From: a bacterium
Lineage (GTDB): Bacteria; SM23-31
Direction of reading: 5' to 3'
Length of the DNA: 64,000 nucleotides
NCBI GenBank assembly: GCA_965221205.1
Contig: OZ244870.1
Location: 1,038,065 to 1,102,064 of the forward strand
In this document: piece by piece, positions 1 through 64,000 of the stretch
How the letters are laid out: each line of letters starts with the position of its first letter
Numbering within the stretch: position 1 is the stretch's first letter
The notes under the pieces: generated by a model
Databases searched by the model: none
What the model was told of the DNA's origin: nothing
What the model saw: the letters and a program-made list of their open reading frames with translations, nothing else
Made by a program: the position numbers and the translations under genes

Positions 1-55
1 AGGATTGAGTGTCTTACTGTGCCGTGATTTGATCTAACGAAAGGTTCAAACGCTG

Positions 56-2674
56 GTGTCGAACACATTACTGTTCAACGACCTCAAACATTCCGTAAGC
101 GGATGGCGGCGGTGCGGGTATCCTTGTGATGATTACCCGCTGATCGGCTCTATACTCGACTACCAAACGGAAAAGCACGAAGAAAAGCACGAAGACCGTT
201 CAACCCAGAAGTTTCTGCGCGATCCCCAGTTCCTTGCCCTTGAAGTGTACTGGTATGTCCGCATTGTGTTGAAAACCCCTCATATCATAGACCTTTACAA
301 ACATTACTACACGGAAGACAAAAAAGGCTTTTTTGATGCGATTGGCGTTTCCATACCAGGAGACGCTTTGGATTATGTGGAAATAGACGGGGTTATTAAA
401 AAAATCAAGGAAAATGAAGATTTTGTAAAAGAGAAGAAAATTCAAGCCCTGCATGAAGCCGCGAAACTGGGTTATCCAAGCTATATCCTCGCCCTGGCGA
501 TGGGCGCGGGTAAGACCGTGCTGATTGGCGCGATTGTTGCCATCGAATTCGCCATGTCCATGCGTTATCCCGAAGGCGAAATCAGGTTTATGAAAAATGC
601 CCTTGTCTTTGCTCCTGGCACAACCATTATCGAAAGCCTGCGGGAACTCAGCGGTATGCCCTACGAGAAGATTTTACCGCCCGACCTGAACCGTGATTTT
701 CTCGCCAATTTGAAGATTGAGTTTCCGGGCAAGGAAAAAGACATACAGGCACAGAGGGGCAGCAGTTATAACCTGATCGTCACGAATACCGAAAAAATCA
801 GTCTGCGCGCCAGACAGCGAAGCAACCAGGCACGACTGGCTTTTGAGCGCGAGGAAGTGCAGGCGAACCTGCTGCTCCAAAAAATCGCGAGTCTGCCGGG
901 TCTCGGAGTGTTTTCGGACGAAGCGCATCACACATACGGCAATACCTTCGACAAGTTAAAGCGAGTGCGGGAAACGATCAACTACATACACGATGAGCAG
1001 CCAATCGTTGCGGTCGTCAACACAACGGGAACGCCTTATTACAAGAAACAGCTCCTGAAAGAGGTGATTCTCTGGTATGGGCTTGGAGACGGCATCAGCG
1101 ATAACATTCTCAAAGACCTCAATAACGGGATTCACCAATACGACATCGGGGAGCAGTCGGAGCAGGGTGTGTTCCAGGATATCATCACGGTGTTTTTTAG
1201 CAGGTACGGTGATGTGTCGCTTCTCAATGGCGCGAAGGCGAAGATTGCTTTTTACTTCAAGACGCAGGAGCATCTGGAAACTTCCCGCGCCTTTATTGGA
1301 AGGGCAATGGCGGAGATGGGCGAGGATGTCTCCCAGATACTTGTGAACACGCAGAAATCCGGTGTCGCCGAGGTTGATGAATTCAGGAGACTGAACAATC
1401 CGACAAACCAGAAGCGGGTTATCCTGCTGATTGGCAAGGGTGTAGAAGGATGGAACTGTCCAAGCCTGTTTGCATGCGCCCTCATCAAGGAGCAGACGTC
1501 AAGCAGCAACTACGTTTTGCAGGCGGCGACACGATGTTTGCGGCAGGTTCCGGCAAACGCGCATTCGGCGAAGATATTCCTGGATTCCGGCAACGCAAAA
1601 ATTCTTGACAGGCAGCTGCAAGACAACTTCCGCACCGACCTTGACCGACTGAGTGCCGAAGCCGGGGAAAAGGAAACGGTCACCCTGCACATCCTCAAGA
1701 CGCAGCTCCCCACACTGGAAATCACCCGCACCGTGAAAAGAGCGGTCAGAAAGGGAACGCCATACGTGAACATTCACCTGGAAAAACCAACAGCGGAGGG
1801 CCCGCCCCCTATATTGCGCGGCATATTCACGCCCGATTTTAGCGGACCGGGAGAAATACTGATGCCCACGGGCGAAATGAAGGAGCTGCCCGCGGGAGAG
1901 CGCATTGTGGATTGTCATTCCGCCGCCTGGAAAATAGCCTCACGATACCATGTGCCGGTTATGCCGGTCCTTGAACAACTCAAACGTCTTTATCCAAACA
2001 GGGAAATGCCCCACGAGCATTTGTACGGGCTGTTCCGGCAGGTGGAAAAACAGGGAGCGAACTACGAAACAGTGGAAGACAAAATAACCGAAGCGATGGC
2101 ATTGATTCGGGTGCGGGATGAGAACGGAAAGGATAGTTTTGAAAAAGAAAACGATGTGTATGTTCACCGCTTGCGGGTGCTGAAACGGACTCATGACCGA
2201 ATGAAAGATAATGGTCTGTTGGCCGAAAGTGAGGAATATGAGGATAAGCACGATGTGAGTTTCCACTACACTCCCTACAACTTTGACAGCGGGCCTGAAC
2301 GTTCCTTCTTTCGGCAGATTTTGTCCGTGCTCAATGCAGCCCCCGATGATGTGGAGGCGTTTTTGTTCACGGGCGGACTCACAGACCAAAAGAAAACCGA
2401 CTTTCATTTTGAGTATCTCGGCGAGGACAAACGCTACCATCGCTATTTTCCCGATTTTGTGATTGTGAAGAAAACGGGCGAGTTTTATATTATCGAGATT
2501 AAGGCGGAGAGTGAGCGGGGAGATAAAACAGTGGAGGCAAAAGCCAAGGCAGTGGAACGGCTGCGAAATTTGCAGCCGGATAAATTCAAATATCAGGTGG
2601 TCTATACATCAACGACCATAACCCCACAGAACATCAAGCCCGTTACGGGCTGGATAAACGTACAGGAGAATTAA
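56..2674 (+). CDS. res: Type III restriction enzyme Res subunit (SF2 helicase with C-terminal nuclease-like region)
   Basis: 872 aa ORF with GTG start after in-frame stop at 35-37; Walker A-like ALAMGAGKT, DEAH-like VFSDEAHH, C-terminal PD-(D/E)xK-like FPDFVIV..EIKAE; homologous in architecture to the second Res at 33598-36411. Confidence 0.8.
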   Translation: MSNTLLFNDLKHSVSGWRRCGYPCDDYPLIGSILDYQTEKHEEKHEDRSTQKFLRDPQFLALEVYWYVRIVLKTPHIIDLYKHYYTEDKKGFFDAIGVSIPGDALDYVEIDGVIKKIKENEDFVKEKKIQALHEAAKLGYPSYILALAMGAGKTVLIGAIVAIEFAMSMRYPEGEIRFMKNALVFAPGTTIIESLRELSGMPYEKILPPDLNRDFLANLKIEFPGKEKDIQAQRGSSYNLIVTNTEKISLRARQRSNQARLAFEREEVQANLLLQKIASLPGLGVFSDEAHHTYGNTFDKLKRVRETINYIHDEQPIVAVVNTTGTPYYKKQLLKEVILWYGLGDGISDNILKDLNNGIHQYDIGEQSEQGVFQDIITVFFSRYGDVSLLNGAKAKIAFYFKTQEHLETSRAFIGRAMAEMGEDVSQILVNTQKSGVAEVDEFRRLNNPTNQKRVILLIGKGVEGWNCPSLFACALIKEQTSSSNYVLQAATRCLRQVPANAHSAKIFLDSGNAKILDRQLQDNFRTDLDRLSAEAGEKETVTLHILKTQLPTLEITRTVKRAVRKGTPYVNIHLEKPTAEGPPPILRGIFTPDFSGPGEILMPTGEMKELPAGERIVDCHSAAWKIASRYHVPVMPVLEQLKRLYPNREMPHEHLYGLFRQVEKQGANYETVEDKITEAMALIRVRDENGKDSFEKENDVYVHRLRVLKRTHDRMKDNGLLAESEEYEDKHDVSFHYTPYNFDSGPERSFFRQILSVLNAAPDDVEAFLFTGGLTDQKKTDFHFEYLGEDKRYHRYFPDFVIVKKTGEFYIIEIKAESERGDKTVEAKAKAVERLRNLQPDKFKYQVVYTSTTITPQNIKPVTGWINVQEN

Positions 2675-2676
2675 AC

Positions 2677-3066
2677 ATGAAAACGTAAAAGTTATTTATC
2701 AGTCATTCTTGGACGTATTCGGACGACTATGAGCGACTTAAGAAGTTACTATAGGAAAGAAGCTACTTTCATTTCAGAAAATACTCTGTGGAAAGTGATG
2801 AACCTAAAAATAATTGGGAAGAGATAGAACGTAATATAAAGTGGTCTACCGTCGTTGTCGTTATTGCAGGTGTGTATGCCAGTTATAGTTCATCAATAAA
2901 AAGAGAAGTGCGGTTGGCTAAACAAAATTCCAAGCCTACACTCGCTATTATTCCCTGGGGGAGTAACAGGACATCAGATATAAAAAATAAATGTGATGTT
3001 GTTGTCGGAGGGTACACCGACAGCATTGTCTCGGCAATAAAGGAATTGGCAAATGGATCAAGATAG
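2677..3066 (+). pseudogene. TIR-like (DUF1863/ThsB-like) domain protein interrupted by two in-frame stop codons
   Basis: Single reading frame from ATG 2677 to TAG 3064-3066 reads MKT*KLFISHSWTYSDDYERLKKLL*ERSYFHF..VVVVIAGVY..LAIIPWG; in-frame TAA at 2686-2688 and TAG at 2752-2754; FISHSW start and later hydrophobic core resemble TIR-like/ThsB architecture. Confidence 0.45.
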
Positions 3067-3508
3067 ACAGGAGCTTTTGGAAATCTATAAGCTTCACGCC
3101 GAACTTGCGGACAGGGTGAGCCAGAGACGGGAGGGGGCAAACAGGCTTTATGTAAGTCTGCTCGCGGGCATTTTTATTCTCCCTGCCGCTTTTCTAAAAT
3201 ATGGGACGGAAACCATTCCTGATTGGGTTATTGTGCTGGTAGCAGCTATTTTAGGCGGTTTTCTTTTTTTGTCGTGGTGTCTTATTATTCGTTCCTATTA
3301 TCGATTGGATAGGAGGAAATGCAAGGTATTGTGCGAGTTGGAAAAAAAACTTGTCTACCCTTTTTTCAAGCGCGAACGGGAGTTACTGGAAGAAGAAAAA
3401 AATATAAATAAATCTTGGGAGCTTATAGAGATTGAACATTTTCTTCCTTTTGGTTTCTTTATGGTTTTGCTGTACTTGTTTGTGTTTGGTGTCATCTATT
3501 TTTTTTAA
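3053..3508 (+). CDS. Small two-TM membrane protein, SLATT-like effector candidate
   Basis: 151 aa; N-terminal charged helix then two hydrophobic helices (LYVSLLAGIFILPAAFL and WVIVLVAAILGGFLFLSWCLII) plus hydrophobic C-terminus; ATG overlaps the end of the TIR-like ORF by 14 nt. Confidence 0.5.
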   Translation: MDQDRQELLEIYKLHAELADRVSQRREGANRLYVSLLAGIFILPAAFLKYGTETIPDWVIVLVAAILGGFLFLSWCLIIRSYYRLDRRKCKVLCELEKKLVYPFFKRERELLEEEKNINKSWELIEIEHFLPFGFFMVLLYLFVFGVIYFF

Positions 3509-3512
3509 TCAA

Positions 3513-5360
3513 ATGAACCCTCCCCTCAAAATAACCCCAGTAAAAGGCCGTCCGATGCTTCATTGGGTTGGCAAGAAGCCGCTCGATGTTGTCCGGCATT
3601 ATCCCGCGCAGTTGTGTGAAAGTGTTGGCGTTGAGAATCCACCTGTTGAGCCGTCTTATGCGGAATTCATCGAGAGCAACGCCAACCTGCTTTTTCACGG
3701 CGACAACAAGGAAATCCTGTCGTCTCTTTTGATCGCAGGGTTTCGGGGAAAGGTGGATTTAATCTACATCGACCCGCCGTTTGATTCCGGTGCGGATTAT
3801 GTCCGCAAGGTGAGGCTGCGCGGAGAGTCCGAAAGACTCGACGGTCAGGGCCACACTTTTCTGGAACAGGTGCAATACGAGGACATCTGGGCGAACGATA
3901 ACTATCTGCAATTCATGTATGAACGTCTGATTTTGATGCGGGAATTGCTGAGTGACACAGGAAACATCTTTCTGCAAGCTGATGACAAGAAAGGACACTA
4001 CTTGAAGATTCTTCTCGATGAAGTTATGGGAGAGAAAAATTACATCAATGACATTATTTGGCGCAAAGGAAGAGAAGGAGGCGGAGGCACGAAAGTTAAT
4101 CCTCCTCTGCCAACAGAATACCAAAACATCTATCTGTATGCCAAAAAACGCGACTCTCGAAAGTGGAACGCTCCACGCGGTCCCTATAACAAAAGCACTC
4201 TAAGTTCTTTGAAGAAAGATGAGAAGGGATGGTTTTATATGCGCGGTCGGATGGGACGACAGCCAAGACAATGGGAAATTGAAGCAGGCGTTGCGAGAAA
4301 AACTTATGTTAGTGAAAATCAGAACGAGTCAAGAGAGTCAGTTATACAAAGATTAACAACATTGGGAGGAAAGTTTGTCCTAATCGGGGACGTTTGGGAT
4401 TCTTATCTTATCAAAAATTCAACAAAAACCAATTACCCTACAGAGAAACCTGAGGCGTTGCTTGAGATTGCCATAAAATCGGGTACTGATGAAGGTGGAA
4501 TTGTTTTGGACTGCTTTTGCGGTTCCGGCACCACCGCTGCCGTTGCCGAGAAACTGGACCGCCGCTGGATCATGGCGGACATGAACAAGGGAGCGATTCA
4601 GACAACCATCAAAAGGTTGCAGGGTGTTATGGAGAAGAAAAGCAGCGACCTTGTAGAGAAAAACGGGCGCGGGCTTATTCACTATCGGGTGAACAACTAC
4701 GATTACGATGCCGCTGACCAGAATGAACTCAAGAAAATTATCGTTTCCAAATACGGCGTTCAGACAGACCGCAAGGATCTGTTTTTTGACGGAGTGGTTG
4801 GCGACGGGCAACTGGCGAAAATTGTTGACCTGGACAAACCGCTGACGCAACTGGACATTCAGATTATCAAGGATGAAATCGCACAGAACCGACCGGATGA
4901 GATGCGGGATATTACGGTTTTTTGCAACGGCTCGGAACTGGGAATTATGGGAGAACTTGCCAGGGAGAAAAACCCAATCAATACAATCACCGTCCGCGAC
5001 ATTCAACAGGATGGAATGATCACAAACCAGCCCGCCGAGGCAGAGGTTGAGATCAGCAAAAGCGGCGAAAGGGTGAAGGTGAAAATTGTCGATTACATCA
5101 GCCCCGCCATACAGGCCCGGCTGGAGAGTGACCGCACCATTTTTGATGAACGGATTGACGACTTCCGGGCGCAGATTGACTGCGTGCTCATCGACACCGA
5201 TTACAACGGTGAACATTTCAGAATAGTGGAAAGCGACCTGCCGGAGAAAAAAACCGATTTCATCAGGGCTAAGTATGAATTCACGCTGCCCCGTGCTGGC
5301 GCGAAAGTGGCGGTGAAAATCGTGGATATGCTCGGTGAGGAAGTTTTGACGGTCAAATGA
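3513..5360 (+). CDS. mod: Type III DNA methyltransferase Mod (beta-class N6-adenine type)
   Basis: Motif IV IYIDPPFDSGADY precedes motif I LDCFCGSGTT; start taken at ATG 3513 (MNPPLK) just after the stop of the upstream ORF at 3506-3508, rather than the ORF-track start 3432. Confidence 0.8.
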   Translation: MNPPLKITPVKGRPMLHWVGKKPLDVVRHYPAQLCESVGVENPPVEPSYAEFIESNANLLFHGDNKEILSSLLIAGFRGKVDLIYIDPPFDSGADYVRKVRLRGESERLDGQGHTFLEQVQYEDIWANDNYLQFMYERLILMRELLSDTGNIFLQADDKKGHYLKILLDEVMGEKNYINDIIWRKGREGGGGTKVNPPLPTEYQNIYLYAKKRDSRKWNAPRGPYNKSTLSSLKKDEKGWFYMRGRMGRQPRQWEIEAGVARKTYVSENQNESRESVIQRLTTLGGKFVLIGDVWDSYLIKNSTKTNYPTEKPEALLEIAIKSGTDEGGIVLDCFCGSGTTAAVAEKLDRRWIMADMNKGAIQTTIKRLQGVMEKKSSDLVEKNGRGLIHYRVNNYDYDAADQNELKKIIVSKYGVQTDRKDLFFDGVVGDGQLAKIVDLDKPLTQLDIQIIKDEIAQNRPDEMRDITVFCNGSELGIMGELAREKNPINTITVRDIQQDGMITNQPAEAEVEISKSGERVKVKIVDYISPAIQARLESDRTIFDERIDDFRAQIDCVLIDTDYNGEHFRIVESDLPEKKTDFIRAKYEFTLPRAGAKVAVKIVDMLGEEVLTVK

Positions 5361-5834
5361 TTCGGCTCTGTATAGAGATGCCCTAAAACGGTATATGAGA
5401 TATGAATGAAGAAGTTACGAATCACCATGTCTATTGGACATTGTTCTGGTGAAGTGAAAGCACATGCAGGAAAAAAGGTATTCCACACGGTATGCGATCC
5501 AACGAAAAGAAATAAGATATTCATGGAAGGTGAAAATGGGGATAGGATTTTTAATCTTAAATTGAATAGATTTTTAGAAGATAATCTCCAAGATTTTTGT
5601 ACGGAAGCGATTGACTGGCGGGGGGCATGCGGAATTTTGGCTCCATAGTTATACGACTGAATTTTTATTTATCTATATAATTCCCATTTAAATTCAGGGT
5701 AACATTTGTACACATTTAGTCTTTTGGGTCGAATAAGAAAACATTTGATCCGATGTTTTATTCGGGAAATTGGTCACCACATTGGCAGGCAGGAATGAGT
5801 TTAAAAAGCCTGTCCTCACTTTCCATACATAGTC

Positions 5835-6113
5835 TTAATAATTTTTCAATTGAGATCTTCGATAAGTCACGACTAAGCAGTTCTTCTCTAACTTTTTTTT
5901 AAGCAGCGCCAAATAATATTCAATCCGTGCTTTTCTATCTTCGTGATGAGCTTTCAGAATGTTTTGATAATTCATTCGTTGAGCAGTCAAGCTGATTTCT
6001 CTTACCTGAATCTCTTTACTCCAGTTAATCAGTATTTGTTGTGAGACTTTCAGAGTCTTTGCGATCGTATCAAAGGTTTCACCCGCTGTTCTCAGTTCAA
6101 ACGAATGTATCTT
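5835..6113 (-). mobile_element. Degenerate transposase-like HTH ORF fragment (no ATG start)
   Basis: Minus-strand open frame reads KIHSFELRTAGETFDTIAKTLKVSQQILINWSKE..; pattern resembles transposase N-terminal helix-turn-helix; lies in an AT-rich gap between Mod and the next gene. Confidence 0.2.
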
Positions 6114-6302
6114 TCACTTCCTGCTTATTCATCATCACGTTCTATACAATTCAATACCAGGAGGAGAATATATGAGTTGAGTATGGATGGTTGCTTTTTT
6201 GAATTCAGATCAGGCAAATCTTCATCTTCAACCTCAGGGGACACACAGAAAAAAGGTCTTCTTGAAATGTCAAACCCTAAAGTGTAACATTGCAAATAAT
6301 CA

Positions 6303-9014
6303 TCAATACGAAAACCAGTGGTTAAATTTCACGAGAAAGACATTCGTCGGGTAGAGGTCGAACAAGTCACGGACATCGTCATTAAATGCGAAGGTGCCCG
6401 GCCGGCCGTCGCCAGTCCTGCCCTGTGACCAGACGAGAAACAGCGTCGATCCCGGATTGTACTCCCACCTGACAACGAGATTCGACCGGAACTGAAGAAA
6501 ATTGAATTCGGGATTCTCGAAGGAATACACAGCCCCATCATCGACAGTATACTCATCACTCGCAGCATCATAGGTAATTTCACCATCGGTAAAATTCCGG
6601 AACCGATCGGTGTAATTATCCGCCCGCTGATTGGTGGTTTTCTTGAAATTGCTGTATTGGCCGTTGGAGATAAAAGGCTGGCCGTAATACTCAATAGTAA
6701 ATGTCGGTGTAATGCTGTAACTTGCACGAGTCACAATCCCAAGCGTTTCCTGATTCAATTCACCAAAGACATAACGCCGCGGCCCGCCGTTTGATTCAAA
6801 CGTGTCAACATATTGGAGGTTCATCGAATGTTTCGTAAAAGTCGGATTGATATTAAACGAAAATGAACTGCTCGGGCGAAACGTCGTTGTTACCTGATGC
6901 TGCTTCATATACGATTTATCGTCATCCCAGATATCCCATGTGTATCTGTACGAAACCTGTATATTTCTCCGCGTATCAGAACTGATGTTGGTATGCGAAT
7001 GCCAGATTCCGGGGTTGATAAAATATGGGCCGCCGCGAAGAACAGTTTTAGTCAGGCCTTCATCATACCGGTGAGAACCTATGCCGAATCTTCCATAATT
7101 TTTAAGAATACTGTCAAAATGTAAATCCACACCCGATTTAATGTCATCAGCAAACGCAATCTTTTTCCCGTCAAAATCCCATACACTGTTCTGCTTGAAT
7201 TTTAAGGTAAAACTTCTGAAGAGCCAACTCGGATTATACGACCAGTACTCCAATGCCGCAACTTCACCGACAAAATCCGCTTCTTTCAGGAATCCGATAT
7301 CGTTCAATTCCAGTCCCGGTGACCGCCATGTCGTCAAGAGGCTGTACTTGATATGCCCCTGACCAGCTTTCCCTATCGTAAATGTTCCGCCGTGCCCGGA
7401 AAGTGATGTGGCTGTCGAATCGACTTCCACATGGTTGGCATCGGAACGTTGAAAGTAGCGGGATGAAGCGGTCTGAGCGCGGAGCATCGCCTCGCTGTTG
7501 CCCCGGATATGACTGAATACCGACATAAATGACAGAAAATAGTTTCTGTTATCCCAGGTATGAGAAAAATCAATTCCGCCGGTATAAGCCGCTTCATTCA
7601 GAAATTTGAGATGACTATCCTGAAGGTTCCGGTTCGTCGCTGTCACAATCCCACCCAGTCTTGTGTCGCCGCTTCTGAAATCTTGCTGTACCCGTCCGGC
7701 GAAATAGTTTGTCATCGGCTCAACGGTTGTTGATCCCCGTACCCCTAAGTTAAGAAAATCGGCTTTTTCCTCTACCGTGACTGCCTCGATGATGCCGATT
7801 GAAAGACCATTCTGTGTTTTGCCCGACAGTTTTGCTGCCGCCGCTATGCTCGATTGCAGTACAGGTTCTACATAATCGATATCGCCATCTTCTGGCGAAT
7901 ACTGCGGCGCTCTCCCGATCCGGCGGGAATAAAAAAGGTTGTCCTGCGAACTAAACCGTTGAAACCGCAAGGCATTTTGGGGACTACCGCTTCTCTGGAT
8001 ATTTTGAGACAAATTTTGTTTAATCTGATAATTAAAAATGTTCTTTCCTTCGGTAAAGAACGGCCGTTTTTCAGCGAAAAACGACTCAAAAGCCGTTAGA
8101 TTGACTTCGGAAGGATCGGCCTCAACCTGCCCGAAGTCGGGATTCACAGTCAGATCAAGAGTAATATCACTTGTCACGCCGATTTTAGCATCCACTCCGG
8201 CATGAAAATTGTTGTCCTGTCCGGATGCAAAAGGATTTCCGGCTTCTTCAAGCGATCTCTCCATACTGCTGAGGGTATAGGGCAATATCTCAATCCGGCG
8301 CGTTGTTCCGATATCTTGGATACCGCGCAGTTCTCCAAAGTGGCTGACCGTCCCGGCAGCGTCCCGGAAGAAAAACTGCCAGAATGAACGTTCCTCTTTT
8401 CTATAGAGTCTCCGCTCGATCTGCAGTCCCCAGACCTGTTCTTTCTGGTCGGAATACCGGAGCTGGCTGAACGGTATGCGCATCTCGGCAGTCCATCCCG
8501 ATTCATTGTGGGCAACGTCTGCGTACCAGACAGGATCCCACGTAATATCCTGTGTTTTTCCATCATTCGAAATAAACGTGTCACCTTTCACACCCGCAGC
8601 TGTAACCGTAAAATTGAACGCAGTTCGCCTGTCAAAATAGCTGTCGATACTGATGCTCACCCAGTCGCCGTCATTCACATCGCGGCGGGATCCGCGCCGT
8701 TCGATTTTTCCAGACTCATTATCATTCATACGGAAAGCAATACAAATATTTTCTTCGTCATAAATAATTTTAAAAGCAGTCGTTTGACTCGGCTCTGTCC
8801 CTTCATATGGCTGCCGCTGGGTAAATCCGCCTCCCCATTCAGCATACTGCCATGCCTCATCGTCCAGAATCCCGTCGATAACCGGACTGTTTGCGTCAAA
8901 AAGCTCTGCGGTATAGACTTTGTTTTCAACAAATCGGCCATTTTCCGTACCACTGTTCTGCGAATAGAGGGCAACCGGATAGAGCAGCATGAGCGTTATA
9001 ATAACGTTTTTCAT
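6303..9014 (-). CDS. Large secreted protein, DUF5916/CBM9-like family candidate
   Basis: 903 aa with N-terminal signal peptide (MKNVIITLMLLYPVALYSQ) and C-terminus ending in aromatic residues (HWFSY); family assignment from memory only. Confidence 0.55.
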   Translation of the reverse strand: MKNVIITLMLLYPVALYSQNSGTENGRFVENKVYTAELFDANSPVIDGILDDEAWQYAEWGGGFTQRQPYEGTEPSQTTAFKIIYDEENICIAFRMNDNESGKIERRGSRRDVNDGDWVSISIDSYFDRRTAFNFTVTAAGVKGDTFISNDGKTQDITWDPVWYADVAHNESGWTAEMRIPFSQLRYSDQKEQVWGLQIERRLYRKEERSFWQFFFRDAAGTVSHFGELRGIQDIGTTRRIEILPYTLSSMERSLEEAGNPFASGQDNNFHAGVDAKIGVTSDITLDLTVNPDFGQVEADPSEVNLTAFESFFAEKRPFFTEGKNIFNYQIKQNLSQNIQRSGSPQNALRFQRFSSQDNLFYSRRIGRAPQYSPEDGDIDYVEPVLQSSIAAAAKLSGKTQNGLSIGIIEAVTVEEKADFLNLGVRGSTTVEPMTNYFAGRVQQDFRSGDTRLGGIVTATNRNLQDSHLKFLNEAAYTGGIDFSHTWDNRNYFLSFMSVFSHIRGNSEAMLRAQTASSRYFQRSDANHVEVDSTATSLSGHGGTFTIGKAGQGHIKYSLLTTWRSPGLELNDIGFLKEADFVGEVAALEYWSYNPSWLFRSFTLKFKQNSVWDFDGKKIAFADDIKSGVDLHFDSILKNYGRFGIGSHRYDEGLTKTVLRGGPYFINPGIWHSHTNISSDTRRNIQVSYRYTWDIWDDDKSYMKQHQVTTTFRPSSSFSFNINPTFTKHSMNLQYVDTFESNGGPRRYVFGELNQETLGIVTRASYSITPTFTIEYYGQPFISNGQYSNFKKTTNQRADNYTDRFRNFTDGEITYDAASDEYTVDDGAVYSFENPEFNFLQFRSNLVVRWEYNPGSTLFLVWSQGRTGDGRPGTFAFNDDVRDLFDLYPTNVFLVKFNHWFSY

Positions 9015-9226
9015 AATTCTAGTTCTTCATTACAGTGTTTCTTGCTCAATTTAACTAATTTCTGATATTAGTACAATCAGAATTACAGATTTTTCAAGAA
9101 AAAACGGGTTTTTTCAGCAAAATACCATCGAATTTATACGCATATAGACTCGACAAAAACTCCTTAATACAACTTGTGCATATTTAGGTGGTTATTTGTG
9201 GGAACTGGGATCATTGCAAGTGTTTC

Positions 9227-10559
9227 TCACACGTATATTATAACGAAGGAAGGCTGCAATTTATATATGGTATTACTATCAGTATTTTTATACATATTTC
9301 TCGTATCAAAGATGCACGTGCTGTTTGCCTCCAGGTAACCGTAGTCGATTTTCTCGTGGGCAGTCACAACCACCACACAATTATACGATTGTAACAACTT
9401 TTTATCATCAAGATCGATAGAATTATAGGTCGTTCCATTCAGATGTTCAAATGTGTCTACATACGGATCATGATAATCAGCATAACACCCGAACTCTTTC
9501 AGCAGTTCGATTAATTCAAGCCCCGGAGGATTCCCGCAGGTCGTTCACGTTTTCTTTATAAGGGATACCCATTAATAGAATTTTCGCATCTTTCAGGGAA
9601 ATCCCCTTCTCATTGACAATTCGCAGCAGCTTATTAATAACAAACCGGGGCATATTACCGTTAATGTCAGTCGCAAGATCGATGGATCGGTTGTAAAAAT
9701 TGAAACTGCGCGCCTTGTAGGTAAGGTACATAGGATCGAGTGGGATACAATGTCCGCCTAATCCGGGGCCGGGCAAAAATTTCATGAATCCAAATGGCTT
9801 CGTCCCGGCAGCTTCTATTACCTGCCAAATATCGATCCCCAGCCTGTCGCACAGAATCGCCATTTCGTTGACAAGGCCGATAGTAACCGCACGAAACGTG
9901 TTCTCAAGCAGTTTCACCATTTCCGCTTCTTCTGACGTAGTGACAGGGTGAATTTCTGAGATAATATGTTCATAGAGCAGTTGTGCAATCTCTCTGCGTG
10001 CAAGTGTAATACCCACGATCACCTTGGGAATGTTCTTCGTGGTATATTTCTTATTACCAGGATCAACACGCTCAGGAGAAAAAGCGATATAAAGGTCTTT
10101 GCCGATTACAAATCCCATTTTTTCAAACTCATAAGCAAGAAGCTCGCGCGCTGCTCACAGGATAAGGTGTGCTTTCCAGAACGATGAGCATGCCTTTACG
10201 AACATGCTTTTTTACCCCATCAACAGCAATCTTAATGTACGAGAGATCAGGCTCCTTCGATTTGTTGAGTGGCGTTGGAACGGTTATGCAGATACAATCC
10301 GCATCGTTCAACTGCAAATAATCGGTGTAAACTTCAAAATGGCCGTTTTTTGCCGTTATTGACAGCATTGCTGACTTCCCGGTCTAATATACGATGTCCC
10401 GCTTTTGAGCTGTGAAATTTTCTCTTTGGCACTATCGATGCCCACCACACGGTAACCGGCCCGAACAAATTCGAGGCTTAACGGCAGCCCAACATAGCCG
10501 AGACCGATGACCCCGATTCGGGCGCTTTTGGCGTTGATCTTTTTACGTATCTGTTCCAT
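9227..10559 (-). pseudogene. Nucleotide-sugar dehydrogenase (UDP-glucose/GDP-mannose dehydrogenase family), multiply frameshifted
   Basis: Three ORF-track pieces in different frames: 10356-10559 (Rossmann GLGYVGLP), 10129-10368 and 9516-10118 (GGHCIPLDP catalytic region); a fourth C-terminal piece without ATG (ELIELLKEFGCYADYHDPYV..) runs to a TGA at about 9227. Confidence 0.7.
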
Positions 10560-11025
10560 AGTATAAATTTTCTTTTATCTAATGTGAATTAATTAAATTG
10601 TTTCAAAGTTAATTTTATTAAGTACTTTCTGCGCCTATATCAAATTCCTCAGAAATTTGTCTCTCGCGAAAACCAGGGCTGTAACCTGCTTTGTATTTTT
10701 GAGTTCCGATGATTTGAGATTCCTCACAAAGACAAATTGTATGTTGCAAACTTACAATCTCAAATCAGATTATAATCACTTCGCATTTATTTTTCTCTAC
10801 AATATCATCTACACCAGTAGTATATTAACACAATGACCGGATGAGGATTTTTCGAAGGACATCGTGTATTGCAATGTATTAAATTTATTTGATTTTCCAT
10901 TCATCGGGTTTGTTGAGTGTTTTCTGGATACAATTCTTAAATAAAATCCATTTATTCTGCAACATGTGTGGTAAAGTCTTCGTCATTACTATTAAACGAC
11001 CAGGCCCGGTAACCGGTAAGGAAGT

Positions 11026-11607
11026 ATGGTTTTAGAAGAAATCGATCTCGTACGAAGAGTACAAAATGAAAGAGACATGGCTGCTTTTCAGCGGCTGGTG
11101 TGTGAACATCAGGAGCGGATATACTATCTTGTCAGGAGAATGGTCGGTAACCACGAGGATGCCCAGGACCTTGTGCAGGATACGTTCATAAAATCGCTGA
11201 CAAAGATAGGGCAGATTAAGGATGGCAGTAAATTCGGTGGCTGGATCAGTAATATAGCTGTTAATACGGTATTGGATTTTTTCAGGAAAAAGAATAATAA
11301 TGGAAAAATATCACTTTCCGATGAGGTGTCGCCGGAAGTGATCTCAGAGAAGCTCATACAGAAGAATGAGGAATCGAAAAACGGTGCCTATGAACAGGAA
11401 ACGAAGAAACACATCAGCAGAGCACTTATGAAACTGCCGCTGAACCATCGTGAGGCGTTTCTATTGTTCCATTATCAAAAATTACCGGTTAAGATTGTCG
11501 CCGACCACATGGGGTGTCCCGAAGCAACCGTTCGTTCATATGTGTTTCGGGCTGTCAAAAAATTGAGAGTATATCTTCAGGACTATAAAGAATTAACGAA
11601 AGGGTAG
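11026..11607 (+). CDS. RNA polymerase sigma-70 factor, ECF subfamily
   Basis: 193 aa; region 2 (DAQDLVQDTFIK) and region 4 HTH (EATVRSYVFRAVKKLR) patterns. Confidence 0.85.
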   Translation: MVLEEIDLVRRVQNERDMAAFQRLVCEHQERIYYLVRRMVGNHEDAQDLVQDTFIKSLTKIGQIKDGSKFGGWISNIAVNTVLDFFRKKNNNGKISLSDEVSPEVISEKLIQKNEESKNGAYEQETKKHISRALMKLPLNHREAFLLFHYQKLPVKIVADHMGCPEATVRSYVFRAVKKLRVYLQDYKELTKG

Positions 11608-11610
11608 CAC

Positions 11611-12240
11611 ATGGATTGCAGTGAAATAAAGCTCCTTTTGCCGGAATTTACCGCAGACAGACTGAATGAGCTGGACTGTGACCTCGTCCGGAAACATATT
11701 GCATCCTGTAAATCGTGTGCAAACGCGCTGCAGGATTGTACCGAACTGTTTGAAATAGTTGTGCCGGAGAAAAAAAGCATCATTACGCCTCCGGATGGAT
11801 ATTTCGATGAGGTGTGGCCTCAATTACACACAACTATTCAGAAGGAAGGACTGCATAAAGCGCCCTTTTCAAAACCGAAATGGCTGACAATGCCGCTCCA
11901 TTCGTTAAAACGCGCACCCTATTTCGCAATTTCGGCTGCGGCTGCGGTTATTCTCGCTGTAGTGATAACGCTTTACGATAATCCGGCAGAGGAATCGGGA
12001 TCAGATATAACGCAGCCGGCCATACGTGTGGAGAACGATTCTGAGCAGAACGATAATCCTGTTTCCGGAACAACACAGAGCACACCCGGCATAACCAGTG
12101 TGGTCAACTCCGGAATACAAAAACTAAATTTGCCCACGACTGCTGGTGTAAAGGGCTATCTGGATCCGAAAAAACGTGAAGATGCATACGACTCCTTTAC
12201 AACATATCTCGCAAATGTGATCGTCAATATGCAGGACTGA
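11611..12240 (+). CDS. Anti-sigma factor (zf-HC2 type) with transmembrane segment
   Basis: Starts 4 nt after the sigma factor stop; N-terminal H-x3-C-x2-C (HIASCKSC); hydrophobic helix FAISAAAAVILAVVITL. Confidence 0.6.
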   Translation: MDCSEIKLLLPEFTADRLNELDCDLVRKHIASCKSCANALQDCTELFEIVVPEKKSIITPPDGYFDEVWPQLHTTIQKEGLHKAPFSKPKWLTMPLHSLKRAPYFAISAAAAVILAVVITLYDNPAEESGSDITQPAIRVENDSEQNDNPVSGTTQSTPGITSVVNSGIQKLNLPTTAGVKGYLDPKKREDAYDSFTTYLANVIVNMQD

Positions 12241-12294
12241 TTCAAATGAGACTATTATTCGATAATCATAAATTTATCATGAGAATGATTACTC

Positions 12295-13362
12295 ATGCAA
12301 TGTAGGGAAGTATTCATGACACTTCGAGTGAAAACGATTTTCCGCAAATATGGTACGGCTGCTCTTGTTTTAATGGCTGCGGGCATTCAATTGGGTCCTT
12401 CAGATCTTTTCGGGCAGGATGAATTGCTATTAAGCAGGATTCCGGACGGAGATTTTGCGGTTTTCTCATTTTCCCCGGGCGATATCATTGAATCTGAGTT
12501 CCTGAATTATTTTATTGAGGGCGATTCTGCAGCGCAGGCAATTCGTGAACACGGATTGGCGGCCTTTGAGGGGATATCAGGTGTCAGAATAGACGGCATT
12601 AACAATGTCATGGTGTTTGTTTCCGATTTCCATAGCGCAATTCCTACTATTGGTGCACTGGCATCGGGAGATTTCAGTGGTCTGAATTACGATATAATTC
12701 TGAGAGCACTTAGTGTGCCATCAAATATTGAACATCTCATAAAGGTGAATGGCTATAATGTTCACGTATATTCTATTCAGGGGGAGAACGATGAGGAAGA
12801 AAATGAAATAGATATTGACGTTGAACCCCATCTGTATTTTGATGACGAAGAAATTCTCATAGCCGGTTCCCGTGAGTTTATTGAACAATTACTTTGGCTC
12901 AAAAATGGCCGGGGTTCCAATCTCCATGATAACAATGAATTTGTGGATCAATTTGAACATATCCGTGACAATGAAAGTTTTTGGTTTGTGATCCCGACGA
13001 CGAAGATCATGGACGATGTTATGGAAAAAGTACTTACAGAGACAGAAGGTTTGTTCAGCGGGGAGCGGTTGGATATTACGGGTGTAGTAGGAGGGTTTAC
13101 TTTTTCTGATACGTTCGATATGGTGCTTCAGCTCCATAATAAAAACAAAGATCAGATAGAACATTTATATAATTTAGTGAACGGTCTCCGGAGTTTTGCG
13201 ATACTGGGTGTTATGGGAGTGCCGGAGATGAAAGAATTGACCAACTATATCAATTCTATTGAATTGACAAAAGAAAGTGGATTTCTTCAGCTTCGTTTAG
13301 AGTTAACTATCAAGCAGATTGAGGAATTAATTACTCATTTGGAAGAGGCGGGAATTGATTAA
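12295..13362 (+). CDS. Hypothetical secreted protein (paralog A, ABC-transporter associated)
   Basis: 355 aa with signal peptide; clear paralog of 15237-16307 (shared LSRIPDGDFAV, SGDFSGLNYDI, FDDEEIL blocks). Confidence 0.5.
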   Translation: MQCREVFMTLRVKTIFRKYGTAALVLMAAGIQLGPSDLFGQDELLLSRIPDGDFAVFSFSPGDIIESEFLNYFIEGDSAAQAIREHGLAAFEGISGVRIDGINNVMVFVSDFHSAIPTIGALASGDFSGLNYDIILRALSVPSNIEHLIKVNGYNVHVYSIQGENDEEENEIDIDVEPHLYFDDEEILIAGSREFIEQLLWLKNGRGSNLHDNNEFVDQFEHIRDNESFWFVIPTTKIMDDVMEKVLTETEGLFSGERLDITGVVGGFTFSDTFDMVLQLHNKNKDQIEHLYNLVNGLRSFAILGVMGVPEMKELTNYINSIELTKESGFLQLRLELTIKQIEELITHLEEAGID

Positions 13363-13440
13363 TATTGAGAGAATTATTGGAATATATGAACAACGAATGC
13401 TGATTTTCAATGTATAAAAAATAAGAGTTGAGATGAATAA

Positions 13441-14376
13441 GTGATAATTATTGACTGCAAGGGAATCACCAAGACATTTCGCACAGGCTTGGTAAAAAAT
13501 AGATTTACCGCTCTCGACAATGTTGAGCTTGAGATACAGCAGGGCGAAATTTTCGGCATTCTCGGCCCGAACGGTGCCGGAAAAACCACACTCCTGAAAA
13601 TAATTCTTGGTCTTATCTATCCTGACGAGGGTGCGGTGACGATATTCAGTAAGGATGTAAAGGATCATACATCACGGAGTAAAGTCGGATACCTGCCTGA
13701 AGCACCCAATTTGCCTCCATATTTGACAGCAAAGCAGACGCTTGAATTATTTGGAAAACTGTCTGGTGTTCCATCAGAAGAAATAAAAACGAGAACTGCC
13801 GAAATTCTGACGGAAGTGAAAATGGACAAATGGGCGGACAAAAAGACATCGACTTTTTCCAAAGGAATGGCCCAACGTCTCGGTCTTGCACAGGCACTGG
13901 TCAGTGAACCTGATTTGATTTTCCTGGACGAGCCAACCGACGGTGTCGACCCAATTGGACGGAAAGAAATCCGTGACATTCTTCAGCGTTTGAAACAACA
14001 GGGGAAGACAATTTTTCTCAACTCCCATCTCCTGAGCGAGACAGAGATGATATGTGACCGGGTAGCAATCGTGGATAAAGGAAAAATCGTGGCAGTGGGT
14101 GGAATCGAAGATATGACATTATCTCTGAATAGTTACCGGATAAAGTGCAAAGAACTGCCGAACGGTATTGCAGACAAATTACAAGGTATTGCACGGGTGA
14201 AAACAGTGGAGAATGGCACGATTAACGCACTTGTTGAAAATCTGGAAGGACTAAATCGGGTGATTGATGTGCTGAGAAGCGAAAATATCATCATTGAGTC
14301 AATCTCCCAGAACAGACAGAGCCTTGAATCGTATTTTGTCGACCTGATAACCGACTTACGCGGAGAGGAGGCCTGA
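13441..14376 (+). CDS. ABC transporter ATP-binding protein
   Basis: Walker A GPNGAGKTT, signature-like FSKGMAQRLGLAQAL, Walker B IFLDEPTDGVD; GTG start. Confidence 0.85.
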   Translation: MIIIDCKGITKTFRTGLVKNRFTALDNVELEIQQGEIFGILGPNGAGKTTLLKIILGLIYPDEGAVTIFSKDVKDHTSRSKVGYLPEAPNLPPYLTAKQTLELFGKLSGVPSEEIKTRTAEILTEVKMDKWADKKTSTFSKGMAQRLGLAQALVSEPDLIFLDEPTDGVDPIGRKEIRDILQRLKQQGKTIFLNSHLLSETEMICDRVAIVDKGKIVAVGGIEDMTLSLNSYRIKCKELPNGIADKLQGIARVKTVENGTINALVENLEGLNRVIDVLRSENIIIESISQNRQSLESYFVDLITDLRGEEA

Positions 14377-14378
14377 TC

Positions 14379-15212
14379 ATGGGTATTGCAGCGATAATTC
14401 AGGATACACTCCGCGAGTGTATGGCGAAGAAGATTATTTTCCTGTTTCTGCTCATTGGCACGATAGGTATATTCGGACTATATCTGCTCCTCGATCTGGA
14501 TATTCTGGAAAACGGTGTCGTTCTGTCATTCATATTTGATACAAACGATGCAGAATTCATGAGTCTTAACCAATTCAATGATGTCGTGAAAAAGGTGTTA
14601 TCCGTGTTGGCAGTTTCTCTTGTGAACATCGTTTTCTTTCTTTCTGTATTTGCAACAGCAGACCTGATTCCGAGCCTCATGACAAAGGGGCGGCTTGACC
14701 TTTATCTTGCACGGCCGGTGTCACGGGCACAGCTTTTGATTGGAAAATATCTCGGTGCCTTATCTGTTGTCGCTCTGAACATTATTTACATAATCTTCGG
14801 TTTATGGTTGGTTATCGGAATAAAAACGGGTATATGGGATTTCAATTTTCTCTATACCATTGCGGGCACGCTGTTTATGTTTGCGGCGTTCTATCCGTTC
14901 ATTATTATTACCGGTCTCCATTTTAAAAACACACCTATCATCCTTATCGTGGCGTTAATGATATATACGCTTAGCCAGCCACTTGCCTTTCGGGAATTTG
15001 GCATTGCTTTTTTTAATAATAAACTGTTTGAATATCCGGTTGAAGCACTTTACTGGATACTGCCTAAGTCTTATGAATTAAGCTTTTTAGTTATACGAAA
15101 TCTGGCCGAAGGATCCGCAGTCGAGAGCTGGACACCGGTTACCAGCACCATTATCAGCACACTTGGTATATTCATGGTCGGTATTTTCTTTTTTTCACGA
15201 AAAAACTGCTGA
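14379..15212 (+). CDS. ABC-2 type transporter permease
   Basis: 277 aa polytopic membrane protein starting 3 nt after the ATPase gene. Confidence 0.7.
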   Translation: MGIAAIIQDTLRECMAKKIIFLFLLIGTIGIFGLYLLLDLDILENGVVLSFIFDTNDAEFMSLNQFNDVVKKVLSVLAVSLVNIVFFLSVFATADLIPSLMTKGRLDLYLARPVSRAQLLIGKYLGALSVVALNIIYIIFGLWLVIGIKTGIWDFNFLYTIAGTLFMFAAFYPFIIITGLHFKNTPIILIVALMIYTLSQPLAFREFGIAFFNNKLFEYPVEALYWILPKSYELSFLVIRNLAEGSAVESWTPVTSTIISTLGIFMVGIFFFSRKNC

Positions 15213-15236
15213 GAAATAAATGAAGAGGATAGTATC

Positions 15237-16307
15237 ATGCTAAAAGAAGTGATTTATATAAAACAGTTGTTAAGTATGACCACTGCAATTCTGCTTTTTC
15301 TGGGAGTCCTGCTCAATAGTGGTGAGCTTAACGCTCAGGATAGGTCATTACTGGACAGAATTCCGGAAGAAGCGTTTGCGGTTGCATCGCTCAACCCGAA
15401 CAGCATTGTCGAATCGGCAATGCTGAACTATCTCATTGAAGGAGATTCGACGTTGGAGGAGATGTACGAACACGCCATCAATGCATTCGAAGGTCTATCC
15501 GGTGTAAAGATGGATGAGTTGAACAGCATCACCTTTTTTGTTGCCAGAGTCGGGAGTGAAAACAGAAATATAGACTGGAATATCGGAGCAATCGCTTCTG
15601 GAAATTTCAGTGGTTTGAATTACAATATTCTCATGAGCACCCATACTGTTCCTAAACAAGTCGTAGAGATAAACGGATATGAGGTGCATGCACTGTCTGC
15701 ACCAGATAGAAATAAAAATCACGATGACGATTCAGACGAAACACACGGAAGTGCTATGGATAGTGATGATGAAGATAAAGTAGTCTATGTGTTTTTTGAT
15801 GATGAAGAAGTTCTTGCAGCTAACTCCCGCGAATTAATGGAACAGCTTCTCCGGCTCAAACGCGGAAACGGCTCCAGTTTCCGGAATAACAGCAAATTTA
15901 CTGACCGCTTTAATACAACTCGGAATAATGCGAGTTTCTCGGTCATCGTTCCCGATGGTAAAGTTGTTGACGAATTCATCAATGAACACAGAGATGATGA
16001 TACAAACATTGCTTCTCCGCTGTTTGCGAATACGAGTCTTATTGGTAGTGCGGATATTTCGGAGAATATCGATTTGAATCTGCAGGTCCATAACTCTGAT
16101 GGTGAGAAGCTCGATCATATGTTCAATTTTGCTAACGGCATAAAGAGCCTTGCACTGCTGGGTACGATGCAAGAACCGGAACTAAAAGACCTGATCGCTC
16201 TGGTTGGTCTGAACAAGCGGTCCGGCTATATCGAACTCGATGCGCAATTGACCCTTGAAGATATCAAAAGGTTGAAAGACTTACACAAAGATTCGAACAG
16301 AAATTAA
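15237..16307 (+). CDS. Hypothetical secreted protein (paralog B)
   Basis: 356 aa with signal peptide; paralog of 12295-13362. Confidence 0.5.
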   Translation: MLKEVIYIKQLLSMTTAILLFLGVLLNSGELNAQDRSLLDRIPEEAFAVASLNPNSIVESAMLNYLIEGDSTLEEMYEHAINAFEGLSGVKMDELNSITFFVARVGSENRNIDWNIGAIASGNFSGLNYNILMSTHTVPKQVVEINGYEVHALSAPDRNKNHDDDSDETHGSAMDSDDEDKVVYVFFDDEEVLAANSRELMEQLLRLKRGNGSSFRNNSKFTDRFNTTRNNASFSVIVPDGKVVDEFINEHRDDDTNIASPLFANTSLIGSADISENIDLNLQVHNSDGEKLDHMFNFANGIKSLALLGTMQEPELKDLIALVGLNKRSGYIELDAQLTLEDIKRLKDLHKDSNRN

Positions 16308-16368
16308 AGTAAACCCATACCAGATTAAATAACCTGTCTCCTTGATACAGTTCCATCATTGTATCACC

Positions 16369-16411
16369 AGCCTCCACGATATATTGTTCATGATATATTG
16401 TTATGGAGGCT
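16369..16411. repeat. Inverted repeat (8 bp stem AGCCTCCA/TGGAGGCT) enclosing two direct GATATATTGTT repeats
   Basis: Read directly: stem 16369-16376 pairs with 16404-16411; 27 nt loop contains GATATATTGTT twice; sits between the ABC operon and the low-GC Type II R-M cassette. Confidence 0.4.
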
Positions 16412-16540
16412 ACAAGAGTTCTGATTTTCAATTAATGTTAATAAATATTGATTGACTTATCAAAAATGTTTAGTAATTTTAGAAGAATCCGAGTTTACTG
16501 TTATTTCATTAAATATAGGATGTAATTTTGGAGTAAAATA

Positions 16541-17494
16541 GTGAATCAAGAGATATTAGATATTAAACAAGACATATTTCAATCGCACTATGAAATAGTA
16601 TTAGGTGATACTCTTGGAAATTTGCGCAAGACAGAATCGGAAAAATTTAATTTAATTATTACTTCACCTCCATACAACATTGGGAAAAATTATGAAACAA
16701 AACAACCTATTGAAACTTACCTAAGTCAGCAAGAAGAAGTTATTGATGAATTGGTGAGAATAATTTCCAATCAAGGAAGTATATGTTGGCAAATTGGAAA
16801 TTATGTAAATAATGGTGAAGTTTTTCCATTGGATATATACTATTATCAAATTTTTAAAAAGCATAATTTATTTTTAAGAAATAGAATAATATGGCATTTT
16901 GGACATGGTTTACATGCTTCTAATAGATTTTCAGGAAGATATGAAACAATATTATGGTTTACAAAAAGCAATGATTATATTTTTAATTTAGACGAAGTTA
17001 GGGTGCCATCAAAATATCCGGGCAAAAAGCATTTTAAGGGTCCAAAAAAAGGAAAGTTTTCTGGTAATCCTAAAGGTAAAAATCCAACTGACATATGGGA
17101 GGTTTTACTGAGTGATTGGGAAAAGGAAATATGGAATATCCCAAATGTGAAATCTAATCATCCTGAAAAAACAATACATCCCTGCCAATTTCCAATAGAG
17201 TTAGTTGAAAGATTTATTTTAGCGCTTACTAATATAGGAGGTTGGATTCTTGATCCATATGCTGGTGTAGGTTCTTCAATTATTGCCGCTATAAAAAACA
17301 ATAGAAATGTAATTGGAATAGAAAAAGAAATTGATTATGTCGATATAGCAAAGGATAGAATAAAAAAACTGTTTGAAGGTAATTTAAAGCTCAGACCTAT
17401 GACAAAGCCTATCCACCAACCTTCACCAAAAGATAAAATTGCTAAAATTCCTGAAGATTGGCTGTTTGATAATAGAGAAGGTAATACTCAATGA
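16541..17494 (+). CDS. DNA methyltransferase, beta-class (N4-cytosine or N6-adenine)
   Basis: Motif IV TSPPY precedes motif I LDPYAGVGSS; GTG start; stop overlaps the next gene start (ATGA). Confidence 0.8.
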   Translation: MNQEILDIKQDIFQSHYEIVLGDTLGNLRKTESEKFNLIITSPPYNIGKNYETKQPIETYLSQQEEVIDELVRIISNQGSICWQIGNYVNNGEVFPLDIYYYQIFKKHNLFLRNRIIWHFGHGLHASNRFSGRYETILWFTKSNDYIFNLDEVRVPSKYPGKKHFKGPKKGKFSGNPKGKNPTDIWEVLLSDWEKEIWNIPNVKSNHPEKTIHPCQFPIELVERFILALTNIGGWILDPYAGVGSSIIAAIKNNRNVIGIEKEIDYVDIAKDRIKKLFEGNLKLRPMTKPIHQPSPKDKIAKIPEDWLFDNREGNTQ

Positions 17495-18105
17495 AAATTG
17501 CACAAAAATATTCACATTTAAATGGAGAAGAATACTTGATAGTTCACCATAATAAGTTATACTCTGAGATTAAGAGAATTATTCAAAGTATCGATGCGGA
17601 TAATTTTAAAACAAAAATTAGTAAAGAGAAAACTAAAAAAGGTTTAAAGCTTTATAGCCCAATAGGATTGAATAAAGTATTTGATAAGTTGTTTTCAGAG
17701 AACAATTGGAAGGAAAGTAGATATCAGTACTATATTACACTCAATAGGGAATTAATGGAAAAAAGCATTTTACTTCCGGCTAAAGAACAAAAGGATTTTT
17801 TAGTTTCATCAGGTGAAAAAGAGCCATTATTTTCATACAACCAAACAGATTTTGTAAAAGAAAAGATTGCAGTTGAGATGCAATTTGGTAAATACTCATT
17901 TGTTGCATATGATTTGTTCGTAAAGCATATGTTGTTTTACTCAGGTGGTATTATAAATCTAGGGATAGAAATATTACCTACTAAAAAGATGCAATCTCAA
18001 ATGTCGTCTGGAATTGCATATTTTGAAGGAGAGGTTTATAACGTTATGCGGCATGGAAGAAATAACCCACCAATTCCTTTGCTAATAATTGGTATTGAAC
18101 CATGA
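17491..18105 (+). CDS. Type II restriction endonuclease, BglII/BamHI family
   Basis: 204 aa; block VEMQFGKYSFVAYDLFVKHMLF closely parallels BglII TLVEVQFSNYPFLLNNTVRSELF (recalled from memory); 4 nt overlap with the methyltransferase. Confidence 0.65.
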   Translation: MKIAQKYSHLNGEEYLIVHHNKLYSEIKRIIQSIDADNFKTKISKEKTKKGLKLYSPIGLNKVFDKLFSENNWKESRYQYYITLNRELMEKSILLPAKEQKDFLVSSGEKEPLFSYNQTDFVKEKIAVEMQFGKYSFVAYDLFVKHMLFYSGGIINLGIEILPTKKMQSQMSSGIAYFEGEVYNVMRHGRNNPPIPLLIIGIEP

Positions 18106-18326
18106 GTGATAATCGCTCAAACGTCTTGAACGGGTGATTATTTGAATCAATTATATAAATCATTGGAAATCTACAGTACCTTAATACTGTATTAAGATAT
18201 TTTATAGCATACCTGCTTCTCCGTCATTAAATTTAATTAATCAAAATTTTCTGAACAATTATTTTGAAACAGCTGCATCTCATATATTTATTAAATTAAT
18301 GGACCTTTATAAGAAGGGAGAAAAAC

Positions 18327-20384
18327 ATGCATAAAATAAACCACTCTCTTATTCCTCTTATTATTTCCTTGCTGATACCTTTTTCATTACTTGCACAAAC
18401 GAACACCAATCCCAACCGGTTTAACCAGCTCGATGTGTTTGAGCTTGAGTATGGGTCGGATCCGCAGATTTCGCCGGATGGGCGGCACGTGGTCTATGTC
18501 CGGAATTTCATGGATATCATGGCTGACCGGATGCGGTCAAATCTCTGGATCGTCAATTTTGACGGATCGGAGCACCGGCCTCTGACATCGGGGAATAACA
18601 ACTACTCGTCTCCTCGCTGGTCGCCGGACGGAGAACGTCTCCTCTACAGCTCGAACGCCGACGGACCATCCCAACTTTACATGCGGTGGATGGATACCGG
18701 ACACGCAGCTAAAATTACGAACTTTACTAAATCCGCCGGAAGTGTTACCTGGTCACCCGACGGCAAGTCGATCGCTTTCACGATGTTTGTCGATGAAAAG
18801 CCTGCCCAGTTCGCAAAAATGCCCCCGAAACCGGAAGGAGCAGAATGGGCAAAACCGGCAATATACATCGATAAGCTGGTCTACCGTGCCGATGGTGCGG
18901 GGTACCTTGATCCTGGTTATCGACACATTTTTGTCGTTCCGTCCGAAGGCGGCTCTCCACGGCAGCTCACGTTCGGAGACTTCAACCACAACGGGCCGCT
19001 CGCATGGACACCCGACAGCAGATTGATCATTTTTTCAGCCAACCGGCACAGCGATTGGGAATACAACAACAACAATTCTGAAATCTACCGGGTATCGCTC
19101 GATGACGGCGAAATCGATGTCTTAACCGACCGGAATGGCCCCGATTCGAGTCCGGTCCTTTCGCCCGACGGATCAAAAATCGCCTATCTCGGATTCGATG
19201 ACCAGCTCCACGGCTATCATGTGACAAAATTATACTTCATGAACGTCGACAGCAGAAGGAGTTTTGTTGTCACCGGGGATTTCGACCGGGATGTGCAGGA
19301 ACCCTATTGGAACAGCGGCAGTGACGGCCTCTATTTCCGGTACGACACCGAAGGAAATACAAAAATTGCTCATGTCGACCTGAATGGCAACGTCGAGACC
19401 CTTGCCGGCGATGTCGGTGGGCTCTCGCTCGGCCGTCCCTATTCCGGCGGTACATATTCAGTCACACCGGACGGACGGTTTGCTTTTACCCATTCACGTC
19501 CCGATCATCCTGCCGATATCGCAGTGGGACAAAGCGATTCAGACGATATTCGTATCATAACTGCGCTGAACGAAGACCTCTTGGGCCATAAAAAACTCAG
19601 TGAAACGGAAGAAATCTGGTACCACTCAACATTTGATAACAGAATGATTCAGGGGTGGGTTGTCAAACCGGCCGATTTCGATCCTGAAAAAGAGTATCCC
19701 CTCATTCTTGAAATTCACGGCGGCCCGTTTGCCAATTATGGCGACCGGTTCTCTGCCGAAGTTCAGCTCTATGCCTCAGCCGGCTATGCAGTGCTCTACA
19801 CCAATCCCCGCGGCAGCACAAGTTACGGTAAACAGTTCGGCAACCTCATTCACCACAATTATCCCGGTGAAGATTATGATGACCTGATGTCGGGTGTCAA
19901 CGCAGCCCTCGATCTGGGCTATATCGATGAAGACAACCTCTTTGTCACCGGTGGAAGCGGTGGAGGTGTTCTGTCGGCATGGATCGTCGGGAAATCTGAC
20001 CGGTTTGCAGCGGCGGTCGTCGCTAAACCGGTCATCAACTGGTACAGTTTTGTTCTCACGTCGGACAGTTATCCCTTTTTCTATAAGTACTGGTTTCCCG
20101 GTTTTCCGTGGGACCATCAGGACCACTACATGAAACGGTCACCGCTCTCTCTTGTCGGCAATGTATCAACACCGACAATGCTTCTGACCGGGGAGGCTGA
20201 CCACCGGACGCCGATATCCGAATCGGAACAGTTTTATCAGGCGCTCAAACTGAGGCAAGTCGATGCCGCAATGGTCCGGATTCCCGACGCATCGCACGGA
20301 ATTACCGCGCGTCCGAGCAATCTCATTAAAAAAGTTACCCATGTCCTTGCATGGTTTGAGAAATATCGGCAGCAAAACAAATAA
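18327..20384 (+). CDS. S9 family serine peptidase (prolyl oligopeptidase/acylaminoacyl-peptidase type) with N-terminal beta-propeller
   Basis: 685 aa; signal peptide; repeated SPDG/WSPDG propeller motifs; catalytic GGSGGG serine motif, downstream Asp and His. Confidence 0.85.
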   Translation: MHKINHSLIPLIISLLIPFSLLAQTNTNPNRFNQLDVFELEYGSDPQISPDGRHVVYVRNFMDIMADRMRSNLWIVNFDGSEHRPLTSGNNNYSSPRWSPDGERLLYSSNADGPSQLYMRWMDTGHAAKITNFTKSAGSVTWSPDGKSIAFTMFVDEKPAQFAKMPPKPEGAEWAKPAIYIDKLVYRADGAGYLDPGYRHIFVVPSEGGSPRQLTFGDFNHNGPLAWTPDSRLIIFSANRHSDWEYNNNNSEIYRVSLDDGEIDVLTDRNGPDSSPVLSPDGSKIAYLGFDDQLHGYHVTKLYFMNVDSRRSFVVTGDFDRDVQEPYWNSGSDGLYFRYDTEGNTKIAHVDLNGNVETLAGDVGGLSLGRPYSGGTYSVTPDGRFAFTHSRPDHPADIAVGQSDSDDIRIITALNEDLLGHKKLSETEEIWYHSTFDNRMIQGWVVKPADFDPEKEYPLILEIHGGPFANYGDRFSAEVQLYASAGYAVLYTNPRGSTSYGKQFGNLIHHNYPGEDYDDLMSGVNAALDLGYIDEDNLFVTGGSGGGVLSAWIVGKSDRFAAAVVAKPVINWYSFVLTSDSYPFFYKYWFPGFPWDHQDHYMKRSPLSLVGNVSTPTMLLTGEADHRTPISESEQFYQALKLRQVDAAMVRIPDASHGITARPSNLIKKVTHVLAWFEKYRQQNK

Positions 20385-20427
20385 TTAAGATACAGTTTAA
20401 AAATGAACATACACCAGTGGAGAAATC

Positions 20428-20802
20428 ATGGGAAAAACATACATCCCGAATCCCGAAAAATTTCCTGATGTACCGTTTAGCGGTGCTGTCGTTAGCGGAA
20501 ACACCTGTTACTGCTCTGGCAGTCTGGGGCTCGATGTAACGACAATGGAGATGGCTGAGGGCATTGAAGAACAGACGGTGAAAGCAATGGAGAATATAAA
20601 TGACACACTCTCACGTGCCGGATTTGAAATGGACGACATTGTTACGGCTACGATCTACCTGAAAAATCTCGATGATTTTAAGGTTATGAATGAGGTTTAT
20701 GCCCGCTACTTTCCCGGGAATAAGCCGTCCCGGACAACCGTCGGAGTTGCCGACCTCTTGATGGGTGCCCTCGTCGAAATCACATGTTTGGCAGAGAAAT
20801 AA
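20428..20802 (+). CDS. RidA family protein (YjgF/endoribonuclease L-PSP fold)
   Basis: 124 aa with typical RidA length and C-terminal TTVGVADLLMGALVEI pattern. Confidence 0.8.
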   Translation: MGKTYIPNPEKFPDVPFSGAVVSGNTCYCSGSLGLDVTTMEMAEGIEEQTVKAMENINDTLSRAGFEMDDIVTATIYLKNLDDFKVMNEVYARYFPGNKPSRTTVGVADLLMGALVEITCLAEK

Positions 20803-20975
20803 AAGTAAATCTCCAAAAAGGCAAAACATCCAACTTTTTATAAAGTTGAAGTTATGAGCTGAAATATGCGGTTTATTAAACCGATGGTGTATTGTCTTCA
20901 TTCCTTTCTCTTATCCTCTGTGATGATGATCTCCTCAATCGACTTCGGGCCGGTGACGTCAATCGTTTGCTGCTT

Positions 20976-21200
20976 TCAATCCGGTATCAGCTTCTTTAAT
21001 ACAGTTGATATTGCCTTTGCATTGCCGCTCAGTGCCATTTTGACAATCTCTTCGTACACATTTTTGCCCGTGTCCTCTATCTCGCTACGTAATGTTGTAG
21101 CGTTCCGATCAATAAATCGTTTGAGAAAAAATCCTGAGAGGAATCCTCCAGCGAATGATAACCAGAGTGCGATTATTATACTTATTGTTGTAATAGCCAT
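20976..21200 (-). CDS. Small hypothetical membrane-anchored protein
   Basis: 74 aa with N-terminal hydrophobic helix (IIIALWLSFAGGFLSGFF); chosen over the overlapping plus-strand ORF 20866-21249 on protein-likeness only. Confidence 0.3.
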   Translation of the reverse strand: MAITTISIIIALWLSFAGGFLSGFFLKRFIDRNATTLRSEIEDTGKNVYEEIVKMALSGNAKAISTVLKKLIPD

Positions 21201-21894
21201 ATTTGGAATGATAATGAGTGTAAATGGTTATGCAAGTTGTTTTTATTGACTGCACAACTGTTAGCAAGGTTAAAACATTGTGGTATATGGAGTTACGAAG
21301 ATGATTCGGATTGTTGCTAACGCTTGCTGACGTTCTAACTTCTTATATTTGTATATAGTTATATAGTATATAGTATAGTATGTCAGCAACATTTAATATT
21401 TATATACCTCATACGCGAGAGTATTACTCTGTATGTGTGATTTTTGTATAAATATTTATTTAAATAATAATATATATCTATCTAATTTTGAAGACATGCT
21501 GACAAGCGGTTTTTTTGGGACTTAAACATTATAGTAAACAAATAATTTGAAGGTGTTAGCAAAGATGTTAGCAAACTGGCAAAAATGGGTGAAAAATGGG
21601 GGTTTGTCAGCAACTTTTTGATGTTTTTAATAAAAATTATTATTGTTAAAATTTGTAAGCAAATGGCAGGAAATGGAGTAAAAACTAAAAAGTTTTAAAA
21701 AATTTATTGCAAAAAAAGTTTAATAAATGTGCTACAATGTGTTCGATTGTGTTCAGGAGAGCTGAATTTGTCCGTTATAACAACGCGGTGAATTATTGAC
21801 GGATAAGTTCTATGGTGGTGCTCTGATTTTATAAAGAAATAGTTTGGAAATTTTTTTATTGTTGTTTATATTTAACATTCGAACCTCCTTTGAG

Positions 21895-21969
21895 TGGTGG
21901 AGCTGTGGGGAATTGAACCCCAGCCGTCGGGTGCAAACCCCGATGTCCTCACGCCATGAGAACGGCCCC
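21895..21969 (-). tRNA. tRNA-like element (75 nt) with canonical T-arm and Ala/tmRNA-type 3' end CAGCUCCACCA but atypical D-arm
   Basis: Minus strand reads GGGGCCGTTCTCATGGCGTGAGGACATCGGGGTTTGCACCCGACGGCTGGGGTTCAATTCCCCACAGCTCCACCA; T-stem TGGGG/CCCCA with loop TTCAATT; acceptor has a G3-U pair and one C-A mismatch; anticodon-like loop GTTTGCA; 4 nt D-to-anticodon linker is non-canonical. Confidence 0.35.
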
Positions 21970-22276
21970 GCTTCACAAAAGGTATGGGGAAGTGGAATGT
22001 GTATTGTCTGCTAACAATTGCGTCTCCACTTCCCTTTTATTTTTAGATCTCAGTCAGATTCTTCTATGTCTCCGGCACCTTTTACACCTTTTACCATGAA
22101 AATGACTGGAGGGTCTCTGCAGAAAGAAATAATTTTCTTGACAAAATAATCAAAAAATCCTACATTAAAATGGCACATGGGTACACCTTTTACCTTTCTT
22201 AAGGTGTTCTTATGTCGTTGATTATAAGAGTGGTGCAAGTCTTAGCCCGACAGTGCCACTCTTTTTTTCTAACGGA

Positions 22277-22675
22277 TTAATTTTCGATACTTCTTCGATA
22301 CTTCGTATTTAAGCCAGAACCAGTTTTGTTAACATATCCATTCAGAACAAGTTTCTGCAAAGGTGAATTTACAGAAGCAAGTAAATCTTTTGCTTTAGAT
22401 TTTAATAATCCTTTATCTTTCATTTTTTTAAGTTCATCTCTGAGAGCAGGAGGAGTCCAATCTACTTTGGAGTATTCATCAAATATGTTCTTTATAACAG
22501 CAGAAGTGCCTAATTGCACTCCAGGATCTCCCTTAACATTTGTTGAGGTCTCTTCTGTTGAGGTCTCTTCCAAATTTTCCGTTAAAATTTCTATTGCTTT
22601 TCGAATTGTCTCAGCTTTTTCATTTAACTTTTTCTCTTGTTGTTGCAAGGCTTCGATTATTTCATTATGGCTCAT
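22277..22675 (-). CDS. Hypothetical protein (coiled-coil N-terminus)
   Basis: 132 aa ORF; its ATG lies at the first bases of the 75 bp tandem repeat. Confidence 0.4.
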   Translation of the reverse strand: MSHNEIIEALQQQEKKLNEKAETIRKAIEILTENLEETSTEETSTNVKGDPGVQLGTSAVIKNIFDEYSKVDWTPPALRDELKKMKDKGLLKSKAKDLLASVNSPLQKLVLNGYVNKTGSGLNTKYRRSIEN

Positions 22676-22822
22676 GTCTTTTTGTCCTCTCTTGCTTTTC
22701 TACTTTGTAAATATAATCAATAACTTCTCCATGTCAAGAGTTTTCTTCATGTCTTTTTGTCTTCTCTTGCTTTTCTACTTTGTAAATATAATCAATAACT
22801 TCTCCATGTCAAGAGTTTTCTT
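22673..22822. repeat. Tandem direct duplication, 2 x 75 bp, one mismatch
   Basis: Copy 1 22673-22747 and copy 2 22748-22822 (CATGTCTTTTTGTC[C/T]TCTCTTGC..GAGTTTTCTT); each copy carries on the minus strand a TTGACA-16nt-TATATT promoter-like element and an ATG. Confidence 0.8.
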
Positions 22823-23993
22823 GTTATTTTTAAAACAATAATAAGTATGCTTTGTTTTTGCTATTTGGAATTAGGTGTGTGAATGATAGAAAAATAAAAG
22901 TGGATAAACTCCAGTAAAAATACTACGTATTATTGCTGCAGTCTTATCAATTGTTGTCGGTATTAGTCTTTTAGCTAATAATTCCAATCCAGTATATCCG
23001 CTAATCTGTGGAATATTATTCTTAATTTTTGCAATACCCCATATTAAAAAAATCAGTTTTGGGCAAGAATTAACATATATAACATCCCAATATTACTTTA
23101 CATAGCAATACTGGTGAAGAAGTATCATTTAAAGAAGAGTCAAAAATGAAGTTTTTAGTAGATAAGAAATTTGAAGAGGTGGACACCTGGTGCACAGGAA
23201 CAGTTACAGGATTTAAATCAAATTTAGGAGAAATAACTGAACAAGGTTATGATTTAGATGGTAAGTTACCCTTGCGATTGAATTATGATATAGTCCAGAG
23301 AAAAACGACCAGTAACTAAACCAACTGATTTTCTTAGCATTACTGTTATTTTCCCAGATAATAGAAAATGGAAAGGTTATAAAGGTAGATATGAAGGTAA
23401 AAATACAAAAATCAAACTTCATGAAATCCAGCCTCAACCCTCTAAAATGGATGAAAAAGATTGTTTAATATGGGAAATTGATAAACCTAAATTAAATCAC
23501 AAATATAAACTTGAATGGACATGGTATATTGTCATACAGTCTCTTGAATGCGTTTTTTTCGCCTCTCCCTGAGCGCTTCGATCAATAACATTTCAACTGT
23601 ATTTGAAAACATCCGGTTGTCACGTTCGGGTCGGCGTAGTGATTCGACTTCGTTATTTACTCGCTCTTCAAGACGGATTGTTCTGTGTATTTTAGTCATT
23701 GTACTCGCCTTCTATTCTTCACCAAATATGTATTGTACAGGTATGCCTACGGCACGAGTCGACATGCCAGGTTCAAAGCGTATTAATTTCACACTTTTAG
23801 TTCCATCGATGCGCAGCAGCACGTTCTTCCAGCCAGTATGCCAGGCTGTGTCCTTGAGCAGCTTCCGTTCGACCACCAGCTCTATATTCTTTACTCATCC
23901 GGTATAAAAGGGACTCCTAAATGTATCGTTCATAATGCCGGCGGAACACTCCTTCAACATTTTAAAAAAGTCGCTCTCTATACAATTATTGTA

Positions 23994-24610
23994 TTATTCA
24001 CCCTCTTCATATACCGGTGGAGGTGTGAAAAACAGGTGGCACTGGAAGCAGTCTTTCTTATCCTCGTCTTCCACATCGGTCAATGTTTTATTAAAGCGAG
24101 GATTAAACTGACCGTTATGGCAGACACCGCAGTCATTAAACATAAAAGGCCAATTGGTTTTATATTTGCCGACAAATTCGGGATCACCGTGTGTGATTCC
24201 GCGATGGTATTCAACACATTCGATTTTTTCGCGCTCGACATGGGTCCGATGTGCCATGATGAGTCCTTGTCCCTTAAGAGTATTATCAGGTAGATCGTAC
24301 CAGCCCATTTCATTAAAATAAAGAATGGAGTTGTGGCAGCCCATACAGTTTTCCGTAGAAATCGGAAGCGGTTCCTCGTGGGGACTCAGTTCGTTACCTC
24401 GGATAATTGCCACCATAAAGGTCGTGTACTCCCATAACCTGCGTCTTGAGTGCGCCTTTGATTCCCGGTTCGATATGACCAGTCTACACAGTTGATGTTT
24501 TGATGGGTTCCTTTTGCCCAGGTTACTTTCTGATCAACATGGCATGAACTGCAGACCATATTTGTTTTAAAAAATATTTTTTTGCAGGAATTTTCATGGT
24601 CTTGCTGCAC
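23994..24610 (-). pseudogene. Multiheme cytochrome c (NapC/NirT/NrfH-like), frameshifted
   Basis: Heme motifs CSSCH, CMGCH, CGVCH, CFQCH split across ORFs 24386-24610 and 23994-24416; a third frame restores the expected CVDCH at the junction. Confidence 0.5.
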
Positions 24611-24705
24611 CTGTATATAATTGGGGGAAAGCAGGATCAGTACCTTCTCCCAATTAAAGAGTGTTTTGAGTCGACCGACTCAAGCAAAATACCTGAATTG
24701 CCGTT

Positions 24706-25415
24706 TTATTGAGCGTCGATCAATTCATCGAGTTTCTTCTCGAGACCAATCGGACCGGACCATGGCTGAAAGAGTGCCGCTTTTCCTTCTCTGTCGATGA
24801 GGAGCATGCTGTTCGGAGCACCGCCTCCCAGCGTATTCTGGAAGGTTGTCCTTTGCAAAACCGTCAATGATAATCGGGCGTTTCAGGCCGTGATCCTCAA
24901 CAAGAATCTTGGCATAATTGACCCGGTCATCGACTGTTTTGGTCTGTTTCCGGTCTGAAAAGTCGTAACTCCGCATCTTCTCTCCGGTATGAGGCTCCTG
25001 TGTGTAAACTGTATAGAACTCGACATCTTTATCCTTGTATTTTTCGTACAGAGCATCCATATCAGGTATTTTCCCTAAGTAGAGCGGTTAAGTACAGGCT
25101 CCCATCTCGAGAACGAGGATTTTTCCCCGTTTGTCTGAAAGCTTGAAACTATCACCCTCATACGTTATGCACTCAAAATCTCCGATAACAGAACCGTTAT
25201 CAGGCCCTTTCCAGAAACTCCAGTCGGCTTGCATCCGCTGTCTCATATTTTTGCGCTGACCCAATATCAAAGACGGTCATAGTCCATACTGCACACAAGA
25301 AGCTGATAATGAGTAGTTTTCTTATATCTGACCTCCTGATTACAGATTGGTGGATTGTTACTAATGAATAAAAATAAAATTTATTGTAATAGTTACAAAC
25401 ATTTTTCTTATACAA
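24706..25415 (-). pseudogene. Thioredoxin-fold redoxin (TlpA-like), disrupted by in-frame TAA and frameshifts
   Basis: Pieces 25200-25415 (signal-peptide-like LLIISFLCAVW), 25088-25270 (..KRGKILVLEMGACT then TAA) and 24725-25060 in the same frame, plus a frame-shifted C-terminus ending ..LDELIDAQ at 24706. Confidence 0.5.
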
Positions 25416-25624
25416 TAGTATCCCAAAAAATATTTTTTTGATGAAAACAGTAATCTGGTTGTATTACATTTTTGCACGACGTGCAATTTGCACTTATATA
25501 TTTATACGAATTAATTTATTCAATATCTGTAAAATATATATTTTGATTGCTAATTATTTCTTCATTATAATAATGCATTCCAACCATCCCATAAGTACAC
25601 AATTCTCACATATAAGAATCGAAA

Positions 25625-27415
25625 ATGAAAATGTACCTATCGCATAACTACTCGAACAGCATCAAGTCTGAAGAGCGGTTGTCTTTAAAGTACACAGTTT
25701 TTGTACAGTCTTTAAGCATTGCAATGATACTCGCATTGTTCCTGTCTCTGATTATATCCGATGTTCAAGCATATGCTCCATTTGAAAAAAAGAACCAAAT
25801 ACAGTCTGTGATCGGAAAATTAGCGGTTCTGCCGCTTGAAAACCGGGGGATGCAGTCCGACGACTATTTAGCAACCGGTATGACAAATGAATTAATCGAC
25901 CTGTTGTCATATGTAGGCAGTCTGCAGGTTATCGGCAGAACAAGCTCATCCCATTTTCAAGGGCAAACCAGATCGTTGGCCGATGCAAAATCAAAACTCG
26001 ATGCGGACTATCTTGTTCTTGGAAGCGTGAAGCGCGCTTTGGGTGGTTCCATAGCGGTCGAGTGGCAGCTAATAGAAACAGCCAGAGGTGTTCCGCTTGT
26101 AACCACACGGTTTACTGAAGACACGGAAGAGGTATTTATACTTCTGGCCAGAATTGTTGAAAGAGTTGCAGAAGAGTTATCAATTGAATTGTCTAACGCA
26201 GAACAGAGGGCTATAAGGGAAAACCCAACCCAAAGCAGCAGAGCATTTGATTTGTATCTGAAAGGGATGCATGCACTTGTTACGGGAGAGAGCGAACGAG
26301 CAATCGGAACTGCTCTCTGGAATTTCAAAACTGCGTCTGAACTCGATCCCAATTTTGTAAAAATGCAGGGCACCTTATCTGTATTGATAGCACAGGAGTA
26401 CTACAACGGTGATGGATGGTTCGATGCATTTCTCGAATCGGAGGAAGCATTAAGACGAGCTATGGAGAGTGCACCTTCGCATATTTCCACACAAATTGCA
26501 AAAGGGTATAATTACTATTACGGCTATAGCAATTTCGATGATGCAATTGACCTGTTTTATGAGGCACTGGCAGTCAAACCGAGTAATCCTGAACTCCTAA
26601 TCGATGTCGGTGACATTTTCCGGCGACAGGGTAAATGGGATGAGGCGCTGCAATCCTATCACTTGGCAAAAATACTTGATCCGCTCAATGACAGGCTCCT
26701 CGGTTTGGGGCTCGGCCAGACGGCGCTTCTCATGCGCAGATATCAAGACGCAGAGCAGTATTATTCCAGAGCTATCGAACTTGCGCCTGAGAATCCTGAA
26801 TATTACCGACAAAAGGCTCGACTCTATCTGAACTGGGAAGGATCGACAGAAAAAGCCCGCAATGTTGTAAACGATGCACTTCAGCACATGGAGCAAGATG
26901 AACTTGCCTTTATCGCTGCGAAAATTGAAATGATCGAAAAAAAATACAGAAGAGCACTGCAATTACTTGAGACGATGGAAGGATCATCCGGGTATTTTCT
27001 CGACAGTGCGCTGATATATAGCTTGATGGGTGAAATAGAACGGGCGGAAGAATTGTATGATGCTGCACGGATCGGTCTCTTGCCTATGCTTCAGACTTTC
27101 CCGGCCGAACCTGATTATCATGCACTGATCGGCATTACTTACGCAGGTATGGGACTCACCGACAAAGCGCGCGGCGAAGCAAACCTGGCGTATGAACTCC
27201 TTTCGATAGACGATGATGCCTACAAAGGAGCGGTAAATCTTGAGAATTGTGCGGTCATTTATACAATTGCGGGGGATCATGATTCAGCGCTTGATTTATT
27301 GGAAGAACTCCTCGCAATCCCGTCATGGATTTCGGTTCAGCTCTTGCAAACCGATCCACTCTGGGCACCGCTGAGAGATAATGTTCGCTTCAAAACACTT
27401 ATAGCTCAAAATTAG
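25625..27415 (+). CDS. TPR-repeat protein with N-terminal TolB-like domain
   Basis: 596 aa; N-terminal TM helix; repeated TPR-like helical pairs in the C-terminal two thirds. Confidence 0.6.
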   Translation: MKMYLSHNYSNSIKSEERLSLKYTVFVQSLSIAMILALFLSLIISDVQAYAPFEKKNQIQSVIGKLAVLPLENRGMQSDDYLATGMTNELIDLLSYVGSLQVIGRTSSSHFQGQTRSLADAKSKLDADYLVLGSVKRALGGSIAVEWQLIETARGVPLVTTRFTEDTEEVFILLARIVERVAEELSIELSNAEQRAIRENPTQSSRAFDLYLKGMHALVTGESERAIGTALWNFKTASELDPNFVKMQGTLSVLIAQEYYNGDGWFDAFLESEEALRRAMESAPSHISTQIAKGYNYYYGYSNFDDAIDLFYEALAVKPSNPELLIDVGDIFRRQGKWDEALQSYHLAKILDPLNDRLLGLGLGQTALLMRRYQDAEQYYSRAIELAPENPEYYRQKARLYLNWEGSTEKARNVVNDALQHMEQDELAFIAAKIEMIEKKYRRALQLLETMEGSSGYFLDSALIYSLMGEIERAEELYDAARIGLLPMLQTFPAEPDYHALIGITYAGMGLTDKARGEANLAYELLSIDDDAYKGAVNLENCAVIYTIAGDHDSALDLLEELLAIPSWISVQLLQTDPLWAPLRDNVRFKTLIAQN

Positions 27416-27558
27416 GTGAGCTATTATTTAAAATAACAATACGTTACAGTGTTGCTGCAAGTTTCTCGGATTATAAGAGATGTGTAATCTCTGGACTGCC
27501 ATCTCCACATTACATACATAAAAATGTAAATATTCTCCAATTGAAATAAGGAGGAAAA

Positions 27559-29037
27559 ATGGTTCAAATGAGCAGACACCGTGCACATTCGATCCTCAAC
27601 GTAATACTCTTAGGTTTGAGCATACTTTTAACCTACCTCAACCTTTTTGGGCAGGACCTGTATGAGCAAGTTTCATCAACTGACAAACTGATCATCCAGT
27701 ATCCAACAGTTTATGCAATAACAAACGCCCGGATTGTTACCGGGACCGGGCAGACAATCGGAAATGGTTCACTGGTACTCAAAGACGGCCTCATTGAATC
27801 CGTCGGGTCATCTATCGATGTTCCTGCCGAAGCGGAGGTGATCAATGCTGACGGTATGACGGTCTATCCGGGATTTATCGATGTGCATACTGCTCTGGGT
27901 TTTCATCCTCCCGAAAAAAGAGGCAGTGAATCAAATCGGGAAGGTCAGCAGGAAGAAAATGACGCCTATCAACCGAAATCCGTGGAGTATGACAGAAACC
28001 TCAGGCCTGATAAGACTGCACTGGCAGACATCGACTTTAACGACAGATTTTTAAATGCTGCCCGCGAGTCTGGTATCACAACTGTACTTTCGGTGAACCG
28101 TCAGGGCATCTTTCCGGGAAAAGGTTCTGTAATCACAACCTTCTCCGATGAACTGATCCAAAGTCTCATAAAGTCTTCATCTTATCAGTTTATTCAGTAC
28201 TCCGCCGTCCGCGGAGGCTACCCGAATACACCCATGGGGGTCATAGCATTTCAGCGACAGACTCTCACCGATGCGTCCTACTATGCCGAACTTGTAGATC
28301 GGTTCAACCGAAATGGCACGGGAATGCGTAGTCCTGTATTTGATCCGGTTTTGAGCAGCTTGTTTCCTGTTGTACGAGGTGATGAAACGATCATAATTCC
28401 TGTCAACACGGAAAATGAGATCAAAAAAGCGGTTCAGATTGCACAGAATTTCAATCTGAATGTTATTTTAAGCGGTGTTGTTGAAGGTTATCGGGTTGTC
28501 AATTTGCTGAAACAGGCTAATGTTCAGGTCATTGTAAGTGTGAATTTTCCCGACCCGAAGGACGTAACTGGATATTCGTTCACAATGCCAATAAAACCAT
28601 TTGAGGTACCGCCGCCACCTGATAAGGAAAAAAAGAATGATGATGACCCACCGCTCAAAGATCTCGATGACCGAATAAAAGCACAATTATACGGCAATGC
28701 TGCTGCGCTTAATCGAGCTGATATTTCATTTGTTCTTTCCGCCGGCGGAGCATTTGAAGATTCAACATCGGTTTATGAAAAATTTTTAGCAAATGTCCGG
28801 CACGCTATCGACGCAGGTTTGCCGGAAAGTAGTGCTCTGGCGGCAATGACCATAGGGCCTGCCGAGATGCTCGGCCTTGACAATACACTCGGAACTGTGG
28901 AATCAGGCAAAATGGCAAGTCTGGTGATTACCGATGGTGATTTGTTTGATGAAGATTCGAAAATCCGCTATGTGTTCATCGATGGTAAAATTATTGATTT
29001 AAGTCACAACAGTTCGCAATCGGCGGAAAAAAAATAA
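27559..29037 (+). CDS. Amidohydrolase family protein (secreted)
   Basis: Signal peptide; ITNARIVTGTG..VINADGMTVYPGFIDVHT pattern of the metal-dependent amidohydrolase fold; only one His in the HxH position. Confidence 0.7.
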   Translation: MVQMSRHRAHSILNVILLGLSILLTYLNLFGQDLYEQVSSTDKLIIQYPTVYAITNARIVTGTGQTIGNGSLVLKDGLIESVGSSIDVPAEAEVINADGMTVYPGFIDVHTALGFHPPEKRGSESNREGQQEENDAYQPKSVEYDRNLRPDKTALADIDFNDRFLNAARESGITTVLSVNRQGIFPGKGSVITTFSDELIQSLIKSSSYQFIQYSAVRGGYPNTPMGVIAFQRQTLTDASYYAELVDRFNRNGTGMRSPVFDPVLSSLFPVVRGDETIIIPVNTENEIKKAVQIAQNFNLNVILSGVVEGYRVVNLLKQANVQVIVSVNFPDPKDVTGYSFTMPIKPFEVPPPPDKEKKNDDDPPLKDLDDRIKAQLYGNAAALNRADISFVLSAGGAFEDSTSVYEKFLANVRHAIDAGLPESSALAAMTIGPAEMLGLDNTLGTVESGKMASLVITDGDLFDEDSKIRYVFIDGKIIDLSHNSSQSAEKK

Positions 29038-29049
29038 CAGGAGTTTCGT

Positions 29050-30396
29050 ATGCTAATGAGAAATCAGTCTATACTATTAATAGCCGCTGTTGTATGCATT
29101 CTTTGTACTGGAATAGTTCCTAATGCGTATGGTCAAGGCGACTTATATATAAACAATGCCACAATTATTACCGGTACCGGAGAAACAATAAACAACGGCT
29201 CGATCCTTATCCGTTCCGGTAAAATCGCCCGGATCGGCACTGGTTTCAGTGTCCCGGCAGGAGTTCGGGTAATTGATGCAGCAGGTCTCTATGCAATGCC
29301 GGGAATCATTGACCACCATTCCCATATTGCGGCTAACGGGTTGAATGAAGCAACTTCGCAAAATTCTGCTATGGTGGATGCGTCGGATGTCATCCAGCAC
29401 GATTCTTACAGTATTTATGCCTCTCTGACCGGCGGCACGACGACAATCCATGTTCTACATGGAAGCGCAAATAATATCGGCGGCAAAGACGAAGTTCTCA
29501 AACTGAAATGGGGACAGCCGTGGGAAGCGATGATTGTCCCGGATAAGATGGAGGGAGTTAAGTTTGCGCTCGGTGAAAATCCTATCAGGAGAGAGACCCG
29601 CTATCCCAACTCACGTATGGGACAGGAATTTCAGATCAGAAGTTACCTGATGCAGGGACTCGATTACAAAGCGAAATGGGATATGTACGAAGCAAAACTC
29701 GCAGGAGATCGGCCGCCGGCAAACGAGTATGAGCGGATAAACGGACCGGTACCGCCCAGAAAAGACCTCCGGCTCGAAACAGTAAAAGGTGTCCTGGAAG
29801 GTACAATTCGTGTTCACAGCCACGGCTACAGTAATTCCGAATTATCGATGCTTCTGCGTTTGCTCAAAGAGTTCGGCATTGCCCCACACAGCCTTGAACA
29901 TGCGCACGAAGCCTATATGCTCGCAGATGAAATTGCCGAAGCAGAGACGGTTGTATCGATGTTTATTGATTTCTGGAATTACAAAGTTGAATCTTCCCAG
30001 GGGTCGTTTTTTGCGGCATCATTGCTGACCGAACGAGGTGTAAAGGTAGCATTAAACTCCGACGATGTTGGTTCCGCTGAGCGTGCCCGGCGGTTGAATC
30101 TTGAAGCCGCAAAATCGATGCGGTATGGCGATGCAATGACGGAAACAGAAGCAATCAAAGCTATCACCTACAATCCCGCATACGGATTAAAACTTCACAA
30201 CAGGATTGGAACACTCGAAGTCGGCAAGGACGGCGATGTCGGATTGTGGGACGGTCATCCACTCTCTGTCTACAGCAAATGTGTCAAAACAATTATTGAA
30301 GGGGATGTCTATTTCGACAGAGATACAGCACTAACGACCGAGAAGTGGTTGAAGGGGGAAAAACCGGACTGGAAAGCTATGGGAGGTGGCCAATGA
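29050..30396 (+). CDS. Amidohydrolase family protein (secreted)
   Basis: Signal peptide; canonical metal-binding PGIIDHHSHIA motif. Confidence 0.75.
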   Translation: MLMRNQSILLIAAVVCILCTGIVPNAYGQGDLYINNATIITGTGETINNGSILIRSGKIARIGTGFSVPAGVRVIDAAGLYAMPGIIDHHSHIAANGLNEATSQNSAMVDASDVIQHDSYSIYASLTGGTTTIHVLHGSANNIGGKDEVLKLKWGQPWEAMIVPDKMEGVKFALGENPIRRETRYPNSRMGQEFQIRSYLMQGLDYKAKWDMYEAKLAGDRPPANEYERINGPVPPRKDLRLETVKGVLEGTIRVHSHGYSNSELSMLLRLLKEFGIAPHSLEHAHEAYMLADEIAEAETVVSMFIDFWNYKVESSQGSFFAASLLTERGVKVALNSDDVGSAERARRLNLEAAKSMRYGDAMTETEAIKAITYNPAYGLKLHNRIGTLEVGKDGDVGLWDGHPLSVYSKCVKTIIEGDVYFDRDTALTTEKWLKGEKPDWKAMGGGQ

Positions 30397-31718
30397 AGAA
30401 AGGATATCAGGGAATTATCACATTTGCAAGTATGTTCATGTTAGCCACTGCGGCATTCGGACAATATGCTGTAACAAAGGCAACGATCGTTACGGTGTCG
30501 GGAGGTACCATAACGAATGGAACAATCGTGATTGAAGGAGACCGAATCGCCGTTCTTGGGACAGATATTGTGCTTCCGCAGGGAATCGAAGTTATTGATG
30601 CTACAGATTTGTATGTCTATCCCGGAATGATCGGTACAAACACCAATCTTGGCCTTACAGAACTGGGTGGTGTGACGCAAACTCAAGACCAAAGAGAAAT
30701 TGGAACCTTCAATACCTTTATCCGTGCATCGCAGGGAGTCAATCCACATACAATATTGAAAGGTATTGCCCGCTGGAATGGCGTAACGTCTGCAATTACT
30801 GTTCCCCGAACAGAGAAACAGGGAGTCTTTGCAGGACATGAAGTGCTTCTGAATTTAGACGGATGGAGTGTTGATGAAATGACGGTACAGGACCCGGTAG
30901 CGATGCAGATGACATTTCCGGACTTTAACCGGAATTCAGGTGGTAATAATGGAGAAGATCTTCCCCGACAGCTGGAAGCCCGCGGCGGCAGAAAGAACAG
31001 GCGTAATCGTGCCGAAAAAGTCCTGTCGGACGTTAAAGAATTGTTCGAAAAAACACGGCGCTATTCCCAGGCTCAGGCCGATTTTGAAGCACGAATACGC
31101 TCGTCATATCCGGTTACCGATCTGACGTTGGAAGGTTTGAAACCGGTTGTGCGGAAAGAAGTTCCGTTAACGATTACCGTGAATGGTGTCGAAAACATCC
31201 GTAAAGCGATCACATTTGTAAAGGAGACAGGAATCCGTGCGGTTTTTGCAGGTGCACAAGACGCCTACAAAATAGCAGAAGAAATCGCCGAAGCTGAAAT
31301 ACCGGTTCTCTATTCAGGTCTGCTCACTAAGGCTGATCAATATAATCCCTACGACCTCCATTTGACGGTCCCGTCAGTACTCCATAAAGCCGGAGTCACA
31401 ATTGCAATGTCGATAGCAAATGCATCTGATTTACAGAATCTCCCGTTTATGGCAGGAATGGCAGCCGCATACGGACTGCCGAAAGATGTTGCTTTGAAAA
31501 CAGTGACGCTTTATCCTGCTGAAATATACGGAGTGGATGATAAGCTTGGCAGCATCGAGGTGGGAAAAATGGCAAACATAGTTATTGCAGATGGTGACCT
31601 GCTCGAGCCACGCACAAAGGTCATTCATGAATTTATCCGTGGTCAGAAAGTCGACCTGTCAGATAATTACCAGTTTCAGCTCTACGAAAAACACCGAAAA
31701 CGCCCGGCTAAACATTGA
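30393..31718 (+). CDS. Amidohydrolase family protein, likely non-catalytic paralog
   Basis: Start taken at ATG 30393 (MKKGYQG), overlapping the upstream stop by 4 nt; PGMIGTNTNLG replaces the HxH metal-binding motif. Confidence 0.7.
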   Translation: MKKGYQGIITFASMFMLATAAFGQYAVTKATIVTVSGGTITNGTIVIEGDRIAVLGTDIVLPQGIEVIDATDLYVYPGMIGTNTNLGLTELGGVTQTQDQREIGTFNTFIRASQGVNPHTILKGIARWNGVTSAITVPRTEKQGVFAGHEVLLNLDGWSVDEMTVQDPVAMQMTFPDFNRNSGGNNGEDLPRQLEARGGRKNRRNRAEKVLSDVKELFEKTRRYSQAQADFEARIRSSYPVTDLTLEGLKPVVRKEVPLTITVNGVENIRKAITFVKETGIRAVFAGAQDAYKIAEEIAEAEIPVLYSGLLTKADQYNPYDLHLTVPSVLHKAGVTIAMSIANASDLQNLPFMAGMAAAYGLPKDVALKTVTLYPAEIYGVDDKLGSIEVGKMANIVIADGDLLEPRTKVIHEFIRGQKVDLSDNYQFQLYEKHRKRPAKH

Positions 31719-33597
31719 AACTTATTTATTACATAGTACGACAACAAATAATCGATGATACCAGAATTAAATTCCTTGTGGGGCAAAGATAAATTTTATA
31801 AATTTGAATATTGTGTAGAATCTATTGAGTAACTTATTGGCAAGCTACATATCAATTATGACAAGGAATACTTTATGACGAACGAGCTCACTTTTAGACT
31901 TCGTTGTCTCTGGGCAGTTTGCGCACTAAAATGGTGGTGACATTTAATTTTTCCTAAAAGCATCACAATTTCTGATATACCATGGAAACCATTGGAAGGC
32001 TATTCCAAATTCTAAGCGAAAAAATAGTAAATTCCCTTTTAACGGTAGTTACCCTCATAAAATGATCCACTGATTAACGTTATACAATATTGACCATAGT
32101 TGCCGGGAGTATGTACATTAAATTTGGCATCACAGAATAGCAACAATATCTTAATACATTTAAATCATATCTATTTTTCTCAAAGAACCTCAGAGTTTTC
32201 ATACTACAAAGAGAGATCAATAAATTGAATATCGTTTTTTCAATTTTACATAGAACAATTGGGAGGATATATCATATAAATCATCTCTTTTTTCGCAGTC
32301 AAGACCCCGTTCATAGGCAGTTTCCGAATCATACGTATAAAGCGATTTGAAATGATACCTGTTACTCCGTATCCGAAATAGTATCTTAATTCTTTTTTTG
32401 TCTGCTTCGCTCTTCAGAAACCGGATCGATTATCCCATGCTTTTCACAAAAAATAGAAAATGAGAGTACTGCTGCAAGAACGAGACTCCTCCCGATACTG
32501 CCAATTTTTTTAAAGTAACCTATGGACTGTTTCAAAAGGTCCTGAGCGAAGAAGACCGTGACCGCCTCAAGCAGGACCAGGTTCCCAATCGTCATGCCGC
32601 CATACACGGCTTGGTGGTCTATTCCTCACCGCAGAACAGTTTGAATGCGATTTTCATAGCCGATTACATTTTTCGGATTGTTACTCCCGCCATGTTCCCT
32701 CCATCACCTCGGCAATGATGCTCCCGCACCGATCAGCATTGCATAAAGATATCGCCAATCGAATCTCTCCTGCAATACCGATTTGCAACTCCTGAACCCT
32801 TGAAAGCCTGTCCGGGGCTGGAGGGTTGCGTAACCGCTCCTTTGTGCAACCCCTCCCCGGACGGGAAGCAAAACTGAGGTAATCTGTAAGGCCATGAAGA
32901 ATCCGGGATGTTATCACCACTTGCGCGTGGACTGGGTAGGAAAGTCGTCCACCCAGTCGATCGCGCTGTGCGGCGTCGAGGGTGAAGACATCGGGGCAGG
33001 ACAGGCACTCTGCCCCGACTGCTGTGGGTTGGGACCGGAGAGCCTACGCGAGTTATTTGACAAGCTCCGGGTGACAGCCCTTCCGCGGTAAAAGCGAAGA
33101 TGGAGGTGCTTCGAAGTCTGGGGGTGCAGGTGGATATGCAGGATCGGTCGCAATTCAACTAAAAGAGTGTCTCTACGGCCCTAGGAGGCCCTGCTTACCT
33201 CCTAAAAGCCCCTCTTTTTCTGTGTTTCCGATTTCTCTGGTTTCTACTTCCTGTTCTTCCACAGAAGTAGTCGAGGTTTTGCGCGAGTTGAAGAAGATTA
33301 AGCTGGCCTGGCCGAAGCTGAACTACGCGACGGCTTCGGGCGTCTTGATTCTGCATCCCTTGACACCGATCATCGCGCCGTTAGATCAAGGCCAGCTAGG
33401 CCGGCGGCCGCTCATCTCCCCGTTTTCAACGCAGGGATCGCCCCTGACGCCTCCGTACCCGATTCATCTTTAGATGATTTCGGCCGGCATCGTCACGAAA
33501 TTCTTCTCGGTATATCGGGATACAGGGCATGGACCTATGTCGTTGCGATCGAACCACATCGCGTTCTGCAACCATACTGTCGTCGACCGCTCGGCTT

Positions 33598-36411
33598 TCA
33601 AGCGCCGCCAATGCCCGCGTGGCGTGAAAGAATGCTCTGAATATCACCGGGGGCTCTCGATATATCCCCTGCCCAGCGGCCAAAGCCGCCATGCGCGTTG
33701 ACGGCGGTGATCCATTCGTCGAGAAACCGGCGTTTGGTTCGGTCCTGTTCGCTGTCCTGTCCCTTGGTTTCCAACACGAGTATGTCGCCGGACCTGAACC
33801 GGATGAGGAAGTCGGGACGGTACTTCCGCACCACGCCGCGATGGACGTAGAACACTTCGAAGCCCAGGTGATCGTTTTTCACCCAGGCGGCGACCTCGGG
33901 GGCGTGATCGAGGGCAAAGGCTTCCGACGATTCCCAGGTGCTGTCATAGACGCAGAAATTGATATGGCTGCGCGCCGTGGGCTCGCAGGGCCTGCCGGTG
34001 TACCATGTCCCCATGTCGCCGGTTGAACGGATGGGCCGGTCCCGGTCGAACACCGGCTCCAGACTCTCGGTGTTCTCGAAGCGGATGGCTTCCCAGATAT
34101 GCTGGACCACCTTGGTCATGTTGAGCGTGATGATGAGACGGCGCTTGAGATCGTCGCGGAGGAATAGTGCAGGCGTGATGCTGATTCTGTCCGAACGGAT
34201 GAATTGATCGACCAGCCGTACCAGTTGGGCCAGCAGGAATGCTTTGCCTCCCCGCCAGTTCTTTTGCATTTGGTCGTAAACGTCCCGCGCGGTCTCAAAG
34301 ATAATCCGCTGTGTCCGAAACTCCCGCGCCAGATTCTCCAAGTCTATAGCCTCGATCTTCGTCACGTCCGGTTTGCCGGCGACGATTGGGGCAAGCTCCG
34401 CGATTCTTACGGTCCTGCCAACATCGAGTTCCAGGCTTGCCACCTTGTTCCAATCCAGGGAGAGCTGCGGTCGGTATACGTGGTCGATGCGGATCACGTT
34501 CGGCCAAGAGATTTCGAAAGCCGCTTTGCCCGTTACCGGCTCAATAGCGGTCTTTGGCGTTGGCGGCGGTGGAGGGCCGCTCTCTCCACCTTCGTGGGGC
34601 AGAAAAGTGAAGGGCACGCCGAAAATATTGACGTACTCCGGCTCGAACAAACCGTTGTTCGGGTTCACATCGTAAGATGTGCGGCGCAGGCCGCGTCCGA
34701 CGACCTGTTCACAGAGAAGCTGGCTGGTGAACGCGCGGAGGCCCATGATGTGTGTCACGGTCTTGGCGTCCCATCCCTCGGAAAGCATCCCGACGGAGAT
34801 CACATTCTGGATCAGCTCGCCCGTTTTCCCAGGTTGGCCCACGGTGTTCACCTGCGAGCGCAGCAGCTCGGCTTGCTGTTTTTTGGTTAGCTTGCGTGAG
34901 GGGCCGCCGTTCGCAGCTTCTTCGCTCTCGCCAGCGCCGATCTCCGCGATCGGCTCCTCGGCGGCCTCGGCCGCGTCAAGTACCCTTGAGTCGATATGAA
35001 GGGTTCGCGCCGGGTCGCAAAGCTCGCTGATACGGACTCTGCTGTGGTCGAATGCGTACTTGATCCGGGCTGCGGTCTCGGTGCGATTGGCGACGGTGAT
35101 CATCACTGGCGGGGTTTTGGACCCGTCCTTTCTCCATTGCTTAGATGTCTCGCGCCAGTCGAAGCCGAGAAGGCAGTAGCCATTGACCACCAGGTCCGGC
35201 AGCGGTTCTTCGGGCTTGGCCCGCCGGTTTAAGTCGTCCTTGACCTCGGCATCGTTGTAGATGTGGTAGAGGCGGGATTTGTAGGTCGTGACGTCAGGTA
35301 CCGCATCGTCGCGAATCACGACGCGTGGGGTCTTGACCAAACCGGACTCGATGGCGTCGTTCAGGCCGAAGTCGCTCACGATCCAGCCGAACAGCGCCTC
35401 CTCGGAACTCCGTTTACCCGATGGCGCGAAGGGCGTGGCGGAGAAGTCGCAGCAAGCGAGAATGCCCCGCGCCCTGTCGATCCGATCCAGGCCGCCAACC
35501 CACTTGGTCGCTTCCTCGATTTCATCCCTGGCAACACCTTTGACCTTGGATTCGGCGGGAACGCGCCAGGCGTGATGCGCTTCGTCATTGATGACAAGAA
35601 TGTTCCGGGCGTTCGCCAAGTCGCCCAGAACCTCGCGGACATAGGCTTCGTCGCTCTTGGATCTCCGTTTATCTACGCTGCGTTTTCCGGCAATCCTCTC
35701 ATCGGTCTCCCAATTGAGTGCGTGCCAGTTGCGGACCACGACCTTGCCTTGGCGCAGCTTGTCGAACAGGGACGACGGAACGACGTGGAAAGCTTTGTAG
35801 TAGTTCTCCGCATGAGACGGTTCCAAGACGGCCAGACGGTTCTTGACCGTGAGTCCCGGAGCGATAACCAGCACGTTTCGGGCGAATCGCGCATCCTGGG
35901 AATAGGTGACCTTGTTCAGGATATGCCAGGCGATGACCATGGCCATGACGACGGTCTTGCCCGAGCCGGTCGCCATCTTTGCGCACAACCGCCCAATCGG
36001 CCCGCCATCGGAAGGGATGTCAACGCCAATTTTCTCGGCCGCTGACGCTTCGGCAAGCCAGATCAGCGTCTCGACAGCCTCCAGTTGGCAGAAGAAAAAT
36101 CGACGGTTATCGAACTCCTCCGGGTTCGTCCAGTGCTCCAACAGCCGCTTCGTAATTCCCGTGACACCCGGATACCCGGCTCCACGCCACGCCCGTACAC
36201 GCGGACGAATCCGGTTGACCAGGGGAATCTCGACGAAATGGCCCGGATCATCGAACGATCGGGAGCCCTCCGAGGCAATGACGTATCCGGCCGGCCGGCG
36301 GCCTTGCGCACGGTCGAAAAGGCGCGTCTGGCGGTCGTAGCTCCAGTGTTGGCCCGGCTCCTCGTAGGGAGAGTTGATAATCAGGCGATCGATGGTTGTT
36401 TGCGCCATCAT
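33598..36411 (-). CDS. res: Type III restriction enzyme Res subunit
   Basis: Walker A ATGSGKTVV, DEAH box VINDEAHH, helicase C-terminal motifs; start ATG 36411 (MMAQTTIDRLIINSPYEEP) overlaps the hepT stop (ATGA); inside the GC-rich island. Confidence 0.85.
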   Translation of the reverse strand: MMAQTTIDRLIINSPYEEPGQHWSYDRQTRLFDRAQGRRPAGYVIASEGSRSFDDPGHFVEIPLVNRIRPRVRAWRGAGYPGVTGITKRLLEHWTNPEEFDNRRFFFCQLEAVETLIWLAEASAAEKIGVDIPSDGGPIGRLCAKMATGSGKTVVMAMVIAWHILNKVTYSQDARFARNVLVIAPGLTVKNRLAVLEPSHAENYYKAFHVVPSSLFDKLRQGKVVVRNWHALNWETDERIAGKRSVDKRRSKSDEAYVREVLGDLANARNILVINDEAHHAWRVPAESKVKGVARDEIEEATKWVGGLDRIDRARGILACCDFSATPFAPSGKRSSEEALFGWIVSDFGLNDAIESGLVKTPRVVIRDDAVPDVTTYKSRLYHIYNDAEVKDDLNRRAKPEEPLPDLVVNGYCLLGFDWRETSKQWRKDGSKTPPVMITVANRTETAARIKYAFDHSRVRISELCDPARTLHIDSRVLDAAEAAEEPIAEIGAGESEEAANGGPSRKLTKKQQAELLRSQVNTVGQPGKTGELIQNVISVGMLSEGWDAKTVTHIMGLRAFTSQLLCEQVVGRGLRRTSYDVNPNNGLFEPEYVNIFGVPFTFLPHEGGESGPPPPPTPKTAIEPVTGKAAFEISWPNVIRIDHVYRPQLSLDWNKVASLELDVGRTVRIAELAPIVAGKPDVTKIEAIDLENLAREFRTQRIIFETARDVYDQMQKNWRGGKAFLLAQLVRLVDQFIRSDRISITPALFLRDDLKRRLIITLNMTKVVQHIWEAIRFENTESLEPVFDRDRPIRSTGDMGTWYTGRPCEPTARSHINFCVYDSTWESSEAFALDHAPEVAAWVKNDHLGFEVFYVHRGVVRKYRPDFLIRFRSGDILVLETKGQDSEQDRTKRRFLDEWITAVNAHGGFGRWAGDISRAPGDIQSILSRHAGIGGA

Positions 36412-36602
36412 GCAGTCTCCGGTAGCACCAGCGGTTCGATGAGGTTGATGAGACGGGGAATGTCCTGTTGTGCGGTCTTCCACACATGCTTCAGGTCAAC
36501 CTCGAAATAGGCGTGTACGAGGCGATGTCGCATCCCAGCGAACTCCACCGCACCCCGCGCTGCCAGCAGCATGTCGAGCAGACAGGCATCGTCATGCCGC
36601 AT
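36408..36602 (-). CDS. HEPN-domain toxin (HepT/DUF86-like), short form
   Basis: R-x4-H-x-Y motif in GMRHRLVHAYFEVDLKHVW; start overlaps the mntA stop. Confidence 0.55.
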   Translation of the reverse strand: MRHDDACLLDMLLAARGAVEFAGMRHRLVHAYFEVDLKHVWKTAQQDIPRLINLIEPLVLPETA

Positions 36603-36903
36603 AGATCGTCTCGGCGGATTGGAGGATTGCGGCACGGCGAATGTAGTTTCGGCTCTGTTCGACCGCCGTGCGTTCGAACAGGTCTACCTCCCGGCCGAGT
36701 ATCCGAGCCAGATCGGCCTGCATTCGCGCCATGTCCAGAAGTGTGTGGCGCGCTTGTTGCTCGAAACGCACCAGTACATCCACATCGCTTTCCGGTCCGA
36801 AGTCGTCCCGTAGCACGGAACCGAACAGCGACAGTTCGACGATCCGCCAGCGTTTACAAAAGTCGGCTATCTCGTCTCGCGGTGTGTCGATATGTACACT
36901 CAT
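36592..36903 (-). CDS. Nucleotidyltransferase (MntA-type antitoxin)
   Basis: GS-x9-DxD motif LFGSVLRDDFGPESDVDVLV; start taken at internal ATG 36903 immediately after the upstream stop at 36906-36908. Confidence 0.7.
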   Translation of the reverse strand: MSVHIDTPRDEIADFCKRWRIVELSLFGSVLRDDFGPESDVDVLVRFEQQARHTLLDMARMQADLARILGREVDLFERTAVEQSRNYIRRAAILQSAETIYAA

Positions 36904-36905
36904 GC

Positions 36906-37748
36906 CTATAACACTTGGTTCGCGTCGACATTGAAGCCGACACTCTTTAGCTCCCGAATAAGTCTTAGCTTCCAACCATCCGAGCCGTCCAACGGAATGT
37001 AAATGACTCCATCATAGTCCGAGGGCGTCTCTACGTTACCTTTCACCAAAGTGCAGACTCGCTCTCGACCGAGTTTGCCAATGAAGTACCCGAATTCGAA
37101 AATCACGTTCTGTCTCGCCCGTGGCTTTTGATTCTTCTTGTCGTCCGCAAGCGCGCCCACGTCGTCCGGGGTCAGCAGGACCACCGCGAACCCAACTTGC
37201 GCATGTTCCTCAAACTTCTCGATGATCGTGCGGCCCTTATTCGGTTGTTCGTGCAGGATTACCGGTTCAAGATCCAGCCTTTCTAGGAATCTTGCAACCG
37301 TTCTCCGAGCAGATTCGTCGTGGCCATGGATGACGAAAACTCTGTTACTGCTCGATCGTTTGTCGATTCGTTCCGAGTCAAGCGCTGAAATGTCACTTTG
37401 ATCTATGGGTTGCGTTGGCGTCTGGTTTTCATCAGACCAATACTCCTCGATCTCCTCGATCATGGATTCGAGTACTGCGGCCGCTGATTCCAAGCCTTTC
37501 ACATAAACTTCCTGGCGTTCTGACTCAGGCGGCTCAAAGTAGGCAGGGGCAGGAGAAAAACGGATATTTTTGAAGTCTCCAATGTGGGCCGACTTGCTCT
37601 CAAACGTGTTGGTGATAGCGACCTCTGTGTTTCTTTGCCACTTATCAAACTCAGGTGAGCGGTACTTTAGGTTTTTTAATTTGGGTATTGCATCCAATGC
37701 TCTCCGCAGGCGCTCCAGACCCTTGGCTTTTATTGGTCGCGCCATCAC
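36906..37748 (-). CDS. TIR-like nucleotide-binding protein (COG4271/PF10137-like C-terminal domain) with unknown N-terminal domain
   Basis: C-terminal block RVFVIHGHD..FAVVLLTPDD..ARQNVIFEFGYFIGKLGRERV..PSDYDGVIY matches the TIR-like family pattern recalled from memory; start overlaps the Mod stop. Confidence 0.6.
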   Translation of the reverse strand: MMARPIKAKGLERLRRALDAIPKLKNLKYRSPEFDKWQRNTEVAITNTFESKSAHIGDFKNIRFSPAPAYFEPPESERQEVYVKGLESAAAVLESMIEEIEEYWSDENQTPTQPIDQSDISALDSERIDKRSSSNRVFVIHGHDESARRTVARFLERLDLEPVILHEQPNKGRTIIEKFEEHAQVGFAVVLLTPDDVGALADDKKNQKPRARQNVIFEFGYFIGKLGRERVCTLVKGNVETPSDYDGVIYIPLDGSDGWKLRLIRELKSVGFNVDANQVL

Positions 37749-40133
37749 TCCACCTCCACCACTTTTAAGCTCTCGATGCCGCGGTCGTCGACGATCTTGA
37801 CGGTGATGCGCCGGTGTCCGCCGACTTCGAAGGGGAGGGAGGACGTCCCGCGATAGGCCTCAACCAGGTCTGTGTCGATCTCGGCCTTGAGATTCCGGGC
37901 GAGTTTTGCCCAGCCGTCCCTGCTGCCCGCCATGGGAAAAAACACCTGGCGGGGAAACAGGCTGCGCCCGTCATAGTCCGGATCGAGCATCCACATAGCG
38001 ATCTTGTCCGAGCCGCCCGATTCCACGTTGCCGGTCTTGGTGTTGTAATAGTCGAATCCTTGGACCGAGACGCGGAACTTGCCCTGGTCTTCGCCTTCCT
38101 TGATCCGCTCGACTTCCATGTCCGGCTGGCCGATCAGCCAGAAGCTCTCGTTGCTTGTCCGCTTCTTCTTGAGGTCGTCGGTCAGCAAATCGGCGTTCAT
38201 CTGCACTTTTAACAAGGTGGCGCCAGGCCAGCGGGTTTCGTCGATGTCCTTGGGACGCTTCGGGATCGAACTGGAAGGCCGCAAAGACGATAACCTTGGG
38301 TCGTGGGGCAAGACTTTGTGCCTCCTCGATGGCGCGTGCCACCTGCCGCTGCTCCAGCGGTGCATGATCCGGCCCAAACGAGACCACGAGCCGTTCCGGA
38401 TTGCGGGTGGTAGCGGGGTCTTGAAAGCCGTCCGTCCCCGCATCGCCGGGCCGCGTCTCGCCCTCGGCGTGCAGCCATCGGGTTGCGGGCAGCGGTTCCA
38501 GCCGAGCAAATGAGATTCGCTGCCCGTCCTTGCCGCGAATGCCGGTCTTGAACAACTCGTCGCGCCAGTCGCCTTGGCGCACGGTCGGTCCAGTACGCGC
38601 CACGGAGGTGTCTGCCGGCAGTGCCTCGGACTCTTCGATGTCGTCCAGGGGCTTCACCGTTGGCGCGGGAACCGCTTCCACGGTGAACGGTCCGGTGACA
38701 CGGGCTTTGCGCCGGTTGATCTCCGGTTGATCGTAGAGCGTGGTCTCGTTGGGCGGTTCGTCATAGCCCAAAGTCTTCGCCGATACGGTGGCGACGCTGT
38801 GGTAACGAAAACCGGCCCCAACTCCTTCGTCAGGATGGGCCAGTTTGTAGTAGTGATAGTTCGCCGTCATGAGGCGCTGCTTGGCCAAGACTGTCGCGAC
38901 GCGCGATGTGTCGCAGGTGATCCATCTTCTGCCCCATTGCTCGGCGACGTGGGCAGTGGTACCGCTGCCGCAGGTTGGGTCAAAGACCAAATCGCCCGGA
39001 TCGGTGGTCATCAGGATGCAGCGCTGAATCGCCTTGTTAGCGGTCTGGACCACATAGTGCTTGGCACTGGGCGACATTGGTGCTGCCCAGATGTTGTTGA
39101 TTGGTCTCCCCGGAACCTCATCTTCATACCGTTTCCACATCAGTGACGTCTGGTTCCCCAGGGCTTCCAACCGACCTAGTTCGGCGAGTCGGTCTATTCC
39201 CTCTTTGGAAATGCGCCATTGGCTGTCCCTGCTACAACGAAAGACGCGACCGTCATATTCATAGGGTTCGGAGCGCGCAACCGTGGAAACACCCTGCGAT
39301 TCAAGGGGCATACGGCGATAAATGCGCCCGCCCTCCGGCAAGTGCTTGTCTGGGTCGAAGCGTTCTTCGGGGGTGGGTTTACGGCACTGGCCGTCAGGCA
39401 GTTCGACACTCACATATGAACTGAAAAACTCGATCACCTCGGCCCGCGTGAGCGACTCATACAATTGCCGGTATTTCACAAGCCCTCGGTCTCTGGCATA
39501 CCACAACAGATAATCCGCAACTTGGGGCAAGGTCTTAGCAGGACTGTTGCCGGTGGTCGCGTAGGAAATGGTTGCCATCCGGTTCTCTGCGCCGAAGATG
39601 TCGTCCATGACTAGGCCGACGCGGTGGATATTTTCGTCGCCGATCTGCACGAAGACACTGCCGCTCTCATGCAGCAGCTCGCGCGCCAACAGCAGGCGGT
39701 CGCGCAGATAGGCGAGATACGAATGGATGCCGAGTTCCCAGGTATCGCGGAAGGCGCGGATCGTCTCCGGCTCCTGGGTCAGGTCCTCGTCCCTGCCGTC
39801 GGTCACGGTGCGCTGGTTGACGAATGGTTGGAAGTTCGAGCCGTAGCGGATGCCGTAGGGCGGGTCGATGCGCTCATGGACGTGCAGGGATACGGTGGGG
39901 ACTTCGAACGAGGTGTGCTCGTCCTTCCCGGCCCAGACGAGCTGCGGATCCAGGTGCGGATCGTAAGCGTAGGTTGTCTTGCCCGCATCCTTGTCGGTCT
40001 CCGGTGTCACCAATCCGACAGGCGGGTTGTTCACACGCTCCTTGCCAGTGTGCGTGTAGTTTTCAACCTCACGCTTTTTTCTGTTCTTCGGTCCCGCTAT
40101 GTCGTTCCCCTTAACTTCGGTCTCTGTCTCCAA
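37745..40133 (-). pseudogene. mod: Type III DNA methyltransferase Mod, apparent +1 frameshift near 38252
   Basis: ORF 37971-40133 carries DPPY, NIWAAP and FDPTCGSGTT motifs, then turns into Arg-rich nonsense after ..FQFDPEA; ORF 37745-38509 continues in another frame with a Mod-like C-terminus; junction at a GGG run (plus 38252-38254). Confidence 0.7.
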
Positions 40134-40172
40134 GAGAGTGGAGTGATTTCAACCTCACGTAATATATCTGCC

Positions 40173-40490
40173 TCAACTTTTGAGGGCACGGTCAGCATCA
40201 AGGTTTGTTATTTTTTTCATACGTCCACTCTCATCAAAGAATTTTCCAATATCATACGTAAGTGAGTTTTTCATTACCTTCAATACATCATCAGCCTGAA
40301 GTTCAACTCGTTCTTTTCGTTCCTCCGGAGCATTCGAAATGAAAGTTTGAATCAGAGATTTTCTCAGGTTTTCATAATCTATTTCACAAGAAGTTTTTTG
40401 CTATACCGAGAAGGCACGGCCGCTGCAGATGCATTAAGATCAACAAGACACTCTTTCACATTCACACACTGGACAATATACGTAGAATAA
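40173..40490 (-). pseudogene. Phage terminase small subunit (TerS-like) remnant, frameshifted
   Basis: Minus-strand frames read ..LVDLNASAAAVPSRYSKK then TSCEIDYENLRK..NAPEERKERVELQADDVLKVM..; frame switch at a T6 run (plus 40394-40399). Confidence 0.4.
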
Positions 40491-40595
40491 TTAAGTAAAT
40501 GAGGAAAATCAAGTAATTTATATTAATGTTGTATAGAGGGTTTATAATATTACTTAATTAAGTCAATGGTACTTAATTATTTGTTTAGATAAGTT

Positions 40596-42017
40596 CTAAA
40601 TCTTTCCACATATTTTCCACATATATTTATTATCTGTTTTGGGTAATGGTTTTTCATATCCTCTTTCCTGCAGCAATTTGTTGAGTGTTCTTTTTGTCAC
40701 TGAGTACTCATTGTTTTCATCACACCAATGTTTGTACTTTTCATAGACCATTTTAACCGGTGTCATTACACATGCAACATTTTTGCAACAGTCACTTAAA
40801 AAACTACCAATAACATCAGAATCTGAACGATATTCTTTTGTTGCATTTTCAACGGATGCTGGAATTATCACCTTCCACATATATAATAATCCCGGAATCC
40901 AGTTATCGCCCAATTCAGGATTCCAGGCAGCTCATTTCTGAATATGTTGAGCAATTCTGATTTAGGTCTTCGATTATTTTTTCGGAATTCCAACGGTAAA
41001 CGGGAGCTTACGCATTCTACGCCAGAAACCCTCAGTCGGTTGCGTGTACCCGTGGTTCATCATTTCCAAACATCCACAATTTATGTACTGGCTTAAATTC
41101 GAAAGTATATCGTTCCAAATGTGCCATTTCTTTGAACTATGGTTGTACCGTATTTGGTCGCCGAAATTGAATGCAAGAAAATCAGCGCTCCAAGTGTCAG
41201 TTGGTGAAAACTTGTCAGAATCATTCGTGGGTTTCAACGGCCGACCATTTTTCTTATCTTCAGGTTCTGGCTTCGGCTTATCGGACGGTTTCCAGAATGG
41301 AGTATCTCTGACGAGTTCGGTCAGCTGGTCTTTGGTATCACCTGCTTTTATCCAATCTGTGATGTCCTGCTTCGGCTGGCAGGTCCGGGAGTCTCAAAAT
41401 TATTATGTCTGCGGCAGATCTATGAAGTTTTAAGGCGATATCTTCGGAACGCAATCGTCCAGGGTCATCGTTATCCGGAATAATAACAACGTTAGCTTTA
41501 TGCAGCCAGGTAGAAAAGGCGGATTCCCAATTTCCGGCGCCACTGGAATTCGCCGCCGCGAACCCGAGAGATTCGAGCGTGTGTACATCCTTCTCGCCTT
41601 CGACTATGAATATAGACCTGCCTTTTTTAACAGCTTCCAATATCTGGGGGAGTCGGTATATAACATGCTTAACACCACGGATATTCCAGATCAACCCTCC
41701 GGGGCCATCAGGTTTTCTCAGTCTGAATTGTTTATCTTTCAGGCGGCACGCCTGGTACAATAAAGCGCCGTTTTCATCGATGTAATCATATGGTTTCTAT
41801 GATATTTGACTTTCTACATGTTCAGACCTATGGACTTAACTATATCTTCCGCAGGACAGCCTGCATGACAGCGCATGAGAACCTTACCTTCTTTGTCGGC
41901 AACGGATAAAGAGGGGGTCTTATCGTCATGGTATGGACAATGTGCTTGATAAGATCCGTTTGATTGTTGTTTTGGGTTTTTTAAGTGAGATAGTACATGG
42001 TCAATACACGCAGTCAT
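40596..42017 (-). pseudogene. Phage/plasmid DNA primase (CHC2 zinc finger + Toprim + C-terminal domain), fragmented
   Basis: Four ORF-track pieces: 41814-42017 (CPYHDDKTPSLSV..CHAGC), 41338-41760 (Toprim IFIVEGEKDV..VVIIPDNDDPG), 40974-41237 and 40596-40913, in frames 2/0/2/2. Confidence 0.6.
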
Positions 42018-42241
42018 TATTCCTAGTCCTTATTTTTATGTAAGTTTCGATCTATTTGTTGAGATACATATCACCTTGCAATAAGCTGCTGTATAAACAT
42101 TCTTGCATAATCATCCCTGTTTTGCTATATTACGGCGTAATTCAGCACCTCAGCATATCGCTTTGTAAAGTGTTGTTTTTATAAGTATATAGTGAATGTT
42201 ATAAGGCTGGATTTTACTACTTCATAACGGAGGATATATTC

Positions 42242-43630
42242 ATGAATCGGTTTATGGTTATATTGATCGTATTGGTGGTGCTGATTGTCGGTGTGGTTGA
42301 AATGGCAGTCTCACAATCCGCACATGAAATTATCCCTGAGCGTGAGCGGGTACAGATTATGGACAGTTGGCTGAAGTGGAAATTTGAACATGTGCTGCCC
42401 GGAATCATGCGGGGTGAAGACATCGATTTGTGGATTGTGCGCAACAACGAAGGGCCGGTGTATCTCTCGCTGCTTTCAACAGATTACGAGGGATTAGTTC
42501 TCAGCACACCTTCATTTCTTATTTTACACAATCAGGGTCCTGGTAAGGGGGTCGAGCGGCTGGAAGGAAACTATGCTGACCTTCCCGAGATTATCGAAGA
42601 GCGGAATCCGTCAGCAATCGGCATCAATATTTCAGATGAAGGCTGGCATCGTGGGGATGGATTTTTTCCCGCCGATGTAGAGGATTTTAAAAATGATCTT
42701 GGACGTAAATATGCTTCAAAAATAGTATCGGCAGCGAATCTCAGTATTGAATGGCTTACGACAAAATCTCCTCAGGAACTCAATACATACCGGTATGCTG
42801 TCCGTGTGGCACGTTCGATCATTGCAAAAGCTTTTTCGAACGATGTCATCATACCCGATGTTACCACCACAGCCGACTTGAACTGGTGGTTGATACAAGC
42901 CTATCTTGATAATGATTTTCTCGTTGTCGATCACCCCTCAGTTTCAATAATCCGGAGTAAAGACGAAATCCCGAAATATTCCGAATCTGCTCACTATTTC
43001 GAAGGTCGGAGCAGAATTGGCAATGGAGTCGATATAATTGTCAGACGGGGGGACCTTGTTGGGTGCGATTCCGGTATAAAATACATGGGGATCAATACCG
43101 ATACCAAGGCGTATGCCTATGTTTTGAAGGATGGTGAAACCGACGCTCCTGAAGGATTAAAACAGGGACTGCGGAATGGCAATAGGGTGCAGGATATTTT
43201 CACAGAAGAATGGAGAGCAGGACAGACCGGAGATGAAATCGCCCGGAGAGCTGCAAAGAAAGCTGTTGGTGAAAATCTGCGTTCGAGAATTTACAGCCAT
43301 CCAATCAGCTACTTTCTCAAACGATACGGCAGGAGTGGTTTATACTTTACCCGCGAACATTTTTTTCCCGGAACGTCATTCAATTCGGAAAGCAGGAATA
43401 CCGGTACTCAGGATCCGCACGATGTTCGAGGCAGGTCGTATTACTCTATAAGAAGCGGCGATTATCCGCTCCATTATAACACAATAACCTCACTCGAGCT
43501 TAGTAATACAACATACATTCCCGAATGGGGCAGGGATATAGAATACAGGCTTGAAGAGAATGTGATGTTTACCGAGCGGGGTGTCGAATATCTCGATGCT
43601 CGCCAGAGTGAACTTCACCTGATACGCTGA
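42242..43630 (+). CDS. M24 family metallopeptidase (Xaa-Pro peptidase/creatinase fold), secreted
   Basis: 462 aa with signal peptide; paralog of 43802-45223. Confidence 0.65.
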   Translation: MNRFMVILIVLVVLIVGVVEMAVSQSAHEIIPERERVQIMDSWLKWKFEHVLPGIMRGEDIDLWIVRNNEGPVYLSLLSTDYEGLVLSTPSFLILHNQGPGKGVERLEGNYADLPEIIEERNPSAIGINISDEGWHRGDGFFPADVEDFKNDLGRKYASKIVSAANLSIEWLTTKSPQELNTYRYAVRVARSIIAKAFSNDVIIPDVTTTADLNWWLIQAYLDNDFLVVDHPSVSIIRSKDEIPKYSESAHYFEGRSRIGNGVDIIVRRGDLVGCDSGIKYMGINTDTKAYAYVLKDGETDAPEGLKQGLRNGNRVQDIFTEEWRAGQTGDEIARRAAKKAVGENLRSRIYSHPISYFLKRYGRSGLYFTREHFFPGTSFNSESRNTGTQDPHDVRGRSYYSIRSGDYPLHYNTITSLELSNTTYIPEWGRDIEYRLEENVMFTERGVEYLDARQSELHLIR

Positions 43631-43801
43631 TAGGTTACTCATATATAGTAAACATATTGATTTCTTTTCATTAATAATTGCGAATAGTCCTGTAGCCTCT
43701 GGACGACGTGGCATCCTCTGATATGAGAATCCTGATTTCTATGTTTTGTTATATATGGTGAGACAATCAGAGATAAATGATTTATTAACGTTAAGGAGTA
43801 C

Positions 43802-45223
43802 GTGATGAAAAAACTTAGAATTATCGGTGTTGCACTGCTTATCGCACAGCTGTTTGCTGGATGCGATACTTCGAAATACGATGAGATTCATTCAACTGAT
43901 AACTTCAGCAACATCCTGCCGCAGCGTGCAGGCATTGAATTGATTGAAGATTGGCTCCAGTGGAAGATCAATAATTTTTTGCCTGAACTCATGGAGCGGG
44001 AAGGTATTGAAATGTGGATTATCACAGAAGATGACACGAGACTCTATCCGTTTTTGATTCCTGCAAACAGCGACGGTTTTGTCGGCCGGAACAGCTTCTA
44101 TATTGCTATTGCTCATAAAGCGGGCCAGGAAGGGGTAGAGCGGCACATGATCGGCAATTCGGACAGTTTCCGCGAGTGGGGGCCGATGTTCCCGGATCAG
44201 GTGTTTACACAGTCAGGCAGCCTCGAAAAACTCTCAGGAATCGTGACCGAATTAAGACCGGCAAAAATTGCGGCAGGTGCTGCATGGAATAACGACCTCG
44301 AAGCAGCGCTCGGTCCCACACTCTCAAACAGACTCGTATCTGCCGACCGGCTAGCAAATCTTTGGATGGAATACCGAACACCGCAGCAACTGGAGGCGTA
44401 CAAAACCGTTATCGATATTACCCATGATCTTATTGCAGGTGGTTTCTCGAGCGACGTTGTGACGCCCGATGTCACAACATCGAATGACATCAACTGGTGG
44501 GTAAAACAGCAGGCTTCCGACCTTGGAATTGATGTAAATTTCGGACCGACAGTCATGGTGTGGAGAAGCTTTGAAGAAAATAAAAAGTACAGTGACCAGG
44601 AAGAAAAATTCCGGATCGATGTTCCGCCGCATAACCTCTACGAAACGGTTATCAGGCGCGGTGATGTGCTTTCATGCGATATCGGAATCCGGTATCTCGG
44701 TCTCTCGACTGATATTCAGCAGGTTGCCTACGTGCTGAAAGAAGGTGAATCGGATGTCCCGGAAGGACTCATGGAAGCGCTACGCCGCGGCAACAGGCTG
44801 CAGGATATCCTCATCGAAGAATTCAAAGAAGGGCTCACCGGGAATGAAATTCTCTTTGCCACGCTTGACCGGGCAAAAGCAGAAGAACTCAGACCCGAAG
44901 TCTACTGTCACACGATGGGATCGTACATCCACCGGTACGGATTTAAAGGGGGTATCATGCCGAAAACCTATGCAGGTTTCGGTCCGTCGGTCGGTTCCGA
45001 GGGACATTTTGACGAAAATGGTAACCAGCTGCCAACACGGAATGGCGAACGGTCGGTCAATACGAACACAATCTATTCAATGGAACTCGACATCACGTAT
45101 GCCGTGCCTGAATGGAACGGTCAGGATATCCGGATCGTTCTTGAAGAAGATGTTGCCTTTACGTCTCAGGACGGGCTCTTTTTTCCCGGAGGCCGCCAGA
45201 CCGAATGGCTTGTGATCCGGTAA
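43802..45223 (+). CDS. M24 family metallopeptidase, lipoprotein-like
   Basis: 473 aa with signal peptide and Cys (LFAGCDT); candidate metal ligands in VLSCDIGIRYLGLSTD, CHTMGSYIH, YSMELD, VLEEDV. Confidence 0.7.
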   Translation: MMKKLRIIGVALLIAQLFAGCDTSKYDEIHSTDNFSNILPQRAGIELIEDWLQWKINNFLPELMEREGIEMWIITEDDTRLYPFLIPANSDGFVGRNSFYIAIAHKAGQEGVERHMIGNSDSFREWGPMFPDQVFTQSGSLEKLSGIVTELRPAKIAAGAAWNNDLEAALGPTLSNRLVSADRLANLWMEYRTPQQLEAYKTVIDITHDLIAGGFSSDVVTPDVTTSNDINWWVKQQASDLGIDVNFGPTVMVWRSFEENKKYSDQEEKFRIDVPPHNLYETVIRRGDVLSCDIGIRYLGLSTDIQQVAYVLKEGESDVPEGLMEALRRGNRLQDILIEEFKEGLTGNEILFATLDRAKAEELRPEVYCHTMGSYIHRYGFKGGIMPKTYAGFGPSVGSEGHFDENGNQLPTRNGERSVNTNTIYSMELDITYAVPEWNGQDIRIVLEEDVAFTSQDGLFFPGGRQTEWLVIR

Positions 45224-45321
45224 TGAATCCCGTCAATCGTAATACCGGTTTTTTGTGTTATTATCCGGTTTTGACCGGTTGTTATCATGGCTCACGTAAT
45301 ATCCAGATAACCAAAAGGAAT

Positions 45322-46893
45322 ATGTTCATGCGCTTTTTTTTGATACACTTTATCCTGTTGATAACAATAACGTCAACACTGTCTCATGCTCAGCCAATGC
45401 ATCAAGAGAATTCTCCATCAGAACAGGAGATCAGAGCATTAGTCCGTGAATACCGGACACAGCATCAGCATGCAATTATAGATGGATATATCGATCTGCT
45501 CTCACTGCCGAACCATTCATATAACAGCGAAGACATTCTTAGAAATGCAGACTTCATTGTTGATTTAATGGAAAAGAGGGATATAAAGACAAAAGTGTAT
45601 GACGGCGGGCATGAGAATCCGAAAAATCCGGTCATTTACGGTGAACGAATTGTGCCGAATGCTGAACGGACACTCCTATTTTATGCCCACTACGATGGGC
45701 AGCGTGTCATTCCTGAACGGTGGACAGATTCAACCCCTTTTTCACCGGTGCTTCGCCCCGGAAAACTTGAAGCGGGTACCAGTGAACCCAAACCGATTCA
45801 ATTTCCCGATAAAATGACACCGTACGAAGATGACTGGCGGATTTATGCCAGATCGGCGAGCGATGACAAGGCTCCTTTTATTGCAATACTGACGGCTATC
45901 GATGCCTTGATAGATGGAGGAATTGAACTGAATAATTCGGTAAAATTCGTTTTTGACGGTGCCGAAGAAGAAGGTTCCACACATCTGATCGATTTTATCG
46001 AATCGAATTCCGAACTGCTTACCTCCGATGTCGTATTCATCTGTGACGGTCCGCTCTATCTGACCGGACAGCCGACACTCTATTTTGGTAATAGGGGAAT
46101 TCAGAGTTTGACCCTTACTGTGTACGGTCCAAATACAAATCTCCACAGCGGCCATTACGGGAACTGGGCCCCAAATCCGGCTTATAAATTGGCGCGGCTC
46201 CTCACAAGTTTCAAAGATAAAAATGGCACTGTTGTTGTAAAAAGCTTCTACGACACGGTCACACCGCTCAACAACCGCGAACTCCGAGCATTGAAAGAGC
46301 TTCCGAAACTCGATGAACAGTTAAGAAATCAGTACGAATTTGCTGTTCCCGAAGGTTTGGGTATAAGTCTCAACGAACTGATAAATCGCCCCTCACTGAA
46401 TGTCAGAATGCTCGAAAGCGGTATGAACCGTACCATTATTCCTCATCAGGCCAGTGCTCTGATGGACATACGTCTTGTCAAAGGGACCGACGGAACCGAT
46501 CTGGTAGCAAAGCTTACAAAACATATTGAAAATCAGGGATATCTTATAGTCGATGACGACCCCGGTCATGAAATCAGAATGACCAACCCAAACATTGCAA
46601 AAATCACTGCCGGCACACCCACACCGGCATCCAGGACGTCGATGGAACTACCCGTTTCCCTCGGTATTATTGCAACCATGACAAAAACATTCGATGGCGA
46701 TGTGGCGCTTATACCGTCACTTGGCGGAACGATTCCGGCCTATATGTTTACCGATCTACTCGATTTACCTGCAATCGGTGTCCCGATTGCAAACCCCGAC
46801 AATAATCAGCACCAGTATGATGAGAACATCCGAATAGGTAATCTCTGGCGTGGAATTGAGATAATGGCTGCTCTGCTTATGGCGAGCTGGTAA
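45322..46893 (+). CDS. M20 family metallopeptidase (dipeptidase-like)
   Basis: Start taken at ATG 45322 (MFMRFFLIHF, signal peptide); ARSASDDKAPF and DGAEEEGS motifs. Confidence 0.7.
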   Translation: MFMRFFLIHFILLITITSTLSHAQPMHQENSPSEQEIRALVREYRTQHQHAIIDGYIDLLSLPNHSYNSEDILRNADFIVDLMEKRDIKTKVYDGGHENPKNPVIYGERIVPNAERTLLFYAHYDGQRVIPERWTDSTPFSPVLRPGKLEAGTSEPKPIQFPDKMTPYEDDWRIYARSASDDKAPFIAILTAIDALIDGGIELNNSVKFVFDGAEEEGSTHLIDFIESNSELLTSDVVFICDGPLYLTGQPTLYFGNRGIQSLTLTVYGPNTNLHSGHYGNWAPNPAYKLARLLTSFKDKNGTVVVKSFYDTVTPLNNRELRALKELPKLDEQLRNQYEFAVPEGLGISLNELINRPSLNVRMLESGMNRTIIPHQASALMDIRLVKGTDGTDLVAKLTKHIENQGYLIVDDDPGHEIRMTNPNIAKITAGTPTPASRTSMELPVSLGIIATMTKTFDGDVALIPSLGGTIPAYMFTDLLDLPAIGVPIANPDNNQHQYDENIRIGNLWRGIEIMAALLMASW

Positions 46894-47118
46894 AAAACAA
46901 CAGGGAATATTGCAAATAACTATTTGATTTTGGTAAAAATATTCGTATTATTACGCTGGAAATTATCTTCCAGTTGCTGTCTTGGTTTGTGGTTTGTGCA
47001 TTCCTCAGTTCACTCAATTATCATGTAACGCGCGAATTTTTCTCACTTCCGGAACGTAAAGTATACTTGGATTGTTTTAGATTCGCGTATCAGGGGAATT
47101 TCGCCCAACGATGGATAA

Positions 47119-47862
47119 ATGACTATGAAAACACAAACACGACGGGAATTTTTAAAAAAGAGTGCCTCCGCCGGAGGCGTTGTAGCGGGTGGGATATTGA
47201 TAGGGACCCTGCCGGCATTATCATGCAATTCAACAACACCAAGTTATAGAAAAGAGGAGCAACACATGGCACATGAATTACCACCTTTACCATATGCATA
47301 TGACGCATTTACCGAAGTAATCGATGAACAGACGATGCGTCTTCACCATGATAAACATCATCAGGGCTATGTAAACGGCCTCAATAAAGCAGAGGAGATG
47401 CTTGCTGCGGCAAGGGATAACGGCGATTTCGGGCTTGTAAAATATTGGGAAAAAGAGCTTGCATTTCACGGTTCGGGACATGCTCTGCACACGATATTCT
47501 GGAATAATCTCTCCCCGAATGGCGGCGGAACACCTTCGGGTGATCTAGGCAGTGCAATCGACAGGGATTTCAGCAGCTTTGACAAATTCAACGCACATTT
47601 TCTGGCTTCGACCAATGGCGTCGAAGGAAGCGGCTGGGGCATTCTTGCCTACCATAAAGCATGGGACAAACTCAACGTGCTTCAAGTCGAAAAACACCAC
47701 GACGTAACTGTCTTCGGCGCGGTTCCGCTTTTAGTGGTCGATGTATGGGAACATGCATATTACCTGAAATACCAGAACAAGCGTCCCGAATATACAAAAA
47801 ACATTTTCAATATCTTCAATTGGGAAGATGTTGCACAGCGGTATGCAGATGCACGCGGCTAA
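47119..47862 (+). CDS. Fe/Mn superoxide dismutase with Tat signal peptide
   Basis: Twin-arginine RREFLKK; LHHDKHHQGYVNGLN and DVWEHAYYL metal-binding motifs. Confidence 0.9.
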   Translation: MTMKTQTRREFLKKSASAGGVVAGGILIGTLPALSCNSTTPSYRKEEQHMAHELPPLPYAYDAFTEVIDEQTMRLHHDKHHQGYVNGLNKAEEMLAAARDNGDFGLVKYWEKELAFHGSGHALHTIFWNNLSPNGGGTPSGDLGSAIDRDFSSFDKFNAHFLASTNGVEGSGWGILAYHKAWDKLNVLQVEKHHDVTVFGAVPLLVVDVWEHAYYLKYQNKRPEYTKNIFNIFNWEDVAQRYADARG

Positions 47863-47907
47863 CCCGTGCATGCAATGGTAAAAAGATAATTTTCGGGATG
47901 AAAATTC

Positions 47908-47942
47908 GAGCCGGTTTCGTATCATACGAGACCGGCTTTTTT
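47908..47942 (+). terminator. Rho-independent terminator downstream of the superoxide dismutase gene
   Basis: 12 bp stem AGCCGGTTTCGT/ACGAGACCGGCT (one mismatch), loop ATCAT, followed by TTTTT. Confidence 0.6.
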
Positions 47943-48108
47943 GTGTCTATTCTTTTTATTTTAACCCAATAAAAATATTTTTAGATAAGACTAAAAATAA
48001 TATTTGCATGTCCTCATTTGTTTTTGTATACTATAACTTATTAGAATTGATCCATAGAAATATTGTTACAATTCAAACTATAAATGTTATGAGAAACAAC
48101 ACAATATT

Positions 48109-49320
48109 ATGCACAAAAATACATTTTCAATCGATAGATATTGCTGTAGCAATCCGGCAAAAACCGTATTCGCTTTTTTTCTTTTCGGACTGTTCGCCTG
48201 TGGTGAACTCCTGACAGAAGCACCCACCGGGGGAGATACTCTCGACGGAACACTTTCCGGAATTTCATCCGAGTTAAATGCATCGTTTGTTCGTGGAGAC
48301 GAAGCATTCGAGAAGGTTTTTACTGTATCATCTGGACTGGGTCCCATTTTCAACCAGCCGAGCTGTGAAACGTGCCATCAGGGTGACGGCAGAGGAACAC
48401 CCGAGACAATTCTGATCCGTTTCAGCAGAGGGGCCGACTTCATAGAAAATGAGGGTGGTGGACAGTTGCAGGATAAAAGTATCACAGCTGTACCGCAAGA
48501 GATTCTTCCATCCGGTGTCGATACATCGCCGAGAATGGCACCTCCGGTGTTCGGAATGGGGCTCATCGAAGGGATTCCGGATGAAACACTCCTTGCACTC
48601 GAAGACCCGGATGATCTCGATGGGAACGGTATTTCAGGCAGAGTGAACAGAGTACCTTCTATCGAAACCGGCACCATGAAAATTGGTCGGTTCGGCAGAA
48701 AAGCAAACACTGCCACGCTTGTTGATCAGGTCTCGCTTGCCTATCATCAGGATATCGGCATTACAACCGACGTAATTCCTGACGAAAATCGACATCCGCA
48801 AGCGGGGAATGTTGCGCTGGGCGATGTTGTACCCGATCCGGAACTTTCGATTTCAACCGTTTTTGATGTGGTGATGTATATCAGATTGCTTGCCCCGCCA
48901 GACAAGGGTTCTGAAACAGCCGAAACGGAACGGGGAAAAACAATTTTCAATGCAATAGAATGTTCTGCATGCCATGTTCCGTCACTGCAGACCGGTCAGA
49001 ATGTGATACCGCAGCTGGACCGTGTTGCTGCCGAACTTTATTCCGATCTGCTGCTCCACGATATGGGATCAGAACTGGCAGACAATAGGCCTGACTATGA
49101 GGCGACGGGTACGGAATGGCGGACACCGCCACTCTGGGGTCTCCGTGTTGCGGGCAATGCACTCGGTGGAAATGTTACGTACCTCCATGATGGCAGAACA
49201 TCCGACTTGTCAGAAGCGATTAGGCTTCACGGTGGAGAAGCAGAAATTGTACGGAATAGATTTAGCGACCTTTCCGAAGAAGACCGGAACGCATTAATTG
49301 CGTTTCTCTTATCATTATAA
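48109..49320 (+). CDS. Di-heme cytochrome c oxidoreductase (DUF1111/thiol oxidoreductase-like)
   Basis: Two CxxCH motifs (CETCH, CSACH); GLGPIFNQPSCETCH block; signal peptide. Confidence 0.6.
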   Translation: MHKNTFSIDRYCCSNPAKTVFAFFLFGLFACGELLTEAPTGGDTLDGTLSGISSELNASFVRGDEAFEKVFTVSSGLGPIFNQPSCETCHQGDGRGTPETILIRFSRGADFIENEGGGQLQDKSITAVPQEILPSGVDTSPRMAPPVFGMGLIEGIPDETLLALEDPDDLDGNGISGRVNRVPSIETGTMKIGRFGRKANTATLVDQVSLAYHQDIGITTDVIPDENRHPQAGNVALGDVVPDPELSISTVFDVVMYIRLLAPPDKGSETAETERGKTIFNAIECSACHVPSLQTGQNVIPQLDRVAAELYSDLLLHDMGSELADNRPDYEATGTEWRTPPLWGLRVAGNALGGNVTYLHDGRTSDLSEAIRLHGGEAEIVRNRFSDLSEEDRNALIAFLLSL

Positions 49321-49331
49321 TGTAAGTAATC

Positions 49332-49784
49332 ATGAGATCACTTGATAAGAGCATAACACGGAGAAAATTTATCAAACAGTCAACCAATTCCGTCGTTGCT
49401 GCAGGTTGTGCAGCATACGGACTTTCTGGTTGTGCGATAACTCAGACTTACAAAGGTACCGCCCGAGATGGAATGTTTACCGGTGTTATTGCAGAATATC
49501 CGGAGCTTTCGACAGCAGGAGGAGCGATCATTCTCGAAGCTGAAGGACTGACAGAACCGGTTGCAGTAATCAATATTGACGGGGCTGAAATCAGAGCGTT
49601 TTCCGCACTGTGCGCGCATATGGGCTGCACCGTCGGCGTATCGCAGAATTTTTTCCTCTGTCCCTGTCACGGTTCGACCTATGACCTTACCGGTTCGGTC
49701 GTCCGTGGTCCGGCACAAAAAGGGCTGAAACGGTTTCCGGTTACAGTAGACAGTGGTTCGTTTGCTATCGATCTCAGTAGATAA
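49332..49784 (+). CDS. Rieske [2Fe-2S] domain protein with Tat signal
   Basis: RRKFIK twin-arginine; Rieske boxes CAHMGC and CPCHGS. Confidence 0.75.
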   Translation: MRSLDKSITRRKFIKQSTNSVVAAGCAAYGLSGCAITQTYKGTARDGMFTGVIAEYPELSTAGGAIILEAEGLTEPVAVINIDGAEIRAFSALCAHMGCTVGVSQNFFLCPCHGSTYDLTGSVVRGPAQKGLKRFPVTVDSGSFAIDLSR

Positions 49785-49797
49785 AGGATTCAATTAC

Positions 49798-50973
49798 ATG
49801 AAACGAAATAGATTACTTTTGTTCTCATTTTTGTTCACACTTGTCGCTGCTCAACATCTGTGGGCATTTCAGGACATACGCGACGTACCATTTATCCGGG
49901 GCGGAGCGTATGATAAACCTTATCTCTATAAAATTGCATCTGGTAGAGCCGCACTCGGCGGGTACGCCGAGACTCATTTCAGATTTGAACGGGAAGAAGG
50001 AGTAACCGAAGAGTTGACCTTCGTTCCGAAACGGTTCAATCTCTTTATGCATGCAAATGTTTCTCAGCGAGTGCAGATGGCAGCCGAACTCGAATTCGAA
50101 GAAGGAACAGAAGAGATTCTCCTTGAACTCGCCGTTCTCGATTTCAGACTCCACCATACACTGACCTTCAGGGGCGGTATGCTCCTGTCGCCGCTTGGGA
50201 AGTTCAATCTGGCACATGACAGCCCGGCAAATAAAATGACTGACCGGCCGCTCGTCAGTACACAAATCATCCCGACAGCACTATCTGAGCCCGGCATGGG
50301 AATTCTCGGATCGTTTTATCCGTCTGCACAATCCCGATTAACATATGAACTCTATGCAGTAAATGGATTCACCTCCGATATCATAGACGAAAGTCCCGAC
50401 GGGACGCGTATTTCGAAGGGGAAACACAATATCGAAGATAATAACAATTCACCGGCGTTTGTCGGGCGGATCGGATACAGCCCAATACCGGAAACCGATC
50501 TCGGTTTTTCATGGCATTCCGGAAAATATAATGTTACCGAATTAGATGGACTCACTATCGATGAAGACAGGAATTTGACGATTCTTGCACTCGACGGGGA
50601 AGTGAGACGAGGCAGGTATGAACTGCTTGGCGAATATGCTCATGCATCGATCGATATTCCGACAAATCTTACGGGGACAATATACGCATCAGGACAGCAG
50701 GGGTTCTACTTGCAAGCTAGTGCGGCATTCCTGAACGGGATAATCGCGACGATCCCGGAATCATATTTTGAAGGGGTTGTCCGGTACGATAGGGTTGATT
50801 TTGATACAGATGTTGATGGTGACACCGATACACGGCTGACACTCGGATTAAATTTCCGGCCGTCAGCCGATTCAGTACTCAAATTCAACTATGCCTACAA
50901 CTGGATGCGTAATGGGCTCAATGTTGAAACGAACAGCGCAGGTATCCTTTTCAGTTTTGCAACATATTTTTGA
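49798..50973 (+). CDS. Outer-membrane beta-barrel (porin-like) protein
   Basis: Start taken at ATG 49798 (MKRNRLLLFSFLFTLVAA signal peptide); alternating amphipathic strands; C-terminal FSFATYF. Confidence 0.5.
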   Translation: MKRNRLLLFSFLFTLVAAQHLWAFQDIRDVPFIRGGAYDKPYLYKIASGRAALGGYAETHFRFEREEGVTEELTFVPKRFNLFMHANVSQRVQMAAELEFEEGTEEILLELAVLDFRLHHTLTFRGGMLLSPLGKFNLAHDSPANKMTDRPLVSTQIIPTALSEPGMGILGSFYPSAQSRLTYELYAVNGFTSDIIDESPDGTRISKGKHNIEDNNNSPAFVGRIGYSPIPETDLGFSWHSGKYNVTELDGLTIDEDRNLTILALDGEVRRGRYELLGEYAHASIDIPTNLTGTIYASGQQGFYLQASAAFLNGIIATIPESYFEGVVRYDRVDFDTDVDGDTDTRLTLGLNFRPSADSVLKFNYAYNWMRNGLNVETNSAGILFSFATYF

Positions 50974-51078
50974 TGAGCCGCTTTAATCGAACAACAGAAA
51001 ATTAGAAATATTTTACTGGAACATTTGAATTAAAATGCATATAATTTTATCAATTGTGGAACACAGGAAGATGATACT

Positions 51079-51426
51079 ATGGCTGATATTAAATGGTACT
51101 ACCACCGCACTGGCTGAACTTCCTGCAAACGGTCGCAGGAGTTCCTTGCGGATAATGCTTTAGAATTTGAAACACTCGAAAGCACATCAAAAAAGAAGTA
51201 CACAGCGGACGATATACCCGGACTGCTCAAAGATATTGATGAGATCTATGTTGGGAAGGGGACAAATGTTGTCCATTTCGATCTACAGAAAGATAAACCG
51301 ACCGCTGACGAATTGAACAGTGTCCTTCTGGGACGGTCGGGTACACTCCGGGCACCTTCAATGAAGGCAGAGAAAACGCTCATCGTCGGATTCAACGAGG
51401 AGATGTACCGAAACGTGTTCGGGTAA
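51079..51426 (+). CDS. ArsC/Spx-family thioredoxin-fold protein with in-frame UGA in a U-x-x-C motif (candidate selenoprotein)
   Basis: One frame from ATG 51079 to TAA 51424-51426 reads MADIKWYYHRTG-[TGA 51115-51117]-TSCKRSQEFLADNALEF..; the UGA sits where Spx has the first Cys of CTSC and ArsC its catalytic Cys; hairpin with 7 bp stem and loop AAACGGUC starts 3 nt after the UGA. Confidence 0.5.
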
Positions 51427-51606
51427 AAAATGCTTGTTAATCAAAGGGTCTGCAAAGCAGGCCTTTTTTATTGCAGCAGCCTCTATTTTTCCAACACTGT
51501 CTTGACTTTGTGGAAGGTTTTACCTATTTTTACTACGAATATAACTCGTTCTTAAAGACACTCTCATCAAATATTATATCCATTCACTATTCAAATTATT
51601 TGATAG

Positions 51607-52500
51607 ATGGCAGACAGTATTCAGGATATTCTCAGCAAGAAATTCGAAGTTCTTAAAAACGGATTTGTGGTACTTGTCGATGTAATGGGTGACGATTCCT
51701 CCATTGTACAGGCCGCACGTGTCAGTTACGGCAAAGGGACAAAAAAAGTGAGCCAGGACCGGGGGCTGATCAGGTATCTCATGCGTCACCGCCACACGAC
51801 TCCGTTCGAAATGGTCGAATTTAAATTTCTCGTCAAGCTTCCGATCTTTGTTGCTCGGCAGTGGATTCGCCACAGGACGGCAAACGTCAATGAATACTCT
51901 GCCCGCTATTCGGTCCTTGAAGATGAGTTTTATATTCCAGAGACCGGTTTTCTTGCAGGACAATCGACCTCGAACAGACAGGGTAGAGAAACCGCGGTCC
52001 CGCTGGAAGAATCCGAACAGGTCCGCTCATCGATTATTGAACACAGCGAAAAGTCATATAGTCTCTATGAATACCTCCTGAATGAAGAGGGTGAAAACGA
52101 AGATACCCAACGGAGCAAACTTGCACGCGAGCTTGCCCGAATTGTCATTCCTACCAATGTATATACCCAGTGGTACTGGAAAATTGACCTCCACAATCTC
52201 TTCCATTTTTTGTCCCTCAGAATGGACAGCCACGCCCAGTATGAAATACGCGAATATGCGAATGTCATGGCCGACATGGTCAAGGCTGCTGTTCCCGTCG
52301 CGCATGAAGCCTTCGAAGATTACATGCTGAATGCAATGCGTTTAACAGGTTTAGAGATAGATATTCTCGGTCCGATTTTGCAAAAAGCCGGGATCACTGA
52401 ACAGCAGCTTGACGACGCCTGTGAAGCTGCCGGATTATCGAATAAACGGGAAAAACAGGAGTTTCTCGACAAGATGAAACGCCTCTCGAACAGTAAATAG
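51607..52500 (+). CDS. thyX: FAD-dependent thymidylate synthase ThyX
   Basis: ThyX signature RHRTANVNEYSARYS; 297 aa. Confidence 0.9.
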   Translation: MADSIQDILSKKFEVLKNGFVVLVDVMGDDSSIVQAARVSYGKGTKKVSQDRGLIRYLMRHRHTTPFEMVEFKFLVKLPIFVARQWIRHRTANVNEYSARYSVLEDEFYIPETGFLAGQSTSNRQGRETAVPLEESEQVRSSIIEHSEKSYSLYEYLLNEEGENEDTQRSKLARELARIVIPTNVYTQWYWKIDLHNLFHFLSLRMDSHAQYEIREYANVMADMVKAAVPVAHEAFEDYMLNAMRLTGLEIDILGPILQKAGITEQQLDDACEAAGLSNKREKQEFLDKMKRLSNSK

Positions 52501-52748
52501 CTGTTGTCATTATCCTGTTTTGTTTGATTAGTGTTACGGATCTAACTTTTGTAAAAATCAGCACTACATAAAATCATTATAAATCTTCCATATAGATAAT
52601 AGTTTTTTGACCGGAGTGCTGATTTATAATCGGCTCGTAGCTGAGAAATCTCGGGCCTTATTATAATAATAATGTATGTTTTAAATACACACTGACCTCA
52701 TCCGGCCGTTCAGAAGACACTGACCGGAACAAAGGTGTCACACAGATA

Positions 52749-53450
52749 ATGAAACTACTCGATTTGACCGGTGTGAACGGGAAACAGGTCATGCTGAAGC
52801 CCAATTTCAATTCGGCCGACATTACACCGGGTTCGACCCATAACGACACCCTCTTACAGTTTGTTTATGAGTTGCATGAGTGGGGTGCGCGCGGAATAAC
52901 GCTCGGAGAATCGAGTGGACCGACCAATACAAAACGCGTTATGGAGAACAAAGGGATTTTTGACATGGCGGACGAGCTCGATTTTGGCATCGTCAACTAT
53001 GATGATATTTCTGATAAAGAGTGGATAAATTATCCGAGAGAGGGCACACACTGGCCGGGAGGTTACTACCTGCCGGAGCATGGTGTCAAAGCAGAATATA
53101 ACGTTTCGACGTGCTGTTTGAAAACACACCAGTATGGCGGTGTGTTTACAATGTCACTCAAATTGTCGGTTGGTCTTACACGGAAATCGATTCGCAGTAC
53201 CGACCCGAGACGGACAATGCACCGGTCATCTGATATGAGACGTATGATTGCGGAACTGAATGAAGGCTACAGCCCGCAGTTAATAGTGCTCAACGGAATC
53301 GATGCATTTGTCGACGGTGGCCCATCAGAAGGTGAACTAAAAAAAGCCGATGTCGTAATTGCCGGTCCCGGACAGATTGAAATAGTAACGCCCGACGATG
53401 AGAGCCGGGCGTATGCAAATGTGTTGAAACCTATACTTGCGCAGGGATAA
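52749..53450 (+). CDS. DUF362 domain protein
   Basis: VMLKPNFNSAD..TLGESSGPT pattern; start may lie upstream because the frame is open before 52749. Confidence 0.5.
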   Translation: MKLLDLTGVNGKQVMLKPNFNSADITPGSTHNDTLLQFVYELHEWGARGITLGESSGPTNTKRVMENKGIFDMADELDFGIVNYDDISDKEWINYPREGTHWPGGYYLPEHGVKAEYNVSTCCLKTHQYGGVFTMSLKLSVGLTRKSIRSTDPRRTMHRSSDMRRMIAELNEGYSPQLIVLNGIDAFVDGGPSEGELKKADVVIAGPGQIEIVTPDDESRAYANVLKPILAQG

Positions 53451-53471
53451 TTGTGGAATTTGCCCTGATGC

Positions 53472-54140
53472 CTAATCCTGCATCTGAAGGGCGGCTTTTT
53501 TCAATTTTTCGTTTGCATAGACAGCGATCTCAACCCGCCGGTTGAACTGCCGGCCTGCATTGGTCTCATTTGTTGCTACTGGAATATCGGGACCGTGTCC
53601 GACAACATTAATGCGCTGAATTTCAACACCATGTGTGACTGAATAATTAGCGACCGATTCCGCACGTTTTTCGGACAAGTCCATATTGAAATCGTATGAA
53701 CCCGTTGCATCTGTATGACCTTCGATCAGGATATTTGTATCGGGGTATTTTAAGAGAATTTCAGACAATTTCTCAACATTTTTCTTCGCCTCGAATTGCA
53801 GTTCCGAACTGCTCACCTCAAAAAGAATTCCGGAATCGAATGTGATTTTGATCCCTTCACCGATCCGCTCGACTTTTGCGCCTTCGAGGTCACGCTGCAT
53901 CTCTTCAGCCTGCTTATCCATCTGTCTGCCGATATAGGCGCCTGCCGCACCGCCGATTGCTGCACCCAGAAGTACTCCTACTGCGGTATTGTCGTTATTT
54001 TTGCCGATAATTCCGCCGAGTATTGCGCCTGCGCTCGCCCCGATTGTCGCCCCTCTTGTCTGGCTGCTCGCCGAACAACCGCCCAGCAGTGACCCGATGA
54101 GTAAGAATGTAATTGTATAATGAATAATTCGCCTGTCCAT
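53472..54140 (-). CDS. OmpA family lipoprotein
   Basis: Start taken at internal ATG 54140 (MDRRIIHYTITFLLIGSLLGGCS lipobox); glycine-zipper region; OmpA-like C-terminus TDATGSYDFNMDLSEKRAESV. Confidence 0.75.
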   Translation of the reverse strand: MDRRIIHYTITFLLIGSLLGGCSASSQTRGATIGASAGAILGGIIGKNNDNTAVGVLLGAAIGGAAGAYIGRQMDKQAEEMQRDLEGAKVERIGEGIKITFDSGILFEVSSSELQFEAKKNVEKLSEILLKYPDTNILIEGHTDATGSYDFNMDLSEKRAESVANYSVTHGVEIQRINVVGHGPDIPVATNETNAGRQFNRRVEIAVYANEKLKKAALQMQD

Positions 54141-54323
54141 CCGTACCTCCATTATGTGGTTGTGCTACTGGAAATATATAAAAAAAGTTCAATACCGGAA
54201 AGTAAATTTCTATGCAGAGCGCAATAAAAATTGACATTGCCCCCGTTCTGCATTATATTTTCATACAACCGAAATGGCTTGTCTGTTCCATATGAATTAA
54301 ATTATTCTAAAATAAGAAATACA

Positions 54324-54794
54324 ATGAGCGAACAGGTAAAAAAAGCGGTGACTGAAAGGCTCGACAGTAATAAAGATTATTACTACCGACTGCGGAAAAA
54401 AATCGAATCCTGGCTGGCGGAAAAAGGCACAGCGAAAAAAGCAGCTGATGTGATCATGCTTGCACCCGATATGTTCTATCTGCTCTGGAAACTCTCCATC
54501 GATAACGAAGTTTCTCTCAAGTCACGGGGAATTCTTGCCGCCGCGGTTGTCTATTTTGTTTCGCCACTCGATCTTATGCCAGAACTGATATTCGGACCGA
54601 TGGGATTCCTCGATGATATCGCACTTGGCGCCTATGTCCTGAATCTGATCATCAACGATACTCCTCCGCAGATAATCAAGAAATACTGGGTAGGAGAGAA
54701 CGATCTCCTCATGGTTGTCAAAAGCATTCTCATCAACGCTGATCGCCTCCTCGGAAAAGGCCTCTGGAACCGTCTGAAGCGGCGGTTAAAATAA
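54324..54794 (+). CDS. DUF1232 (YkvA-like) domain protein
   Basis: PLDLMPELIFGPMGFLDDIALGAYVL motif; start taken at ATG 54324 (MSEQVKK). Confidence 0.6.
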   Translation: MSEQVKKAVTERLDSNKDYYYRLRKKIESWLAEKGTAKKAADVIMLAPDMFYLLWKLSIDNEVSLKSRGILAAAVVYFVSPLDLMPELIFGPMGFLDDIALGAYVLNLIINDTPPQIIKKYWVGENDLLMVVKSILINADRLLGKGLWNRLKRRLK

Positions 54795-54858
54795 CAAAAA
54801 ATGATTTTGAATATCGAATTATTTTCTTAAATAATATATCTTTAAATATTCAATATGA

Positions 54859-55723
54859 ATGCAACTTATGAAAGAAATTGTATCGGACATAATATTAGGT
54901 GACTGCTTACAAGAACTTAATAATTTTAAATCAGAAAAATTTGATTTAATTATAACATCTCCTCCTTATGCTGATAGTAGGATGAGTACTTATGGAGGAA
55001 TCAAACCGGATAAATATGTCGAGTGGTTTTTAAAAAGATCATTAGAATTTTATAGGGTGCTTGATGAAAAGGGAACATTTATATTAAATATAAAAGAAAG
55101 AGTTGATAAAGGCGAACGTCATACTTATGTGATAGAATTGATTTTAGAACTAAAGAAACAAGGCTGGTTATGGACTGAGGAGTTTATATGGCACAAAAAA
55201 CTCTTATCCCGGAAAATGGCCGAATCGATTTCGAGATTCTTGGGAAAGATGTTTACAATTTAACAAAAGTAAAAAATTTAATATGTATCAGGATGCAGTA
55301 ATGGTACCAATGGGAAGTTGGGCTGAATCGAGATTAAAAAAATTAAGTGAAACTGATAAAACACGTGATAATTCTAAAGCGGGGAGCGGTTTTGGGAAAA
55401 ATGTATCCAATTGGATTGGAAGGGATATGGTCTATCCAACTAATGTATTACATTTAGCAACAGAAACTGGTAATAAAAATCACAGTGCAGTATTTCCTAA
55501 AACGCTACCTTCTTGGTTTCTAAAATTATTTACTAAAGAAAACGATTTGGTTTTGGATCCATTTGTTGGATCTGGTACAACTTGTAGAGTTACCAGTAAA
55601 TTATTAAGAAATTCGGTAGGTATAGAATTAAATCCAGAATATTACAATATGGCGAAGGGAAAAGTACCATCTTCAAATCTATTATTGCTTGAGAAAAAAG
55701 GTGAATATGGGAGAAATAAATAG
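54859..55723 (+). pseudogene. Beta-class DNA methyltransferase split by a frameshift in an A6 tract
   Basis: ORF 54859-55263 has motif IV ITSPPYA; ORF 55283-55723 has motif I LDPFVGSGTT; the second frame is open back to 55154 and reads ..GTKKNSYPGKWPNRFRDSWE.., so one extra A in the A6 run at 55195-55200 would fuse them. Confidence 0.7.
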
Positions 55724-55740
55724 AGTTGCGTTGACAGAAT

Positions 55741-56436
55741 TTGTTTAAGGCTAAGAATATTAATGAAGGAAGTATATTAGTTAAAGATGATTTAGATGCA
55801 TATTTATCTTCGAGGGAAGAAGGGATATTTGGTACGTTTTTAGAAGGGCTTGCAATTTATACATGTAATAATGTGTATAATGGAAGAAAATCATCAGCAG
55901 AGGGAATAGATTTAGAATTTGAAAGAGAAAATGTTTATTGTATTGTTACTATAAAATCAGGTCCAAATTGGGGTAATAATCAACAAATTAAAAGAATGAA
56001 ATCAAATTTTTCAAAAGCAAAAAAGATTTTACGCTCCAATAGAGGGAGCATAAATATTTCGGCAATTAATGGTTGCTGTTATGGTAAAGATAATAATCCC
56101 GACAAAGGTGAATATTTTAAATATTGCGGTGAAAGATTTCGGACATTTATTTCTGGTGAAAATGCATTGTATTTGGATATAATAGAACCACTTGGCTATA
56201 AAGCTAAAATTAAAAATGATAATTATCTCAAAGAATATTCAAATAGTGTCCATAGAATCACTAAAGAGTTTATAAATGACTTCTGTGACGCATCAGGTCA
56301 AATTCTCTTTGGAATAAACTTGTTCATTTTAATTCAGGTAAAAATAACCCTTAACCATTTACTCCATCAATTTATCAACACTCAGCATATCTTTTTCTCT
56401 CGGCACAATTATAACAAATGTAAGCAACACCAGTAA
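55741..56436 (+). CDS. Putative Type II restriction endonuclease (PD-(D/E)xK-like), cognate to the adjacent methyltransferase
   Basis: TTG start right after the methyltransferase; GIDLEFERENVYCIVTIKSG resembles a D..E-x-K core; the C-terminal 25 codons overlap the convergent membrane gene and may be spurious. Confidence 0.35.
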   Translation: MFKAKNINEGSILVKDDLDAYLSSREEGIFGTFLEGLAIYTCNNVYNGRKSSAEGIDLEFERENVYCIVTIKSGPNWGNNQQIKRMKSNFSKAKKILRSNRGSINISAINGCCYGKDNNPDKGEYFKYCGERFRTFISGENALYLDIIEPLGYKAKIKNDNYLKEYSNSVHRITKEFINDFCDASGQILFGINLFILIQVKITLNHLLHQFINTQHIFFSRHNYNKCKQHQ

Positions 56437-56784
56437 CGGGAAGTTATCGCCTGACATATCGAAGAAGGGCTCTTTAAGGAGGTTGCCATAGGTCACGATG
56501 ACTAATTTCGAGCCAAGAACTGCACAGCTTTCCTTCACTCTGAATCCGAGACATAACGGCCCACCCGCAAAAAATTCCAGATACGGCACTAAAAATCCAA
56601 GCGTCCAAAGCATCCAAACCGGAATCCATGTATCCTGATATCTGCCGACAAAATTTTCGCGGGCAAATGCAACTGCACCGATTGAGAACGATTTGAAAAA
56701 TCCCCGCATCAGAAACATCAGTCCTAAAATCCGCCGGGCAAAAAACAGTGCCAACGCACTACCGTCTATTGTTGGTTTTCTCAT
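56359..56784 (-). CDS. DoxX-like small membrane protein
   Basis: 141 aa with several hydrophobic helices in a DoxX-like arrangement. Confidence 0.35.
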   Translation of the reverse strand: MRKPTIDGSALALFFARRILGLMFLMRGFFKSFSIGAVAFARENFVGRYQDTWIPVWMLWTLGFLVPYLEFFAGGPLCLGFRVKESCAVLGSKLVIVTYGNLLKEPFFDMSGDNFPLLVLLTFVIIVPREKDMLSVDKLME

Positions 56785-56994
56785 GATTTTTCCCTATGTA
56801 GTGTATTTTAAATTAAACTGTGTAAAATTACTAAATGGATGTATTATGATAAAGAACTCTCTTTAAAATACGCTTTTTGTGCACATTGATCCCCAGTGAC
56901 TCCACCAATTCTTTTGACATTGTCACTGCTCTGTTCTATATTGCCACCTTGCACATTGATAGAACCGTTTAATAAGCATATAATGGATTGAATA

Positions 56995-58862
56995 ATGAAA
57001 AGTCTGTGGAACGAACAGGTAGAAAAACTATGTGCACGATCCACTGCAGATGTGCGTTTACACATCGCGACTTATCGGGCAGGACGCAGCATCACTCGTG
57101 CTGCATAGCGGCGGAAACACTTCCGTAAAAGCATCGGTGACCGGATATTTTGATGAAACACTTGAAGTGCTGTATGTCAAAGGAAGCGGCTGGGACCTCG
57201 TAGCCATCGAAGCGGAAGGATTTGCCCCGGTCAGGCTCGAAACGCTAAAGAAAATGGCTGAGTTCAAATCGCTCAGCGATACACTGATATGGTTCTCGCC
57301 CAGTGGGCTGCAATGGACCGACCAACAGGCACCTAATCCCTCTGTAGAAGCTATATTGCATGCCATCATCCCCTTTGCATACGTTGACCATACCCACACC
57401 GATGCCGTTGTTGCGGTCACCAATACCGACAATGGTGAAGAAAAAATACGCGAAATTTACGGCGATAGGGCGCTTGTCATTCCGTATGTCATGCCAGGAT
57501 TTGAGCTTGCACGCTATATCTACGAAAAAACACGGGGCATTGACTGGAACACCATCGACGGGATGGTGCTGCTGCATCACGGAATTTTCACCTTTCATGA
57601 CGACGCACAAACAAGTTACGAGATGATGATTGAACTCGTATCGCTTGCGGAAGATTATCTTTCACAGAAAGGCGCTATTCAGGCAGTAATAAAAACTGCC
57701 GATAGTACTCCAGATATTCCCTTGTACACTATTGCTCATCTCCGGAAGGAATTGTCAAAATCCGCCGGATTTCCCATGATTGTGCAGCTCAACACCAGGG
57801 AAGAAGAGCGTGGTTTTGCAGGCAGGCCTATTTTAAGAGACATTCCAGCAGTGAACTGACAATGGTCGACCCGGCGCCGCGCTGGATCGTCTGGCCGAAG
57901 ATAGAGACTGCGTCCTGCTGGCAAAAACCTGAAAGCGATTCGGATCACGAATGATATTGTGCGCCACACTATAACTGCTATTCAGTGGTGTGAAGCTCTC
58001 GGTGGTTGGAATGCACTGCCGGAGAAAGACATATGCGATATCGAGTATTGGGAGCTTGAGCAGGCAAAAGTTAAAGAAAAGCAGTGGGAAATCCTTGCAG
58101 TTTGAGGGTAAAATTGCCCTCGTTACCGGAGCAGCAAGCGGAATTGGCAAAGCGTGTATCGAGGCACTGCTCGCTGAAGGTGCTGTCGCTGTAGTTCTCG
58201 ACATCAATCCCGATTTGAAGAAAATCTTTTCCGACAGCCGGGTTCTTCCGATCGTCTGCGATGTGACGGATGAAAACAGTATCGAAAACGCCTTCGGGCA
58301 GATTGTTCTCCGCTTTGGCGGGCTCGATATTCTCATCAGCAATGCCGGTGTTTTTACAAAAAGCAGCGGTTTCGACGAAATGAAACCGGACATCTGGGAA
58401 AAAAGCCTTGCTCTCAACCTTACTTTGCATCAGCGGTTTCTAAAAGCGGCGATTCCCTTTCTGAAGCACGGTATCGATTCCGCTGTTGTGTATATCGGTT
58501 CCAAGAATGTTCCGGCGACGGAACCCGATGCAGGTGCCTACTCAGTTGCGAAGGCCGGCCTGACACAGCTCAGCCGGGTGGCCGCGCTTGAATTGGGACA
58601 ATTCGGAATCCATGTCAATATTATCCATCCGAATATGGTGTTCGATACAGCTATCTGGACTGACGAGGTATTACAGGAGCGGGCTGCGCGCTACAACATG
58701 AGTGTCGAGGAGTACAAAACGGATAACCTGCTGAAAACCGAAGTCACATCTTGGAATGTTACGGAACTTACTGTATCGATGGTGTGGGCGCAGCGTTTGC
58801 TAAAACTACAGGCGCACAGGTCTCCGTTAATGGGGGAAATGAACGTGTCGTTTGAGCGATAA
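56995..58862 (+). pseudogene. Bifunctional class II aldolase/short-chain dehydrogenase (rhamnulose-1-phosphate aldolase-SDR fusion type), disrupted by several frameshifts
   Basis: N-terminus MKSLWNEQVEK (ATG 56995) shifts frame at an A5 run (57023-57027) into the aldolase frame (..SLVLHSGGNTSVK); the linker is spread over three frames (..DIEYWELEQAKVKEKQWE); SDR part from 58107 (GKIALVTGAASGIGK). Confidence 0.6.
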
Positions 58863-58874
58863 TGCGGCCGGTAT

Positions 58875-60548
58875 TTATTGTTCGTGTCTGATAACGATAC
58901 CGGGACGCGCTCCGGTCATATGTCCATTTTCGATTACAAATTTTCCATTGACGAGCATATAATCAATCCCCTCTGCATATCTCAGAGGATCAGTAAATGT
59001 CGCCCGGTCCTGAATCGTCTCCGGATCAAATATAACGATATCAGCCGCGTATCCGGGATTGATTTGCCCGCGGTCTGCCAATTTAAGAATCTCTGCCGGA
59101 AGCGAGGTCATTTTTCTAACAGCTTCCTTAAGGCTGATGATCTGTTTTTCCCGGACATAGTGAGCAAGTATTCTTGGGAACGCTCCAAATGCGCGTGGAT
59201 GTGCACTTGCTGTTGATTCGGGATTGATCGGAGAAGCATCGTTATCGAAGCATATAAAATCAGCCCGCAACGCAAGGTGTTTCTGTTCCTCATTCATGCT
59301 TACCGGTGCTACACTTGTCCCGGCAATGACAAGGTCAAAAAACATATCCCAGACATTAACACCCTTTTTAGCGGCCGCTTCTTCAATCGATAATCCGACC
59401 AGGCTTTCAAACTGCTCATCATTAACCCCGGTAATCAGAACTTTATACCAGTTGCTGCCTGTCTGCCGGTAGAAATTCTCCCAGTCCGCTATGGTTTCGA
59501 TTTCCCGTCTGAGTTCCTGCCGGAAATTCGGTTCATTTAATTGACCGAACAGTGCGTCCTCTCCGTGTGCGAACCGGTTGGGGTGGATAAATGCACTGAG
59601 TCCGAGTCTGCTCCTAATATAAGGATAGATATCTGCGGTAATATCAAGACCGTCTCGCCGGGCATCGGAAATTTTCTGCAGCGCCTGTTCCATGAGCGGC
59701 CAGTTATCCTGCCCTGCTGCTTTCAGATGAAAAATATGACTTGGCAATCCTGCTACACTGCTGATACGAATTACCTCATCGACAGCTTCAAGCAAGCTGC
59801 CGCTTTCGTTCCGAATGTGGGATAAATATATCCCACCATGCTCAGCGGCTGTGCGTGCAAGCTCGGTAATTTCTTCAGTTGAAGCGAATGCGCCGGGGGG
59901 ATAAATCAACGCGGTTGAAAGCCCCACGGCACCGTCATGAATTGCCTCGGAAACAAGCTCTTTCATCTTCTCCAACTCGCCGGGAGTCGGTGCCCGGTCT
60001 TTTTCACCAACCACGATCCGACGGACTTGGCTTGAACCGACCGTATGGAGCACATTCAGTGCAATGCCTTTCTTCTCAAGCAGCGGAAAATATTCTGAAT
60101 ACGTTGACCAGGTTTCGTCGACACTGCGGTACTCGCTATTCGTACTTGCTTCGGAGCGGGGTGCAACGGTTGTACCTTCACCGACAAGCATCGTCGTTAT
60201 CCCTTGGCGGAGTTTACTCTCAGCGGTGACCGGGTCACTGAGGAGCGGCACACTGCTGCCGCCCATCATATCGATAAAACCGGGTGTGACAACCCTGCCG
60301 TTAGCATCGATTACCATTCCGGCAATTTCGTTGGGAAGCATGCCGATTTCTCTAATTATCCCATCCTTGACTGCAATATCGGCTGTATAACCTGCTGCTC
60401 CTGTTCCGTCGATTACGAGTGCATTTTTGATGATAACGTCAAAATCATATGACGATGAGCAGTTGAAAAACAATCTGCCAATCAGAATGAGCATGAGAAA
60501 TGATGTTGAAGAAGATGGTATTTTTCTTCTAATATTCATTCGATTCAT
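58875..60548 (-). CDS. Amidohydrolase family protein (N-acyl-D-amino-acid deacylase-like)
   Basis: About 558 aa from the internal ATG at 60548; GTGAAGYTADIAVKDGII..PGFIDMMGG pattern; the HxH motif is replaced. Confidence 0.65.
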   Translation of the reverse strand: MNRMNIRRKIPSSSTSFLMLILIGRLFFNCSSSYDFDVIIKNALVIDGTGAAGYTADIAVKDGIIREIGMLPNEIAGMVIDANGRVVTPGFIDMMGGSSVPLLSDPVTAESKLRQGITTMLVGEGTTVAPRSEASTNSEYRSVDETWSTYSEYFPLLEKKGIALNVLHTVGSSQVRRIVVGEKDRAPTPGELEKMKELVSEAIHDGAVGLSTALIYPPGAFASTEEITELARTAAEHGGIYLSHIRNESGSLLEAVDEVIRISSVAGLPSHIFHLKAAGQDNWPLMEQALQKISDARRDGLDITADIYPYIRSRLGLSAFIHPNRFAHGEDALFGQLNEPNFRQELRREIETIADWENFYRQTGSNWYKVLITGVNDEQFESLVGLSIEEAAAKKGVNVWDMFFDLVIAGTSVAPVSMNEEQKHLALRADFICFDNDASPINPESTASAHPRAFGAFPRILAHYVREKQIISLKEAVRKMTSLPAEILKLADRGQINPGYAADIVIFDPETIQDRATFTDPLRYAEGIDYMLVNGKFVIENGHMTGARPGIVIRHEQ

Positions 60549-60734
60549 TTTTTCCCTGTGTGTCAATTGTGTCAATTGTAGATATGTCATGAGAACAGTG
60601 AAACAAAAGATATACTTTGCAGTATATGATAGCAAGACAATTATAAACTCCTTGCTATAATGATACGTCTGCTCTATCTTTCTAATAACTTCTTTTGACA
60701 AAATGTATTTTCATAGATAATATCGGTGGATTAA

Positions 60735-61034
60735 ATGAAATTTAAAATAGGACAGCTTGTTCACCACAAATTATTCGGATACAGAGGGGTTATTTTCGGA
60801 GTCGATCCCAAATTCAAGGGAGACGAAGCCTGGTACGATTTTATGGCGCGAACACGCCCCCCGAAAGACAAGCCGTGGTATAATGTACTTGTGGATGGCG
60901 AAGATTATACGACGTACGTCGCGGAGCGGAATCTGGAATACGATACAACAAATGAAGAAATTCACCATCCGCTGCTGCCGGTTTATTTTAATGAATTCAA
61001 AGGTGGTGAATATTGTTTGGGATCCACTAACTGA
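60735..61034 (+). CDS. hspQ: Heat shock protein HspQ (YccV-like hemimethylated-DNA-binding domain)
   Basis: FKIGQLVHHKLFGYRGVIFGVDP..PWYNVLVDGEDYTTYVAE parallels E. coli HspQ recalled from memory. Confidence 0.75.
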   Translation: MKFKIGQLVHHKLFGYRGVIFGVDPKFKGDEAWYDFMARTRPPKDKPWYNVLVDGEDYTTYVAERNLEYDTTNEEIHHPLLPVYFNEFKGGEYCLGSTN

Positions 61035-61076
61035 GATTATGTAATCTGCCTCAATTCTTGAAGGAATTATACAGTA

Positions 61077-61775
61077 GTGATCGAGTTTAGACAATATGGC
61101 ATCATAACCTTCGACTGCTACGGAACGTTGATCGACTGGGAAAGCGGAATCCTGAATGCACTGAACAGAGTACTTAGACGGCACAGTATAAATGCCGAGA
61201 ACCGGATATTGCTCGAATTGTATGCGAAGTATGAGTCGGCTGCTGAGTCAGGTCCATACATCCCATACCGGGAGGTATTGCGGTCGGTAATGTGGCAGTT
61301 TGGGAAGCAGTTTTCTTTTGTTCCATGGCAGGAAGACGATTATGCACTTGCCGAATCGATACAGGAGTGGCAACCGTTCGATGATACGGTTGAATCGCTC
61401 CAAAAGCTTAAGCAACAATATAAACTTGCGGTTCTGTCGAATGTCGACGACGAACTTTTTGCAACTTCTGCGGAAAAGCTTAAGGTCGACTTTGATTTTG
61501 TCATAACTGCACAGCAACTTGGCTGCTATAAACCTTCCGAATCATTTTTCAGGCAGGTAATTGAGCTAATGGAGTTACCAAAAAATAAAATTCTCCACAC
61601 TGCACAGAGCCTTTTCCATGATATTGCGCCGGCACAAAGACTCGGGCTGTCGACCGTCTGGATAAATCGGCGCTCACAAAGTACAGGATTTGGCGCGACT
61701 CCCGAATCGCACGTCATTCCCGATTACGAAATCCAAGATTTGAAGTCTTTTGTGAATAGTACTGGAATTCTGTAG
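61077..61775 (+). CDS. HAD-superfamily hydrolase (2-haloacid dehalogenase-like)
   Basis: Motif I ITFDCYGTLIDWESG; GTG start. Confidence 0.75.
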   Translation: MIEFRQYGIITFDCYGTLIDWESGILNALNRVLRRHSINAENRILLELYAKYESAAESGPYIPYREVLRSVMWQFGKQFSFVPWQEDDYALAESIQEWQPFDDTVESLQKLKQQYKLAVLSNVDDELFATSAEKLKVDFDFVITAQQLGCYKPSESFFRQVIELMELPKNKILHTAQSLFHDIAPAQRLGLSTVWINRRSQSTGFGATPESHVIPDYEIQDLKSFVNSTGIL

Positions 61776-62050
61776 CTTTTTTAATCGAGTCTACACGAAT
61801 CCTTTCTCGACGAGCGTACTGCCCTTGGACGTGACGACATGCTTCTGACCGGAGCCGTCTACTATACGACACCAGCTCTCCGATACCAGCTCTCCGATAC
61901 CAGCTCGGCTTCGACACCAACGCGCTCAAGGCGAAAGGAAAATCCGCCATACATTCCCGGCACCGGGAACCACATTTCAGGTCTGTCCAATTCCAGCAAC
62001 GGTTCCAGGACCGGGAGTCGCAGCTGATTCTGATCTACCAGCTTTCCCGC

Positions 62051-62530
62051 TCACTCACGAATGACCTCATGGAAATGAGCCTGAATTGTGAGAAGCACTC
62101 CGACCAGCACGTGCCGTTGATACTGCGGCTTGAGCTTGGGCAGAAGAGGTTGATGGCCCTGCTTCCTCGCGATGTCGACGGGTCGTTCACCGCGCGCGTT
62201 CCGAAGCGTGCGCCAAGCACCCAACTCAATCAAACGATCGATGACGTCCATCGGTGCCCCGCCGTGAGCCGCTTGATGCAACGGCGTATACAAAGATGGC
62301 CCGGATGGCCGAGTCGCGTTCACCAACATTTCATGCTCGGAGAGTAACTCAAGCATCCGTGGCCAGTTGTAGTCCCTTGAAACGTCCGCAAGCGTGTGTC
62401 GAAGCTGTACATCCAGTATGGACTCCGTCTTTGTTATACCGTCCCAAATGGCAGCCATGGCCTTTTTTGGCTCCTTCCTACGCCCCGGCCTGGAGAGGGC
62501 GGCGTTGCACGAGCGGCTGAAGGGCGCCAC
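62051..62530 (-). CDS. Ankyrin-repeat-like hypothetical protein in a GC-rich patch
   Basis: LYTPLHQAAHGGAPMDVIDRLIELGA ankyrin-like motif; same frame stays open for about 60 codons past the TGA at 62051. Confidence 0.35.
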   Translation of the reverse strand: MAPFSRSCNAALSRPGRRKEPKKAMAAIWDGITKTESILDVQLRHTLADVSRDYNWPRMLELLSEHEMLVNATRPSGPSLYTPLHQAAHGGAPMDVIDRLIELGAWRTLRNARGERPVDIARKQGHQPLLPKLKPQYQRHVLVGVLLTIQAHFHEVIRE

Positions 62531-62942
62531 CGGCGAGTGTACCGCGCGACACTCAATAAGTTTTTAAGTTTATTTGACACTATGCTATAAAGAATAGAAC
62601 TATATACACAACAGACAAATACTATTGTGTTTGCCAATCCGATTTTTGAAATAATATAATCCATGATAATTCCTCACACAGAATTGTATCAAAATGAATC
62701 AGGGTACTCCCTAATATACGCCTTATGCTTTACTTCCCATTCATCATTTAATCTCTTTATAAGCTCTTTATCTATTATGTTAACCTTCAAATACGAGTCA
62801 TTCGCCCTCTCAGGAAATTCAAGCAGCTTGTTTATACATCACAAAACTGCGTCGCCCTGGTATATCAGAGCGGCGCAGTTTTATTAAAATTAAACACCTT
62901 TGTCTATCGTGAATGTACATTGCTTGATGTACAGAATAACAT

Positions 62943-64000
62943 CTACTCGTACGCAACTTCTCCGTGCAACACATCATCAACACCAATCTCTTCTTCTTCT
63001 TTTGAAACTTTGACAGGTGTAATGAAATTGATCACTTTCAGCATGATATACGTGAAGGCAAAACAGTAAATGCCGACAACAAGCACCGCAACGGTTTCAG
63101 TTATGAAAAAGCCGAATCCGCCACCAGTAAAAAGCCCGTTTGTCTCAACAACCGGATTCACGGCGTTTGATGCAAACATACCAAGCATAATAATTCCGAG
63201 CGTACCGCCGACACCGTGAACTCCCCATACATCGAGGGCATCATCCCATTGCAATTTATTCTTGAGAGCTACCGCAAAATAGCAGATACCGCCGGCTGCA
63301 ATTCCAATGATTGCCGCGCTGCTGACAGACACAAATCCTGCGGCAGGTGTGATTGTTGCCAGCCCGGCAATTGCTCCGGTAAGAAGTCCGACAAATTTGG
63401 GCTTATTCTCAAGAAACCATGAAAAAATAAGCCACGTTATAGCGGCAAACGAGGCAGCGACATCGGTATTAATGAATGCTATTGCAGTGATATTGTCGAC
63501 TTGGAGCTGACTCCCCGCATTAAAACCGTACCACCCGAACCAGAGCAGACCGGTACCAAGAGCGACCAGAGGAATGCTGTGGGGACCTCGATCTTTAACT
63601 TTTCTTCTGCCAACATAAAAGACCGATGCGAGCGCTGCCATACCAGCGCTTGCATGCACAACAATGCCACCCGCAAAATCAAGGACTCCCATTTTGGCAA
63701 GGAGACCGCCGCCCCATACCATATGTACGAGCGGGAAATATACAAACAACAGCCATAGAGTCAGAAACAGCATATATGCAGGAAATCGGACACGGTTCGT
63801 GAAAGCACCGGTAATCAACGCAGGAGTGATAATGGCAAACATCATCTGGTACGCAACGAAAACATACAGTGGTATGGCATTATTTCCGGTAAAAACATCA
63901 TTTACCGATGTCCCCGCCAGAAATGCAAGATCCAAATTGCCGATTAATCCGCCTTCACCACCGCTGAAACAGAGCGAGTACCCGCAGACAAACCACAATA
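62943..64000 (-). CDS. Ammonium transporter (Amt family), 5' end beyond the window
   Basis: Polytopic membrane protein with FAGGIVVHASAGMAALAS and GTLGIIMLGMFAS Amt-like motifs; frame is open to the window edge. Confidence 0.85.
   Translation of the reverse strand, partial: LWFVCGYSLCFSGGEGGLIGNLDLAFLAGTSVNDVFTGNNAIPLYVFVAYQMMFAIITPALITGAFTNRVRFPAYMLFLTLWLLFVYFPLVHMVWGGGLLAKMGVLDFAGGIVVHASAGMAALASVFYVGRRKVKDRGPHSIPLVALGTGLLWFGWYGFNAGSQLQVDNITAIAFINTDVAASFAAITWLIFSWFLENKPKFVGLLTGAIAGLATITPAAGFVSVSSAAIIGIAAGGICYFAVALKNKLQWDDALDVWGVHGVGGTLGIIMLGMFASNAVNPVVETNGLFTGGGFGFFITETVAVLVVGIYCFAFTYIMLKVINFITPVKVSKEEEEIGVDDVLHGEVAYE

Follow-up and report, generated by a model that had tools for sequence, protein, structure and literature searches.

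Remnant of a probable Thoeris-like TIR–8xMP cassette between the res and mod genes of a Type III-like restriction-modification operon

Defence systems embedded in other defence systems are an established theme (Payne et al., bioRxiv 10.1101/2024.01.29.577857), with PrrC in EcoprrI, summarised in the same work, and TgvAB inside a Type I restriction-modification (R-M) system of Vibrio cholerae (PMC11411939) as examples. A survey of Thoeris systems lists the combination of a TIR gene and a ‘3TM’ partner as a putative Thoeris type (Yirmiya et al., 2025; bioRxiv 10.64898/2025.12.03.692087, Table S1 and Fig. 1C). The column ‘Selected for experimental verification’ is blank for this type in the rows of Table S1 that were consulted, and the authors of the survey caution that, as long as a type is unverified, its TIR could be acting as an effector that depletes NAD+ instead of producing a signal.

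Here we analysed a stretch of 64,000 nucleotides (the window, to which all coordinates refer) from a bacterium that is probably a sponge symbiont. On balance, we favour reading positions 56–5360 as a Type III-like R-M operon with res-then-mod order, in which the gap between res and mod is a slot for accessory defence cargo, filled here by a two-gene Thoeris-like cassette of a ThsB-family TIR and a three-segment 8xMP membrane protein. The window copy is a decayed remnant of this cassette, with a dead TIR gene and a drifted membrane gene.

The four genes in the window

An earlier note on this DNA, made from the sequence alone, had placed a gene pair between res (56–2674) and mod (3513–5360) of a Type III system, including a 151-aa ORF (3053–3508) with an overlapping ATG. 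This layout was confirmed, all four genes being tightly packed on the + strand:

56–2674, + strand: res, Type III-like restriction subunit, GTG start, 872 aa; SF2 helicase with C-terminal PD-(D/E)xK nuclease
2677–3066, + strand: TIR pseudogene, ThsB family, subtype ‘TIRb’; two in-frame stops, normal stop codon lost
2686–2688, + strand: first premature stop (TAA), codon 4 of the TIR frame; identical across three assemblies
2752–2754, + strand: second premature stop (TAG), codon 26 of the TIR frame, where intact TIRb has Glu; identical across three assemblies
3053–3508, + strand: 8xMP-family membrane protein, predicted cassette effector, 151 aa, three hydrophobic segments; ORF intact, C-terminal half degenerate
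3513–5360, + strand: mod, Type III-like beta-class N6-adenine DNA methyltransferase, 615 aa, ATG start 4 nt after the 8xMP stop
4044–4489, + strand: variable target-recognition region of mod, between motifs IV and I; differs between alleles (mosaic)

A promoter and terminator scan for support of co-transcription gave a chance-level result.

Helicase motifs I, II and VI and the PD-(D/E)xK motif were all found in Res (GAGKT at 150, DEAH at 288, QAATR at 489 and PDF...EIK at 799–816), and residues 787–837 match a TnsA-like endonuclease in Pfam (4e-4). The Pfam ResIII match is marginal (1.2e-5; 25.7 bits against a cut-off of 22.5), a PADLOC search gave no REase_III match, and a PDB sequence search returned no relative and no similarity to EcoP15I Res; given this divergence, ‘Type III’ denotes a likeness rather than proven membership. 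The NCBIfam BPTD_3080 score is also far under its cut-off. Res deviates at 5 of 387 conserved columns (family median 8), has a dN/dS of 0.26 relative to the sister genome L052 and is apparently intact.

Mod matches Pfam N6_N4_Mtase (5.6e-43), its best PADLOC match is MTase_III (1.3e-57), and its top PDB match is the Mod subunit of EcoP15I (4zcf_A, 3e-21). Motif IV (IDPPF) lies ahead of motif I (FCGSGTT) in the translation, and nucleotide homology of mod to L050, L051 and all more distant homologues stops at ~3960–4060 and restarts at ~4430–4510. With a dN/dS of 0.16, Mod likewise appears to be intact.

The frame downstream of res had been described as a DUF1863/ThsB-like open reading frame. 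The family and the start are right: the ATG lies at 2677, 2 nt downstream of the res stop, and the translation, with X at the stops, matches Pfam ThsB_TIR (PF08937; 3.9e-11) and PADLOC ThsB (3e-7). The frame is, however, not open, being interrupted at 2686 and 2752; the longest intact ORF within it (2788–3066, 92 aa, GTG start) is without the N-terminal FISHSW strand. Intact 125-aa TIRb homologues occur in L052 (85% identical) and L053 (74%); in them residues 4 and 26, which fall on the window's stops, are Tyr and Glu. Codon 4 is TAT (Tyr) in the homologous genes of L050 and L005 as against TAA in the window, and the 3′ end reads TAATG in these two genomes as against AAATG here. A Glu at alignment column WI..EI, which we take to be the catalytic glutamate of ThsB TIRs, is present in every relative and persists in the window frame, as SIKREV.

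One could suppose that the window TIR gene is functional and its stops an artefact of sequencing or subject to readthrough, since split genes are present in the long-read metagenome assemblies behind several related loci (L002 and the mod gene of L056/L057). Yet both stops are substitutions rather than indels, and the window, L001 (Logan ERR13605531) and L002 (ENA ERZ25067264), three assemblies from different data sets, show no difference over the 431-nt TIR region, so the stops are not read errors and the TIR frame is a pseudogene. Readthrough is further opposed by neighbouring genes ending at TAA and TAG, and a functional gene by the loss of the normal TIR stop and the independent decay of the partner gene; we regard a working TIR gene in the window as extremely improbable.

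The 151-aa protein had been called SLATT-like with two TM helices, neither of which held. Segment analysis gave three hydrophobic segments (about residues 30–50, 53–82 and 124–151), and the protein matches Pfam 8xMP (PF24838) at 5.2e-25 (88.3 bits against a curated cut-off of 30) over profile positions 1–134 of 136. This family was matched by all 27 aligned homologues, 1080 homologues having been found, while SLATT models matched neither the window protein nor, even at E<=1, any of the 27 family members. Among the profiles proposed earlier for the locus, N6_N4_Mtase and the TIR family were thus recovered, like 8xMP far above chance, and ResIII marginally so, but SLATT was not. The family name 8xMP implies octameric assembly. 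An AF2 monomer model is all-helical with a pLDDT of 67.6, and no PDB relative was found by sequence or fold; at this moderate model confidence and with no PDB relative, any ligand-binding face is conjecture.

Although its ORF is intact, the window 8xMP gene is probably a remnant. Of 75 columns with at least 90% conservation, it deviates at 14 (median 1, 95th percentile 7), with changes such as R83Y, Q84R, N86D, G88R, W109R and Y121S, whereas the canonical residues are retained by all sister-population alleles. The sequence sits on a long branch in the tree, and dN/dS relative to L052 is 1.0 for residues 64–148 and 0.15 for residues 1–62. Res and mod are constrained and the C-terminal half of 8xMP is not; the R-M function, alone, is likely still working. 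With a TIR pseudogene and a degenerate membrane gene, the window copy is therefore no working composite defence unit, as the earlier note had suggested it to be, and should be annotated with a TIR pseudogene and a probable membrane-gene remnant.

Recurrence of the cassette and of the cargo slot

The pairing of a TIR-like gene with a membrane protein was borne out well beyond the window: in 33 of 43 genome loci the gene immediately upstream of 8xMP is a TIR, and on gene order the two form a conserved two-gene cassette. Inserts between res and mod also recur. The Res–TIR–8xMP–Mod arrangement was found in L003, L005, L050, L052, L053 and L056/L057, the last being the intact archetype, with overlapping Res864–TIR136–8xMP150–Mod. 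The block occurs in Latescibacteria (L005), Nitrospirales (L003/L047) and a 6.3-Mb genome (L053), and it is shared by many unrelated symbiont MAGs from several phyla, mostly sponge-associated. The earlier proposal was to fall if neither TIR-like or SLATT hits nor similar inserts in other genomes turned up; with the TIR match found and the four-gene arrangement recurring widely, that is not what we observed. The res-before-mod order, thought unusual, is native to this family, being shown by most members inspected and by L054, whose res–mod slot is empty, yet L058 is ordered mod–res and is without the cassette. In L055 the slot holds PDC-M34A and a PD-Lambda-3_B/HEPN-like pair. Cargo seen in such slots comprises PDC-M34A/HEPN-like genes, TIR_2–Big_1 and CAP12-TIR with MNT/HEPN.

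The cassette also lies between BrxC and PglX of a BREX system (L044) and between HmaA and HmaB of an Hma system (L036), and adjoins Type IIG/DrmMI-like genes in 8 further loci. It is found without a window-type Res–Mod pair in L004 and most of the 43 loci; in roughly half of them no Res–Mod-, BREX- or Hma-type host system was recognised next to it, and a homologous pair has Fic and HEPN genes as neighbours on a Novosphingobium plasmid. Same-strand cargo thus lies between host genes, and host and cargo are also found apart. This separability points to nesting and co-transfer, not to obligatory functional coupling.

A tighter bond between cassette and host has been considered, on the model of PrrC in EcoprrI (10.1101/2024.01.29.577857): the cassette would be wired to the surrounding methylation-based system and fire when a phage anti-restriction protein disables Res/Mod, BREX or Hma. 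It sits inside three methyltransferase-based systems (Type III-like Res–Mod, BrxC–PglX and HmaA–HmaB) on the same strand, often with overlapping start and stop codons, the Type IIG/DrmMI-like neighbours fit the same pattern, and in the 8xMP tree the sequences cluster partly by host system. But the loci with no recognised host, among them the Novosphingobium plasmid pair, and Res–Mod members with an empty slot or other cargo (L054, L058, L055) speak against such wiring, and three unrelated host systems would require three different sensing interfaces; we judge it unlikely. Equally doubtful is the broader form of the idea, that TIR modules are specifically wired to methylation-based systems, that the res–mod, brxC–pglX and hmaA–hmaB gaps are dedicated docking slots, and that the TIR–8xMP guard triggers cell death once the host system has been put out of action by a phage. 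Were it true, a TIR between mod and res in both Type III-like loci of the window would be a rule and not a coincidence, as a second such locus (33.6–40.1 kb) carries a TIR gene between mod and res, together with an MNT/HEPN pair; this TIR is a CAP12/Pycsar-type effector TIR.

In most Res–Mod loci inspected the cassette is damaged or rearranged (the window, L003, L005 and L050–L053), and in L052 and L053 the TIR is intact but 8xMP is frameshifted or truncated. The cassette could thus often be dispensable or costly. Small membrane toxins are common, and R-M operons of the window and of relatives attract toxin–antitoxin pairs (MNT/HEPN in the second locus of the window; a PIN-like pair in L005, judged from translation). 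This would accord with an addiction role for the cassette, in which a toxic membrane protein and an antidote TIR, or a toxic TIR and an antidote membrane protein, would stabilise the R-M genes. However, genomes survive with a broken TIR and an intact 8xMP ORF (the window) or with an intact TIR and a broken 8xMP (L052 and L053), so neither partner is needed to neutralise the other and neither seems toxic alone. We consider addiction very unlikely.

A possible Thoeris-like mechanism and comparison with described systems

We therefore return to the Thoeris-like cassette in a cargo slot. A predicted effector gene adjoins the TIR, the last 14 nt of the TIR frame being shared with the start of 8xMP, and an intact ThsB-family TIR gene, lacking in the window, is present in L052, L053 and L056. 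The type IV ThsB published for E. coli 328 (Table S1 sequence) and the TIRa of L056 share 65% identity. In intact relatives such as L056, the four genes would be co-transcribed. The TIR protein would sense phage infection and turn NAD+ into an ADP-ribose-derived signal, which would bind a conserved basic and aromatic cytoplasmic face of an oligomeric 8xMP; the activated 8xMP would then breach the membrane and abort infection. Such a cassette would be a second line behind DNA restriction, passed on together with the R-M genes as these are transferred horizontally between symbionts that are mostly sponge-associated. We propose signalling and membrane disruption by TIR and 8xMP by analogy with Thoeris types II, V and VII, whose membrane effectors are described in the Thoeris survey (bioRxiv 10.64898/2025.12.03.692087).

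The roles might also be exchanged. Many bacterial TIRs are NADase effectors, one of CAP12/Pycsar type lies in the second locus of the window, and the TIR of the cassette could kill by depleting NAD+, with 8xMP as the membrane sensor or anchor that activates it. For unverified types, the authors of the Thoeris survey leave room for such a role. Against this, the cassette TIR belongs to the ThsB family and falls in survey clusters 2734565194 and 2556961318 together with ThsB proteins that produce the signal in types IV, VII and VIII, and small oligomeric multi-pass proteins are the effectors of types II, V and VII in that survey; an effector TIR here is accordingly improbable.

If intact relatives work as proposed for the Thoeris-like cassette, they offer a naturally packaged test case for the ‘3TM’ Thoeris type with 8xMP as a new membrane effector family, and the nesting of defence within defence would extend to Type III-like R-M systems. 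The res–mod slot is clearly defined and can be mined for further defence genes. The four-gene unit, spread across several phyla of mostly sponge-associated symbionts, would exemplify defence-gene exchange in a host-associated community, and its differently broken versions in sister genomes show the speed of module gain, duplication and loss.

As in EcoP15I-like Type III R-M systems, the operon encodes a beta-class N6-adenine Mod with a central variable region, EcoP15I Mod being its closest solved relative, and a Res with helicase motifs and a C-terminal PD-(D/E)xK nuclease, and has no specificity subunit gene; the window Res itself is not detectably related to EcoP15I Res. With Thoeris types II, V and VII (TM-Macro, DUF2270/ThsF and SLATT/ThsH), as given in the survey, the cassette shares a small ThsB-type TIR beside a presumably oligomerising multi-pass membrane protein and the expected path from signal to membrane breach. 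The effector family differs, 8xMP being without a Macro, DUF2270 or SLATT match.

The earlier note did not recognise the arrangement as described, which holds only in part. The pair itself is already listed, since the L046 TIR, which adjoins an 8xMP gene, appears verbatim in Table S1 of bioRxiv 10.64898/2025.12.03.692087 with the putative effector ‘3TM’, and nesting in general is known. Our cassette resembles the ‘TIR + 3TM’ entry in its gene pair, in its TIR-then-membrane order and in falling within the clusters of validated ThsB proteins, but the catalogue gives no placement inside a Type III R-M operon, and the window copy is a pseudogene remnant. With the embedded defence systems of bioRxiv 10.1101/2024.01.29.577857 it shares same-strand cargo that lies between host genes and varies in a fixed slot. 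The hosts in that survey are Hma, BREX, DISARM and Type I R-M, whereas the window host is a Type III-like res–mod pair, and the TIR–8xMP pair is absent from the HEC systems tested there. We see in this locus a new variant of an established theme, with Thoeris-like abortive infection as its probable mechanism in intact relatives; BREX and Hma, both studied as hosts in that survey, harbour the same cassette.

The four-gene locus and its TIR frame

Four tightly packed frames occupy the interval 1-5400 of the window:

56-2674, plus strand: res, 872 aa, from ORF translation
2677-3066, plus strand: TIR-like frame, from ATG 2677 to TAG 3064-3066, by translation
2686-2688, plus strand: premature TAA, codon 4 of the TIR frame
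2752-2754, plus strand: premature TAG, codon 26 of the TIR frame
3053-3508, plus strand: 151-aa ORF (8xMP), its ATG overlapping the TIR frame by 14 nt
3513-5360, plus strand: mod, 615 aa, from ATG 3513, from ORF translation

The earlier note had read four genes here, and the layout was indeed as described, but the TIR-like frame is not open. Mod matched Pfam N6_N4_Mtase (5.6e-43) and PADLOC MTase_III (1.3e-57), displays motif IV before motif I and has EcoP15I Mod as its nearest solved protein. Res contains helicase motifs I, II and VI and a C-terminal TnsA-like PD-(D/E)xK match with the motif PDF...EIK. Its match to Pfam ResIII was marginal (1.2e-5), with none to PADLOC REase_III and no relative in the PDB by sequence; we call the pair 'Type III-like', Res having diverged too far to be assigned with confidence. 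Metagenome contigs searched with the Res alignment yielded nothing, a promoter and terminator scan, run without Bacteroidota-type promoters, remained at chance level, and Rfam gave no match over the whole window.

With X at its stops, the TIR frame matched ThsB_TIR (3.9e-11) and PADLOC ThsB (3e-7). A stretch of 431 nt of the TIR region is the same in the window, L001 (Logan) and L002 (ENA), three assemblies from different data sets, and the stops are therefore real: this identity rules out sequencing error, and it is most improbable that the stops are artefacts. Recoding or read-through was also rejected, as neighbouring genes terminate at TAA and TAG. The frame belongs to a distinct 125-aa subtype, TIRb, of which L052, a sister genome, has an intact copy 85% identical to that of the window, and the related locus L053 one that is 74% identical. 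Relative to these copies, the window carries Tyr4 to stop, Glu26 to stop and GWNT to GGYT; its normal stop codon has also gone (TAATG to AAATG). The missing Trp (SKW to SSS) and short loops were discarded as signs of decay, being conserved traits of intact TIRb.

The 151-aa protein matched Pfam 8xMP (PF24838; 5.2e-25). Its previous description as SLATT-like with two transmembrane helices did not survive: neither it nor any of 27 homologues matched a SLATT model, even at E<=1, and the protein has three hydrophobic segments (approximately residues 30-50, 53-82 and 124-151). The AF2 monomer model contains four helices (pLDDT 67.6). PDB searches by sequence and by fold gave no significant match, viral contigs held no homologue, and no paper on 8xMP, PF24838 or an octameric membrane protein was found in the literature searched.

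The window 8xMP ORF is intact but departs from 14 of the 75 columns that are at least 90% conserved among 120 homologues (family median 1, 95th percentile 7) and forms a long branch in the tree, while the sister-genome alleles all retain the canonical RSYRQLNSGKF, FFKREWELL and YWKL motifs. Between the window and L052, dN/dS was 0.15 for 8xMP residues 1-62 and 1.0 for residues 64-148 (dN 0.32), compared with 0.26 for Res and 0.16 for Mod. Whether the C-terminal changes reflect neutral drift alone is uncertain; this half may have been imported as a divergent allele, since its dN exceeds the dS of flanking genes (0.07-0.13). Res departs from its family at just 5 of 387 conserved columns, and restriction-modification looks maintained in the window. 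The TIR-8xMP cassette there is a decayed remnant.

Flanking genes are about 95% identical in nucleotides across four related genomes, which differ at this locus as follows:

Window: Res intact, TIRb dead, 8xMP divergent, Mod intact
L052: Res, TIRa, 8xMP pseudogene, duplicated Res 3' end, intact TIRb, frameshifted 8xMP, Mod
L050: Res without its first 493 residues, tandem duplication as in L052, TIR-8xMP-Mod intact
L051: IS in place of Res and TIR

The tandem duplication (L050:6624-8001; L052:8613-9954) comprises the Res 3' end (residues 822-872), TIR and 8xMP, with the upstream 8xMP copy frameshifted. One locus can thus hold both TIR subtypes, TIRa (about 135 aa, SKW motif) and TIRb (125 aa, SSS/SPS), resembling the multi-ThsB arrangement of Thoeris loci. 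Nucleotide homology between the window and L050 breaks exactly at two places, the core of the TIR (2738-3014) and the variable region of Mod (4044-4489), which indicates allele swapping.

The res-mod gap across related loci

Res homologues numbered 2959 at E<=1e-10, and the best 120 of these were all at least 61% identical. Inserts between res and mod do recur in other genomes, with TIR and/or 8xMP in the first four arrangements below:

L056/L057: Res864-TIR136-8xMP150-Mod with overlapping junctions, the intact archetype; mod split in both assemblies
L053: Res-TIRa-TIRb-8xMP (truncated)-IS1595 and other genes-Mod
L005: Res-TIR-duplication, PIN-like gene pair (by translation) and transposase-8xMP-Mod
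L003/L047/L048: Res-335-341-aa TIR_2/Big_1 protein-ThsB C-terminus remnant-8xMP-Mod
L055: Res-PDC-M34A and PD-Lambda-3_B/HEPN-like genes-Mod
L054: Res-Mod, nothing between
L058: Mod-Res, the canonical order, no cargo

Four Res homologues were chosen independently of 8xMP, a small census, and two carried the cassette, one other cargo and one nothing; the res-mod gap therefore acts as a cargo slot with varying contents. The L055 cargo (8632-9874; Res homologue 73% identical) consists of two genes, matching DUF5343/PDC-M34A (3.8e-29) and Hypoth_Ymh/PD-Lambda-3_B/HEPN-like (2.2e-15). In the Nitrospirales loci (L003:697-2290, with L047 and L048) a TIR_2 and Big_1-like protein (PADLOC PDC-S66, 7e-12) replaces the ThsB-like TIR; of the latter a C-terminal remnant, NTDSIVDAMRE, is left, joined in frame ahead of the 8xMP start. 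Mod is two ORFs in L056:9465-11537 (167 and 512 aa) and L057:3967-5855 (254 and 374 aa), with different break positions and identical Res; the cause is an error of assembly or else frameshifting that varies in this gene. Several related loci are long-read metagenome assemblies, in which some frameshifts may be errors.

A second Type III-like R-M locus, at 33598-40133 on the minus strand, also has its mod and res separated by cargo:

40133..37971 and 38509..37745, minus strand: Mod, apparently split over two frames (PADLOC MTase_III 1e-105)
37748..36906, minus strand: CAP12/Pycsar-type TIR, 280 aa (Pfam PF10137 2e-42; PADLOC PDC-S35 2e-91), its start overlapping the mod stop
36975..36592, minus strand: MNT-like ORF, by eye from translation
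36635..36408, minus strand: HEPN/DUF86-like ORF, by eye from translation
36483..33598, minus strand: Res, 961 aa (ResIII 8.5e-9)

An 11-bp tandem duplication (CCGGTTGATCT x1.9; 38712-38732) lies inside this mod near the frame change; it was rejected as the cause of the frameshift, as deleting one copy gives no single ORF. A further weak methyltransferase-like match, to Mod residues 298-358, was detected at 55451-55633 on the plus strand (34% identity, E 2e-4).

The cassette as a two-gene unit in several host systems

Scanning the genome collection with the 8xMP alignment returned 43 loci, with a TIR homologue directly upstream of 8xMP in 33. We take these loci to come mostly from MAGs of sponge symbionts, one bin being apparently of coral origin, and presumably to include Poribacteria, SAR202/Dehalococcoidia, Candidatus Synechococcus spongiarum, Latescibacteria, Nitrospirales, Acidobacteria, Dadabacteria, Rhodobacteraceae and Spirochaetes. 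Nearly all members of the close 8xMP subfamily and the Res family come from sponge-associated MAGs of about ten phyla. Res proteins 61-79% identical across phyla point to widespread lateral movement of the entire unit within these holobionts. Plasmids from cultured bacteria and archaea carry more distant 8xMP homologues (33-41% identical), one of them directly downstream of an annotated TIR gene (Novosphingobium sp. ES2-1 plasmid p4). On Leptolyngbya boryana plasmid pLBX (L059:4574-6450), a 38%-identical homologue follows a 449-aa hypothetical protein, with no small TIR, so the wider family may have other partners.

The cassette also occurs in other host systems, exemplified by two loci:

L044:4-10370: BrxC-TIR-8xMP-PglX, then a Ppl-like gene (BREX; BrxC 1.8e-257, PglX E=0)
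L036:4142-12983: HmaA-TIR-8xMP-294-aa protein-HmaB (Hma; HmaA 5.8e-207, HmaB 5.5e-109)

It directly follows BrxC-family genes in five more of the 43 loci and comes after HmaA-like helicases in L011 and L030, and in eight it has a Type IIG/DrmMI-like methylase-nuclease within three ORFs. L030, L036 and L037 all have the 294-aa protein, which matches nothing in Pfam or PADLOC, downstream of the cassette. In the 8xMP tree, sequences group partly by host system, which suggests a long association and co-transfer. That the pair is a PrrC-like guard of whichever system surrounds it seems unlikely.

Proposed function and known systems

The best-supported reading, by analogy, is a Thoeris-like abortive-infection cassette, nested in a Type III-like R-M operon and separable from it. 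As in Thoeris types II, V and VII, the TIR would make an NAD+-derived signal and an 8xMP oligomer would breach the membrane, steps proposed also because 8xMP conserves basic and aromatic residues on its cytoplasmic side. We doubt that the TIR is itself the effector. An addiction module is a good deal less probable still: natural genomes hold either partner broken with the other intact, in both directions, which argues against a toxin-antidote relation.

R-M systems are enriched and laterally transferred in sponge symbionts (PMC8163846). Our literature search, of limited coverage, turned up no description of a TIR gene, in a Thoeris-like cassette or otherwise, between Type III res and mod, and to that extent the arrangement is, as previously surmised, not described. 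This does not extend to its elements: defence systems nested inside Hma, BREX, DISARM and Type I R-M have already been reported (10.1101/2024.01.29.577857; nesting also in PMC11411939), and the TIR-'3TM' pair is already listed as a putative Thoeris type. Table S1 of Yirmiya et al. (bioRxiv 10.64898/2025.12.03.692087) contains, letter for letter, the TIR of L046, which adjoins the 8xMP protein P0095, and gives '3TM' as its putative effector; this class has about 100 occurrences in that table and, in the parts of the source consulted, is one of the 'additional putative effectors' outside the set chosen for experiments.

What the first reader, a model, noticed from the sequence alone, without database searches (positions are those of the whole stretch)
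56..40133. Both Type III R-M loci independently carry a TIR-like gene between res and mod
Locus 1 (DUF1863/ThsB-like plus two-TM protein) and locus 2 (COG4271-like TIR-like plus HepT/MntA) differ in composition, gene order and TIR-like subtype, yet share the theme of a TIR-like nucleotide-signalling or NADase candidate nested inside a Type III system. Two independent occurrences within 40 kb argue for a functional association rather than chance.
Basis: inference. Interest (0 to 1): 0.8.

Follow-up and report, generated by a model that had tools for sequence, protein, structure and literature searches.

The report
Defence genes nested inside Type III restriction operons
Two unrelated Type III restriction-modification operons in this window each carry a small TIR-type accessory defence module between their two subunit genes; this extends the known "defence gene embedded in a defence operon" pattern to Type III hosts, is specific to two lineages rather than general, and both copies here are partly decayed.

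Summary
Both loci are Type III res/mod operons with a TIR-type gene between the subunit genes.

- The locus-1 ThsB-like gene is a pseudogene. It has two in-frame stop codons, identical in three assemblies, and a 7-residue deletion.
- Locus-2 mod has a ~72-residue in-frame deletion and a frameshift.
- "HepT" is a 64-residue remnant.

Each insert is a self-contained module found elsewhere without any R-M system. One is ThsB-like + 8xMP membrane protein, adjacent in about 50 of 80 metagenomic loci. The other is PF10137 TIR (PADLOC candidate PDC-S35) + MntA + HepT.

The link to Type III is lineage-specific:
- In the Res2 (BPTD_3080) subclade at ≥79% Res identity, the TIR gene lies between mod and res in 4 of 6 independently sampled cassettes. 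That is all 4 with an intact mod.
- The TIR gene co-diverges with Mod and Res as tightly as they do with each other.
- More distant Res2 relatives carry other cargo or none.
- Six of six distant Res1 relatives carry nothing between res and mod.
- Most TIR homologues sit in unrelated contexts.

This matches published "guilt-by-embedding" (Hma, BREX, DISARM, Type I R-M), extended here to Type III hosts. A general TIR–Type III functional partnership is not supported. A lineage-specific one is not excluded.

The parts
56..2674 (+). res1: Type III restriction subunit (872 aa), apparently intact
   Evidence: Pfam ResIII 1.2e-5 and a weak C-terminal TnsA-like nuclease hit. GAGKT, DEAH and PD...EIK motifs are readable in the translation. 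The same 872-aa gene is called in L001.
2677..3066 (+). ThsB-like (DUF1863/PF08937) TIR pseudogene. In-frame TAA at 2686-2688 and TAG at 2752-2754, plus a 7-residue deletion.
   Evidence: Translation. Pfam ThsB_TIR 8.2e-7 on the 92-aa C-terminal ORF. Stops identical in L001 and L002. Alignment with intact homologues.
3053..3508 (+). 8xMP small membrane protein (151 aa), the conserved partner of the ThsB-like gene; intact
   Evidence: Pfam PF24838 5.2e-25. A ThsB-like ORF is adjacent in about 50 of 80 metagenomic loci. No PADLOC hit.
3513..5360 (+). mod1: Type III methyltransferase (615 aa), apparently intact
   Evidence: Pfam N6_N4_Mtase 6e-43. PADLOC MTase_III 1.5e-57. DPPF and FCGSG motifs in the translation. 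Start fixed at ATG 3513.
37745..40133 (-). mod2: Type III methyltransferase, disrupted. In-frame ~72-residue deletion (junction about 39861-39869) and a +1 frameshift at the CCC run 38252-38254.
   Evidence: tblastn of the L005 Mod (846 aa, ~82% id) gives three pieces in two frames and skips query residues 80-151. DNA comparison. PADLOC MTase_III PDLC03632 matches both ORFs.
36906..37748 (-). PF10137 (CAP12/PycTIR-type) TIR-like protein, 279-280 aa, intact. N-terminal helical domain plus C-terminal TIR domain. Its start overlaps the mod stop.
   Evidence: Pfam 2e-42. PADLOC PDC-S35 2e-91. AF2 model pLDDT 74.6; best Foldseek matches are the TIR domain of TIR-STING. A profile search hits Cap12 and PycTIR with the conserved R(D/Q)NVxFE(F/L)G motif.
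36592..36903 (-). MntA-type minimal nucleotidyltransferase (103 aa from ATG 36903), intact. Its start overlaps the TIR stop by 4 nt, by coordinates.
   Evidence: Pfam NTP_transf_2 2.2e-14. PADLOC PDC-S09 6e-24, aligned from residue 25 of the TTG-started ORF. 103-aa orthologues in L166 and L182.
36408..36602 (-). HepT remnant (64 aa). The N-terminal ~20 residues are fused to the C-terminal RX4HXY segment; the middle of the domain is deleted. Its stop overlaps the res start.
   Evidence: Sequence. Pfam HepT-like 2e-11 covers only profile positions 82-118 of 120, whereas L005 has a full HepT at 1.8e-26.
33598..36411 (-). res2: Type III restriction subunit (937 aa; NCBI 'BPTD_3080 family'), apparently intact
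   Evidence: Pfam ResIII 8.5e-9. GSGKT, DEAH and PD...ETK motifs in the translation. 78-98% identical homologues are abundant. Family name from plasmid annotation.
40596..41760 (-). Degraded P4-type primase fragments flanking the GC-rich locus-2 island, probably a remnant of the element that delivered it
   Evidence: Pfam Pox_D5 1.5e-10 (40596-40913) and Toprim_2 6e-4 (41338-41760). The GC step falls at about 33.0 and 40.2 kb.

Best explanation
Each locus is a Type III restriction-modification operon whose mod-res gap has been used as a cargo slot for a self-contained accessory defence module.

- Locus 1 carries a Thoeris-like pair. By analogy with Thoeris systems that have transmembrane effectors, the ThsB-type TIR would sense infection and make an NAD-derived signal. 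The small oligomeric 8xMP membrane protein would be the membrane-damaging effector.
- Locus 2 carries a PF10137 TIR protein (PADLOC candidate PDC-S35), probably an NAD-consuming effector, followed by an MntA/HepT nucleotidyltransferase/RNase toxin-antitoxin pair.
- The cargo is co-transcribed and translationally coupled with the R-M genes, and moves between genomes together with them.
- It probably acts as an independent second layer (abortive infection) behind restriction, not as part of the restriction mechanism.
- In this genome both operons are decaying: the ThsB gene is dead, mod2 is broken and HepT is gutted.

SHOWN: gene content, synteny conservation, co-divergence, autonomy of the modules elsewhere, and the lesions.
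INFERRED: enzymatic activities, co-transcription, and the layered-defence role.
For: - Domain assignments.
- Autonomy of the modules: the TIR-MntA-HepT trio sits between dapA/dapB and an SF1-helicase/PLD gene, with no R-M, in L006; the same arrangement is inferred for L011 from matching ORF layout and phmmer hits. Most of the 80 TIR2 homologues have non-R-M neighbours. ThsB-8xMP pairs occur in about 50 of 80 metagenomic loci in varied defence or mobile contexts.
- Cargo-slot behaviour: the same Mod2/Res2 gap holds ABC ATPase pairs, DUF2806, a second nucleotidyltransferase, DUF5131, DUF3800 or nothing. Relatives of locus 1 add IS fragments, a ClpP/NfeD-like gene and DUF1828.
- Linkage: overlapping stop and start codons. 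The cassette is present in several phylum- or class-level groups. Mantel correlations of TIR with Mod and Res equal that of Mod with Res.
- Precedent: embedding in Hma, BREX, DISARM and Type I R-M, with 96.7% of embedded genes co-oriented with the host system; the PDC models derive from such embedded genes.
- Thoeris systems with oligomeric transmembrane effectors are experimentally validated.
- Decay.
Against: - Within the ≥79% Res2 subclade the TIR gene is present in every sampled cassette that has an intact mod (4 of 4). It is missing only where mod is broken or gone. That is tighter than a freely exchangeable cargo model predicts and hints at dependence on Mod.
- No experiment exists for PDC-S35, for 8xMP, or for either cassette.
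- Co-divergence cannot separate physical hitch-hiking from functional coupling.
- The samples are small: n = 6 Res2-conditioned metagenomic loci and n = 10 plasmids.
- The PF10137 TIR lacks any recognised sensor domain, so how it would be activated on its own is unknown.
Confidence: 0.6

Rival explanations
1. Functional integration in the Res2/BPTD_3080 lineage. The PF10137 TIR protein is an integrated third component of this Type III subfamily. For example, it could be a suicide effector held inactive by the Mod/Res complex and released when a phage anti-restriction protein disables the enzyme, as the PrrC anticodon nuclease is with EcoprrI.
For: - TIR is present in 4 of 4 Res-sampled cassettes with an intact mod and in 7 TIR-sampled GTDB cassettes from several phylum- or class-level groups.
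- It always sits directly after mod with overlapping stop and start, except where an ABC ATPase pair intervenes.
- Mod-TIR distance correlation is r = 0.91 (0.63 without the outlier), at least as high as Mod-Res.
- The conserved N-terminal helical domain has no known function and could be a docking domain.
- The PrrC precedent is cited.
Against: - Close TIR relatives work in loci without any R-M: L006, L011 and L013 lie inside the same clade.
- The family was picked up embedded in other host systems (BREX, DISARM, Type I) and as a single-gene candidate.
- Res2 relatives at 40-67% identity lack it.
- In the window the TIR gene is intact while mod is broken, the opposite of what strict dependence predicts. 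If the TIR were a toxin restrained by Mod, it should have been lost first.
Confidence: 0.2
2. Neutral genomic-sink juxtaposition. The mod-res gap tolerates insertions, defence genes land there by chance, and there is no selective benefit. Two TIR-type inserts in one window are a coincidence, helped by a community rich in such cassettes.
For: - Cargo between Mod2 and Res2 is heterogeneous.
- Both window loci are decaying.
- IS elements and fragments lie in or near relatives.
- The same metagenome samples (ERZ25072076, ERZ25067264) hold relatives of both cassettes in other genomes.
- The sink hypothesis is discussed.
Against: - Same-strand, overlapping-codon organisation is conserved across several phylum- or class-level groups.
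- The TIR remains intact and co-diverges over a range of 45-74% identity.
- A neutral passenger would not be retained as an open reading frame for that long.
Confidence: 0.1
3. Addiction or stabilisation. The embedded genes (MntA/HepT, and possibly the TIR as a toxin) mainly act as a toxin-antitoxin-like module that stabilises the mobile R-M cassette after transfer, rather than defending against phage.
For: - MntA/HepT is an established toxin-antitoxin pair (established knowledge). It lies next to res in 4 of 6 Res-sampled cassettes, counting one remnant.
- The cassette is clearly mobile: a GC-rich island beside primase debris.
- HepT, the toxin, is the component destroyed in the window, as expected once a cassette is no longer maintained.
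Against: - R-M systems are already self-stabilising.
- L170 and L171 lack MntA/HepT altogether.
- The TIR family is found by defence-context methods.
- This does not explain locus 1.
Confidence: 0.1

Closest known systems
Genetically embedded defence systems ('guilt-by-embedding'; Payne et al., bioRxiv 10.1101/2024.01.29.577857), with PrrC inside the EcoprrI Type I R-M as the classic case
   Same: Accessory defence genes are nested between the genes of a multi-gene defence system, on the same strand and probably co-regulated. The cargo is variable. The locus-2 genes match PADLOC candidates derived from such embedded genes (PDC-S35, PDC-S09).
   Different: That study analysed Hma, BREX, DISARM and Type I R-M hosts, not Type III. 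Here one cargo gene (the PF10137 TIR) is nearly fixed within one Type III subclade and co-diverges with the host genes.
Thoeris systems with transmembrane effectors: type II (TM-Macro), type V (DUF2270/ThsF) and type VII (SLATT/ThsH) (Yirmiya et al., bioRxiv 10.64898/2025.12.03.692087)
   Same: A ThsB-type TIR gene is paired in a two-gene operon with a small multi-helix membrane protein predicted to oligomerise. The pairing is conserved in about 50 of 80 loci. Tandem ThsB paralogues occur, as in some Thoeris loci.
   Different: The partner is PF24838 (8xMP). It has no detectable match to Macro, DUF2270 or SLATT. It has no PADLOC model and was not found in that paper's text or supplements. It is untested, and the window's ThsB copy is a pseudogene.
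CAP12 (TIR-STING / TIR-SAVED) and PycTIR effectors of CBASS and Pycsar
   Same: Same TIR subfamily (PF10137). The R(D/Q)NVxFE(F/L)G motif with an invariant Glu is conserved. The best structural matches are TIR-STING.
   Different: There is no STING, SAVED or cyclic-nucleotide-binding sensor domain. Instead there is a ~100-residue helical N-terminal domain of unknown function. There is no cyclase gene. The neighbouring nucleotidyltransferase is MntA-type.
HepT/MntA (HEPN/MNT) type VII toxin-antitoxin systems
   Same: An MntA nucleotidyltransferase is followed by a HepT RNase with overlapping genes. The pair is intact in relatives such as L005, L006, L166, L169 and L182.
   Different: In the window HepT is an internally deleted 64-residue remnant. 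In this lineage the pair usually follows a TIR gene and lies inside an R-M operon.
Canonical Type III R-M (EcoP15I-type mod-res operon)
   Same: A Mod of the N6_N4 methylase class plus a Res with an SF2 helicase and a C-terminal PD-(D/E)xK nuclease. Distant relatives on plasmids have directly adjacent or overlapping genes.
   Different: One to five extra genes lie between the subunit genes. Locus 1 has the order res then mod. Locus-2 mod is disrupted.

Membership tests
Type III restriction-modification (locus 1) | Mod subunit: beta-class N6/N4 DNA methyltransferase with DPPY/F and FxGxG motifs | tested here: met
   Pfam N6_N4_Mtase 6e-43 and PADLOC MTase_III 1.5e-57. DPPF and FCGSG are readable in the translation.
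Type III restriction-modification (locus 1) | Res subunit: SF2 helicase motifs plus a C-terminal PD-(D/E)xK nuclease, in the same operon as mod | tested here: met
   ResIII 1.2e-5 and a TnsA-like hit at 4e-4, below Pfam's cutoff. GAGKT, DEAH and PD..EIK motifs. Same strand as mod, 839 nt apart, with two genes between.
Type III restriction-modification (locus 2) | Intact Mod, which Type III enzymes need for both methylation and target recognition | tested here: not met
   A ~72-residue in-frame deletion and a +1 frameshift relative to the L005 Mod. The frameshift is in a 3-nt C run and could be an assembly error. The deletion is unlikely to be one.
Type III restriction-modification (locus 2) | Res subunit with helicase and nuclease motifs | tested here: met
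   ResIII 8.5e-9. Motifs in the translation. 78-98% identical full-length homologues. Annotated 'BPTD_3080 family restriction endonuclease / type III R subunit' in plasmids.
Type III restriction-modification (both loci) | ATP-dependent cleavage of unmethylated sites and hemi-methylation of the recognition sequence | not testable with these tools
   Needs biochemistry or methylome data.
Thoeris (locus-1 insert) | Intact ThsB TIR-domain protein | tested here: not met
   PF08937 matches only the C-terminal half. There are two in-frame stops and a 7-residue deletion. Intact orthologues exist in L163, L165 and L083.
Thoeris (locus-1 insert) | Adjacent effector gene of a recognised Thoeris effector family | tested here: not met
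   The partner is PF24838 8xMP. No Macro, SIR2, SLOG, caspase, DUF2270 or SLATT hit even at E ≤ 5. No PADLOC hit.
Thoeris (locus-1 insert) | Conserved TIR + effector two-gene operon | tested here: met
   A ThsB-like ORF directly adjoins 8xMP in about 50 of 80 metagenomic loci and in L163 and L165.
Thoeris (locus-1 insert) | Phage-triggered production of an NAD-derived signal that activates the effector | not testable with these tools
   Requires experiments.
PADLOC candidate PDC-S35 (locus-2 TIR) | Full-length match to the PDC-S35 HMMs | tested here: met
   PDLC05005 2e-91 over residues 9-279, and four further PDC-S35 models.
CAP12 / PycTIR effectors (CBASS, Pycsar) | PF10137 TIR domain with the conserved catalytic-motif Glu | tested here: met
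   Pfam 2e-42. Profile hits to 9lmq, 7un8 and 8jsj with the NVxFE(F/L)G motif aligned; E218 is invariant in 34 homologues. That this Glu is catalytic is from memory.
CAP12 / PycTIR effectors (CBASS, Pycsar) | Fused cyclic-nucleotide sensor (STING, SAVED or CNB) and a neighbouring cyclase | tested here: not met
   The N-terminal 1-103 is a helical domain with no Pfam hit. Structural matches cover only the TIR part. No cyclase gene is in the operon.
HepT/MntA type VII toxin-antitoxin | MntA nucleotidyltransferase | tested here: met
   NTP_transf_2 2.2e-14 and Polbeta 1e-9.
HepT/MntA type VII toxin-antitoxin | Full-length HepT (HEPN) RNase toxin | tested here: not met
   A 64-residue remnant matches only profile positions 82-118 of 120.
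Embedded defence systems (Payne et al.) | Genes nested between genes of a known multi-gene defence system, on the same strand | tested here: met
   Both loci. Relatives.
Embedded defence systems (Payne et al.) | Host system is one of those analysed there (Hma, BREX, DISARM, Type I R-M) | tested here: not met
   The hosts here are Type III R-M. The paper's only mention of 'type III' refers to DRT type III.

The most novel reading that the evidence does not exclude
In the BPTD_3080-type Type III R-M subfamily, the PF10137 TIR protein is a true third component. Its conserved N-terminal helical domain would dock on Mod/Res. The TIR NADase would fire when restriction is blocked, for example by a phage anti-restriction protein, making this a built-in 'guard' of a Type III enzyme analogous to PrrC-EcoprrI. 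Separately, ThsB + 8xMP would be an undescribed Thoeris type with a new membrane effector family.
Probability: 0.2. Interest if true: 0.75.

Novelty: new variant of a known kind. Interest (0 to 1): 0.45.

Why it matters
If the lineage-level link holds, Type III R-M operons join Hma, BREX, DISARM and Type I R-M as places to look for new defence genes.

- The Mod-TIR-(MntA-HepT)-Res cassette is widespread in environmental bacteria. It would be a tractable model for asking whether embedded effectors merely ride along or guard the host system.
- The ThsB-8xMP pair is a cheap candidate for a further Thoeris type.
- For this genome specifically, the practical message is that both systems are partly dead and should not be annotated as functional.

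Tried and rejected
- Stop-codon recoding for the ThsB gene: rejected. res1 and 8xMP end in TAA and the ThsB frame itself ends in TAG.
- Sequencing error for the ThsB stops: rejected. Three assemblies are identical.
- Phase-variable repeat at the mod2 frameshift: none present, only a CCC run. An assembly error cannot be excluded, because no second assembly of locus 2 was found; exact look-ups failed.
- A full HepT between MntA and res2: rejected. There are only 195 nt, encoding a remnant.
- One shared defence island for the two loci: rejected. The 28 kb between them is housekeeping-like.
- My greedy ORF caller performed badly on high-GC loci, so homology coordinates were used instead.
- My first Mod1 query was one base out of frame, and the iterated Mod HMM became contaminated by chimeric Mod/TIR reading frames. 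The search was redone with the correct frame and cross-checked with Pfam.
- Scan of viral contigs with Res1: no relatives.
- Rfam on the whole window: no hits.
- Literature searches found nothing for 8xMP/PF24838, PDC-S35, TIR with HepT/MntA, or COG4271/PF10137 with Type III R-M.
- Source-organism names were not recoverable.
- Remote relation of 8xMP to DUF2270 or SLATT: no signal.

Full report
**1. What is in the window**

Locus 1 lies on the + strand. It reads:
- res1, 56-2674
- a ThsB/DUF1863-type frame, 2677-3066
- an 8xMP membrane protein, 3053-3508
- mod1, 3513-5360

Pfam and PADLOC support each assignment: ResIII; ThsB_TIR 8e-7; PF24838 5e-25; N6_N4_Mtase 6e-43 and MTase_III 1.5e-57.

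Locus 2 lies on the - strand inside a ~59% GC island, against 42-46% GC nearby. It reads:
- mod2, 40133-37745
- a PF10137 TIR-like gene, 37748-36906 (Pfam 2e-42; PADLOC PDC-S35 2e-91)
- an MntA-type nucleotidyltransferase, 36903-36592 (PDC-S09 6e-24)
- a HepT remnant, 36602-36408
- res2, 36411-33598

Successive genes overlap at their stop and start codons.

The two loci are unrelated:
- Res1 and Res2 cross-match only at 1e-5 to 1e-7.
- The TIR families are different.
- The gene order is opposite.

Ordinary genes and a tRNA-Gln fill the 28 kb between them. Degraded P4-type primase fragments flank locus 2.

**2.

*The locus-1 TIR-like gene is dead.*
- Read from its ATG, the frame gives MKT*KLFISHSW...LL*ERS....
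- The TAA replaces a conserved Tyr. The TAG falls at an E/K/N/D position. Seven residues are also missing relative to intact homologues.
- Both stops are identical in two other assemblies, L001 and L002.
- Neighbouring genes use TAA and TAG as real stops, so recoding is unlikely.

*mod2 is damaged.* Compared with an 82%-identical intact Mod (L005):
- it lacks about 72 residues in frame, between two IDP repeats;
- it has a 1-nt insertion in a CCC run that splits it into two frames.
- The frameshift could be an assembly error. The deletion is unlikely to be one.

*HepT is a remnant.* It is a 64-residue fusion of its N-terminal ~20 residues to its C-terminal RX4HXY segment.

*What still looks intact:* res1, mod1, 8xMP, the PF10137 TIR, MntA and res2.

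**3. What the inserts are**

*ThsB-like + 8xMP.*
- A metagenome scan seeded with the 8xMP family returned 80 loci. A ThsB-like ORF directly adjoins 8xMP in about 50 of them.
- In one locus (L158) the partner is instead a protein with a weak match (3e-7) to the locus-2 PF10137 TIR family.
- This is therefore a conserved two-gene module.
- Its architecture resembles Thoeris systems with transmembrane effectors: type II TM-Macro, type V DUF2270 and type VII SLATT.
- 8xMP has no match to those effector families and no PADLOC model. It was not found in the Thoeris survey's text or supplements.

*PF10137 TIR + MntA + HepT.*
- The AF2 model (pLDDT 74.6) shows a confident helical N-terminal domain (residues 1-103), a disordered linker and a C-terminal TIR fold.
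- The best PDB matches for that fold are the TIR domain of TIR-STING.
- A family profile hits Cap12 and PycTIR with the R(D/Q)NVxFE(F/L)G motif conserved.
- In L006 the trio stands alone between dapA/dapB and a helicase-PLD gene, without any R-M system; L011 shows the same ORF layout and phmmer hits.

**4. Is the association with Type III more than chance?**

| Sample | Result |
|---|---|
| TIR-conditioned: 80 GTDB species-representative loci | 7 share the full Mod2-TIR-MntA-(cargo)-Res2 cassette. By record title they come from Nitrospira/Nitrospirales, Alphaproteobacteria, Bryobacterales, Gammaproteobacteria and Chloroflexi. |
| Same sample, split by TIR identity | 6 of 12 loci at ≥55% identity are cassettes, against 1-2 of 68 below that. 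|
| Same sample, immediate upstream neighbours | 8 of 39 scorable neighbours are methylases; the rest are diverse, including a tRNA synthetase and a chaperonin. |
| Res-conditioned: 6 independent Res2 homologues at 79-86% identity | TIR lies between mod and res in 4, which are all 4 with an intact mod. It is absent where mod is frameshifted (L169) or gone (L182). |
| Plasmid relatives of Res2 | 67% identity: an ABC ATPase pair. 50-51% identity: nothing (two plasmids). 40% identity: DUF3800. |
| Plasmid relatives of Res1, 28-39% identity | res and mod directly adjacent in 6 of 6. |
| 8xMP-conditioned metagenomic loci | Type III genes near at most 5 of 80. |
| Nearest relatives of locus 1 | Three of four keep res/ThsB/8xMP/mod (L083, L163, L165). 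The fourth (L164) has an IS element in place of res and ThsB. |

Other ThsB-8xMP neighbours are recombinases, Type I/IIG-like genes, DUF4062, DndB-like genes and transposases.

**5. Co-divergence**

Across the window plus the seven GTDB cassettes, Mantel tests on pairwise distances gave:

| Pair | r, 8 taxa | r, without outlier L028 |
|---|---|---|
| Mod-TIR | 0.91 | 0.63 |
| TIR-Res | 0.68 | 0.67 |
| Mod-Res | 0.61 | 0.61 |

- All tests have p ≤ 0.008.
- The TIR has therefore been co-inherited with the two bona fide subunits as tightly as they are with each other.
- It evolves faster: 45-74% identity, against 62-88% for Mod and 72-92% for Res.
- On the TIR tree, seven of the eight cassette copies fall in one clade, with a few R-M-less members nested inside; the L028 copy branches outside it. 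The module can therefore leave the operon.

**6. Interpretation**

The best reading is that each locus is a Type III operon whose mod-res gap serves as a slot for self-contained accessory defence modules. These modules are co-expressed and co-transferred with the host system.

This is the published embedding pattern. The PDC-S35 and PDC-S09 models derive from genes embedded in BREX, DISARM or Type I R-M. Here the pattern extends to Type III hosts, which that study did not analyse.

It is not supported:
- the cargo is heterogeneous;
- most homologues of both TIR families lie outside Type III contexts;
- one of the two TIR genes is a pseudogene.

A lineage-specific functional coupling in the BPTD_3080 subclade remains open. 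The 4-of-4 presence with an intact mod, and the co-divergence, are notable. Against coupling, close TIR relatives exist without any R-M system, and in the window the TIR has outlived mod.

**7. Limits**

- Samples conditioned on Res are small.
- Many metagenomic contigs are short.
- Gene calls in the loci were made by homology rather than by a gene finder.
- No activity has been tested.
- The source organism could not be named.
- Many of the closest cassette hits come from MAGs whose isolate names resemble sponge-microbiome studies. That reading of the isolate names is mine, from memory, not a tool result.

Noticed in passing
window 2677-3508; L083-L162, L163, L165: ThsB-like (PF08937) + 8xMP (PF24838) is a conserved two-gene module, adjacent in about 50 of 80 metagenomic loci. 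It has no PADLOC model and no literature hit. It is a candidate undescribed Thoeris-like system with a new small membrane effector. Some loci (L083, L163) carry two tandem ThsB paralogues.
   Followed up: partly
L158:1686-3239: Here 8xMP is preceded by a protein with a weak match (3e-7) to the locus-2 PF10137 TIR family instead of a ThsB-type TIR. This hints that 8xMP can pair with different TIR subfamilies.
   Followed up: no
window 33000-40250 and 40596-41760: Locus 2 is a sharply bounded GC-rich island (~59% against 42-46%) next to fragmented P4-type primase ORFs (Pox_D5, Toprim_2). This looks like a decayed integrative element that delivered the cassette.
   Followed up: partly
window 31720-33590: About 1.9 kb between the amidohydrolase genes and res2 has no convincing ORF and no Rfam match. 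The GC content rises across it.
   Followed up: partly
window 36408-36602, 38252-38254, ~39861-39869: There are three separate lesions in one operon. Two are in-frame internal deletions (HepT, and Mod between two IDP repeats) and one is a 1-nt insertion. The antitoxin-like MntA, the TIR and Res stay intact.
   Followed up: partly
L003, L008, L010, L026, L167, L171, L178, L181, L182: The Mod2-Res2 gap holds varied extra cargo: an ABC ATPase (AAA_15/AAA_21) with a small partner of 182-232 aa, DUF2806, a second nucleotidyltransferase, a Tle1-like fragment, DUF3800 and DUF5131. This makes it a rich source of candidate defence genes.
   Followed up: partly
L174, L175, L176, L177 (plasmids of Tunicatimonas, Nitrosomonas, Blastomonas, Vibrio): Distant Res1 relatives sit in a recurrent three-gene set, 'ATP-dependent DNA helicase - DNA methyltransferase - DEAD/TnsA-like nuclease', on plasmids, two of them typed as conjugative. 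This is a different architecture from a plain Type III pair.
   Followed up: no
L163-L164, L167-L168, L171, L002 (samples ERZ25072076, ERZ25067264): The same metagenome samples contain relatives of both cassettes in several different genomes. L163 and L164 are syntenic with the window around locus 1 but show different decay states: a res remnant, IS replacement, or a split mod.
   Followed up: partly
window 16000-18000, 21000-24000, 54000-57000: Three low-GC stretches (31-36% against ~45%) hold short or unannotated ORFs. One lies beside tRNA-Gln (21895-21969). They may be further islands.
   Followed up: no
L166:4424-7516: In one cassette the Mod is 1030 aa and carries extra DUF559 and MTES_1575 (endonuclease-like) domains.
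   Followed up: no

Follow-up and report, generated by a model that had tools for sequence, protein, structure and literature searches.

The window, as we call the whole 64,000-nucleotide stretch of bacterial DNA that was analyzed, carries on its forward strand an operon of four genes in the order res, TIR, 8xMP, and mod that are separated by only 2 to 4 nt or overlap. The first of them (res; positions 56 to 2674) is intact and encodes a probable type III restriction subunit of 872 amino acids that matches Pfam family ResIII with 25.7 bits (cut-off 22.5) and shares 69% to 74% full-length identity with the Res proteins of 861 to 864 amino acids encoded at the related loci L003, L005, L015, and L034. 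Its C-terminus matches a TnsA-like nuclease profile only weakly (21.2 against a cut-off of 26.5), and PADLOC gives no match for Res. The last gene (mod; 3513 to 5360) is likewise intact and encodes a type III N6-adenine/N4-cytosine DNA methyltransferase of 615 amino acids (PF01555, E 6e-43; PADLOC profile MTase_III, E 1e-57) with 59% to 62% full-length identity to Mod of L003, L005, L015, L016, and L034. In canonical type III restriction–modification (R-M) systems, mod is directly followed by res, whereas in the window res comes first and two genes lie in between, an atypical order that is kept in L003, L005, L015, L034, L084, and L166. The inner genes are a TIR reading frame (2677 to 3066), whose ATG follows the res stop codon (TAA 2672–2674) after 2 nt, and 8xMP (3053 to 3508), which encodes a membrane protein of 151 amino acids with three predicted transmembrane helices and a putative effector role (PF24838, E 5e-25). 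Scanning positions 1 to 6400 for promoters and terminators gave counts equal to those in shuffled sequence and is therefore uninformative about separate expression of 8xMP or mod.

Read in a single frame from ATG 2677 and without any frameshift, the TIR gene encodes MKT, a stop codon, KLFISHSWTYSDDYERLKKLL, another stop codon, and then ERSYFHF...ELANGSR up to a terminal TAG at 3064–3066, which is exactly the peptide, with exactly the stop coordinates, given in a preliminary description of this DNA. Its assignment of the gene as TIR-like also holds: With the stops masked, the translation reaches 43.7 bits (E 3.9e-11) against PF08937, Pfam's "Thoeris protein ThsB, TIR-like domain", and thus lies above the gathering threshold of 21.2 that defines membership. 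This match covers residues 7 to 97 and runs across the second stop, the PADLOC profile ThsB recognizes the same masked translation (E 3e-7), and a database search retrieved 331 homologs, the best of them 85% identical. Within this family, the gene belongs to a short, ThsB-type subfamily of 125 amino acids whose roughly 20 close members (122 to 125 amino acids; 65% to 85% identical) are all uninterrupted, and the nearest intact homolog, P0001 of locus L002, is 85% identical at the amino acid and 92% at the nucleotide level. The 21 residues separating the two stops include LFISHSW, the most conserved motif of the family. Glu77 (codon GAA), invariant across 44 homologs, is retained as well and, judging from its motif in the helix that follows the AGxY strand, is probably the counterpart of the catalytic glutamate of characterized ThsB proteins. 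An AlphaFold2 model of P0001, i.e., of the intact homolog and not of the window sequence, has a TIR/flavodoxin-like fold (pLDDT 82) with strand beta-A at residues 3 to 9 and helix alpha-A at residues 12 to 26, and its best matches in the PDB are a Bacillus cereus TIR domain (8fz9; TM 0.74), MTH538 (1eiw), and the TIR domain of SPARTA. Where an intact ThsB-type TIR gene has one uninterrupted open reading frame over the whole domain, in the window copy this frame is broken by two nonsense codons, the native stop codon is gone, and residue 112 is changed (W112G).

What each stop replaces can be read from the intact copies. Stop 1 (2686–2688) is codon 4, inside strand beta-A, and its context of ACT TAT AAT/C in the four intact copies of L002 and L170 has become ACG TAA AAG in the window as well as in L001 and L171. 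Stop 2 (2752–2754) is codon 26 at the end of helix alpha-A, where CTA GAG GAA of the second TIR gene of L002 (TIR-b) corresponds to CTA TAG GAA in the window; the first base of this codon is G in all four outgroups. Because TAT at codon 4 and G at the first position of codon 26 are shared by these sister copies and the outgroups, including the more distant L166 and L003, we infer that single substitutions turned Tyr4 into an ochre and Glu26 into an amber codon. Around 20 homologs cross both positions with Tyr (TAT) and Glu (GAG), so that frame and homolog codons together bear out the earlier proposal of an inactivation by two nonsense substitutions without frameshift, and selenocysteine is, as had been stated, irrelevant for stops that are TAA and TAG. 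Neither residue is strictly conserved, with Tyr, Phe, or the start Met at position 4 and Glu, Gln, Gly, Lys, or Ala at position 26. Since one subgroup of homologs begins one codon past stop 1 (MNLFISHSW), this stop alone would strike a dispensable residue. Stop 2 is the decisive truncation and cuts the protein after helix alpha-A, and the window offers no ATG, GTG, or TTG between the two stops. We also considered that the change of ACT TAT AAT into ACG TAA AAG was one complex mutational event and rejected this, because three substitutions within 7 nt are expected by chance in simulations (P ~0.55; for changes at three consecutive third positions, P ~0.06); a donor copy of ACGTAAAAG was not found elsewhere in the window.

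The gene has further lesions beyond the two stops. Homolog alignment revealed W112G (TGG to GGG; 3010–3012) in the GWNTES motif at a tryptophan that 20 short-type homologs share without exception and that reaches at least 90% conservation across 44 family members. The adjacent N113Y is likewise specific to the window, and together with N5K and R122K these make up four window-specific replacements in columns that are at least 90% conserved among the 44 members. In addition, alignment with L002 showed that a 1-nt deletion destroyed the native TIR stop codon by converting GCG TAATG into GCA AATG (3049–3055). In L002, L003, L083, L166, and L170, the TAATG forms a one-base overlap between the TIR stop and the 8xMP start, and all TIR homologs end in ...ELA; because one T of this junction is missing in the window, the frame there continues for four extra codons (NGSR) up to the TAG at 3064–3066.

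The substitution pattern points to relaxed constraint as well. When we used four outgroups to polarize the 29 differences that separate the window from L002 TIR-b, 2 of them stayed ambiguous, and 21 changes (12 nonsynonymous, 2 nonsense, and 7 synonymous) fell on the window branch, roughly 3.5 times more than the 6 of the sister branch, of which 4 are nonsynonymous and 2 synonymous. The ratio of nonsynonymous to synonymous changes is raised on the sister branch, too, though on tiny counts (4:2). Pairwise omega is 0.06 to 0.15 among intact members and 0.415 between the window and L002 TIR-b with the stops excluded. Our case for relaxed constraint is made up of the branch counts, the stop loss, and W112G and is not one of wholesale divergence: With 3 deviations at conserved columns compared to 0 to 6 in intact homologs, the window copy is, W112G aside, within the range of its relatives, and we rejected the notion that it is an outlier in private deviations. 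Because of this, the knock-out may be fairly young, and the "recent" inactivation of the preliminary description stands insofar as conservation is otherwise within homolog range; it does not fit equally well with the loss of the native stop and an invariant tryptophan, the 3.5-fold substitution count, and a degenerating partner gene. The knock-out is thus neither brand new nor ancient. The gene was knocked out by the changes of TAT to TAA and GAG to TAG, and W112G, the stop-destroying deletion, and the excess of substitutions over the sister copy reflect drift that followed or was already under way.

Decay seems to extend to the neighboring gene. The reading frame of 8xMP is still open in the window. 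Among the 68 columns with at least 90% conservation, however, its protein departs from consensus at 14 (N86D, G88R, W109R, and Y121S are examples), while its 42 homologs depart at the same columns 2.3 times on average and 10 times at most. Its nearest relative is only 70% identical, omega between the window and L002 is 0.67 for this gene, and an AlphaFold2 monomer model is all-helical at low confidence (pLDDT 67, pTM 0.40). With so many radical changes where 8xMP is otherwise conserved, decay appears to affect the module as a whole and not the TIR gene alone, and res and mod keep their full length beside it. Literature searches for 8xMP, octameric membrane protein, or PF24838 returned nothing relevant, and a sequence search for a solved 8xMP structure found none. 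Taken together, we consider it very probable that 2677–3066 is a genuine, heritable ThsB-type TIR pseudogene within a seemingly decaying TIR and 8xMP module that is enclosed by intact R-M genes.

Related loci show how variable the slot between res and mod is. The Res/Mod lineage that is defined by the 69% to 74% identity of its Res to that of the window houses TIR cassettes between the two genes in several arrangements: res-TIR-8xMP-mod in L015 and L034, res-TIR-SLATT-TIR-8xMP-mod in L003 and L084, res-TIR-TIR-SLATT-TIR-8xMP-mod in L166, and a variant of this nested organization in L005. A third state of the locus itself is found in L170, a 3.83-Mb contig at 29x coverage that is syntenic with the window and 95% identical over the DUF5916 gene downstream and a sugar dehydrogenase pseudogene. 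There, about 1.45 kb are missing from the interior of res, which is followed by a first cassette of a long-type TIR gene and a truncated 8xMP, a duplicated res 3′ end, and a second cassette that carries another, long-type TIR allele. The breakpoints map to conserved stretches at either end of the TIR gene (the first ~60 nt and the last ~40 nt), and L002 is intermediate between the states of the window and L170. Recombination at the conserved 5′ and 3′ ends of the TIR genes and at the res 3′ end appears to swap the cassettes. Several of these loci are damaged, with a replaced or truncated TIR 5′ end in L083, a frameshifted TIR gene and a split mod in L084, an 8xMP gene cut beside an insertion sequence in L168, and a frameshifted, truncated 8xMP in the first cassette of both L002 and L170, so that disruption of the module is recurrent. 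This agrees with the rapid turnover of defense loci but could also reflect a cost of the module. Scanning JGI metagenomes yielded only distant long-type relatives (at most 53% identical) and no further pseudogene copies. In a scan of GTDB genomes, among which the genome of the window was not contained, relatives came from marine or host-associated metagenome-assembled genomes, e.g., of Latescibacterota, Poribacteria, and Pseudohongiella.

Could the two stops be errors of sequencing, polishing, or assembly that hide an intact gene, as the preliminary description had considered with its mention of substitution errors? In principle, consensus errors could account for two substitutions inside 70 nt, and two of the related contigs, L001 (2x coverage) and L169 (1x), clearly contain single-base indel errors. 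Yet, the same bases are found in three assemblies. Besides the window, these are L171, a Logan assembly of run ERR13605531 that has 0 mismatches or gaps against window positions 1 to 5330 and was built with a different pipeline, though possibly from the same read set, and L001, a 7.9-kb contig (ENA ERZ25067264) that equals the window over 2251–6555 except for four single-A indels. Because L001 is around 5% divergent over positions 1 to 2250 (the 5′ part of res), it represents a haplotype of its own in which both stops were inherited as well. The loss of the native stop by deletion and W112G are atypical signatures of error, and long genes across the window are unbroken. An NDP-sugar dehydrogenase pseudogene with at least three frameshifts (~9015–10540, reverse strand) is split identically in the sister genome L170 at 29x coverage, and pieces of a P4-type primase and of a small terminase subunit are found at 40176–42029. 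Together with the intact long genes, these remnants argue for an accurate assembly and for a lineage in which real pseudogenes are tolerated. We therefore reject substitution errors as an explanation and consider the chance that the true gene is intact to be negligible. That a suppressor tRNA, a reassigned code, or programmed readthrough instead decodes the stops and lets full-length TIR protein persist, maybe at low levels that limit toxicity, would be in line with the well-conserved remaining TIR sequence and with the tolerance of positions 4 and 26 to variation, where any inserted amino acid might be acceptable. It would, however, demand decoding of two different stop codons in a window where all three stop codons end normal genes (TAA 16, TGA 16, and TAG 8 times among 40 nonoverlapping open reading frames of at least 150 amino acids), which makes recoding unlikely. 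TAA and TAG thus terminate 24 of these 40 frames, among them res, whose TAA precedes stop 1 by 12 nt and lies where its homologs end too, and TAG also closes the pseudogene itself. The only tRNA in the 64-kb window is tRNA-Gln(UUG), and hence no suppressor tRNA is encoded there. Because no tandem repeat lies near the stops and no Rfam family reaches gathering score anywhere in the window, we also discarded phase variation or a recoding signal at the stops, and the additional loss of the invariant tryptophan and of the native stop/start junction makes persistence of a full-length product highly improbable. A residual function might alternatively reside in the 92-amino-acid open reading frame from GTG 2788 to 3066 on the forward strand, which gene callers list as product P0012 and which could act as a truncated TIR protein, e.g., as a regulator or decoy for 8xMP. 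Its frame is open, it keeps a weak ThsB_TIR score and the conserved Glu77 region, and its 3′ end overlaps the 8xMP start. Conversely, it lacks residues 1 to 37 and with them beta-A, alpha-A, and the next strand as well as six invariant positions (L6, F7, S9, H10, S11, and W12), it carries W112G, no start-site signal was found for it, and none of the 331 homologs starts there by design; the other two short ones go back to a rearranged 5′ end (L083) and to a frameshift (L084). We find such a function very unlikely, and P0012 (annotated as "ThsB_TIR", 92 amino acids) is best viewed as a pseudogene fragment and left out of any count of Thoeris components.

A different question is why the gene was lost, and here one alternative is compatible with the pseudogene reading: The module may have been costly through autoimmunity or leaky membrane toxicity, so that knock-outs were selected and swept. 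This would fit the independent disruptions in L083, L084, L168, L002, and L170, the occurrence of two nonsense mutations within the first 26 codons, and the report that an ion-channel Thoeris candidate from Vibrio was too toxic for testing in E. coli (Yirmiya et al. 2025; bioRxiv 10.64898/2025.12.03.692087). On the other hand, defense genes turn over fast even without a cost, degeneration of the effector is expected under neutrality once either partner is lost, and nearby genes without a role in defense are pseudogenes, too, as seen with the NDP-sugar dehydrogenase. Selection for loss is thus possible but on balance not what we would expect, and we view the dead TIR gene as ordinary gene decay at a fast-changing defense locus. 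A defense gene killed by nonsense mutations is routine and of little significance in itself.

What the intact module would do can be approached through its relatives. Of 80 genome loci retrieved with the TIR family, 58 have 8xMP immediately beside the TIR gene, and a one-base overlap of the two genes is seen in at least five loci. Because R-M genes are absent from the surroundings of most of the 58, TIR and 8xMP form a self-contained mobile pair. Yirmiya et al. (2025) recently defined Thoeris types V to XI and listed further putative effectors. In the part of their Table S1 that was accessible, around 100 TIR proteins of cluster 2734565194 are labeled with a "3TM" effector, a type that was predicted from defense-island enrichment and was not among the 30 operons assayed (bioRxiv 10.64898/2025.12.03.692087). 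Also grouped in this cluster are the type IV ThsB of E. coli 328 and the TIR proteins of types VII (SLATT effector, cADPR signal) and VIII (bioRxiv 10.64898/2025.12.03.692087). One accessible "3TM" entry of Table S1, IMG 2676542066, is 100% identical to the TIR protein of L052 (Anaerobium acetethylicum), and the neighbor of this gene matches PF24838 with an E-value of 2e-41, so that "3TM" corresponds to 8xMP in at least one case. From the sequence side, the TIR and 8xMP pair thus seems to match the putative "3TM" Thoeris configuration, with the equivalence of the two names drawn from this one entry. The resemblance lies in a TIR protein of the same cluster encoded beside a small protein with three transmembrane helices, as the window 8xMP has three hydrophobic helices, while the window module differs by being nested in an R-M operon and by its decay.

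Comparison with ThsB of other Thoeris types points in the same direction. With 46% identity to the type IV ThsB of E. coli 328, the window TIR shares with ThsB the motifs LFISHSW, AGVYASYS, and GWNTESIV as well as the conserved glutamate and is likewise a small single-domain protein encoded beside an effector gene; unlike those ThsB proteins, the window copy is dead as a result of its two nonsense codons, W112G, and the loss of its stop. Its short subfamily of 122 to 125 amino acids lacks about 7 loop residues after the second strand (DEP-KNNW versus DDPIHTSGTDKEL) and was not found among the accessible Table S1 entries of Yirmiya et al. Type VII Thoeris, which pairs ThsB with the SLATT-domain protein ThsH and uses canonical cADPR, shares the TIR cluster and a small helical membrane effector with our module, but Pfam does not recognize 8xMP as SLATT and the window has no SLATT gene. 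In L166, a short-type TIR that is 77% identical to that of the window is paired with SLATT. By analogy with the Thoeris systems that have been assayed, an intact TIR protein of this kind would sense phage infection and produce an NAD-derived signal, which would then open or assemble 8xMP as a membrane-disrupting oligomer and abort the infection. The module of the window is not functional as such because its TIR gene is dead. The suggestion of the preliminary description that toxicity of an NADase-type effector might explain the inactivation needs to be shifted accordingly to the partner: TIR proteins of the ThsB clade that were assayed produce signaling molecules and do not deplete NAD+ (bioRxiv 10.64898/2025.12.03.692087), and the candidate toxic component is 8xMP.

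The locus documents natural decay and cassette exchange of a predicted TIR and 8xMP ("3TM") candidate Thoeris type, and the intact sister operons of L003, L015, L034, and L166 are better candidates for experimental work than the window itself. TIR/effector cassettes are found repeatedly inside type III R-M operons, and this nested architecture with its swapping is the part that we consider worth following; no description of such nesting or swapping was found in the searchable literature. Specifically, the slot between res and mod might be a docking site for one to three interchangeable Thoeris-like cassettes, of which the window would be a decayed example, in a two-layer composite of R-M and Thoeris. 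Both TIR-8xMP and TIR-SLATT cassettes occupy this slot with spacers of 2 to 4 nt to the R-M genes, but we put this idea forward tentatively and think it rather unlikely to hold in full. If it were true, an abortive-infection layer would be co-expressed with, or would guard, the restriction enzyme. The anticodon nuclease PrrC offers a precedent for an abortive-infection gene within an R-M operon, as it lies in the EcoprrI type Ic hsd locus. The likeness consists in a suicide-type module packed tightly into an R-M operon, whereas the proteins and the type of R-M system are different, the link of TIR and 8xMP to the R-M genes consists here in gene spacing, and in most genomes TIR-8xMP stands by itself. 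The same window also contains a second type III-like R-M locus, in which a different, intact TIR gene lies between mod and res.

The gene for the 8xMP membrane protein that lies next to the inactivated TIR gene (3053-3508, + strand) has an intact ORF. Of 68 columns that are strongly conserved in its family, 14 hold a non-consensus residue in the window (G88R, W109R, and Y121S among them), compared with a mean of 2.3 in homologs. The gene may be a "cryptic" pseudogene that carries no stop codon at all.

Two sister haplotypes, L002 and L170, each carry two TIR-8xMP cassettes (3340-4320 in L002 and 5600-6660 in L170) with a duplicated res 3' end between them, and in both the 8xMP gene of the first cassette has a frameshift and is cut short where it meets the junction. 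The TIR gene of the second cassette is of the short type in L002 vs. the long type in L170. Because the breakpoints of these cassettes fall within conserved gene ends, their sequences suggest that the TIR alleles were swapped by homologous recombination. The res gene of L170 additionally has an internal deletion of approximately 1.45 kb.

At three related loci, the interval between res and mod holds up to 3 TIR genes together with two distinct membrane effectors, SLATT_1/DUF4231 and 8xMP (L166, 4092-6555; L003, 4865-6821; L084, 3895-5871). The short-type TIR of L166, which is 77% identical to that of the window, is partnered with SLATT and not with 8xMP, and pairings of TIR proteins and effectors have therefore been shuffled. 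A further related contig, L169, has three adjacent TIR-based modules (3470-7160): ThsA_Macro with ThsB (type II Thoeris-like), TIR with 8xMP, and TIR with a caspase-like Peptidase_C14 (type IV-like). Its 8xMP gene is split, probably by a sequencing error; the coverage of this contig is 1x.

A TIR gene within an R-M operon is found a second time, in an unrelated case, inside the same 64 kb. In the second type III-like R-M locus (33598-40133, - strand), the genes for a methyltransferase (37971-40133, -) and for a restriction endonuclease of the BPTD_3080 family (33598-36483, -) enclose an intact gene for a CAP12/Pycsar-type TIR protein of 280 aa (36906-37748, -; PF10137, E = 2e-42). This locus is adjoined by degraded mobile-element genes in separate frames (40176-42029, -), namely remnants of a P4-type primase (a CHC2 zinc finger, Toprim, and Pox_D5) and part of a gene for a small terminase subunit. 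With a type II pair (16541-18105, +), composed of an N6/N4 methyltransferase (16541-17494, +) and an overlapping BglII-family endonuclease gene (17491-18105, +), the window encodes three R-M systems.

The pieces of a gene for an NDP-sugar (UDP-ManNAc/Glc-type) dehydrogenase (about 9015-10540, -) lie in frames 1, 0, 1, and 2, so that three or more frameshifts have disrupted it. In the syntenic sister genome L170, which has 29x coverage, this gene is likewise divided among three ORFs, and the pseudogene is therefore real and common to both.

ARAGORN predicted a tRNA-Gln(UUG) at 21895-21969 (-), where the Rfam scan at gathering threshold gave no entry at all. When Rfam was scanned by E-value, the tRNA family lost out there through clan competition to a tmRNA match below threshold (33.6 bits), and the missing entry looks like a reporting artefact and not a defective tRNA. 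This tRNA gene is located on the margin of a gene-poor stretch, after which the region of R-M and mobile-element genes follows.

Follow-up and report, generated by a model that had tools for sequence, protein, structure and literature searches.

We analysed a 64,000-nucleotide stretch of bacterial DNA, called the window below, around an AT-rich region with a dense set of short repeats (GC 0.34). The nearest relatives of the window are uncultured 'bacterium' MAGs, and the remoter relatives of a flanking peptidase are labelled KSB1 or Calditrichia. The source genome is itself metagenome-assembled, with apparent frameshifts near the repeat region, and all sequences that we compared are metagenome assemblies. 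Aligning the window with a sister species (L003, 88-91% nucleotide identity), we find that synteny runs through the RidA gene, stops at 20887 and restarts at 23991. The intervening ~3.1 kb of the window have no counterpart in this species and are low in GC. This segment is a variable recombination junkyard that holds the repeat region, a tRNA-like element, a truncated insertion sequence (IS), toxin-antitoxin-like remnants and a fragment of an acetoacetate-CoA ligase gene. The ligase fragment (~23850-23960) gave the sole match in phage and plasmid nucleotide collections. Judged by eye from its translation, an RHH ORF (23532-23699) resembles the antitoxin of a toxin-antitoxin pair that has decayed; this ORF lies ~2 kb from the repeat array, on the far side of the IS fragment. 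Searching Rfam with the whole window and with the repeat region, we found no family in the repeat region. The coordinates of all features are collected in Table 1.

Table 1. Features of the repeat region, its surroundings and a second element in the window. Distances are given from the start of the downstream ORF.
Feature	Position	Strand	Description
Phage-derived fragment	20869..21764	-	Collinear with L105 1937-753 (~75% nucleotide identity) and L104 9301-10285 (blastn, alignment)
74-aa fusion pseudogene	20976..21200	-	N-terminus of the 80-aa membrane protein joined to the C-terminal part of DUF5681; premature stop
Site g	21259..21267	+	TGTTAGCAA (gene-sense strand TTGCTAACA); 67 nt upstream of ORF start
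Array f	21314..21332	-	Tandem CGTCAGCAA / CGTTAGCAA; 10-nt period; sense orientation; -132/-122 from ORF start
TA microrepeat	~21345-21380		TATAGT units; between array f and site e
Site e	21381..21389	+	TGTCAGCAA; kept in the three-way alignment (column 492)
Site d	21496..21504	-	TGTCAGCAT; weak, one mismatch, conservation poor
Array c	21554..21574	+	Tandem TGTTAGCAA-AGA-TGTTAGCAA; 12-nt period
Phased A-tracts	21581..21600	+	AAAAATGGG twice, at 21581 and 21592, 11 nt apart
Site b	21605..21613	+	TGTCAGCAA
Site a	21654..21662	+	TGTAAGCAA
tmRNA-like 'tRNA-like-domain only' minigene	21895..21969	-	G3:U70, encoded CCA
Hairpin	21987..22044	+	GGGAAGTGGA...TCCACTTCCC, then TTTTATTTTT; terminator-like
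Truncated IS copy	22096..22925	-	Inverted repeat; 132-aa accessory ORF 22277-22675; no transposase
Second element, repeats	40486-40581		Four TAATTAAGTA repeats, then a Terminase_2 small-terminase fragment (30.7 bits)
Second element, primase pseudogene	40653-41888		Part of a second decayed satellite-like element

Objects neighbouring the repeat region

The tRNA-like element is a tmRNA-like minigene. ARAGORN calls it tRNA-Gln; with the Rfam tmRNA model it scores 33.6 bits, short of the gathering threshold (47). Over its final 26 nt it shows no difference from the 3′ end of three real tmRNA genes, and the tmRNA-type 3′ end lies at 21895-21930. The original prediction had placed the repeats next to this element. 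A link between the two is not supported: two sequences with the same array, one from a sister strain (L104) and one a phage contig (L105), lack the minigene, which is a separate object outside the conserved module. The hairpin beyond it carries a copy of TGTTAGCAG (22008-22016) in its loop. This copy, formerly counted with the cluster, is present, but its place in a separate hairpin loop means that it is probably not part of the array. The span marked in the original prediction, 21250-22050, also takes in the tRNA-like element and the terminator-like hairpin.

The truncated IS is unrelated to the array. It contains a 75-bp tandem duplication (22672-22821), and at 78% nucleotide identity it matches the left end of an IS from L083-L087, which continues there with a DDE_Tnp_1 transposase. 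Its 132-aa ORF has a single homologue family, always at the left end of the IS. We considered this ORF as the cognate binder of the repeats and rejected it: it is an IS accessory gene, and four of its five homologue loci are without a motif cluster. The fifth (L083/L085) has only the tandem pair of a satellite-like element, ~7.4 kb away.

The AT-rich stretch as a phage relic

The window fragment matches the intergenic region and the first two genes of the packaging module on the phage contig, which is 28 kb long; the blastn match spans 20869-21730 of the window and 1937-753 of the contig. The genes of this contig are ordered as a GIY-YIG nuclease fragment, a 124-aa ORF, a 660-bp AT-rich gene-free stretch and an 80-aa membrane protein. 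Onward follow DUF5681, two small ORFs, a Terminase_3 large terminase, a 655-aa ORF (portal position, no family match) and further virion genes, including one for an SU10_adaptor-domain protein. In the phage, the array (753-1348) is thus directly followed by the packaging genes, beginning with the 80-aa gene and DUF5681 and with the large terminase further on; the contig starts 750 bp from the array and does not coincide with it. The earlier statement that the stretch has no credible ORFs is right for 21201-21894, and the phage homologue has no gene there either.

The 74-aa ORF in the window joins parts of two phage proteins. Its N-terminal 40 residues match the 80-aa membrane protein (P0003, P0004; P0003 is from the phage contig), and the 33 residues at its C-terminus align with P0005, a DUF5681 protein of 94 aa, at 97% identity; the identity of the two halves to the separate proteins is 68-97%. 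The fusing deletion is seen as a gap (columns 827-1086) in the alignment of the window with its relatives, and the terminase genes are gone from the window copy. The sister strain, 98.2% identical to the window over 10 kb of host genes, carries the same relic adjoining RidA, and there DUF5681 has stayed intact. In the repeat region the identity of the two falls to 77%, and the sister strain has neither the tRNA-like element nor the IS fragment. The phage-derived fragment is missing from L003, the closest sister species; the DNA is foreign to the host locus, in line with the integrated element of the original prediction.

A deletion has fused the two small genes and a stop codon truncates the product, so that the AT-rich stretch is a decayed relic. 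It is a fragment (~0.9 kb) of a phage genome that became stranded in the chromosome, and its source is a tailed phage, temperate or virulent. The stretch is neither a host regulatory region nor an excisable element. Its relatives are few, with only three homologous copies and one analogue across the databases searched. Beyond the sister strain and the phage contig, relatives of the phage module were found neither in a 5.8-billion-protein database nor in IMG/VR or JGI metagenomes (DNA pattern).

A cluster of 9-mers beyond the AT-rich background

The true repeat unit is the 9-mer TGTNAGCAA, or TTGCTNACA on the other strand, with a free fourth base. The 8-mer core is nearly palindromic, and TGTTAACA variants are present in the satellite-like element (L083) and the phage contig. 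The original prediction had listed TGTTAGCA in five places. Four of these are exact and are the only exact copies in the 64-kb window (21259(+), 21554(+), 21566(+), 22009(-)); the reversed one at 21313 is CGTTAGCA, with one mismatch, and related copies had been missed. Thus, the sister octamer TGTCAGCA has four copies in the window, three of them in the repeat region (21381(+), 21497(-), 21605(+)), and further related copies are CGTCAGCAA at 21324(-) and TGTAAGCAA at 21654(+). Allowing at most one mismatch, we find the 9-mer at 21259+, 21314-, 21324-, 21381+, 21496-, 21554+, 21566+, 21605+, 21654+ and 22008-. We could confirm the tandem TGTTAGCAAAGATGTTAGCAAAC at 21554-21576, and likewise the two copies of AAAAATGGG and the TA microrepeat, each where it had been placed. 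Searching the literature with the sequence string returned primer coincidences only.

The window has seven exact copies of TGT.AGCAA and 16 of GT.AGCAA; six of the former and 8 of the latter fall inside 21250-21700 (451 bp). With at most one mismatch, nine copies were observed in 21259-21662, while ~0.1-0.2 would be expected even for AT-rich sequence. We simulated the 451-bp segment 5000 times with a first-order Markov model of its own composition and obtained 0.08 copies on average and never more than 2. The 95 other AT-rich (GC<0.38) windows of 451 bp had a mean of 0.15 and a maximum of 1 copy of GT.AGCA. Since the simulations and the AT-rich windows give far fewer copies, the cluster is real and not an effect of composition, and the match to AT-rich background that the original prediction named as its refutation is rejected. 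Chance clustering in AT-rich DNA or an assembly artefact might be suspected from the low GC content, the metagenome-assembled source and the apparent frameshifts nearby. However, 8-9 copies were observed against 0.1-0.2 expected, an independent short-read contig (L001/L002) contains the same repeat-region sequence, and the sites are kept in the sister strain and the phage contig; we give this explanation a negligible chance.

Reading towards the ORF on the gene-sense (minus) strand, where the unit is TTGCTNACA, the order is site a, site b, array c, site d, site e, the TA microrepeat, array f and site g. Array f is oriented opposite to array c. The sites number 9 in the window and 13 in the phage contig, in both orientations, over 400-460 bp. 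Array f has two copies in the window and in the sister strain and four in the phage contig (10-12-bp period overall), and array c has two in the window, two to three in the sister strain and four in the phage contig (11-12-bp period). Site g is kept at -64 in the sister strain and at -66 in the phage contig, and the A-tract pair AAAAATGGG is kept in the phage contig and not in the sister strain. The TA microrepeat (~45 bp) is nearly invariant across all three sequences and is a candidate for an easily melted or bent segment.

Conservation of the sites and sequence signals near the start codon

Seven sites are positionally conserved across the window, the sister strain and the phage contig. At the eight fixed site bases, 86% of the columns are invariant, compared with 63% of the other intergenic columns (Fisher p=1e-4). 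The central base of the 9-mer takes all values across sites, and the copy number of the arrays varies from 2 to 4. Although the repeat regions of the window and the sister strain differ by 23%, the sites are kept. This pattern looks like the signature of a protein-binding site selected in the phage lineage. Because their position is conserved in the phage contig and the sister strain, the repeats appear to be genuine cis-acting sites of a mobile element. The original prediction of operator or iteron sites of an integrated element therefore survives as far as the cis sites of a mobile element are concerned; an excisable element does not, as what is left is a ~0.9-kb fragment with a truncated pseudogene.

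Inspecting the alignment by eye, we noticed a conserved TTGCAT ~40 nt upstream of the ATG. The phage contig, also read by eye, has TATAAT 5 nt before the ATG and lacks a Shine-Dalgarno sequence, which suggests that the first gene of its packaging operon may be transcribed as a leaderless mRNA. Scanning for consensus sigma-70 promoters, we obtained promoter-like matches that were not above those of shuffled sequences and were not conserved between the window and the phage contig. The DnaA box TTATCCACA was not found with at most one mismatch in 18925-22899.

DUF5681 and the recurrence of the motif in a satellite-like element

We checked the neighbourhood of DUF5681 in 80 IMG/VR loci with homologues, scanning the following ORF in 69 of them. 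This next ORF is a large terminase in about 60 of the 69 loci (Terminase_6N 39, Terminase_3 18, GpA 3, TerL_ATPase 1). DUF5681 occupies the small-terminase slot; its identity as a small terminase is putative and positional. Pfam and PHROGs assign it no function (PHROGs: 'unknown function'), and the sole paper that mentions it reports, from a virion proteome, a virion-associated protein of unknown function. We found no PDB sequence match for DUF5681 and no similarity to gpNu1 or G1P. Performing AlphaFold modelling, we obtained a poor model from a shallow alignment and a good one from a deep alignment (114 homologues, pLDDT 80). The latter shows a conserved Gly/Pro/Arg-rich N-terminal arm followed by three short helices, and it has no significant fold match in the PDB. 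Upstream of 73-80 distant DUF5681 homologues, neither the motif TGTNAGCAA nor any repeated 8-mer was enriched; any site specificity of DUF5681 would therefore be restricted to a lineage.

The loci L083/L085 entered the comparison solely through the IS that they carry; they also hold a small integrative element with genes for a tyrosine integrase, DUF5681, a D5_N/Pox_D5 primase-helicase and an HTH_17 protein. Its DUF5681 is 37% identical to that of the phage, and TTGTTAGCAATTATGTTAGCAAG lies between the primase gene and DUF5681. We found no other nucleotide similarity between this element and the repeat region of the window. The sense tandem pair, counted from the first ATG of the DUF5681 operon, is at -147/-135 in the satellite-like element, -132/-122 in the window, -131/-119 in the sister strain and -153 to -119 in the phage contig. 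Closer to the ATG, at about -57 to -67, all four also have a site in reverse orientation. Motif and geometry thus recur together with DUF5681 in two sequence contexts that are unrelated to each other. The pair of the satellite-like element lies ~165 bp downstream of the D5-type primase-helicase gene, and the tyrosine integrase, which has an N-terminal domain of the arm-binding type, lies 570 bp downstream. The second decayed satellite-like element of the window has the same layout as the array with DUF5681, with a different small terminase and a different repeat.

Scanning IMG/VR for the motif, we found 16 loci with the tandem pair and 27 with triple arrays, on contigs of 20-72% GC. Tandem arrays lie upstream of terS-terL in L100, L189 and L196. 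Others are near replication genes, 10 bp after the gene for an AAA_25 protein in L209 and upstream of DnaB in L200/L201, and in these motif-only viral scans the tandem TGTTAGCAA abuts integrase 3′ ends in L091/L102, L092, L095 and L199. Since arrays of this kind turn up near att sites, packaging genes and replication genes, architecture alone cannot decide function. We dropped the notion that TGTNAGCAA is a widespread viral motif associated with integrases, since scanning with a scrambled 9-mer, matched in composition, yielded 22 triple arrays.

Possible functions of the array

We tentatively favour a reading in which the array may have been a terminase recognition (pac/cosB-like) region that overlaps the promoter of the packaging operon; we hold it as a serious possibility, somewhat short of probable. 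It is the best supported reading because the array stands at the head of the packaging operon, DUF5681 is linked to it in phage and satellite, the repeat changes with the terminase type, and SPP1 and lambda provide precedents. From position and conservation, we infer DUF5681 as the binder and packaging as the function. The array lies just upstream of the small-terminase slot in a tailed phage, and its repeated sites in both orientations, together with the phased A-tracts, are putative binding sites. The region would then be an assembly platform for the packaging initiation complex of the phage. It would offer 9-13 copies of a 9-bp site, set as two tandem arrays of opposite orientation (10-12 bp, one helical turn) and single sites flanking a TA-rich core. 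The subunits of an oligomeric small terminase, putatively DUF5681, would bind the phased 9-mers and, once bound, would bend the DNA or wrap it and bring the large terminase into place.

Several observations count against packaging. DUF5681 is without an annotated function, a PDB match or a fold match, the distant DUF5681 loci show no motif enrichment, and only few copies of the array are known. The pair in the satellite-like element lies 3′ of a primase-helicase gene, which is the classical place for a satellite origin. Moreover, work on SF6/SPP1 reported that TerS binding is not driven by the repeats (PMC4737164). More specifically, TGTNAGCAA arrays could be the specific packaging signal of the DUF5681 small-terminase family in phages of the KSB1/Calditrichia-like lineage. 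The P4/PICI-like satellite L083 (integrase, DUF5681, D5-type primase, AlpA-type HTH) would then mimic this signal at the same distance; we consider this extended claim possible but on the unlikely side. If packaging is the true function, DUF5681 (PF18932) would gain a testable role as a sequence-specific small terminase with a 9-bp target. The phage and the satellite would also be the first such pair with a common packaging signal in a candidate phylum without cultured phages.

The array could instead be a set of operator or activator sites, where a small phage regulator (e.g. of the ribbon-helix-helix or HTH type) binds the phased 9-mers cooperatively, ahead of the promoter, and switches the packaging (late) operon on or off. 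The fixed geometry to the first ATG in four contexts (pair at ~-120 to -150, single at ~-60) would fit such a control region. So would the conserved TTGCAT, joined in the phage contig only by TATAAT before the ATG, and the near-palindromic core, which is typical of dimeric-repressor sites. However, 9-13 sites over 400-460 bp go far beyond the usual need of a promoter, and the promoter-like matches in our scan neither exceeded shuffles nor were conserved. No candidate regulator gene adjoins the array either, the Pfam matches of the neighbouring small ORFs being nil or below threshold, and we regard an operator array as rather unlikely. An iteron origin of the P4 ori/crr or SaPI/PICI type seems unlikely as well, for all that two oppositely oriented repeat sets surround the conserved, AT-rich TA microrepeat that a primase-helicase, bound to 9-mers in both orientations, would melt. 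A primase-helicase gene precedes the pair of the satellite-like element, the other decayed primase gene of the window also has a repeat cluster after it, and some IMG/VR arrays are near replication genes. Yet no replication gene adjoins the array in the window, the sister strain or 11.6 kb of the phage contig, where the neighbours are the GIY-YIG nuclease, the 124-aa ORF and the packaging genes; only the satellite-like element has an initiator gene next to the sites. The region has no DnaA boxes, which are expected in many, though not all, such origins, and an origin would not be expected to keep a fixed distance and orientation to the start of a downstream ORF. The original prediction of binding sites in a mobile element went in the right general direction. 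As the array heads the packaging operon in the phage, however, replication is no likelier than packaging or control of that operon, and the latter two are together the more probable function.

It is improbable that the repeats are arm-type sites where an integrase or excisionase binds at an attachment site whose core or target copy is the tmRNA-like element. The head-to-tail 9-mers in two arrays with 10-12 bp spacing do resemble the textbook arm sites of lambda, L5 or P2-Cox, and a tmRNA-type 3′ end, a classic integration target, adjoins the cluster. The integrase with the arm-binding-type domain near the pair of the satellite-like element and the viral arrays that abut integrase 3′ ends point the same way, but the scrambled-motif control gave comparable arrays (22 vs 27), so that the viral matches are generic. 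Both chromosomal copies and the phage contig keep the whole cluster in the same order, which means that integration did not split it, and no core with identity to a target lies inside. No integrase was found in the 64-kb window (tblastn with the integrase of L083, none better than E=0.7), nor among the called genes of the sister-strain locus or the examined 11.6 kb of the phage contig. The tmRNA-like element, besides being absent from both relatives, is at least 230 nt from the nearest array site. Whichever protein bound it, the region is genuine, though of a rather common type among phage control regions. For annotation, the lesson is that this AT-rich stretch, for all its regulatory look, is a dead prophage fragment in a recombination junkyard.

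Comparison with known systems

Type I iterons of P4 ori/crr are TGTTCACC octamers bound by the alpha primase-helicase, and SaPI/PICI origins have two iteron sets that flank an AT-rich region 3′ of the rep gene. The array shares with these origins the 8-9-bp repeats, direct and inverted, around an AT-rich core, and the pair of the satellite-like element follows a P4-alpha-like/D5-type primase-helicase gene. Unlike these origins, it has no adjoining replication gene in the phage contig or the window, and its geometry is fixed to the start of the downstream operon. The attP arm sites of the lambda family and the arrays of recombination directionality factors (RDFs), such as lambda Xis X1-X2 and the P2 Cox boxes, also have head-to-tail 9-11-bp repeats that are spaced by one helical turn and fall into two groups, 150-250 bp from each other. 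Our cluster differs from them in being unsplit in the chromosome, with no adjacent integrase and no target-identical core inside. R1 parC has 2x5 iterons of 11 bp that flank a promoter, and the omega repressor uses heptad arrays. These arrays are similar in their phased short repeats of variable number and orientation around a promoter, which are bound there cooperatively by a small dimeric protein, but no partition genes or ribbon-helix-helix regulator adjoin our array.

Among packaging sites, lambda cosB has three R sites (R3, R2, R1), one of them inverted, for small-terminase binding, plus an IHF site (PMC4669245), and the helix-turn-helix motifs of TerS are one DNA turn apart (PMC4737164). 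Several differences set the array apart from lambda cosB and SPP1 pac. It has many more sites (9-13, over 400-460 bp), which are 9-mers with a free central base, and the 80-aa membrane-protein gene lies between the array and DUF5681, the putative small terminase, which resembles neither gpNu1 nor G1P. Common to the array, lambda cosB and SPP1 pac, with its box a/b/c direct repeats, are repeated short sites in both orientations, in a bent AT-rich segment that lies just before the small-terminase gene and its promoter or overlaps them (PMC4669245, PMC4737164).

Sister strains and a sister species differ across the phage/IS junkyard

Aligning the window (21075-21764) with the sister-strain locus that carries the same phage relic (L104, 9898-9301), we found that the relic was 77% identical, against 98% for the host genes. 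The drop in identity begins exactly at the deletion junction, and a single outer breakpoint of the relic is common to both strains. These features, taken together, suggest that the relic was overwritten via recombination with a second related phage.

In the closest sister species, which is without the relic, the locus of the junkyard (the variable 3.1-kb segment with relic, tmRNA-like minigene and truncated IS) harbors a tandem duplication of about 290 bp (L003, 16220-16640). A lost acetoacetate-CoA ligase-like gene has its 3' end inside this duplication, which marks the site as a recurrent hot spot of rearrangement. The sister species also has other content at the place matching the restriction-modification block of the window; in the sister strain, the endonuclease of that block appears split.

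We noticed apparent gene decay or assembly frameshifts at 23532-24620 and 24725-25300. The multihaem cytochrome c gene codes for 140 aa in the window versus 221 aa in the sister species. In the same region, a broken ORF is presumably thioredoxin-like, and a 55-aa RHH antitoxin-like ORF adjoins a toxin fragment. All of these may reflect homopolymer errors of long-read sequencing in the metagenome-assembled genome.

Coordinates of the mobile, restriction-modification and tmRNA-like features
Feature	Position	Strand	Remark
N6/N4 DNA methylase + BglII-type restriction endonuclease	window 16541-18105	+	31%-GC block
tmRNA tRNA-like-domain-only minigene	window 21895-21969	-	75 nt
Truncated copy of two-gene IS	window 22096-22925	-	relatives in loci carrying the full IS (L083-L087)
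Second decayed satellite-like element	window 40176-41888	-	
Four TAATTAAGTA repeats	window 40486-40581	both	
Second, independent mini tmRNA-like element	L237, about 1326-1396	-	

Decayed elements in the window

The parent IS, about 2.45 kb long with terminal inverted repeats, encodes a 126-132-aa accessory ORF and a DDE_Tnp_1 transposase. The accessory protein, for which there was no family assignment, formed two clusters only among 5.8 billion proteins. A 75-bp tandem duplication (22672-22821) spans the start codon in the window copy.

The second satellite-like element, adjoined by a foreign 60%-GC block at 33-40 kb, runs from a Toprim/D5-type primase-helicase pseudogene through the four repeats to a Terminase_2 small-terminase fragment. 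The pseudogene has lost ~245 aa internally and carries frameshifts.

A tmRNA-like minigene

In the window minigene, the 5' strand of the acceptor (GGGGCCG) is followed by 36 nt, then by a T-arm and CAGCUCC-ACCA; the pair G3:U70 is present and the CCA is encoded. The minigene may be what is left of an ssrA attachment site after an internal deletion; alternatively, it may represent a genuine class of small RNAs. The mini version in L237 has an acceptor stem perfect over 7 bp and its own intrinsic terminator. The 3'-terminal 26 nt of the window minigene match, base for base, those of three full tmRNA genes from metagenomes.
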